A DNA stretch of 64,000 nucleotides. Source: Patescibacteria group bacterium (GTDB lineage Bacteria > Patescibacteriota > Gracilibacteria > UBA1369 > UBA12470). The translations under genes and the position numbers were made by a program. The notes under the pieces were generated by a model. The model was not told the origin of the DNA. It saw nothing but the letters and a program-made list of their open reading frames with translations, and did not search any database. Below, in pieces: positions 1-64,000 of this stretch (within the stretch, counting starts at the first letter, position 1; the number at the start of each line of letters is the position of its first letter). Location of the stretch: assembly GCA_018816885.1 (NCBI GenBank), contig JAHIUS010000021.1:39092-103091 (forward strand). The letters are read 5' to 3'.

Positions 1-549
1 CCCGAGGTGTTGTCTTATCTCGGTTACGAACATGGTGCGTTCTTCGAGCAGGGAGGTGAGCCGATTTACCTTGTTGTACCTGACGCAGATCATAAGGGAG
101 GAAAAATAGTCACAGGAATTTCCCTTAAACGCACAGACACTCTTATTAATTCGAGCGGGACAATAATTGCTTTGAATTTTGAAGTTTTAAATAAAAATTC
201 GACAGATCTGACTTTCAAAAACCAAATCATCTCAACAATCGAGGATGGCAAACGCAAAGACTTGGAAATCGAGTGGATCAATAAAGAAATATATCTGACA
301 GAAGAGATCCCGGTAGTCGCAAAAGAACTGCCTCAGCCCGAGCCCGTCGCGGAAGAACCTGAAATCGCAGAATTAACCCAGGCAAACATCTTAAAGCCGG
401 AGTTCCCACTTGCAATGTTAATCCCGCTTCTGATTCTGCCTCTGATCTGTTATATTTTGGTAAGAAAATTAAGAAAACGCCGTGCAAATAAAGCTCTCAA
501 AACCTTTAATCCTCGCTTCGGGAAGCCCACGCCGCTTTACCCTTCTTAA
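1..549 (+). CDS. Cohesin-like domain protein with C-terminal membrane anchor (5'-partial)
   Basis: Frame is open from base 1 (PEVLSYLGYEHG...SGTIIALNFEV, cohesin-like beta pattern); Pro/Glu linker, TM helix and basic tail; overlaps the maf start. Confidence 0.55.
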   Translation, partial: PEVLSYLGYEHGAFFEQGGEPIYLVVPDADHKGGKIVTGISLKRTDTLINSSGTIIALNFEVLNKNSTDLTFKNQIISTIEDGKRKDLEIEWINKEIYLTEEIPVVAKELPQPEPVAEEPEIAELTQANILKPEFPLAMLIPLLILPLICYILVRKLRKRRANKALKTFNPRFGKPTPLYPS

Positions 550-1078
550 AGAACTTGGATTAGATTTCGAAGTTGATCCGGCAATAGACTTCCAGGAGAA
601 AGAAAACGCAGAAGACCTAACTCCCGAAGCAATCGCAATACACAACGCCGAAGGAAAAGCGTTGGAAGTAGCAAAAAACCATCCGAAATCACTAATTCTC
701 GGGGTCGACACAATCGGAGCATATCAACACCACATTCTTGGCAAACCGAAAGACCTTGAAGACGCTCGCCGCATCCTGAAAATCCTAAACGGCACAACTC
801 ACGAGGTAATATCGGGGATCTGCCTCATCGACACAGAGAAAAACCGAAAGATAGCACGAGCGGAAAAAACTTTAGTCACTTTCGCTAAAATGAGTCCGCG
901 CGAAATAGAAACTTACCTGGAATCCGGTGAGTCGATGGACAAAGCAGCAGCTTTCGCAATCCAAGGGTTGGGGTCGCTTTTTATAGAAAAAATCGACGGC
1001 GACTACTTCAATGTGGTTGGTCTCCCAATATTCAGAATGTACAAAATGTTCAAAGAGTTTGGCGAAAACCTCATCTAG
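482..1078 (+). CDS. maf: Maf-family nucleoside triphosphate pyrophosphatase
   Basis: LILASGSPRR, ILGVDT, LGKP, DKAAAFAIQG, GDYFNVVGLP motifs. Confidence 0.95.
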   Translation: MQIKLSKPLILASGSPRRFTLLKELGLDFEVDPAIDFQEKENAEDLTPEAIAIHNAEGKALEVAKNHPKSLILGVDTIGAYQHHILGKPKDLEDARRILKILNGTTHEVISGICLIDTEKNRKIARAEKTLVTFAKMSPREIETYLESGESMDKAAAFAIQGLGSLFIEKIDGDYFNVVGLPIFRMYKMFKEFGENLI

Positions 1079-1140
1079 CTATATAATCGAAACACTCTAT
1101 GATCTTTGATCTTGAGTTTATAATCTAAATAAAAACAAAA

Positions 1141-1737
1141 ATGTCAAAACAAGGAGGAAAAATCGCACTCGTGCTCGGGATGGTAACAGGTGCAGCAACA
1201 GGTCTTTTATTCGCGCCAAGCAGAGGAAAAGATCTTCGTAAAAAAATAGCCGCAGAACGCAAAAAAGGCGGAAGCGGAACCAGAGCGGTAGGAGATGATC
1301 TCAAGAGAATGGGGGAAGATATTTTCGGATTGATGAAAGAAATCGCCGAAATGGAAGAGGTCCAAAAAGCCATCGATAAAACCAAAGGAACCGCAGCCGA
1401 AATGGTCAACATGAAGAAAGAAGATCTCGACAAACTGGTCAAAAAAGCTCACACCAAAGCCGAAGACATGAAGGTCCTCGTTACTAAATTCGCAAAAGAA
1501 AAGAAAACTCAGCTGGAAAATGAGGTTAAAAAGAAAACCAAAAAAGCCAAGACTAAAGCTAAGAAAGTCGTTAAAAAAGCCACAACCAAGGGCAAGGAAG
1601 CTGTAACCAAAGCCAAAAAAGTCGCAAAGAAGGTGGAAAAGAAGGTCGCACCAAAAAAGAAAACGACTCCAAACAAAAAGCCGTCAACCAAAAAGAAAGC
1701 TGCTCCGAAGAAGAAAACAACAGCCAAGAAGAAATAA
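1141..1737 (+). CDS. YtxH-domain protein with Lys/Ala-rich histone H1-like tail
   Basis: GAATGLLFAPSRGKDLRKKI (YtxH motif); C-terminal KKAAPKKK-type repeats. Confidence 0.8.
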   Translation: MSKQGGKIALVLGMVTGAATGLLFAPSRGKDLRKKIAAERKKGGSGTRAVGDDLKRMGEDIFGLMKEIAEMEEVQKAIDKTKGTAAEMVNMKKEDLDKLVKKAHTKAEDMKVLVTKFAKEKKTQLENEVKKKTKKAKTKAKKVVKKATTKGKEAVTKAKKVAKKVEKKVAPKKKTTPNKKPSTKKKAAPKKKTTAKKK

Positions 1738-2052
1738 CTATTTCTGTGCAATAGAACCGTCTAACTTGGAACAAGGTATGACCTTGGTTTCTTTTGATTC
1801 ACCTGCAAGTTTTCCGGGATAAGTAGATAAATGGGCATAACATTGGCCGGTCTCTTCATCTTTCTCAAGCTCAATGCCAAGAACTCCTTTTAATTCTTCT
1901 CCGGTTAAAATGAATTCAACGTCGATTTCAGGATCTGCAACGGTAATAATCAGGCGTCCGGGATCGGCGACTTCAACTTCGCTACATCCGGCCAAAAGAC
2001 CCATTACCGCAACAACAAAGACAAACCTTTCAAAATGTTTAGAAGTTTCCAT
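1738..2052 (-). CDS. Hypothetical lipoprotein
   Basis: Hydrophobic signal ending in the lipobox LLAGC. Confidence 0.65.
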   Translation of the reverse strand: METSKHFERFVFVVAVMGLLAGCSEVEVADPGRLIITVADPEIDVEFILTGEELKGVLGIELEKDEETGQCYAHLSTYPGKLAGESKETKVIPCSKLDGSIAQK

Positions 2053-2065
2053 GAGTATTTAATAT

Positions 2066-3376
2066 CTAGGCTCGCAATTTTTCCATCATTGCTACCTTCT
2101 TGTCAATAAGTTCTTTCGTCCCGATATCCTTTCTGTAAAAAACCGGCCCCTTAACTGTGCCCAAAGCGGAGCTAGCCATCTCGGAAGCTTCGGAGATCGT
2201 ATCCGCAATCCCGACAAAAGCAATCGCACGGCTGCCGCTCAGGTATAAGCCATCTTCACGCTGATCGACGGAAGCATAATAAGTTCTCACGCCTTTAGGG
2301 ATCTCGCCGACCTCGATTTTCTCGCCTTTAACAGGTTTGTCAGGATAGCCGTTAGGAACGATATATTTGCAAACTGTAGCCTTTTTCTCGAACTCAATAT
2401 TCAAACCTGATAACTCCCCCGAAATCATCGCCTCGCAAACATCCGTGAAATCCGTCTTCAAAATCGGCAGAACATTCATCGCCTCGGGATCACCGAATCG
2501 AACATTGTACTCAATCAAGCCAACCTTATCGCAGCAAGCAATGAACCCGCCATACATAATGCCTTTGTAATAAATCCCGGTCTCCTCATAAAGAGCTTTC
2601 GCAACCGCAACATTGATATTATGCGCATCTCGAATATCCGAATCCTGCAAGAAAGGCAACGAATGATTCGCATCGCTGTAAGTCCCCATGCCACCGGTAT
2701 TCGGCCCCTCATCACCATCATAAGCCCTTTTATGATCCTGAACAGCCGGCATCGATACAACATTAATACCATCAACAAAACTCATCAAACTAAACTCCTG
2801 CCCAACAAACTTTTCCTCAACAACAACATGTCCATCATCCTCGATACAAGACTCCGCATACTTAACCCCATCTTGAATAGAATCCAGATGATCCCCGGAA
2901 ACTTTCACCCCCTTACCACCCATCAGGCCATCAGCTTTTACAACATACTCACCCCCCAATTTCTCCATAAACTCCCGAATTCCTTCCTTATCATAAAAAA
3001 CCTTAAACTCCGGATTCCCCGGAATCCCATGCTTTTTAAGCAAATCCCGCGCAAAAGACTTCGAAGACTCAAGAGCCCCTACCGTCATCATCGGGGAAGC
3101 GCTTTTAACCCCCACTTCTAGCAGCATATCAACAGCACCGTCCGCAATAGGCCCCTCGGGCCCGATAAAAGCAAAGTCCGGCTGAATATGCCTCGCAAAA
3201 TCCCGCAAACGATCAAAATCCGACACGCTCCCAACCTCATAACCCGCAGAAATCGCCATTAGCCCAGGATTCTTAGCCCCGCCGTAAGTATAAACTTGAG
3301 CATCATTCCTTTTCACAAAAGTCTCTCCAATGATGTGCTCCCGCGCCCCGTTTCCAACTAAGAGTATTTTTTTCAT
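2066..3376 (-). CDS. purD: Phosphoribosylamine--glycine ligase
   Basis: GNGAREH, VVKADGLMGGKGV, QDHKRAYDGDEGPNTGGMG, EYNVRFGDPE. Confidence 0.97.
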   Translation of the reverse strand: MKKILLVGNGAREHIIGETFVKRNDAQVYTYGGAKNPGLMAISAGYEVGSVSDFDRLRDFARHIQPDFAFIGPEGPIADGAVDMLLEVGVKSASPMMTVGALESSKSFARDLLKKHGIPGNPEFKVFYDKEGIREFMEKLGGEYVVKADGLMGGKGVKVSGDHLDSIQDGVKYAESCIEDDGHVVVEEKFVGQEFSLMSFVDGINVVSMPAVQDHKRAYDGDEGPNTGGMGTYSDANHSLPFLQDSDIRDAHNINVAVAKALYEETGIYYKGIMYGGFIACCDKVGLIEYNVRFGDPEAMNVLPILKTDFTDVCEAMISGELSGLNIEFEKKATVCKYIVPNGYPDKPVKGEKIEVGEIPKGVRTYYASVDQREDGLYLSGSRAIAFVGIADTISEASEMASSALGTVKGPVFYRKDIGTKELIDKKVAMMEKLRA

Positions 3377-3403
3377 TTATTTTAAGATTAAAAATTTCCA
3401 CCT

Positions 3404-3437
3404 ACTTGGTACTTGGCACTTGATACTGGGTACTCAC
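3404..3437. repeat. Heptamer tandem array (ACTTGGT-type)
   Basis: ACTTGGT ACTTGGC ACTTGAT ACTGGGT ACTCAC, starting at the purF stop. Confidence 0.85.
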
Positions 3438-4933
3438 AAAAGCGGCATCTGATCCTCACTATGATACTTGTCCACAACCTCTGCGCATCTATCGGCTTCT
3501 CGATCGGATTCGGCCTTTTTCAGCATTTCCTCATCAATATCGCCGGTAGGGTAGTCTCCGTTGAAGCAAGCGCAGCAGAAATCATCCTTTTTGACATCTC
3601 CAAAAGCAACAGCCCTCTGCAAATCCGGCAACTCCTGGTAAAAAAGCTCATCAGCCCCGATAGATTTGCGAATTTCGTCGATAGTAAGCTCGTTCGCAAC
3701 ATACTCTTGCCGACTCGGGAGATCGATCCCATACAAACAAGGATGGGTGAGGGGAGGAGCCGCAACTGCGAAATAAACTTTTCGCGCCCCGGCATTCCGC
3801 ACAAGTTCAATGATTTTTTTGGAAGTATTCCCTCGCACAATACTGTCATCAACCAGAAGCACATTCTTATCTTTAAGCTCAACAACATTAGGTGAAAGCT
3901 TATAACGGATCGACTTCTGACGAGCAACCTGCCCCGGCATAATGAATGTTCGCCCGATATAACGGTTTTTAATCAAACCTTCCCGGAATTTAACTCCAAG
4001 CTCATGAGCCAAAGAAACGGCGGTAGACCTCGAAGTATCCGGGACGGGGCAAACAACATCGATATCAATATCGGCCTTTTTGATTATAGGCGCAAGCGTC
4101 TCACCCATATGCAGCCTCGCCTTATAAACGGAAATCCCATCAATAATCGAGTCGGGACGTGCGAAATAAACATACTCGAATATACAGTGAGCACATTTTT
4201 TGTTCGCAACCACCTTGCGGTGAACATCCCTGTTGTTATCGATAAACACAACCTCTCCGGCAGCAACATCCGAAACTTTTTCAAACCCGAGAGTTTCCAG
4301 AACAACAGATTCGGAAGAGAAAATATAGTCCGTTTGCAGCCCTTCTCTTTTCCCGAAAACACCCGGTCTGATCCCGTGCGGATCTCGGAAAGCAAACATG
4401 CCTTGCCCGGCAATATGTCCGACAACGAAATAAGCACCGGAAAGCTTTTCAAGTACCTCTTTTACAGCCTCAAATACCTGCTCCGGCTGCAAATGCCTGT
4501 TCGGCTTCTGCCTCCTGAGGGCTTTGGCAAAAACATGCTGTATCAGTTCAACATCACAGTTGGAATTTACATTCACAAGTTCCTCTTCCTGCAATTTCTT
4601 TTTATCCTTATGAAAATCCACAAGATTTCCGTTATGCGCCATCGCAAGCCCGTAAGGAGCAGACCTTACGAAAGGTTGTGCATCCGTAACACTGCACCCT
4701 CCAACAGTCGGGTAGCGAAGATGCCCGATTCCGATCTGGCCAGGCAATCTTTTGAATATATTTTCATTGAAAATATCCCTCGCCATTCCTTCATCCTTGT
4801 GCAGATGAAAGTGCCCCCCGTCAAAAGTCACAATCCCGGCAGCATCCTGCCCTCTGTGCTGCAGAACAACCATCGCGTCATATAGCTCGTAGACTACATT
4901 GTCCCCACCATAGATTCCGATAACTCCGCACAT
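3434..4933 (-). CDS. purF: Amidophosphoribosyltransferase
   Basis: N-terminal MCG, LQHRGQDAAG, AHNGNL, VDDSIVRGNTS. Confidence 0.97.
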   Translation of the reverse strand: MCGVIGIYGGDNVVYELYDAMVVLQHRGQDAAGIVTFDGGHFHLHKDEGMARDIFNENIFKRLPGQIGIGHLRYPTVGGCSVTDAQPFVRSAPYGLAMAHNGNLVDFHKDKKKLQEEELVNVNSNCDVELIQHVFAKALRRQKPNRHLQPEQVFEAVKEVLEKLSGAYFVVGHIAGQGMFAFRDPHGIRPGVFGKREGLQTDYIFSSESVVLETLGFEKVSDVAAGEVVFIDNNRDVHRKVVANKKCAHCIFEYVYFARPDSIIDGISVYKARLHMGETLAPIIKKADIDIDVVCPVPDTSRSTAVSLAHELGVKFREGLIKNRYIGRTFIMPGQVARQKSIRYKLSPNVVELKDKNVLLVDDSIVRGNTSKKIIELVRNAGARKVYFAVAAPPLTHPCLYGIDLPSRQEYVANELTIDEIRKSIGADELFYQELPDLQRAVAFGDVKKDDFCCACFNGDYPTGDIDEEMLKKAESDREADRCAEVVDKYHSEDQMPLL

Positions 4934-4997
4934 ATTGATTAGTTGTTAGGAAGTAGTTGTTAGTAGTTAGTTTAGTTGTAGAAGTAGTTGTAGTGGT
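4934..4997. repeat. Heptamer (TTGTTAG-type) plus hexamer (GTAGTT-type) array
   Basis: Visible periodicity; 4969-4994 matches the reverse complement of 10743-10768 at 25/26 nt. Confidence 0.75.
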
Positions 4998-5016
4998 AAA
5001 AAATTCCAATACGCCA

Positions 5017-5865
5017 TCAGCCATTAGCCATCTGCTTTTTAAAAGCATTCAAAGTATTTAGCATCAGACAAGCAACAGTCATTGGCCCAACTCCTCCGGG
5101 AACGGGAGTGATATAAGAAGCTTTTTTAGAAACCTCATCAAAATCCACATCTCCCCGGAGCCCATCATCGGTTCTGGTAGTCCCAACATCCACGACAATG
5201 ATGCCTTCTTTAACCATATCGGCAGTAATCAATCCCGGCTTGCCAACAGCAACCACAAGCAAATCCGCACCAATGGTGTGGCTCTTTAAATCTTTAGTAT
5301 CGATATGACAAGTTGTAACGGTCGCACCTCTGTTAAGAAGCATTGCCGACATAGGTTTGCCAACAATATTGCTGTGGCCGACAACAGTCGCATCCATCCC
5401 TCGGACATCGATTCCATAATGATCCAACATTCGAATCACACCTTTTGGTGTGCAAGGCGCCATATCCTCAAACTCACTCGAAAGGAACATTTTCCCAATA
5501 TTATAAGCATGAAAACCGTCCACATCTTTGTAAGGGTCGATAGCTTTGATGACTTCCGGCACATAAACATGCTCCGGCAGAGGCAGTTGAACCAAAATCC
5601 CATTAACATCCTTCCGTTCATTGAGTTCATCGATTTTTTCAATCAAAGACTTGGTCGTCACCTCGGAAGGCTTAAGATTAATCTGCTCCCACTCGATTCC
5701 GACCTCCTGACAAGCCCTCTTCTTCATCTTTACATAAGTCTGACTGGCAGGATCTTCTCCAACCAAAACAACCACCAGCTTAGGTGGTTTCGGCAGATCG
5801 CGCACCTCTCCCTTGATCTCTTCGAGTAAAGACTTCGAAACCAGCTTGCCATCTAGGAGTTCCAT
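5017..5865 (-). CDS. folD: Methylenetetrahydrofolate dehydrogenase/cyclohydrolase
   Basis: GILVQLPLP, KDVDGFH, PCTP, ITPVPGGVGPMT. Confidence 0.97.
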   Translation of the reverse strand: MELLDGKLVSKSLLEEIKGEVRDLPKPPKLVVVLVGEDPASQTYVKMKKRACQEVGIEWEQINLKPSEVTTKSLIEKIDELNERKDVNGILVQLPLPEHVYVPEVIKAIDPYKDVDGFHAYNIGKMFLSSEFEDMAPCTPKGVIRMLDHYGIDVRGMDATVVGHSNIVGKPMSAMLLNRGATVTTCHIDTKDLKSHTIGADLLVVAVGKPGLITADMVKEGIIVVDVGTTRTDDGLRGDVDFDEVSKKASYITPVPGGVGPMTVACLMLNTLNAFKKQMANG

Positions 5866-5934
5866 TGATAGGGGATTAGGGCAAATTGATTTTAGCAGGG
5901 GTGGGGGAGTGTGACAATAGGTTAATTATCAGCC

Positions 5935-6528
5935 TCAGAACCTTCTCCCATACTTCATCGCTTCACTAACAACACCCCAAACCAGCTCAGCCGTATCCTC
6001 CTTCCTATCCTGAAGCAGAACAGTCCTCCATTGATGCTTTTCCGCCAAATCTTGCAGAACCTGCCGACACTTCCGAATAAGATCATCGTTTCTCTCGTGA
6101 ATATGCAAAGCTTCCATAGCACTTTCAACCCGATCACCATCAATCAAAATCGCCAAATCCTCTTGAATTAGGAACTGATTCAAACGCTCAAGCCAAACAG
6201 GGTCAGCACCCTTGGCCGTACCCCAAGCCACTCCCGTTCCAATGTAATCTTCAGCCACCACAATATAACCGTCCGCAAGCCATTTCTTAAGCTCCGGCTG
6301 GAACTGATATCTATTCAAAGCAAACCACATTTGAAGCTCTTCCTCGGTGATGTTTTGCGACTCACCACTCCTTAAAATCCTATTCAAATAAGGCCCGGTT
6401 GGCTCCAGGTCATAGACCGGATATTTCACATATTTGGCCTTTTTCCCGGCAGCCTCCAACTTCTCAACAAGCAGCTTGGCGTGAGTCGTCTTCCCCATAT
6501 TGTTTGTCCCGTAGATTGTGATTAGCAT
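5935..6528 (-). CDS. tmk: Thymidylate kinase (divergent)
   Basis: P-loop-like GTNNMGKTT, YP..TG motif, F-A-L-N-R; lies next to dut. Confidence 0.8.
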   Translation of the reverse strand: MLITIYGTNNMGKTTHAKLLVEKLEAAGKKAKYVKYPVYDLEPTGPYLNRILRSGESQNITEEELQMWFALNRYQFQPELKKWLADGYIVVAEDYIGTGVAWGTAKGADPVWLERLNQFLIQEDLAILIDGDRVESAMEALHIHERNDDLIRKCRQVLQDLAEKHQWRTVLLQDRKEDTAELVWGVVSEAMKYGRRF

Positions 6529-6536
6529 ATTATGTT

Positions 6537-6620
6537 GGTATTAGGTATCAGGTATTAGGTATCAGGTATTTGAGGTTTTCATAAAAATTTCCAATATACT
6601 TAATACCTACTACTTGCTAC
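6537..6620. repeat. Two converging heptamer arrays
   Basis: GGTATTA GGTATCA GGTATTA GGTATCA GGTATTT on +; a degenerate period-7 array on - starting at the dut stop. Confidence 0.8.
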
Positions 6621-7048
6621 TATCCCGTACTTCCAAATCCACCTCTTGATTCTTTCCGCATCTCTTCAACCTCTTCCCATTCGAATTTATCAATTCTAAC
6701 AAAAACTCCTTGAGCGATCTTGGTTCCGCGTTTGATTTTAACAGATTCATCGGAAAAATTGTAAACCTGAATCTTAATCTCATCCTCAGGCCCGCAATAA
6801 TCATGATCGATTATCCCGAAACCGTGAGGGGGAGTTACCCCATGCTTCCGAGGAGTGCTCGAACGCGAGGCAACAATCAGCATATATCCCTCGGGAACCT
6901 CGATTATCAGGTTGGAAGGCACAAGTTCAATCGTTCCCGGCTCAACAGTAGTATCTTCCCTTGCCAAAATATCGAACCCCACAGAACCATCCGTCTCGTA
7001 TTGAGGCAGAGGTAGACTTTTATCGATTCGTTTGATTTTAACTTTCAT
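6620..7048 (-). CDS. dut: dUTP diphosphatase
   Basis: GSVGFD, SRSS, GIIDHDYCG, KIAQ, RGGFGSTG. Confidence 0.96.
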   Translation of the reverse strand: MKVKIKRIDKSLPLPQYETDGSVGFDILAREDTTVEPGTIELVPSNLIIEVPEGYMLIVASRSSTPRKHGVTPPHGFGIIDHDYCGPEDEIKIQVYNFSDESVKIKRGTKIAQGVFVRIDKFEWEEVEEMRKESRGGFGSTG

Positions 7049-7054
7049 AAGTTT

Positions 7055-7678
7055 CTAATTTAAAATTTCTGATTTAAGCTCCCCCAGGAGCTCACCATCA
7101 ATAACTCTACCATGTCCAGGTAAAATCACATCGGCAATTTCAAAAATCTTTCTCATACTTTTTGCAAAAGAATCATCATCTCGACAAGAATGGGAGTTTT
7201 CACCCCTGATAAGATCCTCCCGAACAGCATCACCCGCGCAAACAAAAACTTTCCCCTCCTCCTCATAAATAAAAGAAACATGACTCATCGTATGCCCGGG
7301 AGTCGGCAAGCTCTTAACTCCTTCAGGCAAGATGGCCTCATGCAGCTCCCGATCATGGTAAACGGTAGTCTCCCCGGTAGGCCTAAGCGCCGCACTGCTG
7401 GTAAAAATAGTCGCAGTATCCTTGAAGAGGTAGTTGTTGGAAGTATGATCAAGATGGTGATGTGTGTTAAGAACGAAATCTATGTCCTCGGGATTTAGTC
7501 CTTCATCGGAAAGAGCGGCAACCAACTTGTCCGCATGAGAAAAAGCCCCCGGATCCACCAAGATAATCTCATCACGAACATTCTTTATTAAAACAGGTCC
7601 ACTAGACAGAGGATTTATTTCATAATACCCATCATGCTTGAAATTCTGATGCTCACCTTGGAAAAGTTGTTTAATCAT
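7055..7678 (-). CDS. Metallo-beta-lactamase fold hydrolase
   Basis: THHHLDH, TPGHT, AGD, PGH motifs. Confidence 0.9.
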   Translation of the reverse strand: MIKQLFQGEHQNFKHDGYYEINPLSSGPVLIKNVRDEIILVDPGAFSHADKLVAALSDEGLNPEDIDFVLNTHHHLDHTSNNYLFKDTATIFTSSAALRPTGETTVYHDRELHEAILPEGVKSLPTPGHTMSHVSFIYEEEGKVFVCAGDAVREDLIRGENSHSCRDDDSFAKSMRKIFEIADVILPGHGRVIDGELLGELKSEILN

Positions 7679-8370
7679 GATGCAGCCTCCTTGGTGTCGA
7701 TTTTAATCGCGGGCCCCATTGTAGTTGTAAGAGTAATGCTCTTAATATAGATGCCTTTCAGATCTTTAGGTTTATGATCGGTAATTGTTTTCAGGTATGT
7801 CTTTAAATTTTCCGCCAAATTTTCCGCGGAAAAAGATACCTTCCCAATCATATTGTGCAGATTTCCTGCTTTATCGTTTCTGAACTCGACCTTGCCTTTT
7901 TTAATCTCTTCAATTGTTTTTGCCACATCGGGAGTAACGGTTCCGGCTTTTGGGTTCGGCATCAAACCTTTTTGACCGAGAACTCGGGCGATTTTACCTA
8001 GAGATTTCATCATGTCAGGAGTAGCGACAGCAACATCGAAATCCATCCATCCTTTTTCGATTTCCGCAACAAGGTCATCATTTCCGGCCTTAACTGCGCC
8101 GGCATCAGTAGCTTCTTTGACCTTGTCATCAGAAACAAAAGCAACGACGCGAACTTCCTTGCCTGTTCCGTGCGGGAGAACAACAGTATCGCGAAGCTGC
8201 TGTTCGGCATGCTTTGGGTTGATTCCAAGGTTCATATGAACCTCGACAGAAGAGTCGAACTTCGTAACGGAAGTATCTTTGATCAAAGAACAAGCCTCGT
8301 CGATTGAGTATAGCTTGTCCGATTCGATTTTCTCGAGCACAGCTCGATACTTTTTACCATGTTTAGCCAT
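7675..8370 (-). CDS. rplA: 50S ribosomal protein L1
   Basis: LPHGTGK, GLMPNPKAGTVT, TTMGP. Confidence 0.98.
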   Translation of the reverse strand: MAKHGKKYRAVLEKIESDKLYSIDEACSLIKDTSVTKFDSSVEVHMNLGINPKHAEQQLRDTVVLPHGTGKEVRVVAFVSDDKVKEATDAGAVKAGNDDLVAEIEKGWMDFDVAVATPDMMKSLGKIARVLGQKGLMPNPKAGTVTPDVAKTIEEIKKGKVEFRNDKAGNLHNMIGKVSFSAENLAENLKTYLKTITDHKPKDLKGIYIKSITLTTTMGPAIKIDTKEAAS

Positions 8371-8385
8371 GATTTTTGGGGTTAA

Positions 8386-8418
8386 GTGGTATTAGTGGCC
8401 TTACTTAAAGCCTCCCAC
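8386..8418 (-). promoter_or_regulatory. Putative L1-binding autoregulatory leader of rplA
   Basis: GTGGGAGGC...GCCACTAATACCAC just upstream of rplA resembles the GUGGGAGG...ACCAC L1 operator of Firmicutes. Confidence 0.7.
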
Positions 8419-8428
8419 GAAATAAGTG

Positions 8429-8794
8429 TTAATCTTCTTTTTTGCGTCTTTGAATTACAGTCCAATGATAAAGCCACAGCGGAGTACCGACGAAAATCTG
8501 CGAAACCCCAATAGCCAAATCCCTTTTTCTAGCATCCGAATCTGAAACTTCTCTTTCTTCCTCACATTCCGCTGTTTGTTCTTCTGTTAGCTCAGTCGTA
8601 TCAGGAGCTAGTCTGTATTTGCCCTCATAACAACTGTCGTAATAATATTCTTCATAATGCGCTAACGGGAAAACATAAGTCTTCATGCAAACATTTAGAA
8701 GCCCGATTGCACCAGTTATAAAAATAATCAGCCCAACAGCCGAAAATGTGTACAAATAAATGTTACGAATGATTTTTTTGAATTTTGTTTTCAT
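8429..8794 (-). CDS. Two-TM membrane protein (DUF5671-like)
   Basis: RNIYLY..TM and VGTPLWLYHW C-terminal motif. Confidence 0.65.
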   Translation of the reverse strand: MKTKFKKIIRNIYLYTFSAVGLIIFITGAIGLLNVCMKTYVFPLAHYEEYYYDSCYEGKYRLAPDTTELTEEQTAECEEEREVSDSDARKRDLAIGVSQIFVGTPLWLYHWTVIQRRKKED

Positions 8795-8807
8795 GTTGTT
8801 GTGTTAG

Positions 8808-8918
8808 TGAGTAGATAACAAGTAACAGATAACAGATTGAGAATTTCACTGGGTACTTGAGACTTGGCACTTGGATCTTGTTTGGATCTTGTCTCTTGGC
8901 TTCTTGGATCTTACTAAG
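8808..8918. repeat. Two converging heptamer arrays
   Basis: ATAACAG-type units on +, then ACTGGGT ACTTGAG ACTTGGC ACTTGGA TCTTG.. units. Confidence 0.85.
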
Positions 8919-9347
8919 TTATCCTTTCACTTCTACGCCCATACTTCTTGCTGTCCCGGCAATAATTTTGGCTCCGGCTTTGATGTCGTTTGCGTTTAGA
9001 TCCGGCTGCTTCTCCTTGGCGATTGCCTCGAGTTGAGCCTGCGTGATGGTTCCGACTTTCTCTTTGTTCGGTACTCCGGATCCTTTGTTTAGATTGATCG
9101 CTTTCTTGATAAGGATCGCTGCAGGTGCGGTTTTTTTGATAAAAGTAAAACTTCTATCCTCATAAACCGTAATTTCAACAGGGACGATAGTTTCGCCCAT
9201 ATCCTTGGTATCGTTGTTGAATTGATTACAAAAATCCTGAATCTGAAGCCCATGCTGACCGAGAGCAGGACCGACAGGAGGAGCAGGATTAGCTTTCCCC
9301 GCAGGGATTTGCAGTTTGATAACTGTTAAAATCTTTTTAGGTGCCAT
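8919..9347 (-). CDS. rplK: 50S ribosomal protein L11
   Basis: [31 protein letters not shown]. Confidence 0.98.
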
Positions 9348-9398
9348 AGTGATTTAAATATAAGATATAAGATCAAAAATCATAGAAAATGCGGAGAG

Positions 9399-9427
9399 AT
9401 TCTAAGAGGTTTGCTCAGATAAGTCAA
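9399..9427 (-). promoter_or_regulatory. Sigma70-type promoter for rplK
   Basis: TTGACT-N17-TAGAAT on the - strand. Confidence 0.7.
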
Positions 9428-9486
9428 CCTGAAAATTTATTCATCACATCCCTCAATCCCCACATTAAGCGTAATTTTATTTCAAG

Positions 9487-9719
9487 GTCTCGGAATTTCA
9501 AAAAATTCCGAGACTACAATCAACTTCGTAAAAATAGGTTGAGCACACAGCGAACTTTTGAACATTTGGGTCTCGTGGGCCCCAAATGTGAGAAAGAGAA
9601 GTTAAGCGAAACCTATTTTTACGAAAACCCCGGGGTCCCCGTTCTGGACTGAGCGAAGCGAGGGAAGAATGGGGTGGTCCTTGTGGGGGAGCTCGCGAGG
9701 GGGACACCTCCCCTTCGCG
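9487..9719. other. Cluster of stacked hairpins (structured noncoding element)
   Basis: 12-bp perfect stem 9487-9514; 16-bp inverted repeat 9525-9540/9610-9625 enclosing an inner stem; GC-rich stems at about 9636-9675 and 9693-9718. Confidence 0.75.
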
Positions 9720-10325
9720 CTACTTCAAAACCCCAAATATCCCCTTAAACTTCCCATGATCCTTATGAGCATAAGTCAAACCGTAAACGCGACTTTCTCC
9801 AAGAATAACCAGGTGAACGGTAGTTGTTTTGACCGAATGATTGAAGTAAAAAGAGGCCTCGCCATACATATTTACCTCATTAACGGACCCACTCTCAGGC
9901 TGGGCAACACCGCTTTCCCGTAAATCGGTATAAATTGTGAAAGCCTCCGTCGGATTCTCACAAACTATCTCATAAAGCCCGCCAACGTACTCCTCACCCT
10001 CAAGAATCTCCCAGTAATAAGGCTCGGAAGCTTGGCTTTCATATTCAAGAAAAGAAAAAACCGATGAAAAATCCTTCGACCTCAGCTCAACCCCTTCGCT
10101 GAATCCAAAAGACTCATAATCAAGCCCGCTCAAAAACGTAACAGGAGCAACTTCTTCAACCTCAATTTCCTCAGCAACTTCTTCACTAATAGACTCCTCA
10201 CTCACTTGGGACTGGGTACTTGGTACTTGAGACTCACTATCCAAATAATCATTAACAACAAGTTCCCCGACAGTGATGATGACAACTGCAGAGAGAATTA
10301 TCGTGAAGATCGTGAATTTGTGCAT
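9720..10325 (-). CDS. Hypothetical membrane-anchored acidic protein
   Basis: 201-aa ORF with N-terminal TM; codon style matches neighbours. Confidence 0.75.
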   Translation of the reverse strand: MHKFTIFTIILSAVVIITVGELVVNDYLDSESQVPSTQSQVSEESISEEVAEEIEVEEVAPVTFLSGLDYESFGFSEGVELRSKDFSSVFSFLEYESQASEPYYWEILEGEEYVGGLYEIVCENPTEAFTIYTDLRESGVAQPESGSVNEVNMYGEASFYFNHSVKTTTVHLVILGESRVYGLTYAHKDHGKFKGIFGVLK

Positions 10326-10489
10326 CTGTTAGCTTTTAACTTCTGATAAAAAACTACCAGAAAACTAAAAAAGCTGCAATTTATTCAGATATATACTATG
10401 AATTTTCTAAGTACTCATCTGACCGGAAGAATATATAAGTGTGATAGGATATGCTCAAAATTTTCGCAAAACCTTCTTGTTCCTGAGGA

Positions 10490-10699
10490 TCATCGGAGAA
10501 AGGATAGTTTTTGGGCAGCATTTACTTCCTTACGACATCTTTCTCTAAACATTTTAGAAATTTCCTCAGGAGAAAGAGCCATAGCTTTTTCACGAGAAAG
10601 CTCTGTCAAATCGACGAATATACCACGCTTCATCAAGAGCTGTCGCATACGTTCAATATTATTGTAAGGACCTTCTTCATTCAGTTTGGGAGTATTCAT
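10490..10699 (-). CDS. Small hypothetical protein
   Basis: ATG at 10699 (MNTPKLNEEG...), AT-rich, co-oriented with nusG. Confidence 0.45.
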   Translation of the reverse strand: MNTPKLNEEGPYNNIERMRQLLMKRGIFVDLTELSREKAMALSPEEISKMFRERCRKEVNAAQKLSFLR

Positions 10700-10768
10700 T
10701 GATAAATATTTTTTAATAAAAATAAGGCAAAAATATACCACAACTACAGCTACTTCTACAACTAAACT

Positions 10769-11314
10769 TTACTTCTTCTTAACCTGAGTAAAGTCGAGCT
10801 CAACAGGCGTTTCTCTTCCGAAGATAGTGATGAGAACTTTGATTTTACCTTTTTCCTCATCAACCATATCGATAAGACCTTCATAATTGGCGAAAGGTCC
10901 GTCAAGAACAGCAACATTGTCACCCTTGGCAAAGTCGATCTTGAACTTAGGATCCTGCTGACCCATATGTCTCCTGATAACCTTGAATTCCTCAGCGGAA
11001 ACGGGGACGGGAATAGTTCCTGATCCGACAAATCCGGTAACATTCGGAGTATTTCTTACAACATACCAAGATTCATCATCAACGATCATGTCTACAAGCA
11101 CATAACCCGGGAAAAGCCTCTTCTTCTCGGTCTTGGGCTGATTGTTTTTGATGACGATTTGAGTCTCTTTCGGGACAACAACATCGAAGATAGTGTCTTG
11201 CATATTCATAGTTTCGATCCTCTGGATCAGAGCTTCACGCACAGCATCTTCATATCCCGAGTAAGTATGAACCACATACCAGTTTCGACCTGTTCCTTTA
11301 GCTTGTTTTGCCAT
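10769..11314 (-). CDS. nusG: Transcription termination/antitermination factor NusG
   Basis: WYVVHTYSGYE, FPGYVLV, VRNTPNVTGFVG, IFGRETPVEL. Confidence 0.98.
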   Translation of the reverse strand: MAKQAKGTGRNWYVVHTYSGYEDAVREALIQRIETMNMQDTIFDVVVPKETQIVIKNNQPKTEKKRLFPGYVLVDMIVDDESWYVVRNTPNVTGFVGSGTIPVPVSAEEFKVIRRHMGQQDPKFKIDFAKGDNVAVLDGPFANYEGLIDMVDEEKGKIKVLITIFGRETPVELDFTQVKKK

Positions 11315-11322
11315 GATTTAAA

Positions 11323-11358
11323 TAGTAGATAGTAGAGTGTAGATAACAGATAACAGAG
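11323..11358. repeat. Heptamer array
   Basis: GTAGATA GTAGAGT GTAGATA ACAGATA ACAGAG between secE and nusG. Confidence 0.75.
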
Positions 11359-11359
11359 A

Positions 11360-11551
11360 TTATTTGGCCAGGTTAATAAGTTCTTGAATCCCGAGCCCGA
11401 AAACATAATCCAAAACTCCTAGAAATATAGCGACAACAATACAAACAGCAAAAACAATAAGAGAGAGAATGACAGCCTGATTCTTGGTTGGCCAAGTAAC
11501 TTTCTTAATATCGTCGAAGCTGTCTTTAATGTACTGTAAGAGTTTCTTCAT
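11360..11551 (-). CDS. secE: Preprotein translocase subunit SecE
   Basis: KKVTWPT motif plus one TM helix, upstream of nusG. Confidence 0.93.
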   Translation of the reverse strand: MKKLLQYIKDSFDDIKKVTWPTKNQAVILSLIVFAVCIVVAIFLGVLDYVFGLGIQELINLAK

Positions 11552-11769
11552 AATTTTAAAATAAATTTATATCTGGGAGCAAAATACCTTTAAAAGGCCC
11601 CCGGGGCAATCTGACAATGAGAATTGTAGTATATTTTCAAAAAAAAGCAATATTTATTTGCTTCTGACCTGGGAAAAATGGTAAAATAACAAGAGGAATC
11701 AAAGTTATCCCTGCGCCAAAAAATACAAAAAGCCGTTTTGCCTCCGGTAAAACACCACCACACAACAAG

Positions 11770-12699
11770 ATGAAAAAACAAAAACGAACATATTTAAAAA
11801 CATTCATAGTTGCTGCAATCCTGATAGGAGTAATCATTTATTTTATAATAAACTCTCCATTATCGGCGGCGGACTTCTTGAATTTGCCAGATGCGGAGAA
11901 TTTCGGTGATGTGCCTGATCCGGAAGGAGCGACAGCAGTAGAAAAAGCGGGTAATTTGGCTGCAAGCCTGATGAGGATAGCCAGAATTATACTGGCTGCG
12001 GTTGGGATAGGGCTTATCGTAATGTATGGGTTCATTCTTGTGATAACGGGTCACAATGAAGAGTCGGTTGGCAAGCAGAAGAAGGCTCTTCTCTGGGCGA
12101 TTGTGGGGTTTGCACTTTTGAGTGTGGCTGCAACGGTTGGCGATATATTTAACTTTGGACAAGGCAGTTTTGTCGGGAGCGGGGAGTTAATAATGGAAAG
12201 GGCGGGGATTTTTAACGATACGGTTACAACTATAGTAACTTTTCTTAAATATGTCCTGGGAAGTGTTGCGGTATTTATGATAGTTCAGTCGGCTTTCACG
12301 ATGATTACAGCCGGAGATAAAGAAGAGGCGATTACCAATGAAAGGAAGCAGGTAATAGGAGCGGTCGCCGGGATTGTAATAATATTGGTTGCGGAATTTT
12401 TTGTGAGAAGAGTCCTTTTCAAAATCGATCCGGATGCGGGATACGATACGGCAATGGTCACAATAGATACCCGTGCAGGTTTGACGGAGATAGTTGCGGT
12501 AACCAACTTCCTGGTTTCATTTGTTGGGCCCGTGATGATTTTGGGAATTGTTGGAGGAGGGCTGATGTACGCTCTTTCGGGAGGTGATGAAGAGAAGTCC
12601 GGTAAGGCTAAGAAAATAATTGTAAATTCTATAATAGGAGCGATTATTATATATGGAGCTTTTGCAATAGTTTCCACGGTAATTTCAGGAGTAATTTAA
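11770..12699 (+). CDS. Multi-pass protein with three TrbC/VirB2-type pilin-like units
   Basis: Three TM-charged loop-TM units (GFILVITGHNEESVGKQKK; AFTMITAGDKEEAITNERK; GGLMYALSGGDEEKSGKAKK). Confidence 0.75.
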   Translation: MKKQKRTYLKTFIVAAILIGVIIYFIINSPLSAADFLNLPDAENFGDVPDPEGATAVEKAGNLAASLMRIARIILAAVGIGLIVMYGFILVITGHNEESVGKQKKALLWAIVGFALLSVAATVGDIFNFGQGSFVGSGELIMERAGIFNDTVTTIVTFLKYVLGSVAVFMIVQSAFTMITAGDKEEAITNERKQVIGAVAGIVIILVAEFFVRRVLFKIDPDAGYDTAMVTIDTRAGLTEIVAVTNFLVSFVGPVMILGIVGGGLMYALSGGDEEKSGKAKKIIVNSIIGAIIIYGAFAIVSTVISGVI

Positions 12700-12703
12700 A
12701 AAC

Positions 12704-13654
12704 ATGAACTTTCTAAAATCTTTCCTGGTTTTCTCGATACTGCTTATGATTATGGTAGGGGTTATGCCCGTTATCAAAGCGGAAATCCCTCAGGCGGACT
12801 CCGCAACTTATGAAAATCTTCTGGAGAATGCGGGCGATAAGGTGGATTTACCGAATTATGAAGAAACGGGAGTACATGATAAAGCTTTTGATGAAGACGG
12901 TTTAAGAGGAATAACAGGAGGGCTTTACTATGTCCTGGATTTTATGAAGTACATTTTGGGGGGGCTCGCGGTGATTTTTATAGTGGTATCGGCATATAAA
13001 CTGTTCCTTGCGGGGAAAAGCTCGGAAGAAGAGATCACCAAACAAAAAACTTATCTTGTATGGGCAACGGTGGGGTTGCTTGTTGTGTTTACGGCGGACA
13101 CGATTGTGAAAGACATGTTCTTCGGGGCGGAAGGAGAAATACTTGCAGGGGATCGGGATCAAACCCTGGAATTCGCTCAAAGAACTGCAAGAACTTTGCA
13201 GGGGATATATATGCTTTTGGAGACATTCATAGGTTCGGTTGCGGTATTCATGATCGCTTATGAAGGATTCAGGATAGTAACGATGTCTTATAACGACGAG
13301 CAAGTTACCAAGTCCAAGAACCATGTTTTTTGGTCGATCATTGCGCTTTTTATGATAGGGATATCCGAATTTCTGGTTAAAGATGTTATATTCAACTACA
13401 TACCGGGAGAAGGGGTGCAAATAGGGGTAAAAGAGGGGCAGTACCTTCTTGCGAGCATAACCAACTTCGTATCGGCGCTAATAGGTTTTGTATCTGTTGC
13501 AATGATAATCTATGGTGGGTATCTCTATGTGTTTGCGGGAGCAAGTGAAGAGAATACAGCCAAGGCCAAAAAGGTAATTATCGGTGCGGTTATAGGAATA
13601 ATTATGGCCGGAAGCGCTTATGCGATAACCGCATCAGTGTTGGCGATTGATTAA
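12704..13654 (+). CDS. Multi-pass protein with three TrbC/VirB2-type pilin-like units (paralog of the preceding gene)
   Basis: Signal peptide; units AYKLFLAGKSSEEEITKQK, GFRIVTMSYNDEQVTKSK, GGYLYVFAGASEENTAKAKK. Confidence 0.75.
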   Translation: MNFLKSFLVFSILLMIMVGVMPVIKAEIPQADSATYENLLENAGDKVDLPNYEETGVHDKAFDEDGLRGITGGLYYVLDFMKYILGGLAVIFIVVSAYKLFLAGKSSEEEITKQKTYLVWATVGLLVVFTADTIVKDMFFGAEGEILAGDRDQTLEFAQRTARTLQGIYMLLETFIGSVAVFMIAYEGFRIVTMSYNDEQVTKSKNHVFWSIIALFMIGISEFLVKDVIFNYIPGEGVQIGVKEGQYLLASITNFVSALIGFVSVAMIIYGGYLYVFAGASEENTAKAKKVIIGAVIGIIMAGSAYAITASVLAID

Positions 13655-13658
13655 GGGC

Positions 13659-13687
13659 TTGAGTTGTGGGCGCTTTTTTGGTATAAT
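13659..13687 (+). promoter_or_regulatory. Sigma70-type promoter (extended -10)
   Basis: TTGAGT-N17-TATAAT with TG upstream of the -10. Confidence 0.7.
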
Positions 13688-13718
13688 TAAGAGATTAATA
13701 ATACTAAAAACACACCCC

Positions 13719-16700
13719 ATGAAAACAAAAAAAATCCTCCCAAAGCCCATTGTCGGGTTTGTGCTGATGGTTCTGGCATTATTTATGCCGCTTTCCGCAG
13801 CAGCTTTCGACCTTGATTTCGGTGCCGTTGAAGATGCGTTCTGTGACGAAATGGAATCCGATACCGGCGGGATTCTCAATTGCGGCGACAACTACTACGA
13901 AATAACAAGCTTTACAGAGTATCAGGGTTCATTTGAAGCTCCTGACGCCGCAGGTTATGATCCGGGTCTTACCAAGGCAAAAAGCGCACGAGAATTCATA
14001 CTGAATGTGACAAATTTCGCACTTTCTTTCTTGGGGTTAATCGCGATTATTTTCATAATTTACGGAGGGTTTATGTACGTTACCGCAGGAGGTAAAGACG
14101 AACAGATGGAGAAGGGGAAGAAATCTGTTATGTATGCGGTTGCAGGTATCATTGTGGTGCTTTCCTCATACGCGATAGTGAACACCTTGATAGGAGAAGC
14201 TGCGGGAGGAGGAGAGGATCGTGGACAAGGGGGAGTGTACTCTGCGGGGGAAGGGGTAACGGGAGAAGAAGCAGACATTTACAACGTGAATGCGATATCA
14301 AACGAGCTGCAGGCGATTACCAGGGGGTATCTGGAGCTTTACACTATATATTCGAATGTTTATCAGTACATAGACTTTGCGGAAGATCAGCCGTATCCGA
14401 ATATTGAGTCAGTTGTGACTATCGGGGATACTTCCGGGTATGATGATGAAGAGGTTTTGAGAGATGTTCAGGATCATGCCCTTATGATCAAAGAGCTGGC
14501 GACAGACATTCTCGATATGGTTGATAGATACAGCGAAACTTACGATGCCGCACTGGAACTTCAGGAGTACTCTTCTGCGGTTTTGGATAACATAAGCGAA
14601 TATTATAATTATAATTTACCTTCAATATCTTTTATTCCAAAAGCATACGCCTACTCGGATAGCGGAGATCTTGATCTTTATGAAGGATATATTTCTAACG
14701 GACTAACTTACCTGAAAGAAGCTGCCGCGGCGGATTATGAAGAAGGCGTGATCGGTTATGAAAAGCAGTTGATAACACTTCAGTCACTATTTGATTTGGA
14801 CCTTTACGTCGCCAATACAGATGATGGCTCGGGATCAATAAAACAATTAGGGTCAACATTGACTGCGGTAAATCAAAAGTTTGTAGATATACTGGGATAC
14901 TTCATGGAAGGAGGAGACGCCAGACAAGATAACATGAATGAGTTTGTGGATAATTCGGTGCTTAGAGATATTGTTCAGGAGATGGGTGAAATATATGCAA
15001 TGGTGGAAAACCTTGATTTTGCAACTTCTGTAATCACGGCGAGCGTGAGAGAAGAAAACGCTCCTGCAGTAATAAGCTTTAACGGACTAAGTTCATACGA
15101 CCCAAGTGACAAAACAATCCAAAGCTACCAATACCATTGGGATCTTGATGGCGATGGAGAGTACAACGAACTTGGAGATACGGAATGCCAGGAAGTAAAC
15201 GAGCCTACGGTAAGTTGTACATACAGAGATACCGGAACATACAGGGTTGGATTGCGTATCTTGAGCTCTGACGAAAACATAGGTCCCGGACAAAGCTATG
15301 TAAGCGTGACTGTTCAGCCGCCGACTTCTCAGATAGTTTTGACTGCAAAAACAGGCTCCGGAAAAGGCGATTCAATCAAACTCGCAGACTATTCGGCCAA
15401 TATCGACAGAAGTAAAACCAAGTTCACACTTGTAGAAGGTGTGGCTGGGATAACAATGGATATGGAAGGAACTCTTGACGGCAACGGGGACGCTACGATT
15501 TCCCACAAACTTAATTGTGGAAACGGCGAAGAGTTCGAAAGCGAAAGCCTTATTTCGGAAACATGTGTTTATACGGATGAAGGATCTTATGACCTTTCTG
15601 TCGAAGTTCGAGATGTTATAGGGAATACAGACAGATATCTCGGAAAAATCGTGATAGCTTCTCCTGCAGCAAGAATCATACCTTCAGCGACACTTCTTGA
15701 TATAGGAGGTGTTCTCGGATTGGACGGTTCATCTTCAACAACAGATACGGGGTCGATAATTCAGTACGACTGGTTCATAGTTGAAAACGGAGTAGAAGAA
15801 GGAATAGGCAATGGAAGTGAATCAGAACACCAATTCGCAAGACCGGGTGAATATACCGTAAGTCTTGAGGTGTTGGATAGCGCCGGCGAAATCGATATAG
15901 ACAGTGTAGATATTACAGTCGACTCTCAACCGCCGGTCGCAAAATTTACATACGAAATGCCTGATCCTACTCAGCCGGGAACGGTTCACTTCGATGCAAG
16001 TGATAGTTACGACCCGGATCAGGGAGATGTGATTTCTTACAAATGGGAGTTTGAAGGAGAGGAAGGAAAAGATTTTGAATATGTTGATAATACGGATGAA
16101 AACTCGGAAAAACCTATTGTTAAATTCTCGGAAGCCGGAGAGAAATCTCTAATTCTCGGGGTAAGTGATGATTATGAAAATGAAAACCTCAAAAAAACCA
16201 CAACTTTGGAAGGAAAATTCGAAGTAGATTCAGTTCTTGATGTTTATTTAAATATGCCATCGGGAGTTGCTTATCAGCTTGAAGAAACGGGAGTAGTGGT
16301 AACATTTTCGGCTCAAAGTGAAAACGCAGTGGCCTTCGAAATCGACTACGATGACGGAGATTCCGATGTTACGGAATCAATAATCGGCAACAACGCATTT
16401 TTCACACACACATACTCAGAAGCGGGAACATATAGAGTGCAACTGACGGCTTACGATGAGCAAGACAACGAAAACTACTACACTAAAAAAGTCTACATCG
16501 GAGACGCAGACAGCCCGATAGCGGTGATACAAGCCTCAAAAGACGGGAATGATGTCGCGAGCTTGGATGCAAAAGGCAACATAAACACAGTCTTCACATT
16601 CAACGCCGGCCAATCTAAGAATACAGATGGCTCATCAAGAAAACTTGATTACAGCTGGGATCTTGGAGACAACACAAACAGCACCGAGAAAAAGGTGACT

Positions 16701-18467
16701 CATACATACGATGAAGTTGGCAAATACATAGTAACCCTCACCGTAACAGATGAGGATGACCCAACCGCAACATCTAAAGATACATTCAATATAGAAGTAT
16801 CGGAAGAACCACCGGTCATAACAGGCCTATCTTATCAGGTTACTTCGGATACTCTCGTAACCCCTGTTGATGTGAATCTAAGAGTCGATGCATCAGACCC
16901 CGATGGAAGTATAACCAACTATTACTGGTATTACTATGATATCAATAACAGTACCCAGAAACTTGGAGCTCAAATCACAACCGACGATATGGTTAGTATT
17001 ACAATCCCTACGAGAGGGAATAGCGGAGAGAGCAAAACTTATGCATTTGTAGTTGAGATAACAGATACAGGTAATAATACGGTTACAAGTGCGGATACAT
17101 TTGATGAGGATGAAGTTCCTGTTTTAAAAGTTACAAATGGACAAAACGCGGCGCCGATCGCGGAATTCAGCGTTAGCGATACACTTATAATGCTTGGTGA
17201 AACGGTAACGCTGGCAAGCAGTTCTTATGATCCGGACGGTGACGATATGATGTATGTATGGGACATTGAAGGAGACGGGTTCCATAACAACGAAGAAACG
17301 GGAAAAGCAACGATAACGTTGGAACCTGAGCAGGTAGGTTGTTTCGAAGTCAGATTAAAAGTTATAGATGAAAAAGAACAAGCCTCGGTAGCTCCGAACA
17401 AAGCCGAAATATGTGTCGAGACATTGGCGAGTGCGCCCGAAGCGGCTTTCACTTACACGGTTGACACTCTCGAAGTAAATTTTAACAATAAATCAACAGC
17501 CGACGAAGATAACGGAGCGGAGATTTATGCGATCCATTGGGATTTTGATACGGACGAAGACTCGAACGGGAACGGCGATACAAAGGACGATATCGACTCG
17601 CAGGAAGAAACGCCAACCCATACATATTCTGAAATTGGAAGTTACGGGGTGAAGCTCACGGCTTACGACAATGCGGGCGGAATTGATGAAGTCGAGCACA
17701 CAATAATAATCGCGGAAACAGAGCCCCCAACGGCGGCTTTTACCTATGAAGCGGAAGATCTGTCGGTAGCTTTCAAAAACAACTCTCAATCGGATGGAGC
17801 GGAAGTGCAAATTGTATCTCATGTGTGGGATTTCAACACGGATGTTGATTCCGACGGAGACGGGGACAATGCAAACGACGAAGACTCTTACGAGGAGAAT
17901 CCAACCAATGCATACGACAATTACGGAGATTATACAGTAAAACTTACAGTTCTTGACTCGATGAACAAGGAAGATTTCGTAACAAGAACGGTTGAGCTGA
18001 CAGAGCAACAGGAATTAATCGGCTATATACTGACAAACCCTGTTCCTTCAGTAGAGGACGATCATAAGATATATCTGCCAAGTCCGGGAGGATATATACA
18101 GATAAATTACTCGACCAACCGTGACAGCGGAGATGGAGTAACCTGTTGGCTGGATAAAAATGTTTATTATGATACAGATGGTGATGGGGTGAAAAACAAC
18201 GATCATGACTATGAAGACGCAGCTTGTATGAGCGGTGTGTTCAGCGATGTTTACTTCGAGGAAAGTTGGGGTCTTGTCGTGATGCAGTTCACCGTTGAGG
18301 ATGAGTTCGATAATCATTATGACATTACAAAAGAAATACTCTTCCAAAATATGGGAGGAGCAAATCTATTCCCCGTGTCGGGGTCGCAAGGTTTTGTTCT
18401 TATGATAGTGGCACTCTCATTTGCACTTTTGGGAGCAAGTATTTACACTGTTAAGAGGATAACCTAA
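13719..18467 (+). CDS. Giant surface protein: pilin-like unit, helical region, about 10-11 PKD-type Ig repeats, C-terminal TM
   Basis: ATG at 13719 after the promoter; signal SAAA|FD; YGGFMYVTAGGKDEQMEKGKK; repeated F.G/A..S..Y.WD..DG and HTY...G.Y.V.L motifs; DxDxDG loops. Confidence 0.85.
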   Translation: MKTKKILPKPIVGFVLMVLALFMPLSAAAFDLDFGAVEDAFCDEMESDTGGILNCGDNYYEITSFTEYQGSFEAPDAAGYDPGLTKAKSAREFILNVTNFALSFLGLIAIIFIIYGGFMYVTAGGKDEQMEKGKKSVMYAVAGIIVVLSSYAIVNTLIGEAAGGGEDRGQGGVYSAGEGVTGEEADIYNVNAISNELQAITRGYLELYTIYSNVYQYIDFAEDQPYPNIESVVTIGDTSGYDDEEVLRDVQDHALMIKELATDILDMVDRYSETYDAALELQEYSSAVLDNISEYYNYNLPSISFIPKAYAYSDSGDLDLYEGYISNGLTYLKEAAAADYEEGVIGYEKQLITLQSLFDLDLYVANTDDGSGSIKQLGSTLTAVNQKFVDILGYFMEGGDARQDNMNEFVDNSVLRDIVQEMGEIYAMVENLDFATSVITASVREENAPAVISFNGLSSYDPSDKTIQSYQYHWDLDGDGEYNELGDTECQEVNEPTVSCTYRDTGTYRVGLRILSSDENIGPGQSYVSVTVQPPTSQIVLTAKTGSGKGDSIKLADYSANIDRSKTKFTLVEGVAGITMDMEGTLDGNGDATISHKLNCGNGEEFESESLISETCVYTDEGSYDLSVEVRDVIGNTDRYLGKIVIASPAARIIPSATLLDIGGVLGLDGSSSTTDTGSIIQYDWFIVENGVEEGIGNGSESEHQFARPGEYTVSLEVLDSAGEIDIDSVDITVDSQPPVAKFTYEMPDPTQPGTVHFDASDSYDPDQGDVISYKWEFEGEEGKDFEYVDNTDENSEKPIVKFSEAGEKSLILGVSDDYENENLKKTTTLEGKFEVDSVLDVYLNMPSGVAYQLEETGVVVTFSAQSENAVAFEIDYDDGDSDVTESIIGNNAFFTHTYSEAGTYRVQLTAYDEQDNENYYTKKVYIGDADSPIAVIQASKDGNDVASLDAKGNINTVFTFNAGQSKNTDGSSRKLDYSWDLGDNTNSTEKKVTHTYDEVGKYIVTLTVTDEDDPTATSKDTFNIEVSEEPPVITGLSYQVTSDTLVTPVDVNLRVDASDPDGSITNYYWYYYDINNSTQKLGAQITTDDMVSITIPTRGNSGESKTYAFVVEITDTGNNTVTSADTFDEDEVPVLKVTNGQNAAPIAEFSVSDTLIMLGETVTLASSSYDPDGDDMMYVWDIEGDGFHNNEETGKATITLEPEQVGCFEVRLKVIDEKEQASVAPNKAEICVETLASAPEAAFTYTVDTLEVNFNNKSTADEDNGAEIYAIHWDFDTDEDSNGNGDTKDDIDSQEETPTHTYSEIGSYGVKLTAYDNAGGIDEVEHTIIIAETEPPTAAFTYEAEDLSVAFKNNSQSDGAEVQIVSHVWDFNTDVDSDGDGDNANDEDSYEENPTNAYDNYGDYTVKLTVLDSMNKEDFVTRTVELTEQQELIGYILTNPVPSVEDDHKIYLPSPGGYIQINYSTNRDSGDGVTCWLDKNVYYDTDGDGVKNNDHDYEDAACMSGVFSDVYFEESWGLVVMQFTVEDEFDNHYDITKEILFQNMGGANLFPVSGSQGFVLMIVALSFALLGASIYTVKRIT

Positions 18468-18480
18468 AACAAAAATAAAA

Positions 18481-20817
18481 ATGGACGATAATAAAGATCC
18501 GCAAATCTATGTTAATAACTTGCCGGCAGACCAAGCACCGCTACCTCAGGAACCTACTCCACAGCCCGAGTCACAGCCGCAGCCGGTTGTGACTCCGCAG
18601 CCTGAGCCTACTCCGGTACAGCAACCACCAATGCCCGAGCCGGTCGTTCAACCGACACCGCCGCCAGCACCGATGCCAGAGCCGGCGCCTGTTCCAGTCG
18701 CTCAGCCAACACCGCAACCCGTGCAACCTACTCAGCCGCCAAAACCTCAATTAACAGAAGAGCAAAAGAAAGAGCTCAAAGCCAAAAAGAAAAAACTCAA
18801 AAAGAAAAAAGCGATAATGGCGGGAGGAATCACTGCAGGAATCGTATTTGTCGTCATGATTGTGATGATTTTTCTTCTTCTAACTCAAGGCGGAGGCAGC
18901 AACAACCCTCTGCTCCAGATGTTCGGGATTTCGGAGGAAAATTTCTTCCCATTCCTAATAGCCCTGACCAACATTATATTCGGACTTGCAATATTTATTG
19001 CATTTTTGGTAGGAGTTATTGGCCTTTTCAAAACCTCAATGTCCAAAAAAGAGGACAAAAGCGGCAAAAAGAAAGGAGTAGTGATGGCCGCACTCGGAGG
19101 AGGAATATTTTTGATCCTTGCATTCGCTTGGGGCTTTACCTATATGTATTTGAGCTCACAACAGGTAGAAACTCAAAATTCGCAAAACACAACTTTAATT
19201 CAAACAATACCCGAGGAAGTAACAGGATTAACAGCACCGGCGGTCATAGAGTTTGACGCTTCCGGCATACCTTTCAATCCATACAAACACAGAATTATAT
19301 CTTATCAATGGGACTTCGGTGACGGCGCAAGCGCAACAGGGGAGACAGTCAGTCACAAATACACGGAAAAAGGTCTTGATGGCGGACGCTACACAGTAAC
19401 CCTCGACATAACTTACGAAGATTTGAATACAGGCGAAGAAGACTCGGAAATCCTCACAATGGACGTTGTATTCAGCAACGAACAGGTTTCGGCAATATTT
19501 ACGGCAACTCCGGAAGCGGGAGCCCTTCCGTTAAAAGTTGAATTTGACGCTTCGGAAAGCCTGGATCCCGACGGCGAAATAGTCGCTTACGAGTGGGATC
19601 TTGACGGAGATGGCAAGTTCGATGACGCGGAAGGTGTCACAGCATCCTACACATACGAAAAAATCGGGACATACGAAGCCTCTCTAAGAGTCACGGACAA
19701 CAATGGCGAATACAGCATTTCCACAGTGGAAATAGGTGCAGGAACAGATGTACCGATCGCAGTAATAACAGAACCAGCAGACGAATATGTCGTAAACACT
19801 GAATATAGCTTTTCAGCATCACAGTCAGACTCTCCAAACGGAGACATCGCTTCTTACGAGTGGGACTTCGGAGACGAATCTTCAAAAGCCAAAACCAGAA
19901 CTGCAAAACATACTTACGACCAAATCGGAACCTACACAATCATCCTGGAAGTAACAGATGAAGAAGGGGAGAAAGGCGAAACGGAACTGGAAGTAACGGT
20001 AAGAACAGCCTCGGAGAAACCTCTTGCAGTAATAGAAACAACCCCGGACTTCGACGAAGATGAAGGCGGAGTAATAGGTAGCGTTCCTTTCGCGGTTGTA
20101 TTTGACGCAGGGTCAAGCCTGGACGCAGATGAAAACATCATCGAATACGGATGGGACTTCGACGGTGATGGCGTAGCGGACGATACCGGAGAAACAGCAG
20201 CCTACACTTATCAAGAAGAAGGTAAGTACAAAGCAATGCTTACAGTATTGGATGCAGACGGCAATAAAAGCACGGAAACGATAATGGTTATAGTGGAAGC
20301 ACAGGGTTTAACCGCCACACTATCAGCTTCACCGGTCGCGGGAGAAGTGCCTATGACGGTTGAATTTGACGCATCAGGTTCAAGTTATCCTGATGGAGAA
20401 ATCGTCGCTTACGAGTGGGATTTCGGTGATGGAGTAACAGATTATCTTGGAGGAGCTGAAATCGAGTACGAATACGATGATATCGGGACATTCACAGCAA
20501 CGGTAACAGTTGTAGCTTCAGACGGAGCGGAAGATTCATCATCTCTGAATATAACAGTTCGACCCGTTGAACTAACAGCTTGTTTCGAAGCAAATGTAGA
20601 GCAGGGGCCGGCACCTTTAATTGTCACTTTTAACCCGACTTGCAGCCGGGGATCCGCACAAAACTATTTTTGGGACTTCGGTGACGGCGCAAAAAGTTTT
20701 GATAGGAGGCCAACTCACACATTCGATGAGGCAGGAGAATATACGGTGCAATTAGAAGTAGAAGATGTGACCGGCGTGAGTGATTCATATGAAGGTGAAA
20801 TTACGGTTACCGAATAG
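18481..20817 (+). CDS. PKD-domain membrane protein with Pro/Gln-rich N-terminus, 3 TM helices and 6 PKD repeats
   Basis: PQPEP repeats, poly-Lys, six Y.WDF/LxDG-type units. Confidence 0.88.
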   Translation: MDDNKDPQIYVNNLPADQAPLPQEPTPQPESQPQPVVTPQPEPTPVQQPPMPEPVVQPTPPPAPMPEPAPVPVAQPTPQPVQPTQPPKPQLTEEQKKELKAKKKKLKKKKAIMAGGITAGIVFVVMIVMIFLLLTQGGGSNNPLLQMFGISEENFFPFLIALTNIIFGLAIFIAFLVGVIGLFKTSMSKKEDKSGKKKGVVMAALGGGIFLILAFAWGFTYMYLSSQQVETQNSQNTTLIQTIPEEVTGLTAPAVIEFDASGIPFNPYKHRIISYQWDFGDGASATGETVSHKYTEKGLDGGRYTVTLDITYEDLNTGEEDSEILTMDVVFSNEQVSAIFTATPEAGALPLKVEFDASESLDPDGEIVAYEWDLDGDGKFDDAEGVTASYTYEKIGTYEASLRVTDNNGEYSISTVEIGAGTDVPIAVITEPADEYVVNTEYSFSASQSDSPNGDIASYEWDFGDESSKAKTRTAKHTYDQIGTYTIILEVTDEEGEKGETELEVTVRTASEKPLAVIETTPDFDEDEGGVIGSVPFAVVFDAGSSLDADENIIEYGWDFDGDGVADDTGETAAYTYQEEGKYKAMLTVLDADGNKSTETIMVIVEAQGLTATLSASPVAGEVPMTVEFDASGSSYPDGEIVAYEWDFGDGVTDYLGGAEIEYEYDDIGTFTATVTVVASDGAEDSSSLNITVRPVELTACFEANVEQGPAPLIVTFNPTCSRGSAQNYFWDFGDGAKSFDRRPTHTFDEAGEYTVQLEVEDVTGVSDSYEGEITVTE

Positions 20818-20871
20818 CTGGAAGTGGCTTATTAAAGCCGAAAACGGCAGTTTTGTCAATAGCTAAAAATT

Positions 20872-20947
20872 AGTACCAAGTCTCAAGTACGAAGTACCCA
20901 GTGAGTGGAGTTTCCCCATGGCGGAGATAAACGCTTTCGCGAAACGG
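20872..20947 (+). repeat. Composite heptamer-array/TGGAG-hairpin element (hairpin interrupted by 18 nt)
   Basis: CAAGTAC-type units, then GTGGA GTTTC[18 nt]GCTTTCGCGAAAC GG. Confidence 0.75.
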
Positions 20948-21009
20948 ATTTTATATCCCTAAAAATCTCAGAGTGAGGCCGCAAGATCAGAACCTTCCAC
21001 TACAAAAAG

Positions 21010-21067
21010 CTGTTTTTGCGCAGCAAAAACTCCACTATTGAACATTGGTAATTGAAAATTAAACATT
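21010..21067 (-). repeat. Composite heptamer-array/TGGAG-hairpin element
   Basis: On -: AATGTTT AATTTTC AATTACC AATGTTC AATA GTGGA GTTTTTGC TGC GCAAAAAC AG. Confidence 0.75.
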
Positions 21068-22357
21068 CCCGAGCCCCCCCCCACTCTCATTCGCCTCCTT
21101 AACCATCTCCGCAACCTTCTTATATCCATGCTCAGGGATAAGTAGGGTAGCTTCAGCAAGACTGCCGTCATATAACTCGGCAATCCTTTCCTCATTGGCT
21201 CGAATCCCGGCAATACACTTTTCTCGCACCATCTCGAACCCGTTACCAAGAATCCGCACAGCCATAGTCAGATTAAACATAATCAAAGGAGCGTTCCAAT
21301 TAAGCTCGAACTCCCCGTTCTGAGCCGCGCAAGCAACAGTCTGATCAGCCCCGATAACCTGGGCGCAAATCATACTCATACATTCCGGGATCGACGGATT
21401 AATCTTACCCGGCATAATCGAAGAACCTGGTTGCGCATTAGGAAGAGTAATCTCCATTAGCCCTGCACGAGGTCCGCTGCTCATAAGTCGCAAATCGTCC
21501 ATAATTCTTCTCATTTCGATTGCCAAATTCCGCAAAGCACCGGATAGACGAGTGAAAGCCTGCATACTGTTATTGGTTGTTGTCAGATTCGGAGCCGCTT
21601 TCAGTTCGAGCCCTGTTAGATCGGAAAGCTCTTTCAAAACCTCTTCTTGAAAGTCCTCGTGAGCGTTTATGCCCGTTCCGACCGCCGTTGCTCCTATTCC
21701 GAGCTTTTTGAGCTCTGAGAAAGCCTGTTTGCATTCTTGGAGGCAGTTTTCGAGAGCCTGTCCGTAGGATGAAAACTCCTGCCCGAGCGTAATCGGTACC
21801 GCGTCTTGGAGGTGTGTTCTGCCAACCTTTTTTATGTGATTCCACTCTTTGGATTTTTTATTAAAAGCTTCCACCAAAGCTGCAAGTTCCTGCACAAAAA
21901 ACTTGTTCACAAACAGGAGTGCAAGACGAGTAGCGGTTGGAATAACATCATTAGAAGATTGCCCCTTATTGACATGGTCGTTCGGATGAATCGGATCATA
22001 AGTGCCTTTTTTAAATCCCAAGATCTCATTAGCCCTATTCGCAATAATCTCATTAGCATTCATATTGTAAGAAGTACCCGCACCTGCCTGGAAGACATCG
22101 AGAGAGAACTCATGATCGAACTTACCTTCAGAAAACTCCTCAGCAGCCTGAATAATAGCCTCCTTCTCGGGCAATCCCTCAAGACGAGCATTTGCTCGAG
22201 CAGCCGCAAGTTTAATGTATCCGAGCGCTTTGCGGAACTCTTCCGGAGCGGTCATCCCGCTAATCTGAAAATTTTGCGCTGCTCTGGCAGTAAAAGCTCC
22301 AAAGTAAGCATCTTTGGGAACCTCAACTTGACCGAGAGCATCTTCCTCAGTCCTCAT
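21059..22357 (-). CDS. Class II fumarase/aspartate ammonia-lyase family lyase
   Basis: GSSIMPGKINP signature, GRTHLQDA, QAGAGTSYNMN; AspA versus FumC not resolved. Confidence 0.92.
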   Translation of the reverse strand: MRTEEDALGQVEVPKDAYFGAFTARAAQNFQISGMTAPEEFRKALGYIKLAAARANARLEGLPEKEAIIQAAEEFSEGKFDHEFSLDVFQAGAGTSYNMNANEIIANRANEILGFKKGTYDPIHPNDHVNKGQSSNDVIPTATRLALLFVNKFFVQELAALVEAFNKKSKEWNHIKKVGRTHLQDAVPITLGQEFSSYGQALENCLQECKQAFSELKKLGIGATAVGTGINAHEDFQEEVLKELSDLTGLELKAAPNLTTTNNSMQAFTRLSGALRNLAIEMRRIMDDLRLMSSGPRAGLMEITLPNAQPGSSIMPGKINPSIPECMSMICAQVIGADQTVACAAQNGEFELNWNAPLIMFNLTMAVRILGNGFEMVREKCIAGIRANEERIAELYDGSLAEATLLIPEHGYKKVAEMVKEANESGGGLGNV

Positions 22358-22387
22358 GTATCGGAAAAATTAAAGACAAACGAGATT

Positions 22388-22996
22388 TTAACACTTAAAC
22401 CCGATACAAACAACATAAATTTCCTTACTTGTCGACCTCACCGCATCCGGCTTAAAAACATGCACCTCTCGGAAACAATCCCGAGCATTATTCGTAAATC
22501 TTTTCAGCTCATTACTGTTAAAAATCTTAAAAACCGCATTCCCATCATCCCTCAAACACTTTTTGGCAACCTGAAGAGCCCTGAGTTCCAGATCAACACT
22601 CTCTTCGTTATCCAAAAACTTAATCCCGGTAGTATTCGGCATCAGGTCGGAAGTCACAACATCGAACTTCCCCTTGGGTTTATAATCAAAGATATCCGCA
22701 ACAATCGTGGAGACCCCCTCTATGGGTTCAATTTCCTTCAAATCCATCCCGACAGCCTCAGCTCCAATCTCATTAAGAACTTGCAGAAAGCTTCCGGGAG
22801 CCGCCCCAAGATCCAGAACCTTATCCCCGCGCCTGACAATAGGGTATTTCCGCAAAATATCCTTCAGTTTATAGGCGCTTCTGGCCCTGTAGCCGTGAGC
22901 CTTTGCCTGCTTGAAGTAGGGGTCTTGAACCTTGTAATGTGCTTCCGTTTTTTTAGGATTGCTTCGTCTAGAGCGGCCTTTTTTTCGGGGTGCCAT
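22388..22996 (-). CDS. rlmE: 23S rRNA Um2552 methyltransferase
   Basis: GYRARSAYKL, DLGAAPG, SD..PNTTG, KP.A.R..S.EIY. Confidence 0.93.
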   Translation of the reverse strand: MAPRKKGRSRRSNPKKTEAHYKVQDPYFKQAKAHGYRARSAYKLKDILRKYPIVRRGDKVLDLGAAPGSFLQVLNEIGAEAVGMDLKEIEPIEGVSTIVADIFDYKPKGKFDVVTSDLMPNTTGIKFLDNEESVDLELRALQVAKKCLRDDGNAVFKIFNSNELKRFTNNARDCFREVHVFKPDAVRSTSKEIYVVCIGFKC

Positions 22997-23588
22997 TTTT
23001 GCGTGGATATTTAGATGATAAAGACTTTGTTTTCCTGAAAATCAATAAAACTCGCTCATAATGATGAATTTTTTCAAGCTCAAACCCCAAGATTTCAATC
23101 GCATTTTTGGCCTCCTCAAGCTCTTGTAAGTATTTTGACCCCTTATAAGCGATAAAAAGCCCTCCGGGCCGAATAAACCCCGCAGCAAGCTCAAGTAGAA
23201 CGGGTAGGGGAGCCAAAGCGCGCGCAGTCGCAGCGTCGAAAACCTCCCTCATCTCATGTCCGAGCTCTTCAGCCCTTCCGCAAACAACATCGACATTAGA
23301 TAGCTCAAGTTCTTTCGCCATAATATCAACAGAATCACACTTCTTTCGGACAGAATCGATCAATGTGAACTCAATATCGGGCTTCTCAATGGCCAAGATA
23401 AGTCCGGGCAAACCTCCTCCCGTCCCCAAATCCACAACCTTCCGAGAGTCCTCGAGGAACTGTCCCGCCTCCCAAGAGTCCATGACATGCCTCTTTATAA
23501 ACTCCTCACGATCGCCGAACTTGCACAGATTTAATTTGCGATTTTCCGCTTCAAACAGATTTACGAATTGTTCAATTTTTTTGTTCAC
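22968..23588 (-). CDS. rsmG: 16S rRNA m7G527 methyltransferase
   Basis: RHVMDS, DLGTGGGLPG, GRAE, ARALA, YPRKNGTPKKRPL. Confidence 0.95.
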   Translation of the reverse strand: MNKKIEQFVNLFEAENRKLNLCKFGDREEFIKRHVMDSWEAGQFLEDSRKVVDLGTGGGLPGLILAIEKPDIEFTLIDSVRKKCDSVDIMAKELELSNVDVVCGRAEELGHEMREVFDAATARALAPLPVLLELAAGFIRPGGLFIAYKGSKYLQELEEAKNAIEILGFELEKIHHYERVLLIFRKTKSLSSKYPRKNGTPKKRPL

Positions 23589-23617
23589 AAGTATATGTTA
23601 CGCAGAGATCTTAACAT

Positions 23618-23647
23618 AAAAAAAGCCCTCCAAAAAGGAAGGCTTTT
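23618..23647 (-). terminator. Putative intrinsic terminator
   Basis: AAAAGCCCTCC-AAAAA-GGAAGGCTTTT stem with A/T runs, downstream of the lipoprotein gene. Confidence 0.6.
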
Positions 23648-23663
23648 AAAAGATTGCTTGAAA

Positions 23664-24164
23664 TTATTCCTCTAGAGCTTCTTCGGCCTCCTCTTCAACT
23701 TCCTCGTCGTCGCACTCTTCTTCGTCATCACCGTCACAAACAGCATCTTCTACAATAACAACATCTTCTTCAACAACGACAACAGCTGCGCCGATATTAA
23801 CTCGGACAACAGCCTCAGTCTCTTCAACGGTAGTCTCATCGTAAGCCATAACGTAGATGTCGCATAAGCTTCCGGCAAACTTATTTAATTTATCGGTAGT
23901 AAGATTGAAGCTTGTTGCAGGCACAGCCTCAGTAGGCTTAGCGTAAGCGCTCATTAGAGCGGGACCTTGAGTGTCAAGAGTCTCCTCATCCGCGCAAACA
24001 ACCCTGGAAAGGTAAGCGTTTGTTTCGAATGTTGTCGTGAAATCGATAGTATCCACCCCCGGCTCAATGTAAGAATAAGCTGGAGTTGTGAAAGTTACCG
24101 CTTGCTGAGATAGGAAACATCCGGATAAAAACAGTACTGCTAGAAGGATTGTTGCTTTTTTCAT
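23664..24164 (-). CDS. Hypothetical lipoprotein with acidic tail
   Basis: MKK signal, lipobox LSGC, poly-Glu/Asp C-terminus. Confidence 0.75.
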   Translation of the reverse strand: MKKATILLAVLFLSGCFLSQQAVTFTTPAYSYIEPGVDTIDFTTTFETNAYLSRVVCADEETLDTQGPALMSAYAKPTEAVPATSFNLTTDKLNKFAGSLCDIYVMAYDETTVEETEAVVRVNIGAAVVVVEEDVVIVEDAVCDGDDEEECDDEEVEEEAEEALEE

Positions 24165-24215
24165 TGTGTTTTTTGTTAAAAGATAAAAGCAGATGAACTT
24201 ATAGCATAAATAACC

Positions 24216-25976
24216 TTATTCTTCAAATAAATTCCGGCGTGAAAAATTCAGAGTTGAGGGAGTATGCTTCGGAATATAAGAAAAATCAAGATTGTTAGCC
24301 TTGTTTTCATCAGGGTACAACTCGCCAAATATCTCCTCATAGATTTCCGGTCCAAGCAGTTGCAGTCCTCTCTGAAAATAAGTAACACTTGTCTTATAAA
24401 CATCGTCATAAGCCTTTTGATCACTGTAATCCAACCCGTCAAATAACTGATGAGAACCAAGATAAAGAATTAACCTCCCGAAAACAGCATTCACTTCACC
24501 ATCGGAATCCAAATATTCGTACTGAGGATCAACATAATTATGAAGATATCTATAAGCTGACACAAAATCTCCTTTATTCAAATAATAAAAAGCCGAAATA
24601 TAAAGACGTGAAAGCAATCGATTTATTTCTGCACCTGTTAATATCTTTTTCCGCATAGAGCCGTCTATGAATTTCCCAAGGAGCTCAACATCTTGAGGAG
24701 TCAATTTTCCAAGAACTTCATCAAGATCGGGGCTTTCAGAAATAGGAGTTGCCATGCTCTCCATAATGCTAAGAACAGAGGAATTAATATTCATCACAAG
24801 CAAAAGAAAAGAGTAATCTGAAGAACTTTGTTTATTACCAATATTTTCCAGTAAAAACTTAAGCTCATCAGGGAACTGATCGGGATAATTCTCCATAATC
24901 AGTTCAGCCAAATTATCAGCAACCAACAGGTTAAACGTATCACCATTCTGTACGAATTCGTACATGTAATCTTCAATCAACTTTTTTAGGGCGGAGAACT
25001 CATGATCAGCAACATGAGCAGCAAAAAGTGCTGCCTGCATCTCGGAAGAAAGGCCGGGTTCATCAGGGTCGTCAATAGGAGGGATGCCAGGATTGACCCC
25101 AGCCTTTTGGAGTTGAATAGCCCTAAGTCCGGACCCAGGATGCATATTCCCAATTTCGGGGACATGCCCATAATTTTTAATCAAAAAATCTGCCACATTA
25201 AGCGTATTTAAAATCTTTCCAATTTCCGTTTTAATCTCCTCGGTTTGCGGTTGTCGTTCAAGAAAAGTCAGAGCTGTTTCATAAGCCGTTTTCTCATCAA
25301 TCAAAAGAGGAAGGTCTAAATCTTGATTGAAGCCATGCTGCGCTTCATGCGCAACTATAGATCGAAAAACATCAGCATTTTCTCCGGAAACTTCCGTCAC
25401 ACTGGAATCAAAGGCAACAGCTCCTTCTCCGAGATAGGAAGCGATTCGACCTCTGTCAGCAAGGCTATTTACACCGGTTAGGTTTTCCCCGAAAGCAAGG
25501 CATTTCACATGCTCCTTAATAAATTTAACCTCTTCACTCGTAAAATTCTTCCAAAACTCCTGCGGTAGCTCTTTTACCCCAAAAACAATTATATTTTCCC
25601 CAACATCATCAATCTGCTCCTGTAAATCTTCCAAAGAAATAGGAGGGGGACTGTGTTCGAAAAACTTCTGAGTGGTATAAGCGGTCAGTACACTCTCTCG
25701 AATCTCATCAGGAGAATCGGTTCGGATAGCGGGATTCCAGAATAAAGTGTCGCGCTCTTGATCGGATGAGCCGAGAACATGCAGAATTCTTGAGCCGTCA
25801 ACCTTAATCTCTTCTCGTTTTTTGAAACCCTGAATGGCTCCGAAAGTTGCAGCTGCAACAGCAAGAGTGATAACTGCTTTCCCAATAAAAGCATTTCGGC
25901 GAGCTCGTTTCTTCTCAACCCACGATGCAACGAAATACTCGTCTTGACTGTCGAATTGTCTGGTTTTTAAAGCCAT
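24216..25976 (-). CDS. Hypothetical protein with HExxH motif and twin-arginine-like N-terminus
   Basis: 586-aa ORF; ARRNAFI plus hydrophobic stretch; AHEAQHG...DEK.AY. Confidence 0.7.
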   Translation of the reverse strand: MALKTRQFDSQDEYFVASWVEKKRARRNAFIGKAVITLAVAAATFGAIQGFKKREEIKVDGSRILHVLGSSDQERDTLFWNPAIRTDSPDEIRESVLTAYTTQKFFEHSPPPISLEDLQEQIDDVGENIIVFGVKELPQEFWKNFTSEEVKFIKEHVKCLAFGENLTGVNSLADRGRIASYLGEGAVAFDSSVTEVSGENADVFRSIVAHEAQHGFNQDLDLPLLIDEKTAYETALTFLERQPQTEEIKTEIGKILNTLNVADFLIKNYGHVPEIGNMHPGSGLRAIQLQKAGVNPGIPPIDDPDEPGLSSEMQAALFAAHVADHEFSALKKLIEDYMYEFVQNGDTFNLLVADNLAELIMENYPDQFPDELKFLLENIGNKQSSSDYSFLLLVMNINSSVLSIMESMATPISESPDLDEVLGKLTPQDVELLGKFIDGSMRKKILTGAEINRLLSRLYISAFYYLNKGDFVSAYRYLHNYVDPQYEYLDSDGEVNAVFGRLILYLGSHQLFDGLDYSDQKAYDDVYKTSVTYFQRGLQLLGPEIYEEIFGELYPDENKANNLDFSYIPKHTPSTLNFSRRNLFEE

Positions 25977-26015
25977 AGAGGCGTATCATGCCAGAAAACC
26001 CGAAAAAGTCAACCT

Positions 26016-27884
26016 CTATTCTTCGTCCTCCTCGGGAACCAGCTCTAATCTGTACTCACCGGCACGACTCTCCTCACGAGGCTCAAAAGGAGGAATATCA
26101 CGTGTTGGACGCTTTGTTTCAGAGTAAGGCGGTGCAAACATCAATTCAGGAGCAAGGTTGTATCTTGGGTCAGGTTTAAGCTCTATTACCGGAGGTTCCT
26201 CTAGCAATCGTTCAAGATCAAAATATCGAAGCCCAACAGCCACTCCGGACGCAATAGGCAATAGAGCTTTACGAAGGTCGATCTGCGCCCAGTGGTTCAA
26301 GATTTCCTGAGCAGTCAATTGACGACCGTCCTCACCCGGTTTGTTACTGTAAGCATAGCGAGCATATTCCATATTCAAGTGAGCAGGATGATCCAATACA
26401 TCTCTCATATCTCCTCCACTTTCAAGCAAAAAATACCCATGCTCACTCATCGCAGCATCCAATTTAGCAAGCTCTTGGTGATATGCAAGTCTGCCTTTTG
26501 GCATCGGAGCGATAGAAAGATTTCTTCCATAAGATCGTTCTGTAACTATGACACTTGGGATTTCCCAACTTTTCCTAAAAGTATCAAACCCTTGAAGAAG
26601 CTTGAGCTGCTCCGGACTCATCTCCTCAAACTGAGTTTCCCAATCAACAGAAAGAGGCTCTCTGTCGTTTTCCAGCCAGGCAAGTACCACCATTTGAGCA
26701 ATAGGATGAAGCTTTTCAAGCTGACTCACATCCTCAAAAGGCTCTTCTCCAAGTTCTTTAGCCAATTCAACCTCAATATGGTGTGGCAAAATATGTCCTA
26801 ATTGATTGTTGTACCATCTGTGAAAAGGTCCCAACTTAACCTTTATTCGTCCGAATTCATTATCTTCATAATTGTTAGGGCCAAAAAATTGATAGACAAA
26901 CCCTTGAATATTTGATTCCTGTCCGTGAAAAGCAGGAATGTCACGATAGCCGTTTCTCATCATTCGCGGCTGATCATGGACATTCTTGTCATATAGCTCC
27001 ACTTTGCGCTGCAATCTTTGTTCAATCTCTTGAAGAACAAGTACATTAAAAAGAGTATCGTAAGGATTTTTTTGACCTATGCCCATCTGAGCATCAGGGT
27101 TTTGATAATAAGTTTCATCAGCAGTTATGCCGCCGGTTTCATGCCCAAAAATAAAAGGAGTTGGCCCCTCGCGAGAAGCGGTTCCTTCCTGATCAAGATC
27201 ATCATTGATATCATGAGCTGTCGGTTCAAATTGTCGACTTTGAGTGGCACGAAGTTCGGTATCAATAAGCGCAGTAATATATAGCCAATCCCGCATCAAT
27301 CCTTGGTTCTTTTCATATCGGATTTGCCTCCAAAGCTCGTCTTCAAGATGCTGAAGTTTCTCTACTTTTCGATCTGTATCTTGAATTTCGAGGATTTTCT
27401 CCAGTTTTGCCTGAAGTGTCTGTGTCGCTTCTCCCAAAAATGGATTCTGTGCATCCTGAAGCACTCGATTCATAACTTTCACAAGAGCTTGATTTTTTAC
27501 CGCAATAGCTTCAAGTTTTTTATTATATTCTAATTCGAAATCTTCCAAAGAAGCCCCAAAAACCATAGGGTTCTCTTCCAAAATAAATGTTTCAATCTCT
27601 TTTTCCCACGCCTCTAAATAATCGTGCTCATAAACACCTTCTACCCATTCACGCAGATAAGTTTGCATGAGACCCCTCGATTCTGTTCGCTTAGTTTCAA
27701 TGTAATTGATCCAATATTCCGAAATAGCTTCAGTTCGCTGGCGAATTTCCTCCTGAAGATTGTCGGTACGATCGCCAACATCTTGGTAATCGGCCTCCTG
27801 AGCGTAAGCGACTCCGGCAACAGCTGCAGCTAGAGCACCAATCAGGCTAAAAGCATCGCGTCGTGAAGGATTTTCTAAATCCAT
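26016..27884 (-). CDS. Hypothetical protein with twin-arginine-like signal peptide
   Basis: 622-aa ORF; SRRDAFSL-hydrophobic-AYA|QE. Confidence 0.7.
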   Translation of the reverse strand: MDLENPSRRDAFSLIGALAAAVAGVAYAQEADYQDVGDRTDNLQEEIRQRTEAISEYWINYIETKRTESRGLMQTYLREWVEGVYEHDYLEAWEKEIETFILEENPMVFGASLEDFELEYNKKLEAIAVKNQALVKVMNRVLQDAQNPFLGEATQTLQAKLEKILEIQDTDRKVEKLQHLEDELWRQIRYEKNQGLMRDWLYITALIDTELRATQSRQFEPTAHDINDDLDQEGTASREGPTPFIFGHETGGITADETYYQNPDAQMGIGQKNPYDTLFNVLVLQEIEQRLQRKVELYDKNVHDQPRMMRNGYRDIPAFHGQESNIQGFVYQFFGPNNYEDNEFGRIKVKLGPFHRWYNNQLGHILPHHIEVELAKELGEEPFEDVSQLEKLHPIAQMVVLAWLENDREPLSVDWETQFEEMSPEQLKLLQGFDTFRKSWEIPSVIVTERSYGRNLSIAPMPKGRLAYHQELAKLDAAMSEHGYFLLESGGDMRDVLDHPAHLNMEYARYAYSNKPGEDGRQLTAQEILNHWAQIDLRKALLPIASGVAVGLRYFDLERLLEEPPVIELKPDPRYNLAPELMFAPPYSETKRPTRDIPPFEPREESRAGEYRLELVPEEDEE

Positions 27885-27936
27885 AATTTTTTTATTAAAA
27901 TCGAGGATCGAATAGTACCATCAAAGCTTGCTCTGG

Positions 27937-28629
27937 TCAAAGCATAATCCGCCCCAAAACCGCAATAGGAGCCGTTTCAGTTCGCAGGATTCTTTTACCC
28001 AGATTAAAAAGATCCCCATCAAATTGAGCAGCCTCTTCTTCTGTTATTCCGCCCTCAGGCCCAATAAAAAGAGAAATTTCATCCCCAAACTGGATATCCG
28101 ACAAAGTTAGCTCGCATTCGCCTTCATAAGCCATAATTTTCAGACCGGGAGCTGTCGCAACAGCCTCTTCAAAAGAAACAATATTTCCAAGTTCGGGAAT
28201 CACGGTCCCGCCGCACTGCTCGCAAGCCTCGATCATAATATTCTGAAGTCGATCTTGCTTCGGTAATTCCTTGAATTTAGTTTCGGAGCGACTGAATTTA
28301 ACAGGATGAAAGCTCGCGACCCCCAGTTCGGTCCCTTTTTTCAAAACCTCCTCAAACTTGGCCATTTTATTCGGAACAGCTTGATAAAGATGAACCTTAA
28401 TCTTGCGCTCAGCATTGCCGGAAACAGCAGAAAGAACAGAAACAACTACTTGTTTCTTCTCGACATCTCGAATCTCGCACACGAATTCCAGATCGGACTG
28501 CCCATCGAAAAGAGCAATCTTATCTCCAACCTGCATCCGCAGCACACGCCCGATTTGATGAGCTTGTTGATCTGTTAATTCGACCTTTTGGCCGATTTTT
28601 AGTGATTTTTCCGTATAAAATCTATGCAT
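27937..28629 (-). CDS. rsmE: 16S rRNA m3U1498 methyltransferase
   Basis: H..RVLRM, TELGV, EACEQC, IGPEGG, LGKRILRTETA. Confidence 0.96.
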   Translation of the reverse strand: MHRFYTEKSLKIGQKVELTDQQAHQIGRVLRMQVGDKIALFDGQSDLEFVCEIRDVEKKQVVVSVLSAVSGNAERKIKVHLYQAVPNKMAKFEEVLKKGTELGVASFHPVKFSRSETKFKELPKQDRLQNIMIEACEQCGGTVIPELGNIVSFEEAVATAPGLKIMAYEGECELTLSDIQFGDEISLFIGPEGGITEEEAAQFDGDLFNLGKRILRTETAPIAVLGRIML

Positions 28630-30305
28630 TTTTGGCAGTTAAGAATATTTTCAGGCTGAAGCCAGCCTCGATGAGCCATAGCAATACCATACTCGATAAA
28701 TTCGAGATGTGAAGCGCTGTGTGAATCTGTCCCCAAAGAAACCATAACACCCATATCGCGCGCCGCCCGGAGATGCTTGGTATCAAGATCGAGCCGAAAT
28801 GGATTGCAGTTAAGCTCGATTGCAACTTGGGCCTTTTTGGCGGCGCGCATTACCTTTAATAAATCAACATCATAAGCCTCTCTCATACCTGTTAATTTGC
28901 CGGTAGGGTGGGCGAGAAGTGTCACAAATGGATTTTGAATCGCTTTAATGATCCGCGTAGTTTGTTCCTTCTCGGGGAGCTGAAAATACGTATGAACCGA
29001 AGCCACCACAATATCCAGTTTTTCAAGAATAGAATCCGGCATATCCAGACTTCCATCTTTAAGAATATCAACCTCACATCCCTTCAGAAGCCGAAAACCC
29101 TTAAACCCTTTATTCAATTTATCGATTTCCAAAAGCTGCTTTTCAAGCCTGGGAACCTCCATCCCATGAGCAACCTTAACAGATTGAGAATGATCGGTAA
29201 TCGCCAGATATTTGTACCCTCGAGCCTGTGCCGCTTCCGCCATTTCCGCAAGAGAACTCTTCCCGTCGCTCCAATCCGTATGCGAATGCAAATCTCCCTG
29301 GATATCCGACTCCTCAAGCGGTTTAAACCGAGGATTTTTCTTCATAAATTCAATCTCCCCGGTGTCCTCCCTCATCTCCGGAATTATGTAAGGCAGCCCG
29401 ATTTTTTTAAAAATCTCATCCTCCGTCTTCCCGGCAACGCTCTTTTTCCCCTTAAAAACTCCATACTCATTGATTTTCATGCCCTTCTTTTGAGCAATCT
29501 TACGAGTCGCGATATTATGAGCTTTTGAACCTGTAAAATAGTAAAGAGCCGCCCCGAAACTTTCCTCCGGAACAACTCTCAAATCAACCTGAATCCCACT
29601 TTCCAAAATAACAGTAGCCTTCGTATCGCCCTTAGCCTCGACGTGAGCAACCCCCGGCATATCACAGAAATCACCAATGATTTTAGGAGAACCGCAGGCC
29701 AAAATATCGATGTCGCCGATAGTCTCAAGACGCCGCCTCAAACTTCCGGCATAAGTAGCCTTTTTCACCTTTTTATTCACCTTTAAATAATCAATAATCC
29801 CCTCAGCGATGGAAAGAGCCTGGTACATCGGCATCCTCGCTGTCAGTCGCCCGTAAGACTCAATCGCGAGCAGGACATCATCCTCGCTTTTCTCTCCCAT
29901 ACCCGGCAATTCTCGAAGCAAACCCCGCTTGGCCGCATCCTTGAGTTTTACAACCGAATCAATCCCGAGTTCATCAAGAAATAACTTGGTCTTCTTAGGC
30001 CCGATCCCTCGCAGCCGCAAAATATCCAAAACACCTGGCTTAATCTTCCGAACAAGATCAACATGCTTCCGGCAGTCCCCGGTCTCAAAAATCTCAATAA
30101 TTTTCCCCATAAGCGCCTTCCCGATCCCCGGAATATCATCAAGTTTCTTCGGGTCATCCTCATAAATATCCCGCAAATGATAAGGATAAGTCTCAATCGT
30201 TTGCGAAGCCTGCCTATAAGCACGAATCTTGAAACGGCTATCGCCCAAAATCTCCAAAATATCGGAGGTTTCAGAGAATATTTTCGCTATCTTTTGATTT
30301 TCCAT
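28599..30305 (-). CDS. polX: DNA polymerase X with PHP 3'-5' exonuclease domain
   Basis: GSLRRRLETIGDIDIL, QVDLR, YFTGSK, DLHSHTDWSDG, ITDHS, GTDSH; ATG at 30305 preferred. Confidence 0.95.
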   Translation of the reverse strand: MENQKIAKIFSETSDILEILGDSRFKIRAYRQASQTIETYPYHLRDIYEDDPKKLDDIPGIGKALMGKIIEIFETGDCRKHVDLVRKIKPGVLDILRLRGIGPKKTKLFLDELGIDSVVKLKDAAKRGLLRELPGMGEKSEDDVLLAIESYGRLTARMPMYQALSIAEGIIDYLKVNKKVKKATYAGSLRRRLETIGDIDILACGSPKIIGDFCDMPGVAHVEAKGDTKATVILESGIQVDLRVVPEESFGAALYYFTGSKAHNIATRKIAQKKGMKINEYGVFKGKKSVAGKTEDEIFKKIGLPYIIPEMREDTGEIEFMKKNPRFKPLEESDIQGDLHSHTDWSDGKSSLAEMAEAAQARGYKYLAITDHSQSVKVAHGMEVPRLEKQLLEIDKLNKGFKGFRLLKGCEVDILKDGSLDMPDSILEKLDIVVASVHTYFQLPEKEQTTRIIKAIQNPFVTLLAHPTGKLTGMREAYDVDLLKVMRAAKKAQVAIELNCNPFRLDLDTKHLRAARDMGVMVSLGTDSHSASHLEFIEYGIAMAHRGWLQPENILNCQKCIDFIRKNH

Positions 30306-30386
30306 GATTAAAGTATAACGCGAAATTTCTTGCAAATCATCAGAAAATAAGAGAAAATACTCTCCTGACTTTTAACAAACAAAACT

Positions 30387-31076
30387 ATGAAACTTGGAAG
30401 AGCTCGCGAAATTAACAGTAGCCTACTCGTCATTGATAACGCCAACCTATCTGGAATTGTTAATGGTGAAGAAAACTCCGACCTCGCTCAACTTGATGGG
30501 GCAGACGGTTTAAGATTTAGAGAAAAAGATGGAATGACTGAAATAAGACCAGTTGTAGCAGAAGCATTAAGAAGAATGGAAGAACTGGATATTTCATTAG
30601 CATCTCGTGACAGAACAGAGGTTATAGAAGATCAATATAGTGATTGGATACTCAAAGCATTAGATTTAATGGAGAGAACGGATGTCCAGTCGCTTCTTAA
30701 AAAAGGCCCGGATCCGGAAAATAATACAAGAACTAAACATGTATCACACCAAATTCAATTAGCCCATCATCTACGAGTCAAAAGGAGGTTAAGCGCCTTT
30801 TTCAGATGGAAAATAGCAATAAATTTAAAAATGAATAAATGGATGCAAGGATTGGCAGGTTTTCCGGAATTTAGCCAAATCGAAGAGTTGCGAGATTTCC
30901 CTGAATTTAGATCAACGGATACTCTGGAGGACATCAAGAAATTCGCAATAGAATGCTTGAAAGAAACAATGAAAGGGTCAGAAGAAGAGGTAGCATTTGC
31001 AGCAAAATGTATAGAATTAGGTTTCACCGAAATCGCGGAAATAACAGGTCTGTCATTGATGCATGCAGCGGAGTAA
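30387..31076 (+). CDS. Hypothetical protein
   Basis: 229-aa ORF filling the intergenic gap, A-rich upstream region. Confidence 0.65.
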   Translation: MKLGRAREINSSLLVIDNANLSGIVNGEENSDLAQLDGADGLRFREKDGMTEIRPVVAEALRRMEELDISLASRDRTEVIEDQYSDWILKALDLMERTDVQSLLKKGPDPENNTRTKHVSHQIQLAHHLRVKRRLSAFFRWKIAINLKMNKWMQGLAGFPEFSQIEELRDFPEFRSTDTLEDIKKFAIECLKETMKGSEEEVAFAAKCIELGFTEIAEITGLSLMHAAE

Positions 31077-31078
31077 TG

Positions 31079-31109
31079 AAGTCCCGAGCAGAAAACTTCG
31101 GGCTTTTAA
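31079..31109. terminator. Putative terminator between convergent genes
   Basis: AAGTCCCGAG-loop-TTCGGGCTTTT. Confidence 0.5.
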
Positions 31110-31161
31110 GCCTTGGGCAAATATTGTGCAATCCCATCGTCCCATTTGAAACATTCGAATT

Positions 31162-32526
31162 TCAAATTTCTTCCTCATATAGCACAGGTTCATCCGGATA
31201 ATCCCACCACCAAGACTGCATAACCTCGCTCGCCAAAGGCACAACAACATAATCATCGCTTCCGATAACAGGGAAAACATAGGCCGGAACATAAACCTCA
31301 AAACTTTCATAATCATCATAAACCCAGTGCTGCATATACTGCATAGAAGGAGTGTCCAGCTCAAGCACAGTGTTTTCATCATAAACCCAGTCATAACGAT
31401 ACCAGCCGTCAACACCGCCTTCTTCCGCAGCAGCCAAAATATCCTCAATACTCGCAGCTTCATAAGAAGAGCTTTCGTAAACATGAGATTTTATACCGTA
31501 AACATAAGACACCAGCATATCGGGAATATAAACGGTAGCCGTAATCCCCATCTTGCCACCCCACTCGGAATAGACATGCTTCCCATCGATTTCAAGAGGA
31601 TAAACAACATCCACATAATCAGGCACCCATCCATCATAGTAATAATATTCATCATCGTAATGATTGACCTCGGCTTCACCATGCCCCTGGAGAGAAATAC
31701 CGGTTTTATTGATAAAATCATCAGCCACGGCGATCAAAACATCATCAGGCGGCATGGAAGTCACGGACTCCCAATAATTCCACATATTGGGATCCCAATA
31801 ACTGATAGATATTTCACTATTTGCAAAGTCCGCATAGACCGAATAACCCTCTCCGGAAGGAGGTGAAAGCTGAATATTGGAAAGTTCAAAATCTCCAAGT
31901 TTAGAAAGATCCATAAGCCCGAAATCAATATCCGCAAACATACTTCCGAGCTGTTTAGACAGACTTGTATCTTTTTTTCTCTTCAAAACCTCTACCGAAT
32001 CGGCAGAAAATGTAAGCTCATCTCCAGCATAGGTGTAAGAGTAGTAGGGGTAATAGTAATCATCATAATAAGGTTCGATAGACGCATCTTCATCGGAAAC
32101 CGCAGCTTTTTCCTCAGAAATCATGCCTCCTCCTCGTCCCGCATCGGTACTCGACAAAGCCGCATCTTCCGCGGAAAACCCATCACCCGAAAGCGACCCA
32201 AAAGCATTTTCCGAGACAGATTCAATCTTAAACTCCCCAAAACTCACGATTGGCTTCTCCAGTCCGGCAAAATAAATAACCGGAACCATAATTACAGCGA
32301 AAACAGCCGCCCCCGCAAAAGCGAAAATCGGCCACTTAACCCGAGGCGCATCCTTTATCTCATCAATCCGCGCCCAAACCTTTTCCCTCAGCTCTGCCTT
32401 GAAGGATTCGCTCAGCTCAATATCGGGTTTAGCCACAAGCAGTTCCTTCAAGAGAACCTTCAGCACCTTCTCATGCTTTTTGAGCTCGGGATCGCTCGCA
32501 TACAGCTCTTCAAGTATTTTTTCCAT
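31162..32526 (-). CDS. Probable membrane anti-sigma factor with extracytoplasmic domain
   Basis: Directly follows the ECF sigma; short N-terminal domain (P..SESFKAELRE), TM helix, Tyr/acidic outer domain. Confidence 0.65.
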   Translation of the reverse strand: MEKILEELYASDPELKKHEKVLKVLLKELLVAKPDIELSESFKAELREKVWARIDEIKDAPRVKWPIFAFAGAAVFAVIMVPVIYFAGLEKPIVSFGEFKIESVSENAFGSLSGDGFSAEDAALSSTDAGRGGGMISEEKAAVSDEDASIEPYYDDYYYPYYSYTYAGDELTFSADSVEVLKRKKDTSLSKQLGSMFADIDFGLMDLSKLGDFELSNIQLSPPSGEGYSVYADFANSEISISYWDPNMWNYWESVTSMPPDDVLIAVADDFINKTGISLQGHGEAEVNHYDDEYYYYDGWVPDYVDVVYPLEIDGKHVYSEWGGKMGITATVYIPDMLVSYVYGIKSHVYESSSYEAASIEDILAAAEEGGVDGWYRYDWVYDENTVLELDTPSMQYMQHWVYDDYESFEVYVPAYVFPVIGSDDYVVVPLASEVMQSWWWDYPDEPVLYEEEI

Positions 32527-32530
32527 GATT

Positions 32531-33073
32531 TTATTTGATTAAAAAAATAAAAGATAAAATAAAAGTCAAAACGGTAATATGCTCCTGCAATTTCTTAACA
32601 GACCGTGACAAAATCATCTTGCAATTCGCCTCGCTCTTACCAATAATCTCGGCAATCTCCTTGAAACTTAAACCATCCCAAAGTCGCATAATAATAATCT
32701 CTTTCGCCTCAGGCTTCAGAATAGAAAGAGCTTCCTTAAACTTCTCAAAATCCAGCTTAATCGAAACCTCTTTTTCAATGTCTTCAGAGGAACTGACGGA
32801 AAAAGCCGCCTCCAGATCAACATGCTGCTTTTTACTCCTGTAAAAATCGGTCAAACTATTCCGCGCAATCCGATAAAGCCACCCTTGAAAAGATCCCTTC
32901 CCGGGACGGAAAGTATGGAACTTCTGAGCCGCCTTTAGAAAAGTCTGACTTGTAACCTCCTCGGAAGTGTTTTTATCCTGAGTCCGATAAAAAACGAAAT
33001 TATAGATCTTCGAAAAAAACTCATCATACATCTCGCCGAACTCCGAAAGATTTTGTGGGTTTTCATTCATCAT
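32531..33073 (-). CDS. ECF RNA polymerase sigma factor
   Basis: EEVTSQTFLKA, FQGWLYRIARN, GLSFKEIAEIIG HTH. Confidence 0.93.
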   Translation of the reverse strand: MMNENPQNLSEFGEMYDEFFSKIYNFVFYRTQDKNTSEEVTSQTFLKAAQKFHTFRPGKGSFQGWLYRIARNSLTDFYRSKKQHVDLEAAFSVSSSEDIEKEVSIKLDFEKFKEALSILKPEAKEIIIMRLWDGLSFKEIAEIIGKSEANCKMILSRSVKKLQEHITVLTFILSFIFLIK

Positions 33074-33084
33074 TCATCAATATA

Positions 33085-33110
33085 TACGGAAGTCACCGGA
33101 AAAAGTAACA
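33085..33110 (-). promoter_or_regulatory. Putative ECF autoregulatory promoter
   Basis: TGTTAC-N16-CGTA just upstream of the sigma gene, similar to the B. subtilis SigW-type TGAAAC-N16-CGTA. Confidence 0.55.
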
Positions 33111-33117
33111 GATTTCC

Positions 33118-33146
33118 TTGAAAAAACAGGAAAAACACTTTAAATT
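33118..33146 (+). promoter_or_regulatory. Putative sigma70 promoter of the tRNA-Gln locus
   Basis: TTGAAA-N17-TAAATT. Confidence 0.5.
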
Positions 33147-33166
33147 AACCGCGCAGTACAAGGTAA

Positions 33167-33243
33167 TGGGGCGTGGCCAATCGAAGATCCCGCCATGGCG
33201 GGAGTGGTAAGGCACTCCGCCAAGGCGGGGCATTCGGGGGTTC
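33167..33243 (+). pseudogene. Degenerate 5' copy of tRNA-Gln with palindromic insertions
   Basis: Matches tRNA nt 1-14, 15-26 and 41-55 exactly; 23-nt insert in the D-loop; anticodon arm replaced by a CCGCCAAGGCGG hairpin; ends in the T-loop. Confidence 0.85.
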
Positions 33244-33251
33244 AATAAGAT

Positions 33252-33516
33252 ATGTTTCATCTATATATATATATTACAAAGCGAAAAAGATAAGAGACTA
33301 TACATAGGTCAGACCAATAATTTGGAAGACAGATTGAAAAGACATAATACAGGTCAAGTAAAAGCAACTAGAAATAGAAAACCACTTAAGTTAATATATC
33401 ACAAGAAATATAAAAAAAGAGCTGAAGCAATGGAAATGGAAAAGTACCTTAAAAGATTGAAAGGCGGGAATGAGTTTAAAAGGCTCTTACATCAATGGGG
33501 CGTGGCCAAGTGGTAA
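33252..33516 (+). pseudogene. Small GIY-YIG endonuclease, frameshifted in a (TA)6 tract
   Basis: YILQS...LYIGQTNNLEDRLKRHN...AMEMEKYLK; the ATG at 33252 is out of frame; the stop lies inside the tRNA D-loop. Confidence 0.85.
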
Positions 33517-34310
33517 GGCACCTGGTTTTGGTCCAGGCATTCGGGGGTTCGAATCCCTCCGCCCCAGCCATCTCGGATATTGCGATTTTTCCGCGGATTT
33601 TTGGTATGGAATTTCCAGGCGGCAAGCCACTTTTTGCCGCCTGAGCTGAAAGTTCGAGCCGATTTTTTGCAAGAAGCTTCGCTTCTCTTCCAAATTTTCG
33701 GTGTTCGCTGCGCGAACGGCTTGGTGAGCCGATAAAATCCATTCTTTAAATGGTTCGAGCCAATTATTTCCCTTCCGCCCAAACTTGAGCTTTTCTTTTA
33801 GGTCTATCTTGGAATTTATGATTTTTTCTTTGGCTTTTGTATATTCTTCCTCGGATATTGTTTGGTCGAGGTATGCGTCTAAGAGTCGCATTTGTTTTTC
33901 TTCTATGGTTTTTAGTTCTTGCTTGAGGTTTTTGGCGGAAGGTTTAGCGGTTTGAGCTTTTTTATAATCCTTCTGCCATTCTCGGAGAAATTTGTCTTTT
34001 AAGTCATCGTTCAAAGCAACTTTTTGGAAAAGCTGATTGAGTTGTTCAGTTAGTGGTTGTTCTTCCAGATACTTTTGGTGACAAATAACATTCTTTTTAG
34101 TGCAGCGGTAATAGGTGTAAGTGCGGCCTGACTTCTTGATTTTCTTTTCCGCTGTTACGGAGCGGCCGCACTCACCGCAATTGAATGTTTTACGAAAAGC
34201 AAAAGCCAACTTTACTTTTGCTTTTCGTGGCTTACCTCTCTGCTCCATTACTCGCTGCACCTTGTCAAAAAGTCGCTTTGAAATAATTGGCTCGTGAGAA
34301 CCTTGATTAT
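33487..34310 (-). mobile_element. Remnant of a large serine recombinase (zinc-ribbon and coiled-coil part only)
   Basis: GSHEPIISKRLFDKVQ, CGECG...YYRC...C zinc ribbon, coiled coil; no N-terminal catalytic domain; C-terminus reads antisense through the tRNA. Confidence 0.85.
33496..33570 (+). tRNA. tRNA-Gln (TTG)
   Basis: Full cloverleaf: TGGGGCG/CGCCCCA acceptor stem, CCTGG-TT TTG GT-CCAGG anticodon arm, GTTCGAATC T-loop, encoded CCA. Confidence 0.97.
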
Positions 34311-34453
34311 TGTGAACAGGATACCTTGGCGATGGTGAAGATATTTGAGGTTTTGAAGGGGTTGTAGTTTTCGGGAATAATCCCCCTTCCTTGCGCTTCA
34401 AGGTTAAATGCGCTACTATCGACAGGTTAAGCGCTTAAAAAAACTGCAAAAAA

Positions 34454-35461
34454 ATGATTTTTGACGAAGGGGCGACTAAGAGACTTGGTATTGTTACCAG
34501 TCTTTTGGAATTGGATGAGCAAGATACTTTTTTTATGTTTGTGAATGAGGCTATTTCCAGAACTAATCTGGAAGTTTTTGTTTTTGATGCTGATGATTTG
34601 TCCAAGGACGATTCCGTATTCGCGAAGCGTATTGATAGACCTGTTACTTATGAAAAAAGGCGGGATCTTGGTGAGCGGAAGGTGATGATGGAAATCGATG
34701 ATTTTGATCTGGTTTTTTTGAAAAAAGATCCACCGATAGATGCATCTTATGAATATCTTTTGAAAACTCTTCTCAAAAAGGGGATTACTACTGTAAATCA
34801 TGCCGGTGGGGTTTTGAAAATGGGGACGAAATCTTATCTCGAGAATTTTCCTGAGCTGACACCGAAAACTTTTTATTCCAAAACGATTAAAAAGACTTTG
34901 GAATCTATTAAAAGTGTGGGGAATTCTATGATTAAAAAGAGCGACAGTTCCGGTGGGAGAGGAGTGAGGCATATCCGTTATAATTCGGGGAACTTTTATC
35001 GCTACAGGCATGGGAAAGAGATTTTGTTGTCCGAAGAAGAACTTTCGTTGATTATCAAAAAGTATTTAGAAGACTCTTTGGATAAAACTATATTGATAGT
35101 TGAGTATCTGCTGAGTGCGTCAAAAAGGGGTGATAAGAGGGTAGTGATTTTGGATGGAGAGATTCTTGGTTCTTATATCCGTTTGCCGGATGTTAAAACG
35201 GGGGTTTGTGATTGTTTGGACAATGGGGCGAAATTTTGTGATCCAAATGAAGCTGATCATGATATTACCAAAGTTCTCAGGCCTCACCTTAAAAATCATG
35301 GGATTGGTTTAGCCGCGTTGGATTTGTTGGTTGGCAAGGATGGGGTAGAGTACCTTTCTGAGATAAATGTTTTTAATCCGGGTTTTTGTAATCTTGATGT
35401 CGTGCATCCCGAACTGAATATTAAGAAAAAAATTGTTGATATGCTTTGCAGAAAATTGTGA
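34454..35461 (+). CDS. Glutathione synthetase (GshB)-like ATP-grasp ligase
   Basis: DLVFLKKDPP, SGGRGV, GDKRVVILDGE, EINV motifs. Confidence 0.8.
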   Translation: MIFDEGATKRLGIVTSLLELDEQDTFFMFVNEAISRTNLEVFVFDADDLSKDDSVFAKRIDRPVTYEKRRDLGERKVMMEIDDFDLVFLKKDPPIDASYEYLLKTLLKKGITTVNHAGGVLKMGTKSYLENFPELTPKTFYSKTIKKTLESIKSVGNSMIKKSDSSGGRGVRHIRYNSGNFYRYRHGKEILLSEEELSLIIKKYLEDSLDKTILIVEYLLSASKRGDKRVVILDGEILGSYIRLPDVKTGVCDCLDNGAKFCDPNEADHDITKVLRPHLKNHGIGLAALDLLVGKDGVEYLSEINVFNPGFCNLDVVHPELNIKKKIVDMLCRKL

Positions 35462-35527
35462 GAAATCCGTTAATGAGGCGAGGATTTCCCTATTGGGACG
35501 GAAATGATGGTAAAAGGGTGTTAGGGT

Positions 35528-37321
35528 TTACCCTTTCCTCTTCCTATCATTCTCTGTCAAATACTTCTTCCTCAAACGAACTTGTGTAGGGGTGATTTCG
35601 GCGTATTCGTCGCTTTTGATGTATTCGATTGCGCCTTCGAGGGTTATCGGGACGGTCGGGGTCAAGTTGAGGGCTTCGTCGGAGCCGGAAGCGCGGACAT
35701 TGGTCAGTTTTTTGTTTTTGGTTGGGTTAACTACCAGATCGGTTCCTTGGTTGTGCTCGCCTATTATCATTCCTTCATAGATTGCTGTGGCGGGTTTGAC
35801 GAAAAGAGGGCCTCTTTCCTGCAGTTTCCAAAGAGAATAAGCCATTGTAGAGCCTGTCTCGCCGGAGATCATCGAGCCGACGGTGCGTTTTTCGATTGGG
35901 CCGACATGAGGGGCGTAATGGTCGAATGAGTGGTAAAAAGTGCCTTCTCCTCTTGTGAGTAGCATAAATATGCTGCGAAATCCGAGAAGTCCTCGAGTTG
36001 GTACTTCGAATTCGAGCAGGGTGTTGCCGTTTTCGGACTTCATATCTTGCATAATGCCTTTTCTGCGGCCGAAAGCTTCTATTATTGAGCCTGCCATCTC
36101 GTCAGGGACATTTATTACGGCGTTTTCGATGGGTTCTTGTGTTTCTCCGTCAATTTTTCTCATAATTACTTCAGGTTGAGAGATTTGGAGTTCAAAGCCT
36201 TCACGTCTCATGGTTTCGATGAGTACTGCGATATGCATTTCTCCTCGACCGTAAACTTTCATGGCGTCGCTGTTTTCTACGGGTTCGATTTTTAGTCCTA
36301 CATTTGTTTCCAGCTCTTTTTCCAGTCGTTCTTTGATGTGTCTTCCCGTCACATATTTGCCTTCGCGTCCGGCGAAAGGGGAGTCGTTTACCATGAAATC
36401 GATAGCTAATGATGGGGGATCGACTTTGATTGCGGGAAGTGCCTCTGCGCTTGGGTCATCGGTGATGGTTTCGCCCACATAAATCTCCGGTAATCCGGCG
36501 ACTGCGATTATATCTCCCGCTCTTGCTTCTTGAATTTCGTATCTGTCCATTCCTTCAAAAGCGAATAATTTGCTTACTCGTCCGGATCGTTTTTCTCCGT
36601 TGGATTTGATTACCGTTACAGATTGGTTTGGTTTTAAAACTCCTTCATGAACTCTTCCGATTGCCATTCTTCCCAGGAAGTTATCGTATTTCAAGGTTGC
36701 GGGCTGCATTCTGAATGCTGCTTTTGTATTGCTTTCCGCAGGCACGACATTGTCAAAAATAAAATCGATTAAAGGTGTGATGTCTTTCTTTTCATCTTCG
36801 AGGTCTTTTATTGCTATTCCTTGTTTTGCAATCGCATAAATGTAAGGGAAATCCAATTGCTCATTAGTGGCTCCAAGAGTTGCGAACAGATCGAAAGTCA
36901 GATCAACAACTTCATCCGGTCTTGCCATCGGTTTGTCGATTTTATTCACAACAACAAGCACTTTGTGACCGAGTTCCAGGGATTTCTTGAGGACGAATTT
37001 GGTCTGAGGCATAGGGCCTTCAAATGCGTCTACCACCAGGATTACGGCATCCACTGTTCGCAGTACGCGCTCAACTTCCGATCCGAAGTCCGCATGGCCG
37101 GGAGTGTCGACGATGTTTATTTTTTTGCCTTTATGGGTAATGGCGGCGTTTTTGGCGTAAATCGTGATTCCACGCTCTTTTTCTTGGTCATTACTGTCCA
37201 TTGCTCTCTCATCCAGGCCTTTGTGTGTATCAAAGCCGTCGCTGGCTTTCAGAAGTGCGTCTACCAGAGTGGTTTTTCCGTGATCTACATGCGCTACAAT
37301 AGCAATGTTATATATGTCCAT
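35528..37321 (-). CDS. typA: Translational GTPase TypA/BipA
   Basis: [50 protein letters not shown]. Confidence 0.97.
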
Positions 37322-37511
37322 AATGGTTTTTGGGAATCAAAGCCCGGTGATTCTAGCCATGTTGATCTAATTTAGCAATCGATTTTCGGCAACTCTTGAC
37401 TAATTCATATTTTTATTATAAACTTCGCTAAGAAGTACCAGGTCACATAAACTTCCATAGGGATTAAAAAGGGAGTAAGTGCTCAGGCGCGATACTCTTA
37501 ATTTTTTTCCA

Positions 37512-39155
37512 ATGTTCAAAGAAGATGTGCAGCAATTTGATAAGATGGGGCTAAGTCCTCAGATTCTACAAGGTCTTAATGATCTTAATTTTAAGCAACC
37601 GACTCCTATTCAAAGTCAGGCTATCCCCGCTATTTTAAACAGTTCGAATGATCTGATCGGGTTCGCTCAAACCGGAACGGGGAAGACGGCCGCTTTTGTT
37701 CTTCCCATACTTCAGCAGGTTGATCCCGGTCAGAGGAGAGTTCAGGCTATTATTCTTTGTCCTACACGCGAACTTTGTATGCAGATTACCGGTGATATTA
37801 AGCATTTCGCCAAGCATCTTCCGGGGATCAAAACTGTGGCTGTTTATGGTGGCAGTAGTGCTTTTGATCAGATTAGAAAGCTTAAGGATGGAGCTCAAAT
37901 TGTTGTTGGGACTCCGGGGCGGGTTAAGGATCTCTTGAATCGCGGGAAACTTCTTCTTGGCGAACTTGGTTGGCTTGTTTTGGATGAGGCTGATGAGATG
38001 CTTGATAAAGGGTTTAAGGAGGATCTTGAAGCTATTTTGGATGAAACTCCGAAAAAGAAGCAAACTCTGCTTTTTGCGGCTACAATGTCGCCGTGGATTA
38101 AGAAGGTTATGCAGCAGCGGATGAATAATCCCAAGGAAATCAGGGTGGCGGCTCAGAATCAAGGTGCCGATACCGTTGAGCATAAATATGTAACTGTGCA
38201 TGCTCGGGATCGTTACGCGGCACTTAGGCGGCTTCTTGATGTGAATCCCGATGTTTACGGGATTGTTTTTTGCCGAACGAGACTCGAAACCAAAGAGGTG
38301 GCGGCTAAACTTATTGAGCATAATTATTCGGCGCGGGCTATTCATGGTGATATTTCTCAAGATGAGAGGAGTGAAACCATGGCGCGGTTTAGGGAAAAGC
38401 ATATTCAGATTTTGGTTGCGACGGATGTTGCTGCTCGAGGGATCGATGTGAACGACCTTACTCATGTAATTAATTATGAACTGCCGGATAGTCTTGAAAC
38501 TTATGTTCATCGAAGCGGGCGGACGGGTCGGGCCGGGAAAACGGGGATTTCTCTTACTGTAATTAATATGAAAGAACGAGGTAAGCTCAAACGCATCGAA
38601 AGTATGATGAAAAAGAGGTTTGATGAAATAAATGTTCCGACAGGCAAGGAAATTTGCGAAGCTCAGCTCATGAGTCTCGTGAGTCGAGTGAAAAATACGG
38701 AGGTCGATTTGAAAGAGCTTGATCCTTATCTTCCGGCTATTTACGAGGAGTTAAAAAGTTTAACTTATGATCAATTGATTCATCATTTTGTGTCGGTGGA
38801 GTTTAGTAGTTTCCTCAAGCATTACTCAAACAGCAAAGACATTTCGACTCAGAGAGGTTACGGTCAAGAACGAGGAGGCCAAGGTTATAATGGGAATCAG
38901 CGTTATCGAGACCGCAAAAATATTAAACTTAGGACTTATCGGATTAATTTCGGCAAAAAAGACGGATTCAGTCCCAAATCGCTTTTTGATATGATTAATA
39001 AGAATCAAAGCTTGAAAGGTATTGAGATCGGAGGTATTGAGGTTCAGACGGACTGCACTCAGTTCGAGGCGGAGGCCGCTTATCATGGGAAGACAATTCG
39101 TTTTCTCGGCCAAGAAAAATACCGCAAACAACAGGTGAAGATCACTGCGCTTTAA
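37512..39155 (+). CDS. DEAD-box RNA helicase with DbpA-type C-terminal domain
   Basis: AQTGTGKT, PTRELC, TPGR, DEAD, ARGID, HRSGRTGRAG; ATG at 37512 preferred. Confidence 0.95.
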   Translation: MFKEDVQQFDKMGLSPQILQGLNDLNFKQPTPIQSQAIPAILNSSNDLIGFAQTGTGKTAAFVLPILQQVDPGQRRVQAIILCPTRELCMQITGDIKHFAKHLPGIKTVAVYGGSSAFDQIRKLKDGAQIVVGTPGRVKDLLNRGKLLLGELGWLVLDEADEMLDKGFKEDLEAILDETPKKKQTLLFAATMSPWIKKVMQQRMNNPKEIRVAAQNQGADTVEHKYVTVHARDRYAALRRLLDVNPDVYGIVFCRTRLETKEVAAKLIEHNYSARAIHGDISQDERSETMARFREKHIQILVATDVAARGIDVNDLTHVINYELPDSLETYVHRSGRTGRAGKTGISLTVINMKERGKLKRIESMMKKRFDEINVPTGKEICEAQLMSLVSRVKNTEVDLKELDPYLPAIYEELKSLTYDQLIHHFVSVEFSSFLKHYSNSKDISTQRGYGQERGGQGYNGNQRYRDRKNIKLRTYRINFGKKDGFSPKSLFDMINKNQSLKGIEIGGIEVQTDCTQFEAEAAYHGKTIRFLGQEKYRKQQVKITAL

Positions 39156-39174
39156 TACCAATTCGTACTCTTGG

Positions 39175-40506
39175 TTATCTTTCCAGGAATCGCAGCCTTA
39201 TTTTTGGTTCGTCTTTGATTTTTTCCAGGAATAGATCTGAGATCTGCGAGCCGAATTTGTGTCTGTTTGATAGTTTTACAAGGAATTTGGTTTTGATATG
39301 GATTCCTTGTGTTGTTATTTCCGTGAAAATTTGCGTTTTTATGGTGTCTTCGTTGATACCGAACTCTTTTGTCAGCGACGGGAGGTTCTTTTCGATTTCG
39401 TTGGAATCTTCTTCTATAATTTTACTCACACTTTCCATTAGGAGCTCTTTGGCTCTTTTTACATCGGAGCCTTTTTCAAGTAGAAAATCGAATATTACCC
39501 AAGTGAGTTGAAACATGGAGGATAAATTGTAGAGATGATCTTCGAATATTTTCTTGTTAGGGAATGAAAGTATTCTTCCGGTTGGGCCTTTTTCGCCGGT
39601 TTCTTTCAGGGTTGTGTGGATCATTTTGATGTCCAGGACGCGCCCTTTGGCTCCGTTTATTTCGATCAGGTCGTTGATTTTATATCTTTTGTTTGTTCCT
39701 ATAAAAAACCATGCCAGGACCGACAAAATAACATCTCTAACGGCAAATGCGAGACCTGTACCAACCAAAGCAAGGATTGGCAGCAGGATCAGTAATTGAG
39801 AGAAAATCAATGTCAGAATTAAAATAATAATTATTGCCGTGACTGTTCTGTTGATGATTTTTATCAGAACTTTCTGTTTTTTTGGCGCGATGACTGCTGC
39901 ATTCTTGCGTACCGCGCGCTTTGCGATTTTTCCGAATAACAGGGTGAATATTAGAAGAAGGAAGTAGACGGCTCCTTTTTTTGCGAAAGCGTAAGCTTTT
40001 TGTATCGCGATTGCTTTTGTTTTTTCCAACCCGATTTCGAGATTGTTCTTTTCGCTTTCTATTTGCGCGATTTCTCCGAGGTGGTCCGCTTCCGATTGTT
40101 CTTGCTGAAGTTCCAATGCCGATATTTCCGTATAAAGCGTTTCAATGCTTTCCAGAACTTCGGCTTGTTGGTTCTGTAAGCTTTCCAAATCTGTTGATTC
40201 ATCGGTGTTTTGGGTTTTTTCTTCTATTTCCGTGAGTAGCTCATTGAGCGCTTCGATCTCTTTTGTTTTTTGGTCGATCTCCTCCGTGAATTTATTCTCG
40301 AATTCTGTCAAAACTTTTATATCGATCTCTTTTTCCGATAATTCTTGATTGATGTCTTGGATTTCGTTCAATGTTTCCCAAAACGATTGTTCGTTCTGTG
40401 TTTCGATGGTTTCGATACCCGGTAAGCTGATAAATGCAAATGCACTCGATTGAAACGAGAAAAATATTAAGATTCCGCTAATTCCGTAAATGATTCTTTT
40501 TTTCAT
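39175..40506 (-). CDS. MscS-family mechanosensitive channel with N-terminal coiled coil
   Basis: Signal peptide, coiled coil, TM helices, GLAFAVRD, YKINDLIEING..GRV, FPN. Confidence 0.85.
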   Translation of the reverse strand: MKKRIIYGISGILIFFSFQSSAFAFISLPGIETIETQNEQSFWETLNEIQDINQELSEKEIDIKVLTEFENKFTEEIDQKTKEIEALNELLTEIEEKTQNTDESTDLESLQNQQAEVLESIETLYTEISALELQQEQSEADHLGEIAQIESEKNNLEIGLEKTKAIAIQKAYAFAKKGAVYFLLLIFTLLFGKIAKRAVRKNAAVIAPKKQKVLIKIINRTVTAIIIILILTLIFSQLLILLPILALVGTGLAFAVRDVILSVLAWFFIGTNKRYKINDLIEINGAKGRVLDIKMIHTTLKETGEKGPTGRILSFPNKKIFEDHLYNLSSMFQLTWVIFDFLLEKGSDVKRAKELLMESVSKIIEEDSNEIEKNLPSLTKEFGINEDTIKTQIFTEITTQGIHIKTKFLVKLSNRHKFGSQISDLFLEKIKDEPKIRLRFLER

Positions 40507-40615
40507 GGCAGTTGTTAGATTACTTGATTGTGACGTAATTTCAAGTCCTAAAATTTGTGTTTGACAAGATTGCAATTCGTTGTTAGAATAGGGGCTATTT
40601 TAATTTAAAACAACC

Positions 40616-41134
40616 ATGGAATCGAACGAAAGAGAAAATTGGCAAGAGTTGATGAAAGATGCTCTTTCGGAAGCCGGGTCGGGGAAAGCGATATCCGCTG
40701 AAGAGTTTTCCGATTTGGTGAGGTTTTTGGGTGATGATGAGTCTCGCCGCAGGATTGTTGCTCAGAAAAGAGTTGGATTTGGCTATGCTCATGATCCTGC
40801 TGTGCATTATTTTAATAAAGATCTTTTGCGTTTGTTCCTTCTGTTGGGCGTCAGAGGTTTCAATTACCAAGAAGGCGAATTGACTGAAGAGGTTGTGAAA
40901 TTGTGGGAGCGTTGCGAAATGGTTTACGAGCAATTGATAGGTGATATTTATCTTCTTCTTGCTGATGATGATGATGTTTGTTATTGGCCCGTAGATGGTT
41001 TGGCCAATTTTTACAATACTTTTGCCAAGGTTGCCGATGAGGTGAATCAATGGGAGTTTTTGACAGAGGAAGGTGTTGATTGGGGAAACAAGGTTAAGTC
41101 TTGGGCCGATGAGAGGTCGCGCATGGTATCTTAG
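40616..41134 (+). CDS. Hypothetical protein
   Basis: 172-aa ORF filling the gap; codon style matches + strand neighbours. Confidence 0.65.
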   Translation: MESNERENWQELMKDALSEAGSGKAISAEEFSDLVRFLGDDESRRRIVAQKRVGFGYAHDPAVHYFNKDLLRLFLLLGVRGFNYQEGELTEEVVKLWERCEMVYEQLIGDIYLLLADDDDVCYWPVDGLANFYNTFAKVADEVNQWEFLTEEGVDWGNKVKSWADERSRMVS

Positions 41135-41151
41135 ACCAATGCGAATTGGTC

Positions 41152-42099
41152 TTAGAAGAACGCCTTTCTCCATTTGCTTCTTTTTCTGTGCTCTTTTTTG
41201 TAGAAGTCCAGCATTTGAGAGGCTGTCATCTTGCCTTTTTCTGTGATTACGCTGTCGAACATTTCGAGGGGAACTCTGTCGTGCGAGAATTTGATTCTGT
41301 TATATTTGATCGGGCGATCGCAGTGAGTTTTTAGTTCTTGTTCTTTGCGGGAATGGTGGTGTTCTTTTGCTTTCCAAAAACTGCATTTTCGGGTTCCCAT
41401 CAGTAGGTAGATCGGGGCTTTGCCTTTGAATTCCGAGACGACCGCCATTGTTCCCGGGGTGCTGACGACTGAATGGAAGCTGTTTAGCGTGACGGCGCCA
41501 ATGAATACTTTGTCGACCTCTTTCTCGATGTGTGAGAGCATGTGTTCAGGTACGACTTTGAAAGGGATTTTGGATTTGTGGAGTTCCCGGATCAAGGCCA
41601 TTGTTTTTTCGTATTGTTGTTCTGCGACTATGCAGGAGAAGCGTTTTTTTCTTCTGGCGGCTTTGAGGGTATCGATTACGGTGTGGCTGTGGGTGTGAAG
41701 AAGAATTGTGTCGCCTTTTTTTATCTCTTTTTCCGTGTTTTTGTTGATTAGCTTCATGTCTTCGCGGTTTTTCTTCTTCAGCTCTTTGACTTTGCGTTTT
41801 ATGGCTTTTTTTAAATCTTCGCATTTGGCGCAGGCGTTTTTTTCGTGTTTTTTGCAGTGTTCTTCTTTTTGGATCTCGTTCCAGATATCGTGAAAATCTT
41901 CTATTAAAAGTCCTATTCGAGGTCTGGTGTTTTTAATATCTTTTACAGCATCATCGAACTGGTTGCAGAATTTCTTATCATCTTTTGTATTAAAGTCCTC
42001 TATGGTGTCCAAAAGGGCATCCAGAATCATTTCGACCATATCTCGGGTGCCGAGCTGACTTTCCATCTCGAGAATTAATTGTGAAAGGCGTTCGCGCAT
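41152..42099 (-). CDS. IF-2B (eIF2B/MtnA/R15P isomerase) family protein
   Basis: RP motif, GDTILLHTHS.TV, VDKVFIGA, PGT, D.VITEKG. Confidence 0.8.
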   Translation of the reverse strand: MRERLSQLILEMESQLGTRDMVEMILDALLDTIEDFNTKDDKKFCNQFDDAVKDIKNTRPRIGLLIEDFHDIWNEIQKEEHCKKHEKNACAKCEDLKKAIKRKVKELKKKNREDMKLINKNTEKEIKKGDTILLHTHSHTVIDTLKAARRKKRFSCIVAEQQYEKTMALIRELHKSKIPFKVVPEHMLSHIEKEVDKVFIGAVTLNSFHSVVSTPGTMAVVSEFKGKAPIYLLMGTRKCSFWKAKEHHHSRKEQELKTHCDRPIKYNRIKFSHDRVPLEMFDSVITEKGKMTASQMLDFYKKEHRKRSKWRKAFF

Positions 42100-42105
42100 G
42101 TTATT

Positions 42106-42163
42106 AGTTTAGAGTAAAGAGTACTAAGTACTAAGTGATGGAGTTTTCGCTTCGCGAAAACGG
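42106..42163 (+). repeat. Composite heptamer-array/TGGAG-hairpin element
   Basis: AGAGTAA AGAGTAC TAAGTAC TAAGTG ATGGA GTTTTCGC TTC GCGAAAAC GG. Confidence 0.8.
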
Positions 42164-42168
42164 AATTT

Positions 42169-43473
42169 TTAGACATTTGATCTATAAATTATATATATTG
42201 ATGAAAACACCAATGTTATAAGCGTGAGGGGGAATGCGGTTTTCATATAGCCAAGGAAGCTTATGTGGATGTTTTCTTTTTCTGCGAGGCTGGTTCCGAC
42301 TACATTTGCGCTGGCTCCTATAATTGTGCCGTTTCCGCCCAGACAGGCTCCGAGTGCAAGCGCCCACCATAGGAGTACCGCTTTTTCCGGCGGCATATTG
42401 ATTTGCATATCTGTAATTACCGGGATCATAACCGCTACGAACGGGATGTTGTCCAAGAACATAGAGATTATTCCCGCTGACCATAAAATTATGAGCAGCA
42501 TGTATGTGAAATCGTCTGTTGCGCTTGTTATTACGCTGCTGACTAGTTCGAGAAAGCCTGTTTCTTCCAGTGCCGTCGCCATTATAAAGAGTCCCATGAA
42601 GAATAGCAGAGTGGGCCATTCTATCTTTGTGATTGTTTCGTGGAGAGTGACGTTTTTTGTTGTTGCCATAAGCAGGATCATCGCGCCTGCAAGTGCTATT
42701 ATGCCTACCGATAGTCCCAGTTGTTTTTGGAGAATAAATCCGAGGACTGTAAGTCCAAGAATTAGTAGCGTTTTTATGATGAAAGATCTTTTGAGTGGTT
42801 TTCCGTAAAATTCAAATTTGATTTTCTTGAGGAGAATGTGAGAAAGCAAAAGTTTTTTGAAATCTTTTTTGATTGGTTTTATTTTACCCCAACTTATTAT
42901 CGTTAAAATTCCTATAACTGCTACTATTGAGGCTAAAATAGGCATCCATAGATTGACTATGAACTCGTTGAATGAAAGTTTTGCCGCGGAACCTATTAGA
43001 ATATTAGGAGGGTCTCCGACGAGGGTGAGTGCTCCACCTATATTTGAGAGCATTATTTCTCCGATGATGTAGGGTTTCGGATCGATACTCATTCCTTTTG
43101 TGAGGGCGATTGTGATTGGGACGACTATAATGATTGTCGTGACGTTGTCTAGAAATGCTGAGAAAAAAGCTGTTACCAGGAGGAATATGAGGAAAATCAG
43201 GAATGGATTGCCTTTTGTTAATTCGGCGAGTTTTGTGCTTAACCAATTGAAGATTTGGCTTTTTCTGGAAATGTCCATAATCATCATCATACCCATAAGA
43301 AGTATGATGGTTTCGAAATCGATTGAATGAAATGCCTGTTCAGGTTCCAGTATCCCCAGAATTACGAGCAGAAGGGCGCCGCTTACCGTTACAATAGCTT
43401 TGTCGAGGCGCTCGGTGATTATGAACACCAGAGCGATAAGGAAGATAGCTATTGATATGATCATTGAAGTCAT
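42169..43473 (-). CDS. ArsB/NhaD/SLC13-family ion transporter
   Basis: SAFLDNVTT, SNIGGALTLVGDPPNI, DNIPF, GGNGTIIGASANVV. Confidence 0.92.
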   Translation of the reverse strand: MTSMIISIAIFLIALVFIITERLDKAIVTVSGALLLVILGILEPEQAFHSIDFETIILLMGMMMIMDISRKSQIFNWLSTKLAELTKGNPFLIFLIFLLVTAFFSAFLDNVTTIIIVVPITIALTKGMSIDPKPYIIGEIMLSNIGGALTLVGDPPNILIGSAAKLSFNEFIVNLWMPILASIVAVIGILTIISWGKIKPIKKDFKKLLLSHILLKKIKFEFYGKPLKRSFIIKTLLILGLTVLGFILQKQLGLSVGIIALAGAMILLMATTKNVTLHETITKIEWPTLLFFMGLFIMATALEETGFLELVSSVITSATDDFTYMLLIILWSAGIISMFLDNIPFVAVMIPVITDMQINMPPEKAVLLWWALALGACLGGNGTIIGASANVVGTSLAEKENIHISFLGYMKTAFPLTLITLVFSSIYIIYRSNV

Positions 43474-43495
43474 TTAGTGGGGGTGTAGTGGGTGA

Positions 43496-43526
43496 GGAGT
43501 GCCAAGTACCAAGTCTCAAGTGAGTG
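43496..43526. repeat. Heptamer array (CAAGTAC-type)
   Basis: GGAGTGC CAAGTAC CAAGTCT CAAGTGA GT. Confidence 0.75.
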
Positions 43527-43582
43527 GTGGTGATGGCATGGGGCATGCGGGCCGCGATCATGATGTTATCCTGTCGCGGCTG

Positions 43583-45013
43583 TTATAGTTTTTCCAAAGT
43601 TTTGATTACAAGCATCAGATTGGCTCCTGTTGCGCCTTTGGGGCAGCAGTCTTTGCCTTCATCGGCCCAGCCAGTTCCGCCCATATCCAGGTGGGCCAGG
43701 GGGGTTTTTTCCAGGAATTCTTTCAGGAATGCGCCACCCATTATTGTTCCGGCGTTGACTCCTTTTGTGTAATTTAGGAGGTCGGAGATTGTGCCTTTGG
43801 TTTTTTCGCAATAGTCCTCGTAAAGGGGTAGTTCCCAGGTTGGTTCGTCAACTTCTTCTGCTGATTTGAGGATGGATTTGCGGAGTTTTTCGTCCTCTGT
43901 TGTCAGGCCTGTGATGTCGCTGCCGAGGGCTACCATTACGGCTCCTGTCAGGGTTGCGAGGGAGATTATGTGCGATGGTTTGTGTTTTTTCTCGGTGTAA
44001 GAAAGGACGTCGGCGAGGACCATTCGTCCTTCTGCGTCTGTGTTGGTTACTTCGATGGTTTTTCCGTTGTAGGCTTTCACGATGTCGCCGGGTCTTCCCG
44101 CGTCTGATCCTATCAGGTTTTCCGCGAGTCCGATTGCTCCGATGAAGTGGCCTTTTGTTTTGAGCTCGGATAGGGCTTTAAAGATCCCGAGGACTGTGCA
44201 GGCTCCGGTTTTGTCTTGCTTCATTGTTTCGATGTGGCCGGTTGGCTTTAGATTGATGCCTCCGGTGTCGAAAGTGAGTCCTTTACCTGTTATTGCTATC
44301 GGCTTTTTGCCTTTTTTCGGGGAGTTTTTGTATTCGAGTGTGACGATGTACGGTCCGTCTTTGCTTCCTTGTCCAACAGCCATTATTGCGCCCATTCCCA
44401 TTTTTTTCAGGCGGGTGCGGTCGAGGACTGCTACCTTGATTTTCGATGAGGATTTCGCAAGTTTTTGAGCCTCCTGCATCAAGGTTTTTGGACCGATTTC
44501 GTTTGAGGTTGAGTTGATTAGGTCTCTTGCAAAATAGATTGATTCTATTAGGGTTGAAAACTCAGTTGCTTCTTTTTTGAAATTCTCCGGGATTATTACG
44601 GTTTTGATTTGGTCTTTATCTTTTTTGGAAAGGTGTTTTTGGAATTTGTAGCTTTTCAAGAGAAGTGCTGTTGCGAGCCAGAGTCCGTGTTCTTTATCGG
44701 GGATTGATACGACGCAAGCTTTTGTCTTTTTTGCGGGGCAGGCGAGTGCTGATCCGGCTTTTTTGACTTTGTGTAGGTTGAGTTTTTTCTTCTCTCCGAG
44801 GCCGAGGAGTGTGATTGATGTAGTTTTTCCGTGGAGGGTTAGTGTTTTTCCTAAATCCGCATCAAAGATTTTTCTTTTGAAAGCGCTGTTTATTTCTTCT
44901 TGCTGTGATTTCGAGAGGTGTTTCTTGAGTTCTTTCGGGAGAGTTTTTGCTTTATACAAAGGCAAAACCAGCAGATCTGCTTTTGTCTGCTTGGATGATG
45001 TTTTTAGTTGCAT
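43583..45013 (-). CDS. pepA: Leucyl aminopeptidase (M17)
   Basis: GKGLTFDTGG, NTDAEGRMVLAD, ATLTGA. Confidence 0.95.
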   Translation of the reverse strand: MQLKTSSKQTKADLLVLPLYKAKTLPKELKKHLSKSQQEEINSAFKRKIFDADLGKTLTLHGKTTSITLLGLGEKKKLNLHKVKKAGSALACPAKKTKACVVSIPDKEHGLWLATALLLKSYKFQKHLSKKDKDQIKTVIIPENFKKEATEFSTLIESIYFARDLINSTSNEIGPKTLMQEAQKLAKSSSKIKVAVLDRTRLKKMGMGAIMAVGQGSKDGPYIVTLEYKNSPKKGKKPIAITGKGLTFDTGGINLKPTGHIETMKQDKTGACTVLGIFKALSELKTKGHFIGAIGLAENLIGSDAGRPGDIVKAYNGKTIEVTNTDAEGRMVLADVLSYTEKKHKPSHIISLATLTGAVMVALGSDITGLTTEDEKLRKSILKSAEEVDEPTWELPLYEDYCEKTKGTISDLLNYTKGVNAGTIMGGAFLKEFLEKTPLAHLDMGGTGWADEGKDCCPKGATGANLMLVIKTLEKL

Positions 45014-45127
45014 GACTGTTTTTTAAGTTTTACTGAATTCAAAATATACTTTCAGTAGTGTGCAGTCAACACTGCGGGCATGGGGCATAGGGTATGGAGT
45101 AGAGTTTCGCCTTTTAGATTATAGGTC

Positions 45128-45313
45128 TTAATTTTCAGTCTCTGGAGATGCTGGAGTTGTTCTTGATGATACTCTTTGTCGTGATTTGTCTATCAATTCT
45201 TGTATTTGCTCGTCTGATACTCCAAGTGCCTCTTTTAGTGGTCTTGATTGTTCTGTGAGTAATGTGGTCATGGATGCACTTAGTTCAGATCGGTCAAATC
45301 CTTTTTCTTTCAT
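45128..45313 (-). CDS. Small hypothetical protein
   Basis: 61-aa ORF co-oriented with neighbours, A-rich upstream region. Confidence 0.4.
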   Translation of the reverse strand: MKEKGFDRSELSASMTTLLTEQSRPLKEALGVSDEQIQELIDKSRQRVSSRTTPASPETEN

Positions 45314-45349
45314 TTTTTTATAGGTAGATATGTTTAGTGTGCTTGAATT

Positions 45350-46294
45350 TTAACTGCTTTTGATTTTCCACACAACTTCTTCCTCCAGCTTGCCCGGGAC
45401 TGTGAATCCGGCAGCTTTTTTGTGACCGCCGCCGCCGAATAATCCGGCTATTTGGGAAAGGTCGATTTCGTTGTCTTGGGTGCGGAATGAGCCTTTGATG
45501 TTGCCTTTTTGGTCTTCGGCGAGGAGGATGCAGAATTTGCTATCGGGGATTGAGTTTAGGTAGTCAATTACTCCTGTTAAATCTTCGGGTTTTACATTTA
45601 AATCTTCGAAGTCTTTCTCCATTACCGCAGAGACTGTTGCGCCTTTTTCGTTCAGACGAGCTCTTTTGAGTACGCGCCCCCAGAGTCTTAGTTGGTTGAC
45701 TCTGTTTGAGTGGAATTGATTTTTGACTATTTTTTTGAAATCTGCGCCTTTCGCGATCAGGTTTGAGGCGATTTTTAAGGTTAAGGAGTTTGTGTTTGAA
45801 TGCTTAAAGCTTCCTGTGTCGGTATAAAGTCCGGTTAGAAGACAGGTTGCGATGCTTGGAGTGATTTTTGCCCCTAAATATTCTATTAAAAAATACATTA
45901 TTTCAGATACGGCGGCAGCTTTTTCATCTACAAGATTAACCTGTCCGAAATGCTCGTTGGAAGGGTGGTGGTCGATATTGATAAGAGGTTTTGCTTTAAG
46001 GTCAAAGTCGAATTTCATCATATAGGAGGCTCCGCAATCCAGAGCGATTATCAGGTCGAAATCGTGCGGATTGAACTCACTTAAGAAAGTGTCCGCTCCG
46101 GGAAGGAATTGAAGGCCTATCGGTAGAGGGTCTTTTGCGAAAGAGGTGACATTCTTGTTGAGTTGAGTCAGCGCTTCTTTGAGCGCAAGGTTTGACCCCG
46201 TCGTATCGCCGTCAGGTCCTTTGTGGGAGATTATGGCGATATTGCTGGCTGTCATTATCAGGTTCCGGATTTGTTGGAATTCGAGGTCGTACAT
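45350..46294 (-). CDS. nrnA: DHH/DHHA1 phosphoesterase (NrnA-like oligoribonuclease/PAP phosphatase)
   Basis: H..PDGD, LDCG, IDHH, TDTGSF, GGGGHKKAAG. Confidence 0.9.
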   Translation of the reverse strand: MYDLEFQQIRNLIMTASNIAIISHKGPDGDTTGSNLALKEALTQLNKNVTSFAKDPLPIGLQFLPGADTFLSEFNPHDFDLIIALDCGASYMMKFDFDLKAKPLINIDHHPSNEHFGQVNLVDEKAAAVSEIMYFLIEYLGAKITPSIATCLLTGLYTDTGSFKHSNTNSLTLKIASNLIAKGADFKKIVKNQFHSNRVNQLRLWGRVLKRARLNEKGATVSAVMEKDFEDLNVKPEDLTGVIDYLNSIPDSKFCILLAEDQKGNIKGSFRTQDNEIDLSQIAGLFGGGGHKKAAGFTVPGKLEEEVVWKIKSS

Positions 46295-46417
46295 TTTTTA
46301 GGTTCTTAGCTTCTTAGGTTTTATGTAAGGGTAAACAAATATCCTTTTTATGAAGAGGGGTCAATGGCTTGGAGGCAAGTCGAGTTGACCTTACTGCTAA
46401 TGTGTTTTGCAAAGTGC

Positions 46418-46927
46418 TTATTGCAGCATATTTACGATAGTTTGTCCAAACTCTTTGGCAGAATTTGGGCCGTCTGCTGTTAAGATATTTCCATCTTTAA
46501 CTACCGATTTTTCTGTTTTTATTACGTTGTTTTTGTCAAATTCGCTTAAAGCCGGCTCGGCGGGAAATGTTGTGGCTTTTTTGCCGGTTAAAACTCCGGC
46601 TTTTGCGAGGATGTAAGGGGCTATGCAGATGGCGGCAAGTTTTTTGCCTGATTCGCTACATTTTTTCACTAGATTTATGACTTTGGGATGGTCTGCGAGG
46701 GCAGGGGCTCCCGGTCCTCCGACTATGATCAGGATGTCGTAGTCTTCATGGTTTACTTCTTGGATTGGGAGGTCGATTTGGGCTGTTCCCCCGAGTTTCC
46801 CTACTGCTGTTCCCGTTTCGGTGGAAGTTATTGTGGTTTGGATTCCTGCTTCTTCCAGAATTTGTTTTGGTTCAAAAAGTTCTTCGTCACGGAAGTCTTG
46901 TTTGGCGATTAGGAAGAGGGCATTCAT
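46418..46927 (-). CDS. DJ-1/PfpI family protein
   Basis: FRDEE, VGGPG, AAICIAP, ILTADGP. Confidence 0.93.
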   Translation of the reverse strand: MNALFLIAKQDFRDEELFEPKQILEEAGIQTTITSTETGTAVGKLGGTAQIDLPIQEVNHEDYDILIIVGGPGAPALADHPKVINLVKKCSESGKKLAAICIAPYILAKAGVLTGKKATTFPAEPALSEFDKNNVIKTEKSVVKDGNILTADGPNSAKEFGQTIVNMLQ

Positions 46928-46929
46928 GG

Positions 46930-47850
46930 TTAGGGTGTGTATATGAGCCTAGTTTTCAGGGCTTTAACTATTTTCAAACATTTTCTTGAGATGTTTTCTA
47001 TCTTTTTATGCTTTTTATCTTTTTGTGACAGTAGCCAATTTATATCTCCGGCGAAAAACAGTAACTTCAAAATATAGAATTTTTTCATAAATTTAACATC
47101 TGGATTTATTCCATAGTATTTTAGAAATGCTTTTTCTTGAGTTTGGTTGAGGTTGTATGTGTCGCAAAATAATAGAAGATCTCGTTCAAATATGTGATAT
47201 CCGGCGAAATCCCAATCAATAAGTTTTATATTTCCGTTTTTCATGATAAATATATTTTCTTTCGATGGGTCGCATTGAACGAAGTTGTATGTTTTCCTTT
47301 TGAGGATTTCATCATTTTCTCTGCAGATTTCCAATAATTCACTATAAAACAAAATAAGATTTTCCATTTGCAGCTTTCCTATGCGTTTTCGGTGTTTTTT
47401 GAATTCGGCGAAGTGTTCTTTGGACCAATGGATGATTGAATCGATCCTCTTCATATCCGGCTTTTCTGTTGTTGAGCAGGTTACCGAGTGCAATTCTTTG
47501 TACTCTTTAGCCATGGTTTTGAGAAACCAAGGAGTTATTTCTGTTTTTTTAGGGTGCTTTCCTTGAACATATTCTTCCAGCAGATATGGGTATTTGAACT
47601 TCTTACATGATTTGTCGAATTCATATATTGTTGGAGCTAAATTGTTTTCTACAATTTCTTTAATTGATAACAGGCCGAATTCTCTTTCCAGGCGCCAAGT
47701 TTCTTTGTCTCTTCTAAATTTCAATACATAAGATTTTTCTTTTGTTTGTATTAAGTAGCAATCTGAAAATCCACCTTTTCCGAGGTGGTAAACTTTTTTG
47801 ATGTTGTTTGTGATTCCCGAGTGTTTTATTTCGGTTATTATGTCATTCAT
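46930..47850 (-). CDS. Aminoglycoside-phosphotransferase/choline-kinase-like protein
   Basis: GKGGFS, YVLK, QCDPSKENI, LIDWDFAG; ATG at 47850; AT-rich. Confidence 0.8.
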   Translation of the reverse strand: MNDIITEIKHSGITNNIKKVYHLGKGGFSDCYLIQTKEKSYVLKFRRDKETWRLEREFGLLSIKEIVENNLAPTIYEFDKSCKKFKYPYLLEEYVQGKHPKKTEITPWFLKTMAKEYKELHSVTCSTTEKPDMKRIDSIIHWSKEHFAEFKKHRKRIGKLQMENLILFYSELLEICRENDEILKRKTYNFVQCDPSKENIFIMKNGNIKLIDWDFAGYHIFERDLLLFCDTYNLNQTQEKAFLKYYGINPDVKFMKKFYILKLLFFAGDINWLLSQKDKKHKKIENISRKCLKIVKALKTRLIYTP

Positions 47851-47861
47851 TTTCAACTCTG

Positions 47862-48755
47862 TTATTTGCTTTCCATCCACTGATATGCTGAGTACGCGGC
47901 TTTCACTCCTTCTGCTACACCGACGATCGCTTGTTTCCAATCCGTATCTGTGACGTCGCCGGCTGCGAAGAATCCTTCTACATTTGTGCGGCTCATTTTG
48001 TCGATTTTGACTTCGCCTTTTTCATTCATGGATGCTCCGAGGGGTTCTGCTAGTTCTGTTTGAGGGATTCTGCCGATTTCTATGAAAAGCCCTTCGAGTT
48101 CGAGCTCTTTTCCTGTGTCGAATTTAACTTTGTTGATGGTTTCGTCTCCGAGGATTTCTGTGATGTTGGTGTTATTGATTACTTCAATTTTATCGTTTGC
48201 TTTCATCCTTTCTCTGTTGATTGGCTCGGGGCGAACATTTTCTCCTCTGTAGATTATGTAAACTTTTTTGGCGTACTTCGCGAGCAGGAGTGACTCTTTG
48301 ACTGCTGAATCGGATCCTCCGACTATTCCAACGGTTTTGTCGCGGAAAAACGGTCCGTCACAGGTTGCGCAGTAAGAAACTCCTTTGTTTGCGAACTCTT
48401 CTTCGCCCGGGACTCCGAGTTTGCGGTGGTGGGTTCCGGTTGCGAGGATTACGGTTTTGGTGTCGAATGTTTCTTGGGCGGTTTTGACCGTGAATCCTTC
48501 CTCGGTTTTTTCTATAGAGGTTACTGTGCCGGCTTTGATTTCCGCTCCTGCCGATTTGACATGCTCAACTATGTTTTGAGCCAGTTCCAAGCCTGATAGG
48601 GAAGGGAAGCCCGGGTAGTTTTCCACCAAGTGAGTTTTTGTGATGGTTCCACCTTGAAGTTCTCCGATTACGAGCGTTTTTAGGCCAAATCTTTTTGCGT
48701 AAATTGCGGCTCCCATACCTGATACGCCGCTTCCTACTATTATTACATCATGCAT
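47862..48755 (-). CDS. trxB: Thioredoxin reductase
   Basis: GSGVSG, VENYPG, GVSYCATCDG, GFFAAGDV. Confidence 0.93.
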   Translation of the reverse strand: MHDVIIVGSGVSGMGAAIYAKRFGLKTLVIGELQGGTITKTHLVENYPGFPSLSGLELAQNIVEHVKSAGAEIKAGTVTSIEKTEEGFTVKTAQETFDTKTVILATGTHHRKLGVPGEEEFANKGVSYCATCDGPFFRDKTVGIVGGSDSAVKESLLLAKYAKKVYIIYRGENVRPEPINRERMKANDKIEVINNTNITEILGDETINKVKFDTGKELELEGLFIEIGRIPQTELAEPLGASMNEKGEVKIDKMSRTNVEGFFAAGDVTDTDWKQAIVGVAEGVKAAYSAYQWMESK

Positions 48756-48825
48756 GTGTTTTTCTTTTAAAATATTAGACTCTAGATCATAGACTCTAGA
48801 GTGGTTTGATTATAGAGGATAAAAT

Positions 48826-49350
48826 CTAAAAATCGATCCCTTTTTGAGCTTGAATCCCTTTTTGAAAAGGATGAATTACCTCCTGCATATCTGTTATGAG
48901 GTCGGCTATTTCTTGGAATTGCGGGGGAGCATTGCGGCCGGTTAGAATGAAGCTTGTTTCCGGGTGAGATTCTATGATGTCGATGATGATTTCCGGGTCG
49001 ATTAGCTCGAGTGAGCAGGCTACATTGATTTCGTCGAGGATTACGAGGTTCGGTTTGAATTCTGTGAGTTCGTGGTGGAGAGCAAGGAGCGCTTTTTTGG
49101 CCGCTTTTTTGTGTTTTTCTTCAGGGTTTGTGTCGCCTTTTATTTTGTAAAAGCCTGCGCCTGATTGGTGGATGTGCAGATTTGGAAGGTCTAGTTTCTG
49201 AAGAAGTTTGAGTTCGCCTGTGTCTTCAAATTGTTTTAGGAATTGGATGATGAGGACGCGGTTTTCGTGGCCTAAGGCGCGGATGGCTGTGCCGAATGCT
49301 GCGCTACTCTTTCCTTTCCCATTTCCTGTAAATATCAGTATCTGTCTCAT
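48826..49350 (-). CDS. cobO: Cob(I)alamin adenosyltransferase (CobA/BtuR/CobO)
   Basis: TGNGKGKSSAAFG, IQFLK, LDEI, LTGR, HPF..GI.AQKGIDF. Confidence 0.93.
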   Translation of the reverse strand: MRQILIFTGNGKGKSSAAFGTAIRALGHENRVLIIQFLKQFEDTGELKLLQKLDLPNLHIHQSGAGFYKIKGDTNPEEKHKKAAKKALLALHHELTEFKPNLVILDEINVACSLELIDPEIIIDIIESHPETSFILTGRNAPPQFQEIADLITDMQEVIHPFQKGIQAQKGIDF

Positions 49351-49372
49351 AGTGCTAGTGTTTTTATGTCGT

Positions 49373-49392
49373 GTTTTGCTGTCGCAAAACGG
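49373..49392 (+). repeat. Hairpin of the TGGAG-hairpin family
   Basis: GTTTTGC TGTC GCAAAAC GG. Confidence 0.6.
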
Positions 49393-49484
49393 CTTATTCC
49401 AGTTTTTTGCCGCTTCGCTGTGCTTCGCGGCTGTTGCCTTTGCCGGAGCCGGTAAGTATTATGATTTGTCTCATGATCGCGTTG

Positions 49485-51449
49485 TTAAGCTGCTTTGTGT
49501 TTTTTTACTGTAAGACTTTCAACATCGGATCCGAATCTTCTTTGAATGTCTTTTCTGTACAGGTTTATGAGAGGGGTTGATTCATCTCTTGACAAGGTGT
49601 CGCTCAGTCCTTCCTGTAGGGGTTTGCCTCTGAGGATTTCGATTGTTTGTTCGAGAGGTTGTGTAACTTTTTCCATTACCATTTCATCTATTGCGGATCT
49701 CAGTGATTCGTTTTTTTGGATTGGGACTTCTCTTCCATGATTTGTGAATCGTATTTCAGCCATATGTTCCTCTGAATTTGTTCTTAGTTTTTTTCTCTTT
49801 GCTTGCGAGAGCAATCTTCTTCTGTCTTGTTCTTCCATTACTCTTAAGCCGGATCCTGTTATGTCTTTCAGGTCTATTGTTGTAAATTCGGTTTCTTCGT
49901 CGGTGTCTATTGCGTCCAATGTTCTCTCACCTTGGCTTAATTCGTGTATTTCTCTTGCCTTCATCGCGGCGGACTCTCCTTCAATTGTTTGTATTGCCGA
50001 TTCCTGTCTGTTTCTCGCTTGAGTTTCCCCTGTTTTTTGTTCGCTTCTTAAAGTTTCTCCGGCCAATGCGTCGATTAATACTATCTCTTCTCCTTCGGAT
50101 CCGCTAAGTATGCGTGCAAGCTGCTGTGAATATACTTTCTGAGCTTTTTCGGTTGAAGCTATCATCTTTGTCCAGTCGTGAATGTCGGTTCCTTCTTCAG
50201 CTTCTTTTGACAGTACATCGAGTGTTACGATTTTTTCGGATTTGTTTAGTGTGAAAAAATATATTCCCGCCTGAGATTCTCTTATTTCTTTGGGTAGTTT
50301 TTTGAAAGCTTTTGTGAGCTCATGCCTATCTTCCAGTTCTGTTATTTCAAACGCGGCCAATAGGAGTTCTTGTTCTTTGTAGGAGCGTGCCGCGAATTTT
50401 GACATTAGTTGATGGTACTCTTTTGGGGCTATTTCCGTTAGGTTGTCGGTTAAAAGTTTGAGGTAGTTTTTTGCTAGAGGGTTGCTTTCTTTGCTGTGTT
50501 CGAGTTTTTGTAATTCCGTAAGCAAAGATTCGCGTTCGCTGCAGCCGAGTTCTTTCCGCCAGGTTTTTTCATAAGGTTCGCGTATTGTTTCCGGTAGTTT
50601 CGAGAAGTCTTTTTGGATTCTTCGGCGCTTGGGGATTAGTTCGTTCTCAAGGTCTCTGAGAGCTTTTGCGACTCCTTCGACTCCTTTGTATTGAGGTCCT
50701 CTGAGATTTTCGGTTTCGATCCATTTCAGGAACTCTTTTCTCGGTTTATCGCCGAATATTTCCGGATCCAGTAAGGATTCATATCTTTTTAACAATTCGG
50801 AATGTCTTTTTTCCAGTATTGCCAGTTCTTCATTACAATTTCCCGAGTTGATTTTTCCCGATTCAACCATTTGAAAAAATGTGTTTTGAACGGTGGGGTG
50901 GGCTTTTATGGCTTTTTTGTAACTTGTTTCTATTTCTTCCAGAATTTCGGTTTTTGATCTTTGTAGTGTTCCTCTTTGTTGTTCTCTAAAAGTTTCAGCC
51001 AAGTATAGATTGAATGCTTTTGGCGAGGTTTTTTTCAATCTTTCGAGTCTTTGTTTGTGCTTGAGTTGTTCCGGGGCGCATTTTTTCAAGCCTTTTATTT
51101 CATTGGCAAGGTCTTTTGTGCTTAGTCCTCTCATGTAGGATAAACAGTTGGCTGTGAATCCCAGTTTGTTATCTTCCGATTCGTGAGTTGTTTCTTCGAG
51201 TATCCCCTTTGCTATATTCAGTGTTAATTCTTTCATTTGTCTCTCCAGATCCGTAAGTTTTGCAGGTGATTCGAATCTTCCTTCTTCTATTTCTTTGCGA
51301 ATTTCTCCTATCGTTAAATTTCCATCAAGTTCTTTCTCCAGATCTTTTGCGTCTTTTGCCAGATTTTCGGCGCGTTTTTTGGTAAAACTGTCGAATTTCT
51401 CAAGAGGTTCTATCCCTTCATTGCCTTTAAAATTTTCCAGTGAGCTCAT
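49485..51449 (-). CDS. Hypothetical helical protein with internal repeats
   Basis: 654-aa Glu/Lys/Leu-rich ORF; F(S/K)KLP(E/K)xIRE occurs twice. Confidence 0.7.
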   Translation of the reverse strand: MSSLENFKGNEGIEPLEKFDSFTKKRAENLAKDAKDLEKELDGNLTIGEIRKEIEEGRFESPAKLTDLERQMKELTLNIAKGILEETTHESEDNKLGFTANCLSYMRGLSTKDLANEIKGLKKCAPEQLKHKQRLERLKKTSPKAFNLYLAETFREQQRGTLQRSKTEILEEIETSYKKAIKAHPTVQNTFFQMVESGKINSGNCNEELAILEKRHSELLKRYESLLDPEIFGDKPRKEFLKWIETENLRGPQYKGVEGVAKALRDLENELIPKRRRIQKDFSKLPETIREPYEKTWRKELGCSERESLLTELQKLEHSKESNPLAKNYLKLLTDNLTEIAPKEYHQLMSKFAARSYKEQELLLAAFEITELEDRHELTKAFKKLPKEIRESQAGIYFFTLNKSEKIVTLDVLSKEAEEGTDIHDWTKMIASTEKAQKVYSQQLARILSGSEGEEIVLIDALAGETLRSEQKTGETQARNRQESAIQTIEGESAAMKAREIHELSQGERTLDAIDTDEETEFTTIDLKDITGSGLRVMEEQDRRRLLSQAKRKKLRTNSEEHMAEIRFTNHGREVPIQKNESLRSAIDEMVMEKVTQPLEQTIEILRGKPLQEGLSDTLSRDESTPLINLYRKDIQRRFGSDVESLTVKKHKAA

Positions 51450-51563
51450 TTTGAAGGGTTGATTAGGATGCTGATTGTAACTTTTTTCCGTAAAAAGTCA
51501 ATGATTTAACTGGTGGCGGATGGTTTAAAGTGGATGGTATTTCTATATGCCCCATCTGCTATT

Positions 51564-53768
51564 TTACGCCACCGAACATGCCGAGTAGCTGCATTGAGGG
51601 CAGCTCATGCAACCCTCATGCATTATCAGTTTGCCCTCGCAATCGGGGCAGACACCTTCCTTCTTAATCTCTGCTTTTGATTTTTCAGAACTTTGTTTGA
51701 GTGATTTGTGTCGTCTTTGATCTTCTTCGATCTTCTTTTTGCCTTTGACTTTTCCGATGTTCAGAACCTGGTTGTCGCGGCTTCCGTCCCTGTAAACGGT
51801 TATTCCTTTACAGCCGAGTTTGTAGGCCGATTTGTAGGATTTTTCGATATCTTTGGTTGTTGCCAAGTGCGGGAAGTTTACGGTCTTCGATACGGCCGAA
51901 TCTATATGTTTCTGGAAAGCTGCTTGGGCTTTCACATGCCATTCCGGCGCGATGTCTTGGGCTGTTACGAATACTTTTCGTACTGAAGCTGGGATTGCTT
52001 CTATGTTTTGGACTGAACCGCTTTCCGCGATTTCTCGCATTAGATCTTGTGAGTAAAATCCTTTTTCTTTGGCGATCTGCTCAAAGTACTTGTTGGTGTA
52101 AACAAGCTCTGTGCCGTCCATTACGTTCTTGATGTATGAAATGGCGAAGTTTGGTTCGATTCCGCCCGATGCTTCTGCAATCATTCCGATTGTTCCTGTT
52201 GGAGCGATTGTTGTTTGGCAGGCGTTTCTGATTTTTATTCCTTTTTTCTCGTAATAACTTCCTTTCCAGCAAGGGAATACTCCTCTGTCTTTGGCCAGAT
52301 CTATCGATTTGTTTTCACATTCTGTTTTAAGGAATGACGTGATTTTGTCCGCCCACTCCAGACCTTCTTTTGAGTTGTAAGGGACTTTAAGTTGATAAAG
52401 AATATCACCGAATCCCATCAGTCCGAGGCCGACTTTTCTTGATGCGCGGCTGACTTCGGCGATCTTCGGGATCGGATATTTGTTCATATCGATCACATTA
52501 TCCAGGAAGTGGATAGATGAATGGATTGTTTCTCGGAATTTGTCCCAGTCGAGGTCTGAGTGGTCTGCGCGGATCATTCTGTTAAGATTGATTGAGCCCA
52601 GATTGCAGGATTCGTAACCCTTCAGAGGTTGTTCTCCGCACGGATTGGTGCTTTCTATCAATCCCGTGTGCGGGATTTTATCGGCTTTGTTGATTGTGTC
52701 GAGGAAAATTACTCCGGGATCGCCGTTTTTCCAGGCCATATCCAGGATAAGGTCGAATACATGGCGCGCCGGGAGTTTTTGGACAACTTGTCCGTCTCTT
52801 GGGTTCAAAAGTTCATAATCTTTGTTTTTATCCAAGGCTTCCATGAATTTATCCGTGATTCCGACAGATATGTTGAAGTTGGTAAGGGTTACCATGTCGG
52901 ATTTCATTGTGATGAAGTCTAAGATATCCGGATGATCGACTCTAAGGATTCCCATATTGGCTCCGCGTCTTTTGCCTCCTTGTTTGATTACATCTGTCGC
53001 GACATCAAATACTCGCATGAATGAGATAGGTCCGGAGGATACGCCGGTTGTGGATTTAACGAGGTCGTTTCTTGGCCTTAATCGTGAGAATGAAAAGCCG
53101 GTTCCTCCTCCACTTTTGTGAATTAATGCGGCATTTTTCACGGTATCAAAGATGTTTTCCATCGAATCTTCTACCGGAAGAACGAAACATGCCGAGAGCT
53201 GCTGTATATCTGTTCCTGCGTTCATCAGGGTAGGGGAGTTGGGCATGAACTCCAGTTGTGTCATAAGTTTGTAGAATTTCTCTTCCGTTTCTTGGGCATT
53301 CCCTTTTTTGTAGTTCTTGTCTGCTTCGGCAATGTTTTTGGCGACTCTGCGGAATAGGTCTTCGGGAGACTCCATTATTCTGTTGTTTTCGTCTTTTAAC
53401 AGATAGCGGCGTTCCAAAACTTGAAGTGCGTTCAGGCTTAGTGGGAGGTTGGTGGTTTTTCCCATTATTGCCTTCTGCTGCTCTCTGATGTCTGCTCGTT
53501 TTTGTCTGTAAAGAATGTAAGCTTTTGCCGTTTTGCCGTACTGGCGTTCTATCAGCATGTTCTCGACGAGGTCTTGGACCTGTTCGACTGTTGGGTAGTT
53601 GTCTCCTTTGAACAAGATGTTGAGGAGGTTCTCGATTTCGTTTGAAATTTCCTGTGCGATTGTGCGGTCTTTTCCTCCGACCGATTGAGCGGATTTCCAA
53701 ATCGCTTCAGCGATTTTTTCGCGATCGAAATTGGCAGCGGTTCCGTCGCGTTTGATGATTTTTTTCAT
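51564..53768 (-). CDS. nrdJ: Class II (B12-dependent) ribonucleotide reductase with ATP cone
   Basis: IIKRDG ATP cone, PNSPTLMNAG, QQLSACFV, TNPCGEQ, TIAPTGT, C-terminal CxxC motifs. Confidence 0.95.
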   Translation of the reverse strand: MKKIIKRDGTAANFDREKIAEAIWKSAQSVGGKDRTIAQEISNEIENLLNILFKGDNYPTVEQVQDLVENMLIERQYGKTAKAYILYRQKRADIREQQKAIMGKTTNLPLSLNALQVLERRYLLKDENNRIMESPEDLFRRVAKNIAEADKNYKKGNAQETEEKFYKLMTQLEFMPNSPTLMNAGTDIQQLSACFVLPVEDSMENIFDTVKNAALIHKSGGGTGFSFSRLRPRNDLVKSTTGVSSGPISFMRVFDVATDVIKQGGKRRGANMGILRVDHPDILDFITMKSDMVTLTNFNISVGITDKFMEALDKNKDYELLNPRDGQVVQKLPARHVFDLILDMAWKNGDPGVIFLDTINKADKIPHTGLIESTNPCGEQPLKGYESCNLGSINLNRMIRADHSDLDWDKFRETIHSSIHFLDNVIDMNKYPIPKIAEVSRASRKVGLGLMGFGDILYQLKVPYNSKEGLEWADKITSFLKTECENKSIDLAKDRGVFPCWKGSYYEKKGIKIRNACQTTIAPTGTIGMIAEASGGIEPNFAISYIKNVMDGTELVYTNKYFEQIAKEKGFYSQDLMREIAESGSVQNIEAIPASVRKVFVTAQDIAPEWHVKAQAAFQKHIDSAVSKTVNFPHLATTKDIEKSYKSAYKLGCKGITVYRDGSRDNQVLNIGKVKGKKKIEEDQRRHKSLKQSSEKSKAEIKKEGVCPDCEGKLIMHEGCMSCPQCSYSACSVA

Positions 53769-53985
53769 GGTAGAGTAGTGTTAGTAGTCAGTAATTAGTA
53801 ATGAGTGGATGGAGTTTCCGCTAACGCGGAAACGGCTTGATTGTTAGTGGGGCTGGCCTTGCGGCCGCCCTGTGGAGTTTCCGCTGTGGAGCCCTGCGGG
53901 CAGGTTAGTTTTTTGTGCCGGCCTAACGGCCGCACTGGCGGAAACGGCTTGATTGGTAGTGGGGCTGGCCATTGGCCGCCCTTTT
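53769..53985 (+). repeat. Mosaic of heptamer array and duplicated/nested hairpin units (BIME-like)
   Basis: Heptamers, then TGGA GTTTCCGC TAAC GCGGAAAC GG; about 45-nt direct repeat 53826-53871/53938-53982. Confidence 0.8.
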
Positions 53986-54136
53986 TTAGTTTGTTTTTTT
54001 GGGGACTCAAGAAATCAGAGGGTCTTTTCAAATTTATAGACTTTGAAGTCTTGGCCTGACTTGTTTTTTCGAGCGGTTTCTGTTCTGATTGGCTTCCTTT
54101 TGCGCTTAAACGGTCTTGTGTCCAAGTTTTTGCATA

Positions 54137-54184
54137 CCACTACATATTGTGGTTCTTGCTCATGTATACTACAATATATTGAAG
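54137..54184. promoter_or_regulatory. Tandem NrdR boxes upstream of nrdJ
   Basis: CCACTACATATTGTGG (54137-54152) and CTACAATATATTGAAG (54169-54184), starts 32 bp apart, match the acaCwAtATaTwGtgt consensus. Confidence 0.8.
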
Positions 54185-54353
54185 TTTTAAGGGTAACTCA
54201 AGGCGCTTTTTGAAAACCAAATTTACAATATTTGAAAATATTTTAGCGTTATATAAAAATAGGTTGCAAAATCCTTTAATGAGAACTATTATCAATAGCG
54301 CCTTGTATTCTTTAACCCCTTTACGATATGGACGGCAAAGGAGGATGCGGATG

Positions 54354-55502
54354 TTAAGTTCCGCCTGAAGATGCCTTCTCATTGTGAGAGGGTGTCTTTT
54401 TTTTGTTCTCGTATATGCTCAAAGCTATTACCGCCAGTATTGTTGTGAGATAGGGGAGGAGCTGATTGTATAGAGGTTTTTTTTCATGTTCGATTGAAAT
54501 TGTTTCCGGTTGGTTGTTCACGGTTTCTATCCTGTAATCGATTATTTCGTTTTCGCCGTTCAGGGTTTCGAATGTTAGAGAGATGTTTTGTTCGGGAGTG
54601 AAGATTGTGTTTGCAAGTTCTTGCGACAGGTTTAGATTGGATGTTTGGAATGAAAAAATCTGCTCGTTTACGGTTATTTCGAGAGTGTTTGATTCAAAGG
54701 TTTCTATAAGTCCTTCTGTTGCGAAGATTGTTGCATTTAGCGTTCCGGGGGTAGGGGTGTGCCATTGCCATGATTCTTCCGTTTCGTTGGTTAGAAGGTT
54801 TATTATGGTAATGAGTTGGTATGAAACTCCTTCCTTTGTTGATTCGTAAGGGACTTCGGATAGTATGTTGCCGTCCGGGGTCAAAATTCGGGCTGAGTCT
54901 GATGAGTTGTTCAAGGCGATTCCCGATTCACTTCTGAATATTATTGTGCGTTCTCCCGGTTCGAGTTTCGTTGTCGGGATTTCCCAAGGGGAGCTTCCGT
55001 CTTCGTTGTCGTCCAGCAATAGGCCTTCGAGGTTGATTTCCGCCTGTCCGGTGTTTTTTATCTCTATCCATTCTTCTGTCGATTCGTTTTCTTCGGGGTT
55101 GGGCATTACTTCTGTTATTTGTACTGTTGTTGGGAAAATTTGATACTCTTTGATTTCTCCGAGTGGATAAGTCTCTCCTTCCAGAGCGTTTTCGATTTTC
55201 ATTGTGTCGATTGGTTTCGGATTGGAAGACAGTATTCGAATTTCGTCATAGTCGTTGTTGATTGAAATTTTTGTTTCCGAAGAAAAAAGCTGAAGTTCTC
55301 CGAGAGGGGCTATTGTATAGCTTTCGAGGTTGAAAGGGGGGCTTTCGCCTTGCTGATCGTCCAGAAACAGGCCTGTGAGTTCTTGTCTGTAGTCGGATTC
55401 GTTTTTGAGAATGATATACTCTTTATTCAAATCCGCGCCTTCCGGATTGGGAAGAACCTCGAATATTTTTATCGCTATTAGTAAGGGAATTATTTTGAAC
55501 AT
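54354..55502 (-). CDS. Lamin-tail-domain protein (two LTDs) with C-terminal TM
   Basis: Repeated I.EV.PNP...E(Y/W)I.(L/I)KN...L.GL.LDD motif. Confidence 0.8.
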   Translation of the reverse strand: MFKIIPLLIAIKIFEVLPNPEGADLNKEYIILKNESDYRQELTGLFLDDQQGESPPFNLESYTIAPLGELQLFSSETKISINNDYDEIRILSSNPKPIDTMKIENALEGETYPLGEIKEYQIFPTTVQITEVMPNPEENESTEEWIEIKNTGQAEINLEGLLLDDNEDGSSPWEIPTTKLEPGERTIIFRSESGIALNNSSDSARILTPDGNILSEVPYESTKEGVSYQLITIINLLTNETEESWQWHTPTPGTLNATIFATEGLIETFESNTLEITVNEQIFSFQTSNLNLSQELANTIFTPEQNISLTFETLNGENEIIDYRIETVNNQPETISIEHEKKPLYNQLLPYLTTILAVIALSIYENKKKTPSHNEKASSGGT

Positions 55503-55563
55503 CCCAGGTACGATAGCGCAGGGACATTAAATTTAGATTAAAAAAAAGGGGGGCAACTTTAAA

Positions 55564-55626
55564 AAAGAACCAAGAACCAAGATCCAAGATCCAAGATCCA
55601 AGATCCAAGATCCAAGATCCAAGAAC
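55564..55626. repeat. Near-perfect heptamer array
   Basis: AAAGAAC CAAGAAC (CAAGATC)x6 CAAGAAC. Confidence 0.95.
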
Positions 55627-55658
55627 ATGAGTGCTGCAGAATCATTTTGACAAAGCCC

Positions 55659-58196
55659 CTAGCTTCCTCCAATCTCCACAACGAAATCTCCTTTATAAAT
55701 ATCGTACACAAGTATTTTTGAATGATTGAAAATATAGTCAAAGGCTTCCATGTATTTTTCCGCCATTGTTCCTTCGAGATCGGAGCTTATCGAGTAGGTG
55801 TTGTAGTCGAAAATCATGTATTTGAATCCTCCGGCCTGCAATCTTCTTTCCAGCAGATCCATATCTTTTTCCAGGTATAGGCAGTGGAAGTCGTCGAGAT
55901 ATTGGTCGTTAAAAGTTCTTGAGAAGCTGTTTTCTATGAAGTATGGAAGAGTGGTTCCAACTCTCCATATCAGTCCATCGTTCTTTTCGAAAATATCGCT
56001 TGCCGCAAGGGCGTTCGGATATATTGAGCTGACGGTTTCTTCTTCTGTTATTGTGTCTGAAATATACAGCAGCAATGGGTGTTTTCCGGAAGAAGCTATC
56101 CTGAGTGTGAAGAAAGGGATAATTAATATAAGTACCAGTATTGCGGCAAAGATTTTCCCATATTTTTTATGGGTTTTCTCTAAGTTATCCAAAAGTCCGG
56201 ATACATACATTGCAAGAGGCAGAAGGCCCGGAAGTCCGTACCAAATAATTCCGTTTCCGGATACAAGCCAGAATATCCAATAACTTACTCCGAACACTAT
56301 GACCGGCATCCATTTTTTCGATTTTTTTCTCACGAATAGGAGTAATGCGGGGATTAAGGCTAGGAATATCCATCCTATATCTACATATTTTCCGTAAACT
56401 CCTTGGTCGTTCATGGTTAGATGCCAGGGTAGGGTTAGGATTCTTTTTGCCGGGTGGTCATAGCCCAAATATCTGTCCAGCTCTTCTATGGTACCTGTGC
56501 CTTTGCACTCTTCATGGTTTATAGCGAGGTCTCCTTCGAATGCGTCGTAATCCATTTTCGGTTGCGGGTTCTCTCCCAAAATCAGGGCTCGGGTTGACAG
56601 AGATCCTGTGTCCATGAAGTTGCCGATTGCCCATGGAGAGAATGCCATTCCTGCGAATAGCGCGAATATGACGATCGTTTTTAGGCCATGGAAGTTCTTT
56701 TCTTTAATTATAGAAATCAAAAGTAGAATTGCTGCGATAACGACCAGGATTACTCCCGTTATTTGAGGGGCTGAGAAGTTGTGCCCCATATTAATGTTGT
56801 TTGTGATCGCGAGTGTTCCAAGTCCGAATAGTATTCCCGCTGCCGTTCCTTTTGTCTTGTAATATTTGTTTAAGAGAATTGTTATCATTGCGAAAATCAA
56901 GATCATTGCGGTGATTTTTATTCCGAACGCGAATCCTGCCAGAAGTCCCGCTATTATGATGTACACTGATTGTTCTTTTTTGTCTTTTGAGGTTATTCCC
57001 AGGTATAAACTCAAGAATGAGATCGTGCTTATGGCGAAGCTTGCCAGGTCTACTTTGTTATCTTCTATGATGTGAAATGTGAATAGCGGAGTTGCGTATA
57101 TTGATGCTGCGGCTATGAGTGAATATTTTTTTGATAAAAATTTTCTTGAAACAATATAGATTGCGGCCAGCGCTATTGCTGCCGGGAAAAAAGAGGCCAG
57201 GAATAGGGTTGCGGTTGTCCAGTTGAACATGGTGAAGCCGAGGCTCATGAAGAGCTCCCAGTAGTAGTTGCCACCCATTCTTATAAGTCCTCCCGCTTCG
57301 AATATTTCTTTGGCGAGGTTTACATATCGGTTGAGACCGTCGTATCCTCTCGGAGTAGGGGAGATTCCGTCTATGAAGTTTAGAAGTACTGTCAGTCCGA
57401 GGATTATCAGTATTGGCAGAATTAAGCTTTTCGGGTTGATTTTGAGTTCTTGTTTGAAATCTTTGAGTTTTTTGAGAATTTGAAGGACGGATTTATAGCT
57501 TATTGCAGATAAAAGTATGAATGTTGCCCAGCTTGTTGCTTGGTTGAGTATTCCGAATTTTCCGAGGAAAAAGCAGGTTAATATGATTGCGAAAAGGCCC
57601 AGCCCAAGTGAGATGAGTGCGTTTTCCGGGTTGAGTTTTGCTTTTTTGAGTAGGAGTTTTAGGATTGAGAAACCTGTTGATACGGCGGTTAATGTCAGGA
57701 AGAACATTATCAGAAAAAGTCCTATTGTTTTGGTGATTAACCCCTTTTGGATGTCTGCGATTTTCGGGGTGATGAAGTTTTTGTGGAACTCTGCAGGCAG
57801 CCATTTGAAAGTGTCTTTGGTTTTTTGCATGGAGGAGTTGTGGACGACTATTGAATCTGCTCCTTCAGGTATTTCCGAGTAATCATGGACTTCTTGAATT
57901 TCTATTGCCAGAGTTTCCGGGTTGTATGAGTAGATTATGTCTCCTCCCGTGTTGTATGATGGGTCTGTTACCAAAAACATGATGTTGCCAAGTATGAGTA
58001 TGCCTATAAGTGCGGCTGTCAGTATCCGAGGCAAGGTGATTCGGATTTTTTTTAAGAAGAAAAAGGCGGCATAGATCAAAACAGGAATTGACAGGTAAAG
58101 TATTTGGATGATTCCGGGTGTGTAGTACCAGTGATTTTTGAAGTAGAAAAAAACTACTAGCCCTATCCAGGATACTGCGAGTATTTTTTTTGGCAT
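55659..58196 (-). CDS. Large polytopic GT-C (ArnT/PMT-like) glycosyltransferase
   Basis: Many TM helices; luminal PRGYDGLNRY motif, DNKVDL, AGFAFGIK. Confidence 0.7.
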   Translation of the reverse strand: MPKKILAVSWIGLVVFFYFKNHWYYTPGIIQILYLSIPVLIYAAFFFLKKIRITLPRILTAALIGILILGNIMFLVTDPSYNTGGDIIYSYNPETLAIEIQEVHDYSEIPEGADSIVVHNSSMQKTKDTFKWLPAEFHKNFITPKIADIQKGLITKTIGLFLIMFFLTLTAVSTGFSILKLLLKKAKLNPENALISLGLGLFAIILTCFFLGKFGILNQATSWATFILLSAISYKSVLQILKKLKDFKQELKINPKSLILPILIILGLTVLLNFIDGISPTPRGYDGLNRYVNLAKEIFEAGGLIRMGGNYYWELFMSLGFTMFNWTTATLFLASFFPAAIALAAIYIVSRKFLSKKYSLIAAASIYATPLFTFHIIEDNKVDLASFAISTISFLSLYLGITSKDKKEQSVYIIIAGLLAGFAFGIKITAMILIFAMITILLNKYYKTKGTAAGILFGLGTLAITNNINMGHNFSAPQITGVILVVIAAILLLISIIKEKNFHGLKTIVIFALFAGMAFSPWAIGNFMDTGSLSTRALILGENPQPKMDYDAFEGDLAINHEECKGTGTIEELDRYLGYDHPAKRILTLPWHLTMNDQGVYGKYVDIGWIFLALIPALLLFVRKKSKKWMPVIVFGVSYWIFWLVSGNGIIWYGLPGLLPLAMYVSGLLDNLEKTHKKYGKIFAAILVLILIIPFFTLRIASSGKHPLLLYISDTITEEETVSSIYPNALAASDIFEKNDGLIWRVGTTLPYFIENSFSRTFNDQYLDDFHCLYLEKDMDLLERRLQAGGFKYMIFDYNTYSISSDLEGTMAEKYMEAFDYIFNHSKILVYDIYKGDFVVEIGGS

Positions 58197-58202
58197 TTAT
58201 TT

Positions 58203-60833
58203 TTATGTGTTAGGGATTTTTGCTACCAAGTGACCTCTATAGCGATCAGGGACAATTAATTCCGTGTGATTAAGCACATAGTCTATGGCTGCCTCATATT
58301 TGTTTAGAAGAGTGTCTTGGCTGCCGCTTTGCAGGCTGAATGTGTAGTAGTCGAATATGATGTAGCCGTATCCGAGAGCTTTTAATCTTTCCGTAAGAAG
58401 ATCGGGGTCTCTTTCTACATAAAGACAGTTTAGGTCGTCGATGTATTGGTCGTTGTAAGTTCTACTGAAGTTGTCCGGGATATAGTAGTTGAGGGTTGTT
58501 CCTATTTTCCAGATAAAGTCGTACTGTCCGTCTTGATCTTCTCTGAAGATTTCTTCAACAAGGTGTGCGTACGGGAATATTGCGAGTTCGGCTTGATCCG
58601 CTGTGATTGTATCTGTTGCGTAAAGCAGAAGCGGTGATTTGCCGGCCATGCTTAATCTGAAGACGAGTGCGCCTATTATGAACAGGATAATTACCGTGTT
58701 TGTCAGGTATTTCGAGAATTTATCTTTGTTAAGTTCATAGTTGTCCATGAGTCCTGCGATTGCTATGGTTAGCGCTATGAATCCCGGTAGCCCGTACCAT
58801 ATGATTCCGTTGCTTGTTATTGTCCAAAATATCCAATAAGGTACTCCGAATACCAGAAGGATTTGCCATTTCCGGCTTGGTTTTTTAAAAGGGATGAAGA
58901 GTAGGAAGGCCGGGATTAGAGCGAGAAACGCCCATTTGATGTCGATATACATTCCTTGTGTGCCTTGGTCGTTCATGGTTGTGTGCCATGGCAGGGTAAG
59001 GTATTTCTGGAAAAACGGGCTGTATCCGAGGTACCTGTCCAGTTCTTCCGTTGTTCCCGTGGCTTCGGTGCATAGCGTTCTGTCCAATCCGTACTCTTCT
59101 TCCATTAGTTGATAGTTCATTTCCGGTTGAGGGTGGTCGCCGAACAGCAAGCCTCTTGAACTTATCGAGTGACTTTCCGAGAAGTTTTTGATGAGCCACG
59201 GTGAGAATGCCAGTACTGCGAGCAGAGCGAATGTCGTTGTGTATTTGAGGCCGTTAATACTTTTACTTTTAAAGATTTCCAATGCGATGATTCCGATAGA
59301 AAATATCAGCAATCCCGTCCCTGCAATTTTGAATGCCGGGTTGGTCGGGTCTATATCTGTTCCCATATTTATGTTTCCCGAAAGCACGAGCAGTCCCGTT
59401 CCGAAAAACAGGCCCGATAACGCACCTTTCCATTTATAGGCTGCGAATAGGAGCATTGTGATGCCCGTGAGTATTAGCATCAGGCTTGTGAGTTTTATAC
59501 CGAATGCGAATCCGGCCATAAGTCCGGCTACTGTTATATAAGACATTTTCTCTCTTTTGCTTTCTGATTTTATCCCGAGATAAAGGCTTAAAAAGGCTAT
59601 GATCGAGATAGCGAAATTCCCAAGATCGATCTTGTTGTCTTCTACTCCGTGAAACAGGAATAGAGGGGTTAGATAAAGTGTCGCTGTACCGAATAGTGCG
59701 CTTTTTGCGGATGCGAATTTTTTTATCACAAAATATAAGGCGAAAAGACATATTGTTGCGGGGAAGAATGATGCCAGGAACAGGGTTGCGGTTGTCCAGT
59801 TGAACATGGTGAAGCCGAGGCTCATGAAGAGCTCCCAGTAGTAGTTGCCGCCCATTCTTATGAGTCCTCCTTCTTCAAAAATTCTTTTGGCTATGTTGAC
59901 ATACTGGTTAAGTCCGTCCCATCCTCTCGGGGCGGGGGAGATGTTGTCTATGAAGTTCATGCTCAAAAAAAGACCTATCGCCAAGATCATAAGTAAGTTG
60001 ATGTTGAGCATTTTTGTTTTGTACTCATATTTGAATGAGAACAGGGATTTTAAGATTTTTATTAAAGATTTGTGGCTGATTGCCAGCAGTATTATGAAAA
60101 GCCCCCATGTTCCGTATATGTTCAGTAAGTTTATCGTGCCAAGAAGGAAAGAAAATAGGGCTATGGCGAAGAGTCCGAGTCCCAGTGAAACCAATATGTT
60201 ATCCGAGGATAGGGGTGGATTTTTTTTGTTCTGCAGTTTTTTTAATGCTGAAAATCCGAAAGAGATTGCAGTTAATGTGATTAATCCCATGATTAGCATC
60301 ATTGCCGCTATTTTCGTGATTAACCCATATTCCGTATTGAATGTTTTTGGCAGGATGAATAACGGTTTTAATTCTTCCGGCATCCAGTCTGAAAAGGCTT
60401 CATGTATGTCTTTTAATGTAGAGTTATTCCCGGCTATCAGTTGTGTGTTTGCTGTGAATTCCGATGGGTCCGAGAGTTGTTTGAGATCTGCTATTCCTGT
60501 TGAGGCGTCATATTCGTATACCAAGTCGTCGCCCGTGTAGAACGAGGGATCTCTTATTATCAGGGCGCAATTTCCTGTTATCAGTGTTAATAAAAATATT
60601 GCGGCCAGGATTTTTTTGAATGTGAGGGTTATTTTTATCTCTGATTTGCCTTTTTCAAACCATATATATAGGCAGTAGCACGCGTAAAATAACGGGATAA
60701 GGAGTACATATAAAAGCCAGCCCGACGCTTCGGGGAGGCTGCCCGCGTAATAGGCGTGATTTTTGTAGAAAAAATATATGACAATTGAGATCCACGATAC
60801 GGCAAGGAGATTTTTTGTGATTTTTGCGTGCAT
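58203..60833 (-). CDS. Large polytopic GT-C (ArnT/PMT-like) glycosyltransferase, tandem paralog
   Basis: Colinear with the neighbouring gene; PRGWDGLNQY, DNKIDL, AGFAFGIK. Confidence 0.7.
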   Translation of the reverse strand: MHAKITKNLLAVSWISIVIYFFYKNHAYYAGSLPEASGWLLYVLLIPLFYACYCLYIWFEKGKSEIKITLTFKKILAAIFLLTLITGNCALIIRDPSFYTGDDLVYEYDASTGIADLKQLSDPSEFTANTQLIAGNNSTLKDIHEAFSDWMPEELKPLFILPKTFNTEYGLITKIAAMMLIMGLITLTAISFGFSALKKLQNKKNPPLSSDNILVSLGLGLFAIALFSFLLGTINLLNIYGTWGLFIILLAISHKSLIKILKSLFSFKYEYKTKMLNINLLMILAIGLFLSMNFIDNISPAPRGWDGLNQYVNIAKRIFEEGGLIRMGGNYYWELFMSLGFTMFNWTTATLFLASFFPATICLFALYFVIKKFASAKSALFGTATLYLTPLFLFHGVEDNKIDLGNFAISIIAFLSLYLGIKSESKREKMSYITVAGLMAGFAFGIKLTSLMLILTGITMLLFAAYKWKGALSGLFFGTGLLVLSGNINMGTDIDPTNPAFKIAGTGLLIFSIGIIALEIFKSKSINGLKYTTTFALLAVLAFSPWLIKNFSESHSISSRGLLFGDHPQPEMNYQLMEEEYGLDRTLCTEATGTTEELDRYLGYSPFFQKYLTLPWHTTMNDQGTQGMYIDIKWAFLALIPAFLLFIPFKKPSRKWQILLVFGVPYWIFWTITSNGIIWYGLPGFIALTIAIAGLMDNYELNKDKFSKYLTNTVIILFIIGALVFRLSMAGKSPLLLYATDTITADQAELAIFPYAHLVEEIFREDQDGQYDFIWKIGTTLNYYIPDNFSRTYNDQYIDDLNCLYVERDPDLLTERLKALGYGYIIFDYYTFSLQSGSQDTLLNKYEAAIDYVLNHTELIVPDRYRGHLVAKIPNT

Positions 60834-61065
60834 GATTAGGGTTTTATGTGTTTTGTTTCAGGTTGAACTATATTTGTTTTTGTCCCGATTGACAATTGTA
60901 ATTTCCTGAGTTAAATTTCTGTTGTAATTATTTGTATTTAAGTCTTCTCGGATTGTAGATAAGAATAAGTGGCAGAGTGAATTTCAATTCATTTTTAAAT
61001 AAAAAGAACTAGGTTTAAAATTGATCTCCATATCTGGATCCGGAAGGTGCTAACCTGAAATTATC

Positions 61066-62595
61066 ATGAATACCAGTTTGATTGTCCTGCTTATTTTTGC
61101 GGGTCTGGCTCTCGGAGGAGGGGTAGGTTTTTTCATAAGAAATAACCAAAAGAAAGAGGAGGAAAGGAAGGCGGAAGATGAAAAGAATCGTATTTTACAG
61201 GAGGCGAACTCTAAGGTTAAGGAGATGCTTTTTGAGGCTCGAAATGATGCACTCAAGGTACAGGAGGAGGCGAAAAAGGAGGAAAGAGAGAAAAGAATAA
61301 AGCTGCAGGCTATCGAGGAGAGGCTTGTTAAGAAGGAGGATGTTTTGGATCAGAAGATGGATGCTTCGGAGAAACTTAAGGAAGATTTGGAGAATAAAGT
61401 TTCTTCCGTAAAACAACTTAAGCTGGAGGTTCAGGCTATTTGCGAGCAACAGAAGGGTCAGCTTGAGAAGGTTGCTAATTTGTCCAAGGATGAGGCCAGG
61501 GAGCTTTTACTCAAAAAAGTTGAGGAGGAGTATAAGGATGAAATTGTTGAGCATATTAAGAAATTGGAGATTTCTATGAGAGAGGAAGCGGAAGTTAAGG
61601 CGAAGCATGCTATTGCGGATGCTATTCAGAAATATGCCGCCGAGACCGCCGTCGAGTCGACAGCTACTCTTGTTGCTCTTCCGAATGATGAGATGAAAGG
61701 TCGGATTATCGGTCGTGAGGGGCGGAATATTAACGCTTTTGAGCAAATTACAGGTGTGGATGTGATTGTTGACGATACTCCCGGGTCGATTGTTATTAGC
61801 GGTTTTGATCTTGTGAGGCGGTATGTTGCTAAGATTGCTCTTGAAAGGCTGATCGAGGATGGGCGAATTCATCCCGCTCGTATCGAAGAGATGGTTCAGA
61901 GGGTTAAAGGAGAGGTTAATGTTCTTATTAAGGAGCTTGGTGAAAGAGCTGCCGTTGAAACCGGAGTTATCGGTCTTCCCACTAATCTTGTTAAAATTCT
62001 TGGGCGGCTTAAGTTCAGGATCAGTTATGGACAAAATGTTCTTAAACATTCTATGGAGGTTGCTTTTCTTGCCGGTCATTTGGCCGTCGAGCTTGGTGCA
62101 GATGTTTCTATCTGTAAAAAGGCCGGATTACTGCATGATATCGGTAAAGCTGTGGATCACGAAATTCAAGGTAAACATGCCGCTATCGGGCGTGATATTC
62201 TTAAGAAATTCGGAGTTTCCGATGATGTTATTCATTGTGTTGAAGCGCATGAAGGAGATATTCCAGCCGATAGCATTGAGGCCAAAATCGTTCAGGCCGC
62301 TAACCTGATATCTATCGCTCGTCCCGGAGCTGATAAGGACAATCTTGATAACTTCTTGAATCGTCTTGAAGAGATCGAGAACTTATCCAATAGCTTCGAA
62401 GGAGTTAGGAAGTCTTACGCTATTCAAGCCGGGCGCGAAGTTCGCGTGTTCGTTGATCCTAAACAGGTTGATGATCTTCAGTCTATCAAACTTTCTCACG
62501 ATATTGCTCGCAAAATCGAACATGATCTCAAGTATCCCGGACAGATTAAGGTCGAGGTTGTGAGGGAAATGCGGGAGGAGGCGTTTGCAGAGTAG
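61066..62595 (+). CDS. rny: Ribonuclease Y
   Basis: N-terminal TM, coiled coil, KH domain MKGRIIGREGRNI, HD motif LLHDIGK, AIQAGREVRV. Confidence 0.97.
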   Translation: MNTSLIVLLIFAGLALGGGVGFFIRNNQKKEEERKAEDEKNRILQEANSKVKEMLFEARNDALKVQEEAKKEEREKRIKLQAIEERLVKKEDVLDQKMDASEKLKEDLENKVSSVKQLKLEVQAICEQQKGQLEKVANLSKDEARELLLKKVEEEYKDEIVEHIKKLEISMREEAEVKAKHAIADAIQKYAAETAVESTATLVALPNDEMKGRIIGREGRNINAFEQITGVDVIVDDTPGSIVISGFDLVRRYVAKIALERLIEDGRIHPARIEEMVQRVKGEVNVLIKELGERAAVETGVIGLPTNLVKILGRLKFRISYGQNVLKHSMEVAFLAGHLAVELGADVSICKKAGLLHDIGKAVDHEIQGKHAAIGRDILKKFGVSDDVIHCVEAHEGDIPADSIEAKIVQAANLISIARPGADKDNLDNFLNRLEEIENLSNSFEGVRKSYAIQAGREVRVFVDPKQVDDLQSIKLSHDIARKIEHDLKYPGQIKVEVVREMREEAFAE

Positions 62596-62598
62596 GTT

Positions 62599-62657
62599 TT
62601 AGATACAAGACATAAGATATAAGACTCAAGAAGATGGTGTTTTGCTGTGCAAAACAG
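62599..62657 (+). repeat. Composite heptamer-array/hairpin element
   Basis: TTAGATA CAAGACA TAAGATA TAAGACT CAAGAAG ATGGT GTTTTGC TGT GCAAAAC AG. Confidence 0.8.
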
Positions 62658-62681
62658 TTTATTGATATATGGTGCTAAGGT

Positions 62682-63311
62682 TTATCCTGCAGCTTCTTCG
62701 CTTGGGAATTGTGGTTCTAAAACCCATTCCATTATTTCTGGCTCTCCTTGTGAGTTGCAGTCAATATCCATTATTGTCCAAAATTTGGTATCTATGGCAT
62801 CTTGCAATACCCTCTTGCATTCTTCACTAGTAGTTTCTCTTAATTCTTCTAATCCCAATTCCTCTGATTCTTCGTTGAGTATGCCAAATAGTTCTAGATG
62901 GTCTATTGAACAAAGAGTTTCTCCTTGTACTTCGAAACAGTCACAGGTGCTAGCCGCAAGTAATTCTTCGTCGGCAGGTAGGTTTGTTGCTAATTCTCTT
63001 TCTGTAGGGCAGTCGACTCCTAAAAATTCATTGTAACAACGATCTATATCTTCTTGGCTTGCTATTCCTGGAGAGAGTGGGTATCCCATCCATTTTTTCC
63101 CTCCCCATGTGTATACTTCCATACCTTGCTCTTGGCAGTATGGTGACAGTGTGTTTGTAGTTTCTCTTAAGTGTGGATCTCCTCTTAATTCGGCTGATAG
63201 ATTATCAAATCCGTTTGTTAGGTTGTCACATCCTGCTAATCCTGCAGATGCTAATGCTGCTAAAGCAATTAAGACTGGTCTTGCGAATCTGTTAGGTGTT
63301 TCTGTTGACAT
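62682..63311 (-). CDS. Hypothetical Cys-rich lipoprotein
   Basis: Lipobox LAGC; several Cys; ATG at 63311 preferred. Confidence 0.65.
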   Translation of the reverse strand: MSTETPNRFARPVLIALAALASAGLAGCDNLTNGFDNLSAELRGDPHLRETTNTLSPYCQEQGMEVYTWGGKKWMGYPLSPGIASQEDIDRCYNEFLGVDCPTERELATNLPADEELLAASTCDCFEVQGETLCSIDHLELFGILNEESEELGLEELRETTSEECKRVLQDAIDTKFWTIMDIDCNSQGEPEIMEWVLEPQFPSEEAAG

Positions 63312-63421
63312 GTTTTGATTGGTTAAATGTTGAGCAAAGTTTGTCATTTGTCTGTTTTTGATGCAACTTTTTGAGCTTGCGTTAAAAAAAAACTTTTATT
63401 GTCGATTTTTCAAAAATCCTC

Positions 63422-63450
63422 TTGACGCTTGTGCTTCAGATCAATAGAAT
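63422..63450 (+). promoter_or_regulatory. Sigma70 promoter of groESL
   Basis: TTGACG-N17-TAGAAT. Confidence 0.8.
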
Positions 63451-63476
63451 TAGCACCGCTCTATTTGGAGTGCTAA
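63450..63476. promoter_or_regulatory. CIRCE operator (HrcA site)
   Basis: TTAGCACCG-N9-GAGTGCTAA versus the consensus TTAGCACTC-N9-GAGTGCTAA. Confidence 0.85.
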
Positions 63477-63493
63477 ATTTAACCTTTAAAACT

Positions 63494-63784
63494 ATGGCAA
63501 AGATTCAACCATTGGGCGACAGATTGGTCGTCAAGCGCCTGGAAAAAGAACAGGTGACCGCTTCGGGGATTGTTTTGCCCGACAGTGTGAAAGAAAAACC
63601 GGATGAGGGAGAGGTGATTGCAGTTGGTCCGGGGCGAATGAACGATAATGGCGAAAGAACTCCTCTTGAGGTTCAAGCAGGGGACAAGGTGCTTTTCACC
63701 AAGTACGGCCCATCGGAAGTAAAAGTTGATGGGGAAGAGCTTTTGATTCTTAACGAATCCGATGTTCTTGCAAAAATCTCATAA
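63494..63784 (+). CDS. groES: Co-chaperonin GroES
   Basis: [30 protein letters not shown]. Confidence 0.97.
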
Positions 63785-63819
63785 GTTCTTTGATTTTTGA
63801 TTTTATATCTTTAATTTAA

Positions 63820-64000
<181 letters not shown>

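Follow-up and report, generated by a model that had tools for sequence, protein, structure and literature searches.

A family of small palindromic repeats coupled to heptamer arrays and oriented with the replication strand in a groundwater CPR bacterium

What kind of element joins an array of 7-nucleotide (nt) repeats, variable between loci, to a hairpin with constant outer arms? The question arises from a 64,000-nt stretch (the window) of the 1.26-Mb genome of a groundwater CPR bacterium (Peregrinibacteria-like; G000). An earlier note on the window described a period-7 array, TGG(A/T) and a GTTT..AAAC hairpin at five loci, with bare or nested hairpins at two more, and suggested a REP-like non-autonomous mobile element or the footprint of an enzyme that adds 7-nt repeats. 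Both REPs and simple heptamer repeats have long been known. To our knowledge, how either originates has been settled only for cases with a RAYT transposase, and the excess of 7-nt repeats in prokaryotes has never been explained.

Direct reading recovered all five full composites as described (20872–20947, 42106–42163, 53769–53835 and 62601–62657 on the plus strand, 21012–21067 on the minus strand). The first consists of a heptamer array ending in TGGA (20872–20909; AGT at 20872, 20879, 20886, 20893 and 20900) and a GTTT..AAAC hairpin with a GG foot (20910–20947), in which a CCCC..GG-ATAAA mini hairpin is nested after the first bases. This hairpin (20910–20945), missed by the covariance model, is one of seven genome copies that carry a second mini hairpin at one fixed spot of the first; one empty paralogue was found. 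On the minus strand, hairpin GTTTTTGC-GCA-GCAAAAAC (21012–21030; model match 20996–21043, E 1.7e-6) adjoins a GTGGA junction and an AATGTTC-type array in minus-strand reading (21031–21067, read directly), which abuts the stop codon of a fumarate-lyase-family gene (21059–22357). The array at 42106–42142(+), with AGT at 42106, 42113, 42120, 42127 and 42134 and a terminal TGGA, begins 7 nt from the start codon of an opposite-strand IF-2B-family gene and leads into hairpin GTTTTCGC-TTC-GCGAAAAC with a GG foot (42143–42163(+); model match 42130–42177, E 2.8e-6). The array at 62601–62638(+), with AGA at 62601, 62608, 62615, 62622 and 62629 and a terminal TGGT, begins 6 nt past the stop codon of the RNase Y gene and precedes hairpin GTTTTGC-TGT-GCAAAAC plus AG (62639–62657(+); model match 62625–62671, E 3.5e-7).

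A multi-module copy lies on the plus strand beside an opposite-strand ribonucleotide reductase gene, one base after whose start codon an array ending in TGGA begins (53769–53813, read directly). It is followed by hairpin A1, GTTTCCGC-TAAC-GCGGAAAC, with its foot and linker GGCTTGATTGTTAGTG (53814–53849; model match 53800–53849, E 1.4e-9). Direct reading further identified a second GC-rich hairpin (GGGCTGGCC..GGCCGCCC) with the TGTGGA junction of the next module (53850–53876), hairpin A2 (53877–53945), and another foot and linker, GGCTTGATTGGTAGTG, with a second GC-rich hairpin (53946–53981). The arms of A2 (GTTTCCGC at 53877–53884, GCGGAAAC at 53938–53945) are split by ~53 nt containing further GC-rich hairpins. 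A bare plus-strand hairpin, GTTTTGC-TGTC-GCAAAAC (49373–49390), has a GGCTT foot (to 49395) and no clear array (partial model match 49371–49406, E 0.0024). Conversely, an array of TAGACTC/TAGATCA units at 48777–48815(+), read directly, ends in TGGT and passes directly into TTGATTATAG, an "empty" form with both usual flanks and no hairpin between them (48802–48815). All seven places listed earlier thus match their description, but the element is not confined to them: a minus-strand copy at 11735–11766, an imperfect hairpin followed by plus-strand CACCACC, lies 3 nt before the ATG of a gene at 11770–12699 (model match C52:50810–50857, window 11719–11766, E 4.8e-6).

A covariance model scan of the whole genome detected 117 hairpin copies. 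The elements occupy ~1 in 10 intergenic spacers, and seven of the 117 copies fall within called open reading frames (ORFs). The same model found at least 121, at least 40 and at least 20 copies in the sister genera G001, G002 and G003, respectively; other sister genera of the family have only 0 to 2. Across the order, 9 of 151 genomes had a match, among them six of the seven other genomes of the same family and two of 143 elsewhere. The repeat is therefore restricted to one family of genera, with almost none elsewhere in the order.

The unit is a 17–21-nt perfect palindrome, GTTT-Y-N-GC, loop, GC-N-R-AAAC, whose outer GTTT/AAAC is fixed in every copy across four genera. Its feet are asymmetric, with a conserved TGGT on the 5' side (93, 88, 100 and 85% for the four bases at −4 to −1 in 112 copies) and GGCTT with a run rich in T on the 3' side. 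T occupies positions +4 to +9 of the oriented strand in 97, 88, 54, 58, 75 and 64% of copies, and the T-tract is found on that strand only. A pattern that specifies only the flanks (GGTGTTT-N9-15-AAACGG) occurs 48 times in the genome, its reversed control not at all. At least three further complementary pairs were present inside 43 of these 48 occurrences, compared with 3% after shuffling, and eight different inner triplets were seen; the compensatory stem changes reported earlier are therefore real and no artefact of selecting perfect stems. Pairing is strand-specific, as G·T wobbles outnumber A·C mismatches 20 to 4 on the oriented strand.

One to three optional modules may be added (a GC-rich hairpin, TGTGGT, a second GTTT hairpin), always in direct orientation. 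In each of the 11 clusters of two or three modules every module lies on the same strand, and the module order seen at 53850–53876 recurs. Dispersed copies share 81–95% identity over 72–185 nt and a common 5' border. No target-site duplications were detected among them, and no near-identical young copies were found except duplicates at contig ends.

The coupling of hairpin to array was equally clear. Period-7 arrays precede the hairpin in 79 of 116 copies and follow it in 8 of 117, against 5.8% of intergenic background windows, which bears out the predicted enrichment directly 5' of the hairpin and the claim that the association exceeds intergenic expectation. Consistently, the 35 nt that precede the hairpin have a mean lag-7 identity of 0.555, whereas the value is 0.281 after it and 0.285 for a sample of 3000 random intergenic windows. 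The two parts are phase-locked, with AGT at −10, −17, −24, −31 and −38 relative to the hairpin. Array ends with at least three in-phase AG and then TGG(T/A) number 71, compared with 16 on the reversed sequence; 44 of the 71 run directly into a model-detected hairpin and eight more into nested or variant GTTT hairpins. Under stringent criteria, the genome holds 96 tandem period-7 arrays (73 intergenic) and at most eight of any other period from 4 to 12. Many have no hairpin, and some stop at GC-rich hairpins of another kind. They comprise at least 40 canonical units, the most frequent one in 8 of 96 arrays, and the units closest to the junction resemble it most. The idea that heptamers differ between loci with period and polarity kept holds for the many unit families, but ~40% of copies (41 of 96) share one ordered AGT-type consensus. 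No association was seen between the type of array and the variant of either stem or 3' flank (p about 0.2); the two parts of the element are thus not simply mobilised together. Between genera, the units at the same site are fully replaced, with period and junction persisting. This turnover and the hairpinless arrays fit slippage at least as well as the proposed 7-nt-adding enzyme.

The decisive property of the element is its orientation. The locally G-rich strand holds 103 of the 117 copies (~90%), whereas the gene-majority strand holds only 56, and 11 of the 14 copies off the G-rich strand sit at |skew| ≤0.082. The same polarity was seen in G001, where contig C1 (positive skew) has 19 plus and 1 minus copies, C2 has 6 of 6 on the minus strand and C3 (negative skew) has 8 minus copies. 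Since dnaA is on the G-rich strand in both G000 and G001, this is the leading strand, and it has the sequence of the lagging-strand template. The elements are therefore not ordinary terminators or promoters, and following the replication strand suggests that they arose or spread during DNA replication. The polarity could alternatively derive from that of the arrays, of which 45 of 64 were polar in a looser call.

Comparison of relatives adds filled and empty sites. In the IF-2B/CitMHS spacer, the hairpin is present in G000 and G001, and G003 has the array only; the ribonucleotide reductase leader is filled in G000, and in G001 the array and TGGT pass directly into T-rich sequence. The comparison shows the hairpin to be present or absent at orthologous sites, with the TGGT and T/A-rich flanks kept. 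Few of the empty sites are clean, and they could be deletions instead.

We tentatively favour a small palindromic insert, similar to REP/BIME, that operates during replication on the single-stranded DNA of the fork and is located behind the terminal TGGT of a slippage-prone array. The palindrome, tiny and non-autonomous, would fold while the lagging-strand template is single-stranded, and insertion or template-switch copying would place it immediately behind that TGGT, much as IS200/IS605-type elements go in 3' of a fixed tetranucleotide. Replication slippage in 7-nt steps would maintain and reshape the array where it stands, which may be why its units differ by locus and genus but period, polarity and junction do not. 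Where the neighbouring gene runs the opposite way, the G-poor array complement may serve as a leader lacking a Shine-Dalgarno sequence, a side effect that is tolerated or secondarily used. Taken together, the elements may well be a family of small dispersed DNA repeats comparable to REP/BIME, specific to one lineage and locked to the replication strand, a reading that we put a little short of even.

Several known systems share parts of this design. The small dispersed repeats (SDR, 21–27 nt) of Nostoc and relatives were reportedly described by Elhai et al. in 2008. SDRs are tiny hairpin-forming inserts that were recognised because other repeats occur with and without them, and their host genomes abound in intergenic tandem heptamers; some cyanobacterial STRR heptamer units end in AGT. 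We know of no report that Nostoc SDRs or STRRs are locked to a replication strand or in phase with an array end; they also differ from the present element in phylum and sequence. The REP/BIME/REPIN-RAYT systems of Proteobacteria likewise have many short extragenic palindromes with covarying stems and mosaic tandem module clusters, under-represented between divergent genes. Their conserved tetranucleotide at the 5' foot, given as GTAG for E. coli in the available text of PMC3333891, corresponds in form only to TGGT. In contrast to those systems, the element has no RAYT or REP-flanked transposase gene, forms direct repeats and never a REP with an inverted REP (11 of 11 clusters), is ~90% replication-strand-locked with a one-sided phase-locked array, and has perfect stems, lacking the mismatch that TnpA-REP needs according to the same text. 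IS200/IS605 elements and their miniature derivatives resemble it in a single-stranded hairpin, a fixed 5' target sequence, the lack of target duplication and an insertion oriented to the lagging-strand template (as presented in the available text of PMC5027513), but have two different subterminal hairpins instead of a single 17–21-nt palindrome. Intergenic heptamers such as TAACTGA of Beggiatoaceae, Cyanobacteria and Bacteroidetes (available text of PMC4679880) and GGGAATC of Xanthomonas and Nostoc (PMC4692102), together with those of Mrazek 2007, are also short tandem 7-nt arrays, often beside start codons without a Shine-Dalgarno sequence; as portrayed there, TAACTGA and GGGAATC comprise one unit per genome and no hairpin, unlike the many units, polar end motif and palindrome seen here. 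A CRISPR array was rejected, as tandem hairpins are not separated by unique spacers: the ~55 nt between them recur both in the same cluster and at other loci.

As in the window, no cognate enzyme was found in the rest of the genome, which has no RAYT. Pfam Y1_Tnp gave a single match in G000, an ordinary IS200-like tnpA (C6:14210–14560). Its flanking hairpins and palindromes are unrelated to the element, by which we rejected both the resident tnpA as mobiliser and derivation of the repeat as an IS200/IS605 miniature. Searches of G001–G004 with Y1_Tnp at E ≤0.01 gave no match, although G001 has the most copies and three of these four relatives carry at least 20 to at least 121. Housekeeping genes flank the 11 multi-module clusters. 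The REP-like interpretation thus holds for the recurrent composite, the covarying hairpin and the 5' TGGT, but not for a RAYT, and the orientation is tied to the replication strand.

The missing transposase also accords with an in-situ replication scar formed without transposition, the main rival account, which we consider somewhat unlikely. Any stable perfect palindrome would make the replisome pause, the nascent leading strand would slip in 7-nt steps, and slippage just before the hairpin would build the array on the origin-proximal side; quasi-palindrome template switching would keep the arms complementary, so the "compensatory" changes would need no selection, and look-alike copies would arise by convergence and gene conversion. 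This would fit the dominance of period 7 genome-wide, the arrays without a hairpin or ending at other GC-rich hairpins, their presence only on the fork-arrival side of the G-rich strand, the junction-like nearest units, the replacement of whole units between genera and the independence of array and stem types. Heptamers are also the commonest long simple repeat in prokaryotes, for which a polymerase-footprint explanation was proposed (Mrazek 2007, per the available text of PMC4679880). Such a scar leaves unexplained the near-invariant asymmetric feet (TGGT at 85–100%, GGCTT), GTTT/AAAC fixed in four genera, the AGT consensus, the 72–185-nt multi-hairpin modules at 81–95% identity, and the restriction to one family when neighbouring families, some with similar genome size, lack the element. 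Rather improbable, in our estimate, is an undescribed fork-coupled process of ultra-small, strongly strand-asymmetric genomes, whether an unknown single-strand DNA enzyme or a property of a minimal replisome, which would plant or preserve perfect palindromes on the lagging-strand template and build in-register 7-nt arrays origin-proximally.

The T-rich 3' side raises the question of whether the element acts in transcripts, as an intrinsic terminator or 3'-end stabiliser with the array complement as an unstructured G-poor translation leader of genes without a Shine-Dalgarno site. The stem can be extended to G(−3)–C(+3) just before the T-tract, divergent gene pairs flank only 10 of 101 placed copies but 17% of all intergenic spacers, and the G-poor array complement directly precedes a start codon in 42 copies, in a genome where leaders are 11–16% G and only 15 of 500 have a Shine-Dalgarno-like motif. 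TAACTGA heptamers just upstream of start codons have likewise been proposed as translational signals (available text of PMC4679880). However, orientation tracks skew and not genes, only 53 of 110 placed copies have a co-oriented upstream gene on their array side, such a gene brings no improvement in the T-tract (5.0 versus 5.1 T of 8, p=0.38), the opposite strand gives ACCACC after the hairpin and no U-tract, and the stem base is A/T-rich with a mean RNA folding energy of only about −7.7 kcal/mol. We thus regard this role as very doubtful, and the hairpins do not behave as ordinary terminators tied to gene orientation. A rho-independent terminator in particular was rejected: stem-loop and T-tract (54–97% T) are present, but of the placed copies 53 have a stop codon and 52 a start codon on the array side, without co-direction with a terminated gene. 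Highly improbable is a host-selected polar chromosome signal, read on single-stranded or duplex DNA, such as a Chi-like recombination hotspot, a word that orients a translocase, or a hairpin for lagging-strand priming or primosome assembly. The junction G-N-TGGTG resembles enterobacterial Chi, Chi and KOPS show strand polarity of this sort, the hairpin occupies the strand exposed as single-stranded DNA at the fork, and a 1015-aa ORF with a PDDEXK_1 nuclease domain is possibly an AddA/AddB-type enzyme. No RecC was found, however, and 0 to 2 copies in some sister genera would be unexpected of an essential signal. In 885 kb of coding DNA, junction words occurred as expected under a maximal-order Markov model (GGTGGTG 75 versus 70.9, GGTGGTGT 19 versus 19.2), with the strand bias of any G/T-rich word; a Chi/KOPS-type oligomer was rejected on this lack of over-representation beyond composition.

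Here, a REP-like palindrome and a heptamer array form one phase-locked, replication-oriented unit in a minimal genome without a recognisable transposase for it. This offers a compact natural system for asking whether hairpins in the lagging-strand template seed heptamer slippage, and whether an as-yet undescribed single-strand DNA enzyme mobilises 20-nt palindromes. The repeats also provide a cheap marker of replication direction in fragmented assemblies. No live activity was seen, as contigs from two independent DNA runs were identical across five elements. The repeats do break CPR genome assemblies, and several contigs end in long arrays.

All seven places named in the earlier note were confirmed, when the sequence was re-read, to hold what it had described. 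On one strand, four to six degenerate 7-nt units lead into (A/G)TGG(A/T), a stem of 7–8 bp and a closing GG. The stem reads GTTT-Y-N-GC / GC-N-R-AAAC around a loop of 3–4 nt, and a T-rich tail follows on the 3′ side, with T at +4 in 97% of copies. An exact-stem scan of the studied genome (G000; 1.26 Mb in 66 contigs, 43% G+C) returned 127 palindromes, 108 of them with a G-rich 5′ foot. A covariance model of the hairpin, built from 57 aligned copies, gave at least 117 matches in this genome at E ≤ 0.01, a lower bound as only 150 candidates were scored. Because the 57 copies were picked for perfect stems, base-pair counts on their alignment are affected by selection, unlike those from a set defined by its flanks only. 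The flank pattern GGTGTTT-N9-15-AAACGG occurs 48 times in the genome, against 0 for a reversed-pattern control; 43 of the 48 sites have at least three additional complementary inner base pairs, compared with 3% after shuffling, and eight inner triplets are represented. The compensatory changes are thus no artefact of selection. Copies within the genome are 81–95% identical across 72–185 nt; they begin at a shared 5′ border but differ in how far they reach on the 3′ side. At gathering thresholds, Rfam matched a single tRNA in the window and no RNA family at the elements.

Two of the seven places carry nested hairpins, at 20910–20945 and 53877–53945; in the latter the loop contains ~53 nt of GC-rich hairpins. 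A mini hairpin of the form CCCC..GGGG followed by ATAAA (read as CCCC..GG-ATAAA at 20910–20945) sits at the identical spot within the main hairpin in seven copies of the genome, namely the one at 20910–20945 and those at C18:21000, C31:1815, C42:32277, C46:102994 and on contigs C35 and C64. In a paralogous trio, a 22-nt mini hairpin is present in two copies and missing from the third (C46:54239). The nested mini hairpin looks like an insertion of a still smaller element.

The hairpins are coupled to arrays of one period. With one stringent detector, 96 arrays of period 7 were found in the genome and at most eight of any other period from 4 to 12. Across the 35 nt that precede the hairpin on its 5′ side, lag-7 identity has a mean of 0.555, compared with 0.281 for the 3′ side and 0.285 for 3000 intergenic windows drawn at random. 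Identity reached at least 0.5 on the 5′ side of 79/116 copies, on the 3′ side of 8/117 and in 5.8% of the background windows. None of the 13 hairpins placed as second or third module (hairpin unit) in tandem clusters has a 5′ array. The register of the array is fixed to the hairpin. Counted from the latter, positions −10/−9/−8, −17/−16/−15, −24/−23/−22, −31/−30/−29 and −38/−37/−36 have A, G and T at ~60% each, and T, G, G and T occupy −4 to −1 in 93, 88, 100 and 85% of copies. Array ends with at least three in-phase AG followed by TGG(T/A) number 71, against 16 on the reversed sequence. From these 71 ends, 44 run directly into a model-detected hairpin and eight into GTTT hairpins that are nested or variant; the other 19 lead into different sequence. 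Lag-7 identity, fixed register and array-end counts therefore place the association clearly above intergenic expectation, and the chance association that the earlier note had named as fatal to its proposal does not hold (79/116 versus 5.8%; 71 array ends versus 16). The same note held that heptamers differ between loci; in 41/96 exact-stem copies, however, they are not unrelated units but form a common ordered series of AGT type. Arrays without a hairpin are common. A phase-preserving insertion, with the heptamer phase continuing past the hairpin, is not supported, since the next TAG is spread over +9 to +12 rather than fixed at one position; co-mobilisation of array and hairpin was rejected, array class being unassociated with stem or 3′ flank variant.

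The orientation of the element follows the replication strand and not the genes. Gene calls were crude ORFs made for this analysis (1236 ORFs, 90% coverage). Classed by the gene end that each flank faces (array side/3′ side), 42 copies are start/stop, 27 stop/stop, 22 stop/start and 10 start/start, and the remaining copies lie at contig edges (nine) or within ORF calls (seven). The gene on the array side is thus co-oriented and upstream in about half of the copies, and its presence brings no improvement in the T-rich tail (5.0 T of 8, versus 5.1 otherwise). With the array side co-oriented in about half and the tail independent of context, the hairpins do not behave as terminators tied to gene orientation, the outcome that the earlier note had set against itself, and ordinary terminators were rejected. 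GC skew, a local measure that reflects gene strand in part, reaches 0.35 per 5–10 kb in G000 and in the sister-genus genome G001, an extreme strand asymmetry. The locally G-rich strand carries 103/117 copies (element masked, ±5 kb window), and 11 of the 14 exceptions fall in stretches with |skew| ≤ 0.082; the local gene-majority strand carries only 56/117. On contig C46, the plus strand carries all 20 copies, although the minus strand holds 71% of the coding DNA. Within the window, skew switches sign near 32–34 kb, and clear copies are minus to the left and plus to the right; the nested copy at 20872–20947 is a plus-strand copy in a region of low skew. G001 behaves alike, with 19/20 copies plus on its contig C1 under positive skew, 6/6 minus on C2, and eight minus on C3 under negative skew before a switch to plus in the last 8 kb of that contig. 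Since dnaA is carried by the G-rich strand of both genomes, this strand is, by the usual rule, the leading strand, origin and terminus being unplaced in the fragmented G000 assembly. The oriented element matches the lagging-strand template in sequence, and it is this template that becomes single-stranded at the replication fork.

Several observations concern the same asymmetry. In G000 and G001, one strand has a 5- to 50-fold higher frequency of G/T-rich 7- and 8-mers than the other, coding DNA included, and on several large contigs the genes have no preference for the G-rich strand. The cumulative GC skew minimum and a switch in the sign of AT skew fall at 31000–36000, a stretch with a tRNA (33496–33567), an ORF that matches a recombinase zinc ribbon (33487–34248), a gene for a sigma factor of ECF type and a spacer of 413 nt. 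It may mark an origin-type switch, the border of an inversion or a site of integration; dnaA lies outside it, on contig C42. Immediately before the tRNA, a short plus-strand ORF (33250–33486) resembles by eye a small GIY-YIG nuclease of UPF0213 type, a putative assignment.

The element is limited largely to one family. The covariance model gave at least 121, 40 and 20 matches in G001, G002 and G003, respectively, which represent three other genera of the family of G000. In an order-wide sample at E ≤ 1e-4, matches were found in 9/151 genomes: G000, 6/7 other genomes of the family and 2/143 elsewhere, with one to three matches each. The architecture in G001 is the same with different heptamer units; over 393 kb, 31/49 hairpins are preceded by an array on the 5′ side, whose units resemble the junction most when closest to it.

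Orthologous sites exist in filled and empty forms. In the spacer between an IF-2B-family gene and a CitMHS transporter gene, both G000 and G001 have array, TGG(T/A) and hairpin, and stems, loops and heptamers all differ between the two; G003 has the array and the conserved distal flank, and the hairpin is absent. Upstream of the ribonucleotide reductase (RNR) gene, five relatives (loci L028–L032) keep a promoter-like block that includes paired AT-rich palindromes, which we take to be NrdR-box-like. The leader of this gene holds three modules in G000, with ~230 nt of repeat modules upstream from the start codon (53769–54000), a variant hairpin in G003, and in G001 arrays that end in TGGT and pass directly into T-rich sequence. 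A similar empty form, a TGGT-ended array followed by T-rich flank with no hairpin, occurs within the window at 48802–48815. Among metagenome contigs, a query with the flanking 654-aa protein found no locus of a closer strain. The RNR protein found 80 loci, the best only 79–81% identical, so they offer no DNA of the same species or genus for site-by-site comparison; at 0–3 stringent period-7 arrays per locus, they hold too few for a comparison of density.

Public-run contigs were compared over 42051–62050 (X2, X3 and X6 from DNA, X4 from an RNA library). The X2 and X3 contigs cross the elements at 42106, 53769–53901 and 52991–55552 with no difference and no gap. No variant in array length or presence was found in these contigs, which drop rare variants and carry no RNA ends or strand and are therefore uninformative on polymorphism or transcription. 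All of them stop at an AAGATCC array of 8.6 units (55565–55624; stops near 55552–55595). Long perfect heptamer arrays also terminate several G000 contigs (C8 start, C18, C57 and C36 ends), with 13 to >18 units of AGTAAGG and AGTAAGA and, in the case of C36, ~6.5 units of GGGCATG. Heptamer arrays thus limit assembly.

We searched for an enzyme. Pfam Y1_Tnp has one match in G000 (E 4.5e-38), a 142-aa gene at C6:14210–14560 (locus L007, 1477–1905). It is a standard tnpA of IS200 type, flanked by palindromes of its own that bear no relation to the repeats studied here; G001–G003 and the further relative G004 gave no match at E ≤ 0.01. The 15 ORFs examined beside multi-module clusters (9 of 11 clusters flanked) are housekeeping or unknown genes, such as those for chorismate synthase, tRNA-guanine transglycosylase, sortase and transketolase, with no candidate enzyme among them.

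Among known systems, the element works in a manner similar to REP/BIME or SDR sequences. It differs from the REP–RAYT system in three tested features, in that RAYT is absent, inverted doublets are absent and the stems are perfect. CRISPR repeats and integron attC sites were considered for the GTT/AAC ends; the former were rejected because the stretches between hairpins are themselves repeated, the latter on arrangement. Nor is the element a single-unit heptamer repeat. The literature searched, which included passages of the Peribacteria genome paper (PMC4736985), describes no repeats of this type in CPR bacteria or Peregrinibacteria; supplements, possibly with repeat tables, lay outside the search. 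This work contributes numbers for the coupling of array and hairpin and for placement by replication strand in two genera, establishes the phase lock and the TGGT junction at which arrays end, and describes how the element is distributed across the family and which orthologous sites are filled or empty.

It is well supported that the feature operates at the level of DNA and is coupled to replication, and two serious models would account for it. We tentatively prefer a very small non-autonomous insert, in which a 20-nt palindrome would fold in single-stranded DNA and enter directly after the array-ending TGGT, the arrays afterwards being maintained and remodelled through 7-nt slippage. IS200/IS605 elements are described as inserting 3′ of a fixed tetranucleotide with an orientation to the lagging-strand template (PMC5027513), and REPs as having a conserved tetranucleotide at the 5′ foot (PMC3333891). 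In favour of an insert are its asymmetric invariant feet, GTTT/AAAC ends that stay fixed across four genera, multi-hairpin modules shared among copies, sites that are filled in one genome and empty in another, and a spread confined to the family. Against it are the lack of a transposase among the genes searched, the absence of identical copies of recent origin and array types that vary independently of stem types. The second model, which we consider somewhat less likely, is a scar formed in situ, in which the replisome would pause at the palindrome, 7-nt slips would arise on the origin-proximal side and template switching would keep the arms perfect. It is favoured by the genome-wide excess of period 7, by arrays that exist without hairpins, by other GC-rich hairpins that also terminate arrays, and by units fully turned over at fixed sites.

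Use at the transcript level is improbable as the main explanation and probably secondary. An SD-like motif was found in only 15/500 leaders (upstream spacer ≥ 40 nt), and leaders are G-poor (11–16% G); the complement of an array would therefore make a suitable leader beside a gene running in the opposite direction, a role proposed likewise for TAACTGA repeats (PMC4679880). A host signal resembling Chi or KOPS is highly improbable: it is unsupported because junction words occur in coding DNA at their Markov-expected frequency, and a RecC-family match is absent from G000.

The window corresponds to C52:39092–103091 of G000. Its genes are of the candidate-phyla-radiation type, with type IV pilin with PKD repeats, PMT_2, lamin-tail and IF-2B family proteins. 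Elsewhere in the genome, a 1015-aa open frame (C22:4389–5135, locus L136) has a C-terminal PDDEXK_1 nuclease domain and is possibly a helicase-nuclease of AddA/AddB type. At 13647–20817 of the window, two neighbouring giant ORFs (1606 and 778 aa) carry many PKD domains, and the first has an N-terminal match to type IV secretion pilin (T4SS_pilin/TrbC).

Follow-up and report, generated by a model that had tools for sequence, protein, structure and literature searches.

Homing GIY-YIG endonucleases possess a separate DNA-binding domain and cut the double-stranded DNA of the allele that lacks their gene, and SegB of phage T4 is reportedly a free-standing enzyme of this type located in a tRNA gene cluster. 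Genomic islands that integrate into tRNA genes encode an integrase and leave an att repeat of the tRNA end. By analogy, the closest known system to the locus described here is that of the Ssn enzymes, single-domain GIY-YIG nucleases of single-stranded DNA (ssDNA) that are accompanied by hairpin repeats. These small hairpin-linked nucleases were characterised only in 2025, and their role outside Neisseria was left open (PMC11893778). SsnA of Neisseria meningitidis is a 94-aa single-domain enzyme (Chenal et al. 2025, PMC11893778), which binds a hairpin with the core TCCCGCG...CGCGGGA in ssDNA only, cuts just upstream of this hairpin, and does not bind RNA. The ssn gene is typically flanked by NTS/SRM hairpins, for which the search motif HGTCWYN(0-2)YYVSBRHN(0-5)WNVSBRGN(0-2)RNCYNB was given, and an IS-like origin of the hairpin-ssnA-hairpin layout was raised by the authors (PMC11893778). 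Enzymes were assigned to Ssn by a top CDD hit to cd10448 or by a blastp match to N. meningitidis SsnA, accession CAX49033.1, with E < 1e-10 and 75% cover (PMC11893778). REP/BIME palindromes with RAYT and the IS200/IS605 "peel and paste" elements are discussed in the same paper, and the word "tRNA" occurs 0 times in its main text (PMC11893778).

In the window, i.e., the whole 64-kb stretch of DNA analysed, a GIY-YIG gene of similar size is located between an intact tRNA-Gln(UUG) gene and a partial copy of it. A unit composed of a stand-alone mini GIY-YIG gene, a partly duplicated tRNA, and short GC palindromes recurs at the tRNA genes of several phyla. ARAGORN found a single tRNA in the window, tRNA-Gln(UUG) at 33496–33570 on the plus strand (RF00005, 64.3 bits at 33496–33567); it is the only gene with the UUG anticodon found in the genome. 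The partial copy (33167–33243, plus strand) comprises nt 1–55 of this tRNA with one insert and one replacement, while the 3' strands of the T-stem and the acceptor stem are missing. According to the alignment and BLAST, 33167–33180 corresponds to tRNA nt 1–14, 33204–33215 to nt 15–26, and 33229/33231–33243 to nt 41/43–55; each of these segments is 100% identical to the intact gene, and the copy is thus without scattered point changes. The alignment placed a 23-nt insert at the D-loop position (33181–33203, plus strand), containing the perfect 16-nt palindrome TCCCGCCATGGCGGGA (33188–33203; stem 8, loop 0), and a 15-nt hairpin, TCCGCCAAGGCGGGG (33216–33230, plus strand), in place of the 16-nt anticodon arm (tRNA nt 27–42). 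The GIY-YIG reading frame (33253–33516, plus strand, PF01541 profile match) has 87 codons and a TAA stop without internal stops; its last 21 nt (the WGVAKW codons and TAA) are nt 1–21 of tRNA-Gln, and the frame thus stops 21 nt inside the intact tRNA. An earlier sequence-only reading of this DNA had described the clean copy, its two precise edits, and the shared end of the reading frame in the same terms, and it had rightly noted that the unit has no integrase of its own: only the 87-codon ORF is present between the tRNA repeats. Both hairpins are on the 5' side of the ORF, 22–65 nt before the ATG.

A promoter-like site (TTGAAA-17 nt-TAAATT, 9/12 matches) was found at 33118–33146 on the plus strand, about 20 nt 5' of the partial copy. 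The promoter proposed earlier at this place is backed by its position, but not by the number of such sites in the region, which is not above chance (2 found vs 1.7 expected): at the same distance before the cassette-free tRNA-Gln of the sister genome G002 lies a similar TTGAAA...TATAAAT, and the site probably represents the original tRNA-Gln promoter. A weak terminator-like hairpin with a T-run was present 3' of the tRNA (33580–33596, plus strand; 1 found vs 0.9 expected by chance), and no terminator-like sites were identified between the promoter-like site and tRNA-Gln. Directly past the tRNA, on the minus strand, is a frame that is probably the remnant of a large serine recombinase, with a Zn_ribbon_recom match of 25.2 bits against a cut-off of 25.3. 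Other tRNA-linked repeats were also present in the window's genome.

The stop-to-stop frame (33211–33516, 101 residues) matched the GIY-YIG profile PF01541 (E = 4.3e-18, 65.8 bits, residues 17–85), and no second domain was found in it by the profile search. Residues Y6, Y17, G19, R27, H31, and E63, which we take to be the catalytic residues of the family, were invariant in three aligned proteins; identity to the nuclease of genome G006 was 59%. The closest solved structures by sequence were PDB 1zg2 (BH0048, E = 1e-9) and 1ywl (EF2693, 5e-9), both of the UPF0213 type. The NCBIfam search revealed nothing above the cut-off; the model of group I intron endonucleases, TIGR01453, gave 22.7 bits against a cut-off of 56.05, over profile positions 4–40 of 215. 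The sole ATG (33252–33254) does not belong to the GIY-YIG frame and opens another one, ending after 13 codons, and neither ATG nor GTG or TTG starts were found in the GIY-YIG frame ahead of the domain. Comparison with homologues such as those of L012 and L014, in which the ATG is in frame, concerns the stretch 33252–33273 (plus strand), where the ATG is followed by a (TA)6 run (33262–33273): the distance from the ATG to a conserved AGC codon is 25 nt here vs 21 nt in locus L014. The length of the run was identical in contigs of three sequencing runs. The window's copy of the gene may be inactive, since it has no in-frame canonical start.

With the published Ssn system (PMC11893778), the locus shares a single-domain GIY-YIG protein of about 90 residues (87 codons here), accompanying short GC hairpins with a core of the TCCCG...CGGGA type, hairpin-forming inverted repeats of 20–50 nt flanking the gene (here on the 5' side only), a hairpin type specific to the nuclease lineage, and multiplication of the hairpin over the genome, mainly in intergenic DNA. 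This likeness concerns size, domain, and hairpin layout as published. Unlike in the published description, a partial tRNA copy harbours the hairpin here, the gene is placed within a tRNA transcription unit, the two hairpins are both on one side of the gene, and they lack the GTCWY flank of the SRM motif. That motif gave a single match in the window's genome, not at the locus, vs 2–6 matches in five genomes simulated with a first-order Markov model.

The layout could in principle result from reads mis-joined at the tRNA: tRNA sequences are repeats in metagenomes, and the read depth rises sharply across 33490–33570. However, single contigs from three runs of three studies, one of which may be the source of the window itself, span 32950 to 33534/33565 with 0 differences and 0 gaps, and homologous loci in many assemblies share the layout. 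The tRNA duplication is not an assembly artefact, an outcome against which the earlier reading had itself warned, and we regard mis-joining as extremely improbable. The populations carrying the locus are from groundwater, and a form of it that lacks the ORF was observed in two runs. Cassette-free genes of the same tRNA do exist, as the comparison of empty alleles proposed earlier has revealed: a tRNA-Gln(UUG) 100% identical to that of the window is present without the cassette in G002, and one with 99% identity in G001, both among flanking genes non-syntenic with the window. In G001–G004, the sigma-factor gene situated 5' of the cassette is not adjacent to tRNA-Gln, and these genomes thus yielded no empty site that is orthologous in the strict sense. 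A scan of JGI metagenomes with the window's protein yielded 58–61% identity at best and hence no close relative; neither an allele with an in-frame start nor an empty syntenic site was recovered from it.

Homologous loci, 82 in number, were collected from CPR, Bacteroidota, Ignavibacteriota, and Calditrichota. A tRNA gene on the same strand was found at a distance of no more than 150 nt in 62 of them (opposite strand, 0), downstream of the ORF in 33 and upstream in 29. The sequence-only reading had suggested looking for tRNA duplications and palindromes at other small GIY-YIG genes, and both are common there: the far flank held a partial copy of the linked tRNA in 53/62 loci and a GC palindrome in 44/61, vs 37/977 control windows, although related loci are not independent and the counts therefore overstate the statistical weight. 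The control flank beyond the tRNA contained tRNA-like segments in 18/62 loci; it is not a clean negative because some loci carry extra partial copies or neighbouring similar tRNAs. In a second collection of 19 loci from JGI metagenomes, a tRNA was present in 15 and a palindrome in 9 of those 15. The substitution of the anticodon arm recurs across other genera and phyla, with CCCCGCC-NN-GGCGGGG in the tRNA-Gln cassettes L012, L013, L015, L016, and L018 and with GTCCGCACTGCGGAC in L005/L014. In the 29 cassettes with the tRNA upstream, the hairpin copy is located 3' of the ORF. Between hosts, homology did not extend beyond the cassette: L015 and L019 share 92% identity over a stretch that opens with base 1 of the partial copy and closes with the final base of the tRNA, and the matches of L004 and L012 are restricted to 33203–33570. 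A search of viral contigs with the three-protein alignment gave 74 pattern matches, none of which encoded a relative, so it says nothing firm on carriage by phages; tblastn against a plasmid collection detected two matches only, both of the UPF0213/YazA type. Literature surveyed at the level of titles and the openings of abstracts contained no description of a tRNA-lodged GIY-YIG/hairpin cassette.

Classical homing is one way to account for this distribution: a double-strand endonuclease would cut the intact tRNA-Gln of cassette-free genomes, repair of the break would copy the cassette, and the palindromes would make its own copy uncuttable. The cassette-free tRNA-Gln genes of G002 and G001, the restriction of homology to the cassette, the retention of its own tRNA species by each nuclease clade, and the faint TIGR01453 matches all agree with this, as does the example of phage SegB, with which the cassette shares the GIY-YIG catalytic domain, residence in or among tRNA genes, patchy presence, and the lack of an integrase. 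However, the cassette leaves an intact tRNA, with every tRNA-internal site, beside the gene, and therefore its carrier would presumably not be immune. Unlike SegB and I-TevI, the protein is a bare catalytic domain of 87 residues; the DNA-binding domain required by homing GIY-YIG enzymes is missing, and a hairpin and a partly duplicated tRNA accompany it. Within clades, moreover, it is the sequence of the palindrome that is conserved rather than mere disruption of the tRNA, and the palindrome is found far from tRNAs as well. We consider homing unlikely.

The palindrome type follows the nuclease clade: even where the hosts belong to different phyla, members of a clade share a single tRNA species and a single hairpin type. 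On the nuclease tree, 22 changes of tRNA identity were counted, vs 35–41 in the ten listed of 200 shuffles. In L015, L016, L018, and L019, the hairpin and the tRNA segment following it are constant while the resident tRNAs differ. This constancy and the link with the clade are consistent with the hairpin being an inherited part of the element. The earlier proposal that the nuclease deposits the palindromes, and that these may protect its target, is speculative. By analogy with the Ssn/NTS pairs, the hairpin is most likely the recognition site of the nuclease. The possibility that the palindromic inserts are footprints of hairpin opening that copied adjacent tRNA was rejected by eye, the inserts being unrelated to the flanking tRNA bases.

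The sequence CCCGCCNNGGCGGG occurs 21 times in the window's genome (reversed control, 0), ORFs of 120 aa or more occupy 86% of the genome, and 18 of these 21 hairpins are outside them; with some 20 occurrences elsewhere, the hairpin is therefore not confined to the tRNA copy. The same hairpin has 11 copies in G001 and 0–3 in each of six other genomes. No cassette-type nuclease was found in G001 with the query used, and spread of the hairpin therefore need not depend on the window's nuclease. In its association of a small nuclease gene with short palindromes that form ssDNA hairpins at many intergenic sites, the system resembles REP/RAYT and IS200/IS605, as these are presented in the Ssn paper (PMC11893778); these, however, employ HUH (Y1) transposases with covalent intermediates, and are not known to have tRNA-derived flanks.

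A device acting at the RNA level was also considered, in which an mRNA transcribed from the tRNA promoter has the hairpin-bearing tRNA fragment as its structured 5' leader, serving as a tRNA mimic or as a processing or stabilising element, and the hairpins act in RNA to tune expression of the nuclease or maturation of the tRNA. It would be in line with the promoter-like site directly upstream and the lack of a terminator-like site before the tRNA, with the position of the hairpins at arms and loops of the tRNA in a layout still resembling a cloverleaf, and with folding of the region far better than that of shuffled sequence (z = -4.8, 0/200); since the stop codon is inside the tRNA, 5' processing of the tRNA would be expected to cut the mRNA. 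Against it, the copy lacks both 3' strands necessary for the acceptor and T stems, gave no match to tRNA or any other Rfam family at E ≤ 1, and was not called as a tRNA by ARAGORN, which leaves the transcribed anticodon-less tRNA mimic of the sequence-only reading without support. In the 29 cassettes with an upstream tRNA, the hairpin copy follows the ORF and is not a leader, and the same hairpin is dispersed through intergenic DNA. None of the RNA runs searched held the locus (none with more than 0.07 of its sampled words), and SsnA is described as binding no RNA (PMC11893778). An RNA-level role thus appears distinctly unlikely.

The duplication might instead be a passive relic, left as an att-type repeat by an integrase-borne island at tRNA-Gln, with the GIY-YIG gene as leftover cargo and unrelated REP-like palindromes of the genome that colonised the dead copy later. 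The probable recombinase remnant abutting the tRNA on the minus strand, the CCCGCC..GGCGGG hairpin as a genome-wide intergenic repeat, and the further tRNA-linked repeats of the genome are compatible with such an origin, and the cassette is like tRNA-integrating islands in having a tRNA gene as its site, a direct repeat of a tRNA part, and an intact tRNA. It differs from them in being only about 330 bp long, without an integrase, and in that its hairpin-interrupted repeat covers the 5' portion of the tRNA. The recombinase is outside the duplication, on the 3' side of the tRNA. The arrangement of ORF, partial copy, and hairpin recurs in dozens of loci, and homologous cassettes elsewhere, e.g., L005, have no recombinase. 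In G006, the anticodon arm is replaced at the same position, but its own hairpin has only 1 copy genome-wide. We therefore hold a passive origin to be very improbable.

On balance, we find it probable that the locus is one copy of a selfish cassette of about 330 bp residing inside tRNA genes and propagated by a hairpin-guided nick and host recombination. The cassette would consist of the gene for a single-domain GIY-YIG nuclease and a tRNA-derived segment in which a GC hairpin of the type TCCCG...CGGGA / CCCGCC..GGCGGG has taken the place of an arm or a loop. The window's cassette would have settled between the promoter of tRNA-Gln(UUG) and the tRNA itself, with the intact tRNA downstream and the hairpin-bearing 5' copy upstream. 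As in the Ssn/NTS pairs, the hairpin would serve as the recognition site of the nuclease on ssDNA, and a nick beside it, within tRNA-derived sequence, may render this segment recombinogenic. Homologous recombination of the host with a resident tRNA gene would then insert or copy the cassette, the crossover presumably falling in tRNA nt 1–26 in the type with the tRNA downstream; a GIY-YIG hydrolase would be unable to join DNA alone, so host recombination or repair would have to complete any move. The survivors would be only those products that retain an intact tRNA. The minimal tRNA-targeting selfish element of the earlier reading is in this respect upheld by the recurrence of the unit, the cassette-limited homology, and the cassette-free tRNA of the sister genome, but its mode of spread is conjectural. 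The window's copy is probably either in decay or immobilised. At the (TA)6 run its start codon falls out of frame, and a second hairpin divides the upstream homology into stretches of 14 and 12 nt; the hairpin would also have spread to about 20 mostly intergenic sites of the genome.

A bolder proposal, which we put forward tentatively and regard as possible though doubtful, is that the hairpin-substituted tRNA fragment and the enzyme of about 85 residues together form an autonomous mobile element, complete in about 330 bp, that would move in a new way. Through an ssDNA nick guided by the hairpin, the tRNA-derived sequence would become a recombination substrate, the universally conserved tRNA gene would provide the homology arm through which unrelated genomes are entered, and the dispersed intergenic hairpins would be non-autonomous offspring.

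The cassette type appears to be widespread, and what seems new relative to Ssn is lodging in tRNA genes with the hairpin grafted into the tRNA scaffold. Such cassettes may represent a second, very common habitat of nuclease-hairpin pairs, namely the tRNA genes of ultra-small CPR bacteria, Bacteroidota, Ignavibacteriota, and Calditrichota. Should the pair prove mobile, it would rank with the smallest known mobile elements that are self-contained, could account for the partial tRNA copies scattered over many genomes and for the tRNA-linked repeats and GC palindromes in them, and would offer a natural panel of nuclease/hairpin specificities for ssDNA tools. For genome annotation, partial tRNA copies beside genes of a "GIY-YIG family protein" should not be taken for assembly errors.

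The UPF0213 type (BH0048, EF2693, and YazA of B. subtilis) is like the window's nuclease in size and in having a single domain, and provides its nearest solved structures, but differs in genomic context: no tRNA was found at a distance of up to 1.5 kb from the small UPF0213-type paralogues, and no GC palindrome in the roughly 400 nt to each side of them (4/4). One UPF0213-like paralogue is encoded in the window's genome itself, as a separate gene in a different context with 35% identity to the window's nuclease; together with its orthologues, the range is 35–39%.

The window contains one tRNA gene, an intact tRNA-Gln(UUG) on the plus strand (33496–33570; Rfam RF00005, 64.3 bits), and ARAGORN found no other gene with this anticodon among the 38 tRNAs of the window's own genome (G000; 1.26 Mb, 43% G+C). 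A stretch matching this tRNA begins 329 nt 5' of it on the same strand. It consists of three segments, each 100% identical to the intact gene: nt 1–14 (33167–33180), nt 15–26 (33204–33215), and a last segment of 13–15 nt (33229/33231–33243) corresponding to nt 41/43–55; similarity to the tRNA stops after GGTTC. The first two segments are separated by a 23-nt insert (33181–33203) containing the perfect palindrome TCCCGCCATGGCGGGA, and the position of the anticodon arm is occupied by TCCGCCAAGGCGGGG (33216–33230). The two palindromes (33188–33230) are alike and hence also able to pair with each other; the predicted single-strand fold of 33167–33250 is a single long composite hairpin, not two small ones (−22.1 kcal/mol, z = −4.8). 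The GIY-YIG frame (33211–33516 from stop to stop, plus strand; Pfam PF01541, E = 4.3e-18) ends in WGVAKW and TAA, for which nt 1–21 of the intact tRNA-Gln provide the codons. The sequence-only reading had described the copy, its insert and replaced arm, the absence of scattered point changes from it, the ORF end and the promoter, and was correct in every checkable detail.

A promoter-like site, TTGAAA-17-TAAATT (33118–33146, plus strand), and the only terminator-like site, located 3' of the tRNA-Gln, are both weak consensus matches. The tRNA-Gln now lies 329 nt from the promoter-like site with no terminator-like site between them; thus, it is presumably transcribed through the cassette (GIY-YIG gene and hairpin-bearing partial copy). 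An ECF-type sigma-70 gene (32531–33073, minus strand; Sigma70_r2 and r4_2) is followed by a 454-aa ORF without a Pfam match (31162–33073 region, minus strand), which points away from the cassette and is possibly an anti-sigma partner.

The duplication was reproduced in public sequencing data. In three runs from three studies, one of them possibly the run from which the window derives, single Logan contigs extend from 32950 to 33534 or 33565 and show 0 differences and 0 gaps, which excludes the assembly artefact that the sequence-only reading had named as a possible refutation; a fourth run gave a clean piece over 33193–33474. Runs X2 and X4 each also contain a contig that joins 33243 to 33492, 4 nt before the tRNA, skipping the 248-nt ORF segment. 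Upstream of the join these contigs read GTCGCC where the window has GTGGCC, so they come from a relative, and the join looks like a hairpin-bearing partial copy directly before the tRNA, without the ORF.

The sole ATG (33252–33254) opens a frame ending after 13 codons, and no ATG, GTG or TTG precedes the domain in the GIY-YIG frame. The ATG is in frame in four homologues. Its distance to a conserved AGC codon is 25 nt in the window versus 21 nt in the homologous locus L014; the extra bases are located at a (TA)6 run (33262–33273), the length of which is identical in all three covering contigs. The GIY-YIG frame has 87 codons with no internal stop, and Y6, Y17, G19, R27, H31, and E63, which we take to be the catalytic residues of the family, are invariant in an alignment of three proteins. 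Judging from its sequence, the window copy may be recently inactivated, phase-variable, or translated from an unusual start.

The same layout was found in a genome of another genus of the same family (G006), where a 59% identical nuclease is located at tRNA-Gln(CUG) and its ORF terminates with WGVAKW-stop within the tRNA. The partial copy there comprises tRNA nt 1–27 and 41–57 exactly, with GTCCGCACTGCGGAC instead of the anticodon arm. A nuclease with 39% identity lies 5' of tRNA-Leu(UAG) in G005, and the D-loop of the 5' copy holds the 20-nt palindrome CCTGCCTGCCGGCAGGCAGG.

A scan of species-representative genomes yielded 80 loci, or 82 distinct loci with G000 and G005. The association of small GIY-YIG genes with tRNA duplications and palindromes, which the sequence-only reading had proposed to check, was evident in this set. 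A tRNA was present within 150 nt of the ORF in 62 of the 82 loci, on the same strand in all 62, being 3' of the ORF in 33 and 5' in 29. Across the ORF from the tRNA, the adjoining 130 nt (far flank) contained a segment of the same tRNA (E ≤ 0.001) in 53/62 loci; the flank beyond the tRNA, not a clean control as some loci have extra partial copies, matched in 18/62. Perfect GC-rich palindromes (stem of at least 6, loop of at most 6) were present in the far flank of 44/61 cassettes versus 37/977 control windows from the same loci. According to alignments of 22 loci with the tRNA downstream, they occupy the D-loop or replace the anticodon arm or T arm. In an independent metagenome set, 15 of 19 loci had an adjacent tRNA, 9 of these 15 also with such a palindrome. 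UPF0213-like small GIY-YIG genes of the same bacterial family (L007–L010) had no tRNA within 1.5 kb and, in 4/4 cases, no GC palindrome within ~400 nt on either side. G000 itself encodes a gene of this UPF0213/YhbQ kind outside the window (C52:4059-4280; L109/L010), 35% identical to the window's nuclease; it has orthologues in G001, G002, and G004, none with a nearby tRNA or GC palindrome. On a Bacteroidetes MAG contig (L089, 907–2778), the nuclease cassette is repeated in tandem at least four times with a period of ~460 nt and 90–96% identity, and it is nearly identical to that of L081, a MAG labelled Ignavibacteriaceae.

The nuclease tree included 77 sequences; short or broken rows (L045, L066, L070, L086, L088) were left out. 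The tRNA identity changed 22 times on the tree versus 35–41 times in the ten printed shuffles of 200 run, a comparison that is descriptive only, since kin share labels. Ten of the twelve rows in the clade of the window gene were tRNA-Gln cassettes; the other two, L011 (sequence ending 5 nt past the ORF) and L023, had no tRNA within 150 nt. The hosts of this clade were Peregrinibacteria, Moranbacteria, Parcubacteria, Yanofskybacteria, and Gracilibacteria (L023). The hairpin type tracked the nuclease clade: the tRNA-Gln group carries CCCGCC-NN-GGCGGG, the four flavobacterial tRNA-Asp cassettes carry TCCCGAG-NN-CTCGGGA, the tRNA-Leu/Arg group has CCTGCC(TGCC)-GGCAGG variants, and the three Saccharibacteria/Giovannonibacteria cassettes have TCCCGC-N-GCGGGA.

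DNA similarity across hosts was limited to the cassette. L015 and L019 share 92% identity over a stretch that starts exactly with the partial copy and stops exactly at the final base of the tRNA, with no match outside it, and the window matches L012 over 33203–33570 only. L015, L016, L018, and L019 have an identical hairpin and following tRNA segment, although their resident tRNAs are not alike at the corresponding positions, indicating that this part, hairpin included, travels with the ORF. Within the bacterial family of the window, cassette-free tRNA-Gln genes were found in G002 (tRNA-Gln(UUG), 100% identical, with a TTGAAA...TATAAAT site directly 5') and G001 (99% identical); their neighbouring genes show no synteny with the window, and they therefore do not count as empty sites in strict orthology.

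SsnA of N. meningitidis is a single-domain GIY-YIG nuclease of 94 residues (CDD cd10448), which binds its NTS hairpin (core TTCCCGCG...GCGGGAA) as single-stranded DNA only and cuts just upstream; its homologues are usually hairpin-flanked, each with its own specificity, and their IS-like layout was remarked by the authors (PMC11893778, Chenal et al. 2025). As far as that article's main text goes, the window's pair is close to Ssn in protein size, hairpin core, and genomic spread, and by analogy appears to be an Ssn-like nuclease–hairpin pair living in tRNA genes. The term tRNA is absent from the main text, its supplements might list tRNA contexts, and the literature searched at the title and abstract level contained no description of tRNA-lodged cassettes. 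The SRM search motif of that article was not enriched in G000 (1 match versus 2–6 in five simulated genomes). Four features are peculiar to the window copy: its start codon is out of frame, it carries two hairpins, the same hairpin has expanded across its genome, and public runs contain an apparently ORF-less relative.

The proposal of a selfish tRNA-targeting element is partly supported: the anatomy, the recurrence of the unit, the clade-specific hairpins, and the cassette-limited homology are shown, and its mechanism we can only infer. The hairpin would be the recognition site of the nuclease on single-stranded DNA, and a nick next to it, in tRNA-derived sequence, would stimulate recombination with a resident tRNA gene. 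If a cassette (tRNA nt 1–26, hairpin, nt 43–55, ORF) recombined with the resident tRNA by one crossover within nt 1–26, exactly the order seen in the window would result; if the crossover fell 3' of the hairpin, the outcome would be the cassette type with the tRNA upstream. Where the tRNA gene is single-copy, recombinants lacking an intact tRNA would not be viable. The second, D-loop hairpin leaves the upstream repeat as blocks of 14 and 12 nt and should thereby hinder loss by inter-repeat recombination. That the nuclease is a classical double-strand homing enzyme is less likely, because the intact target persists beside the gene and the window protein has no DNA-binding domain.

On the minus strand, a recombinase-like frame of 315 aa from stop to stop (33487–34434) has borderline matches to the C-terminal parts of large serine recombinases (Zn_ribbon_recom, 25.2 bits, cut-off 25.3; Recombinase, 20.6 bits, cut-off 21.1); the N-terminal catalytic part was not seen. 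Its last ~27 residues run antisense through the tRNA-Gln, and it probably remains from an island that formerly used the tRNA-Gln 3' end. That this probable remnant abuts the tRNA-Gln would fit an origin of the cassette as an integrase relic, which is nevertheless unlikely, as the remnant lies outside the repeats and is absent from homologous cassettes.

Copies of CCCGCCNNGGCGGG were counted in eight genomes: 21 in G000, 11 in G001, 3 in G003, 1 in G004, and 0 each in G002, G005, G006, and G007; the reversed control gave 0 everywhere. ORFs of at least 120 aa make up 86% of G000, and 18 of its 21 copies are located outside them; several copies are within other tRNA-linked repeats. A purely RNA-level role of the hairpin copy is less likely, given that the hairpin is also intergenic elsewhere and that the hairpin copy is 3' of the ORF in 29 cassettes. 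The G006 cassette hairpin occurs once in G006; that of G005 has 2 copies in G005 itself, 9 in G001, and 1 in G000. The hairpin expansion is specific to certain lineages, and its link to a detected nuclease is not strict, because in hairpin-rich G001 the window-nuclease query found a UPF0213-type gene only.

Hairpin-bearing tRNA-linked repeats without an ORF were found as inserts of 150–190 nt in G000 (C65:15439-15613, after tRNA-Ser GCU; C25:2962-3246, 1.3 kb after tRNA-Gln CUG) and G003 (L094). They share GGTTCGAGC..CGAGGATAGCGAG...CCCCGCCTTGGCGGGG...GCGTCAT and are followed by a repeat of the last 16–17 nt of the tRNA. A MITE-like element of ~130–190 nt (G000 C21:17650-17865, C39:32380-32800, C66:19050-19262) begins a few bases past tRNA-Leu(UAA), tRNA-Arg(GCG), and tRNA-Ala(GGC); it has inverted-repeat-like ends (GGTTGTGATGAATTAT ... 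ATAATTATC.AAACC) around a core formed by the same CCCCGCCAAGGCGGGG hairpin, and at C39 it is present as two tandem copies, the first without the hairpin. At G000 C34:16165-16320, an exact copy of nt 1–23 5' of tRNA-Arg(UCU) is followed first by a short GC inverted repeat, then by ~130 nt of AT-rich sequence lacking an ORF; this may be a decayed cassette. Many dispersed intergenic CCCGCC(AA/TT)GGCGGG hairpins of G000 adjoin runs of GGGCAT/ATGCCC-type heptamers (e.g., C9:13499, C59:4326, C46:13053/36136/48129, and C39:18542/20030).
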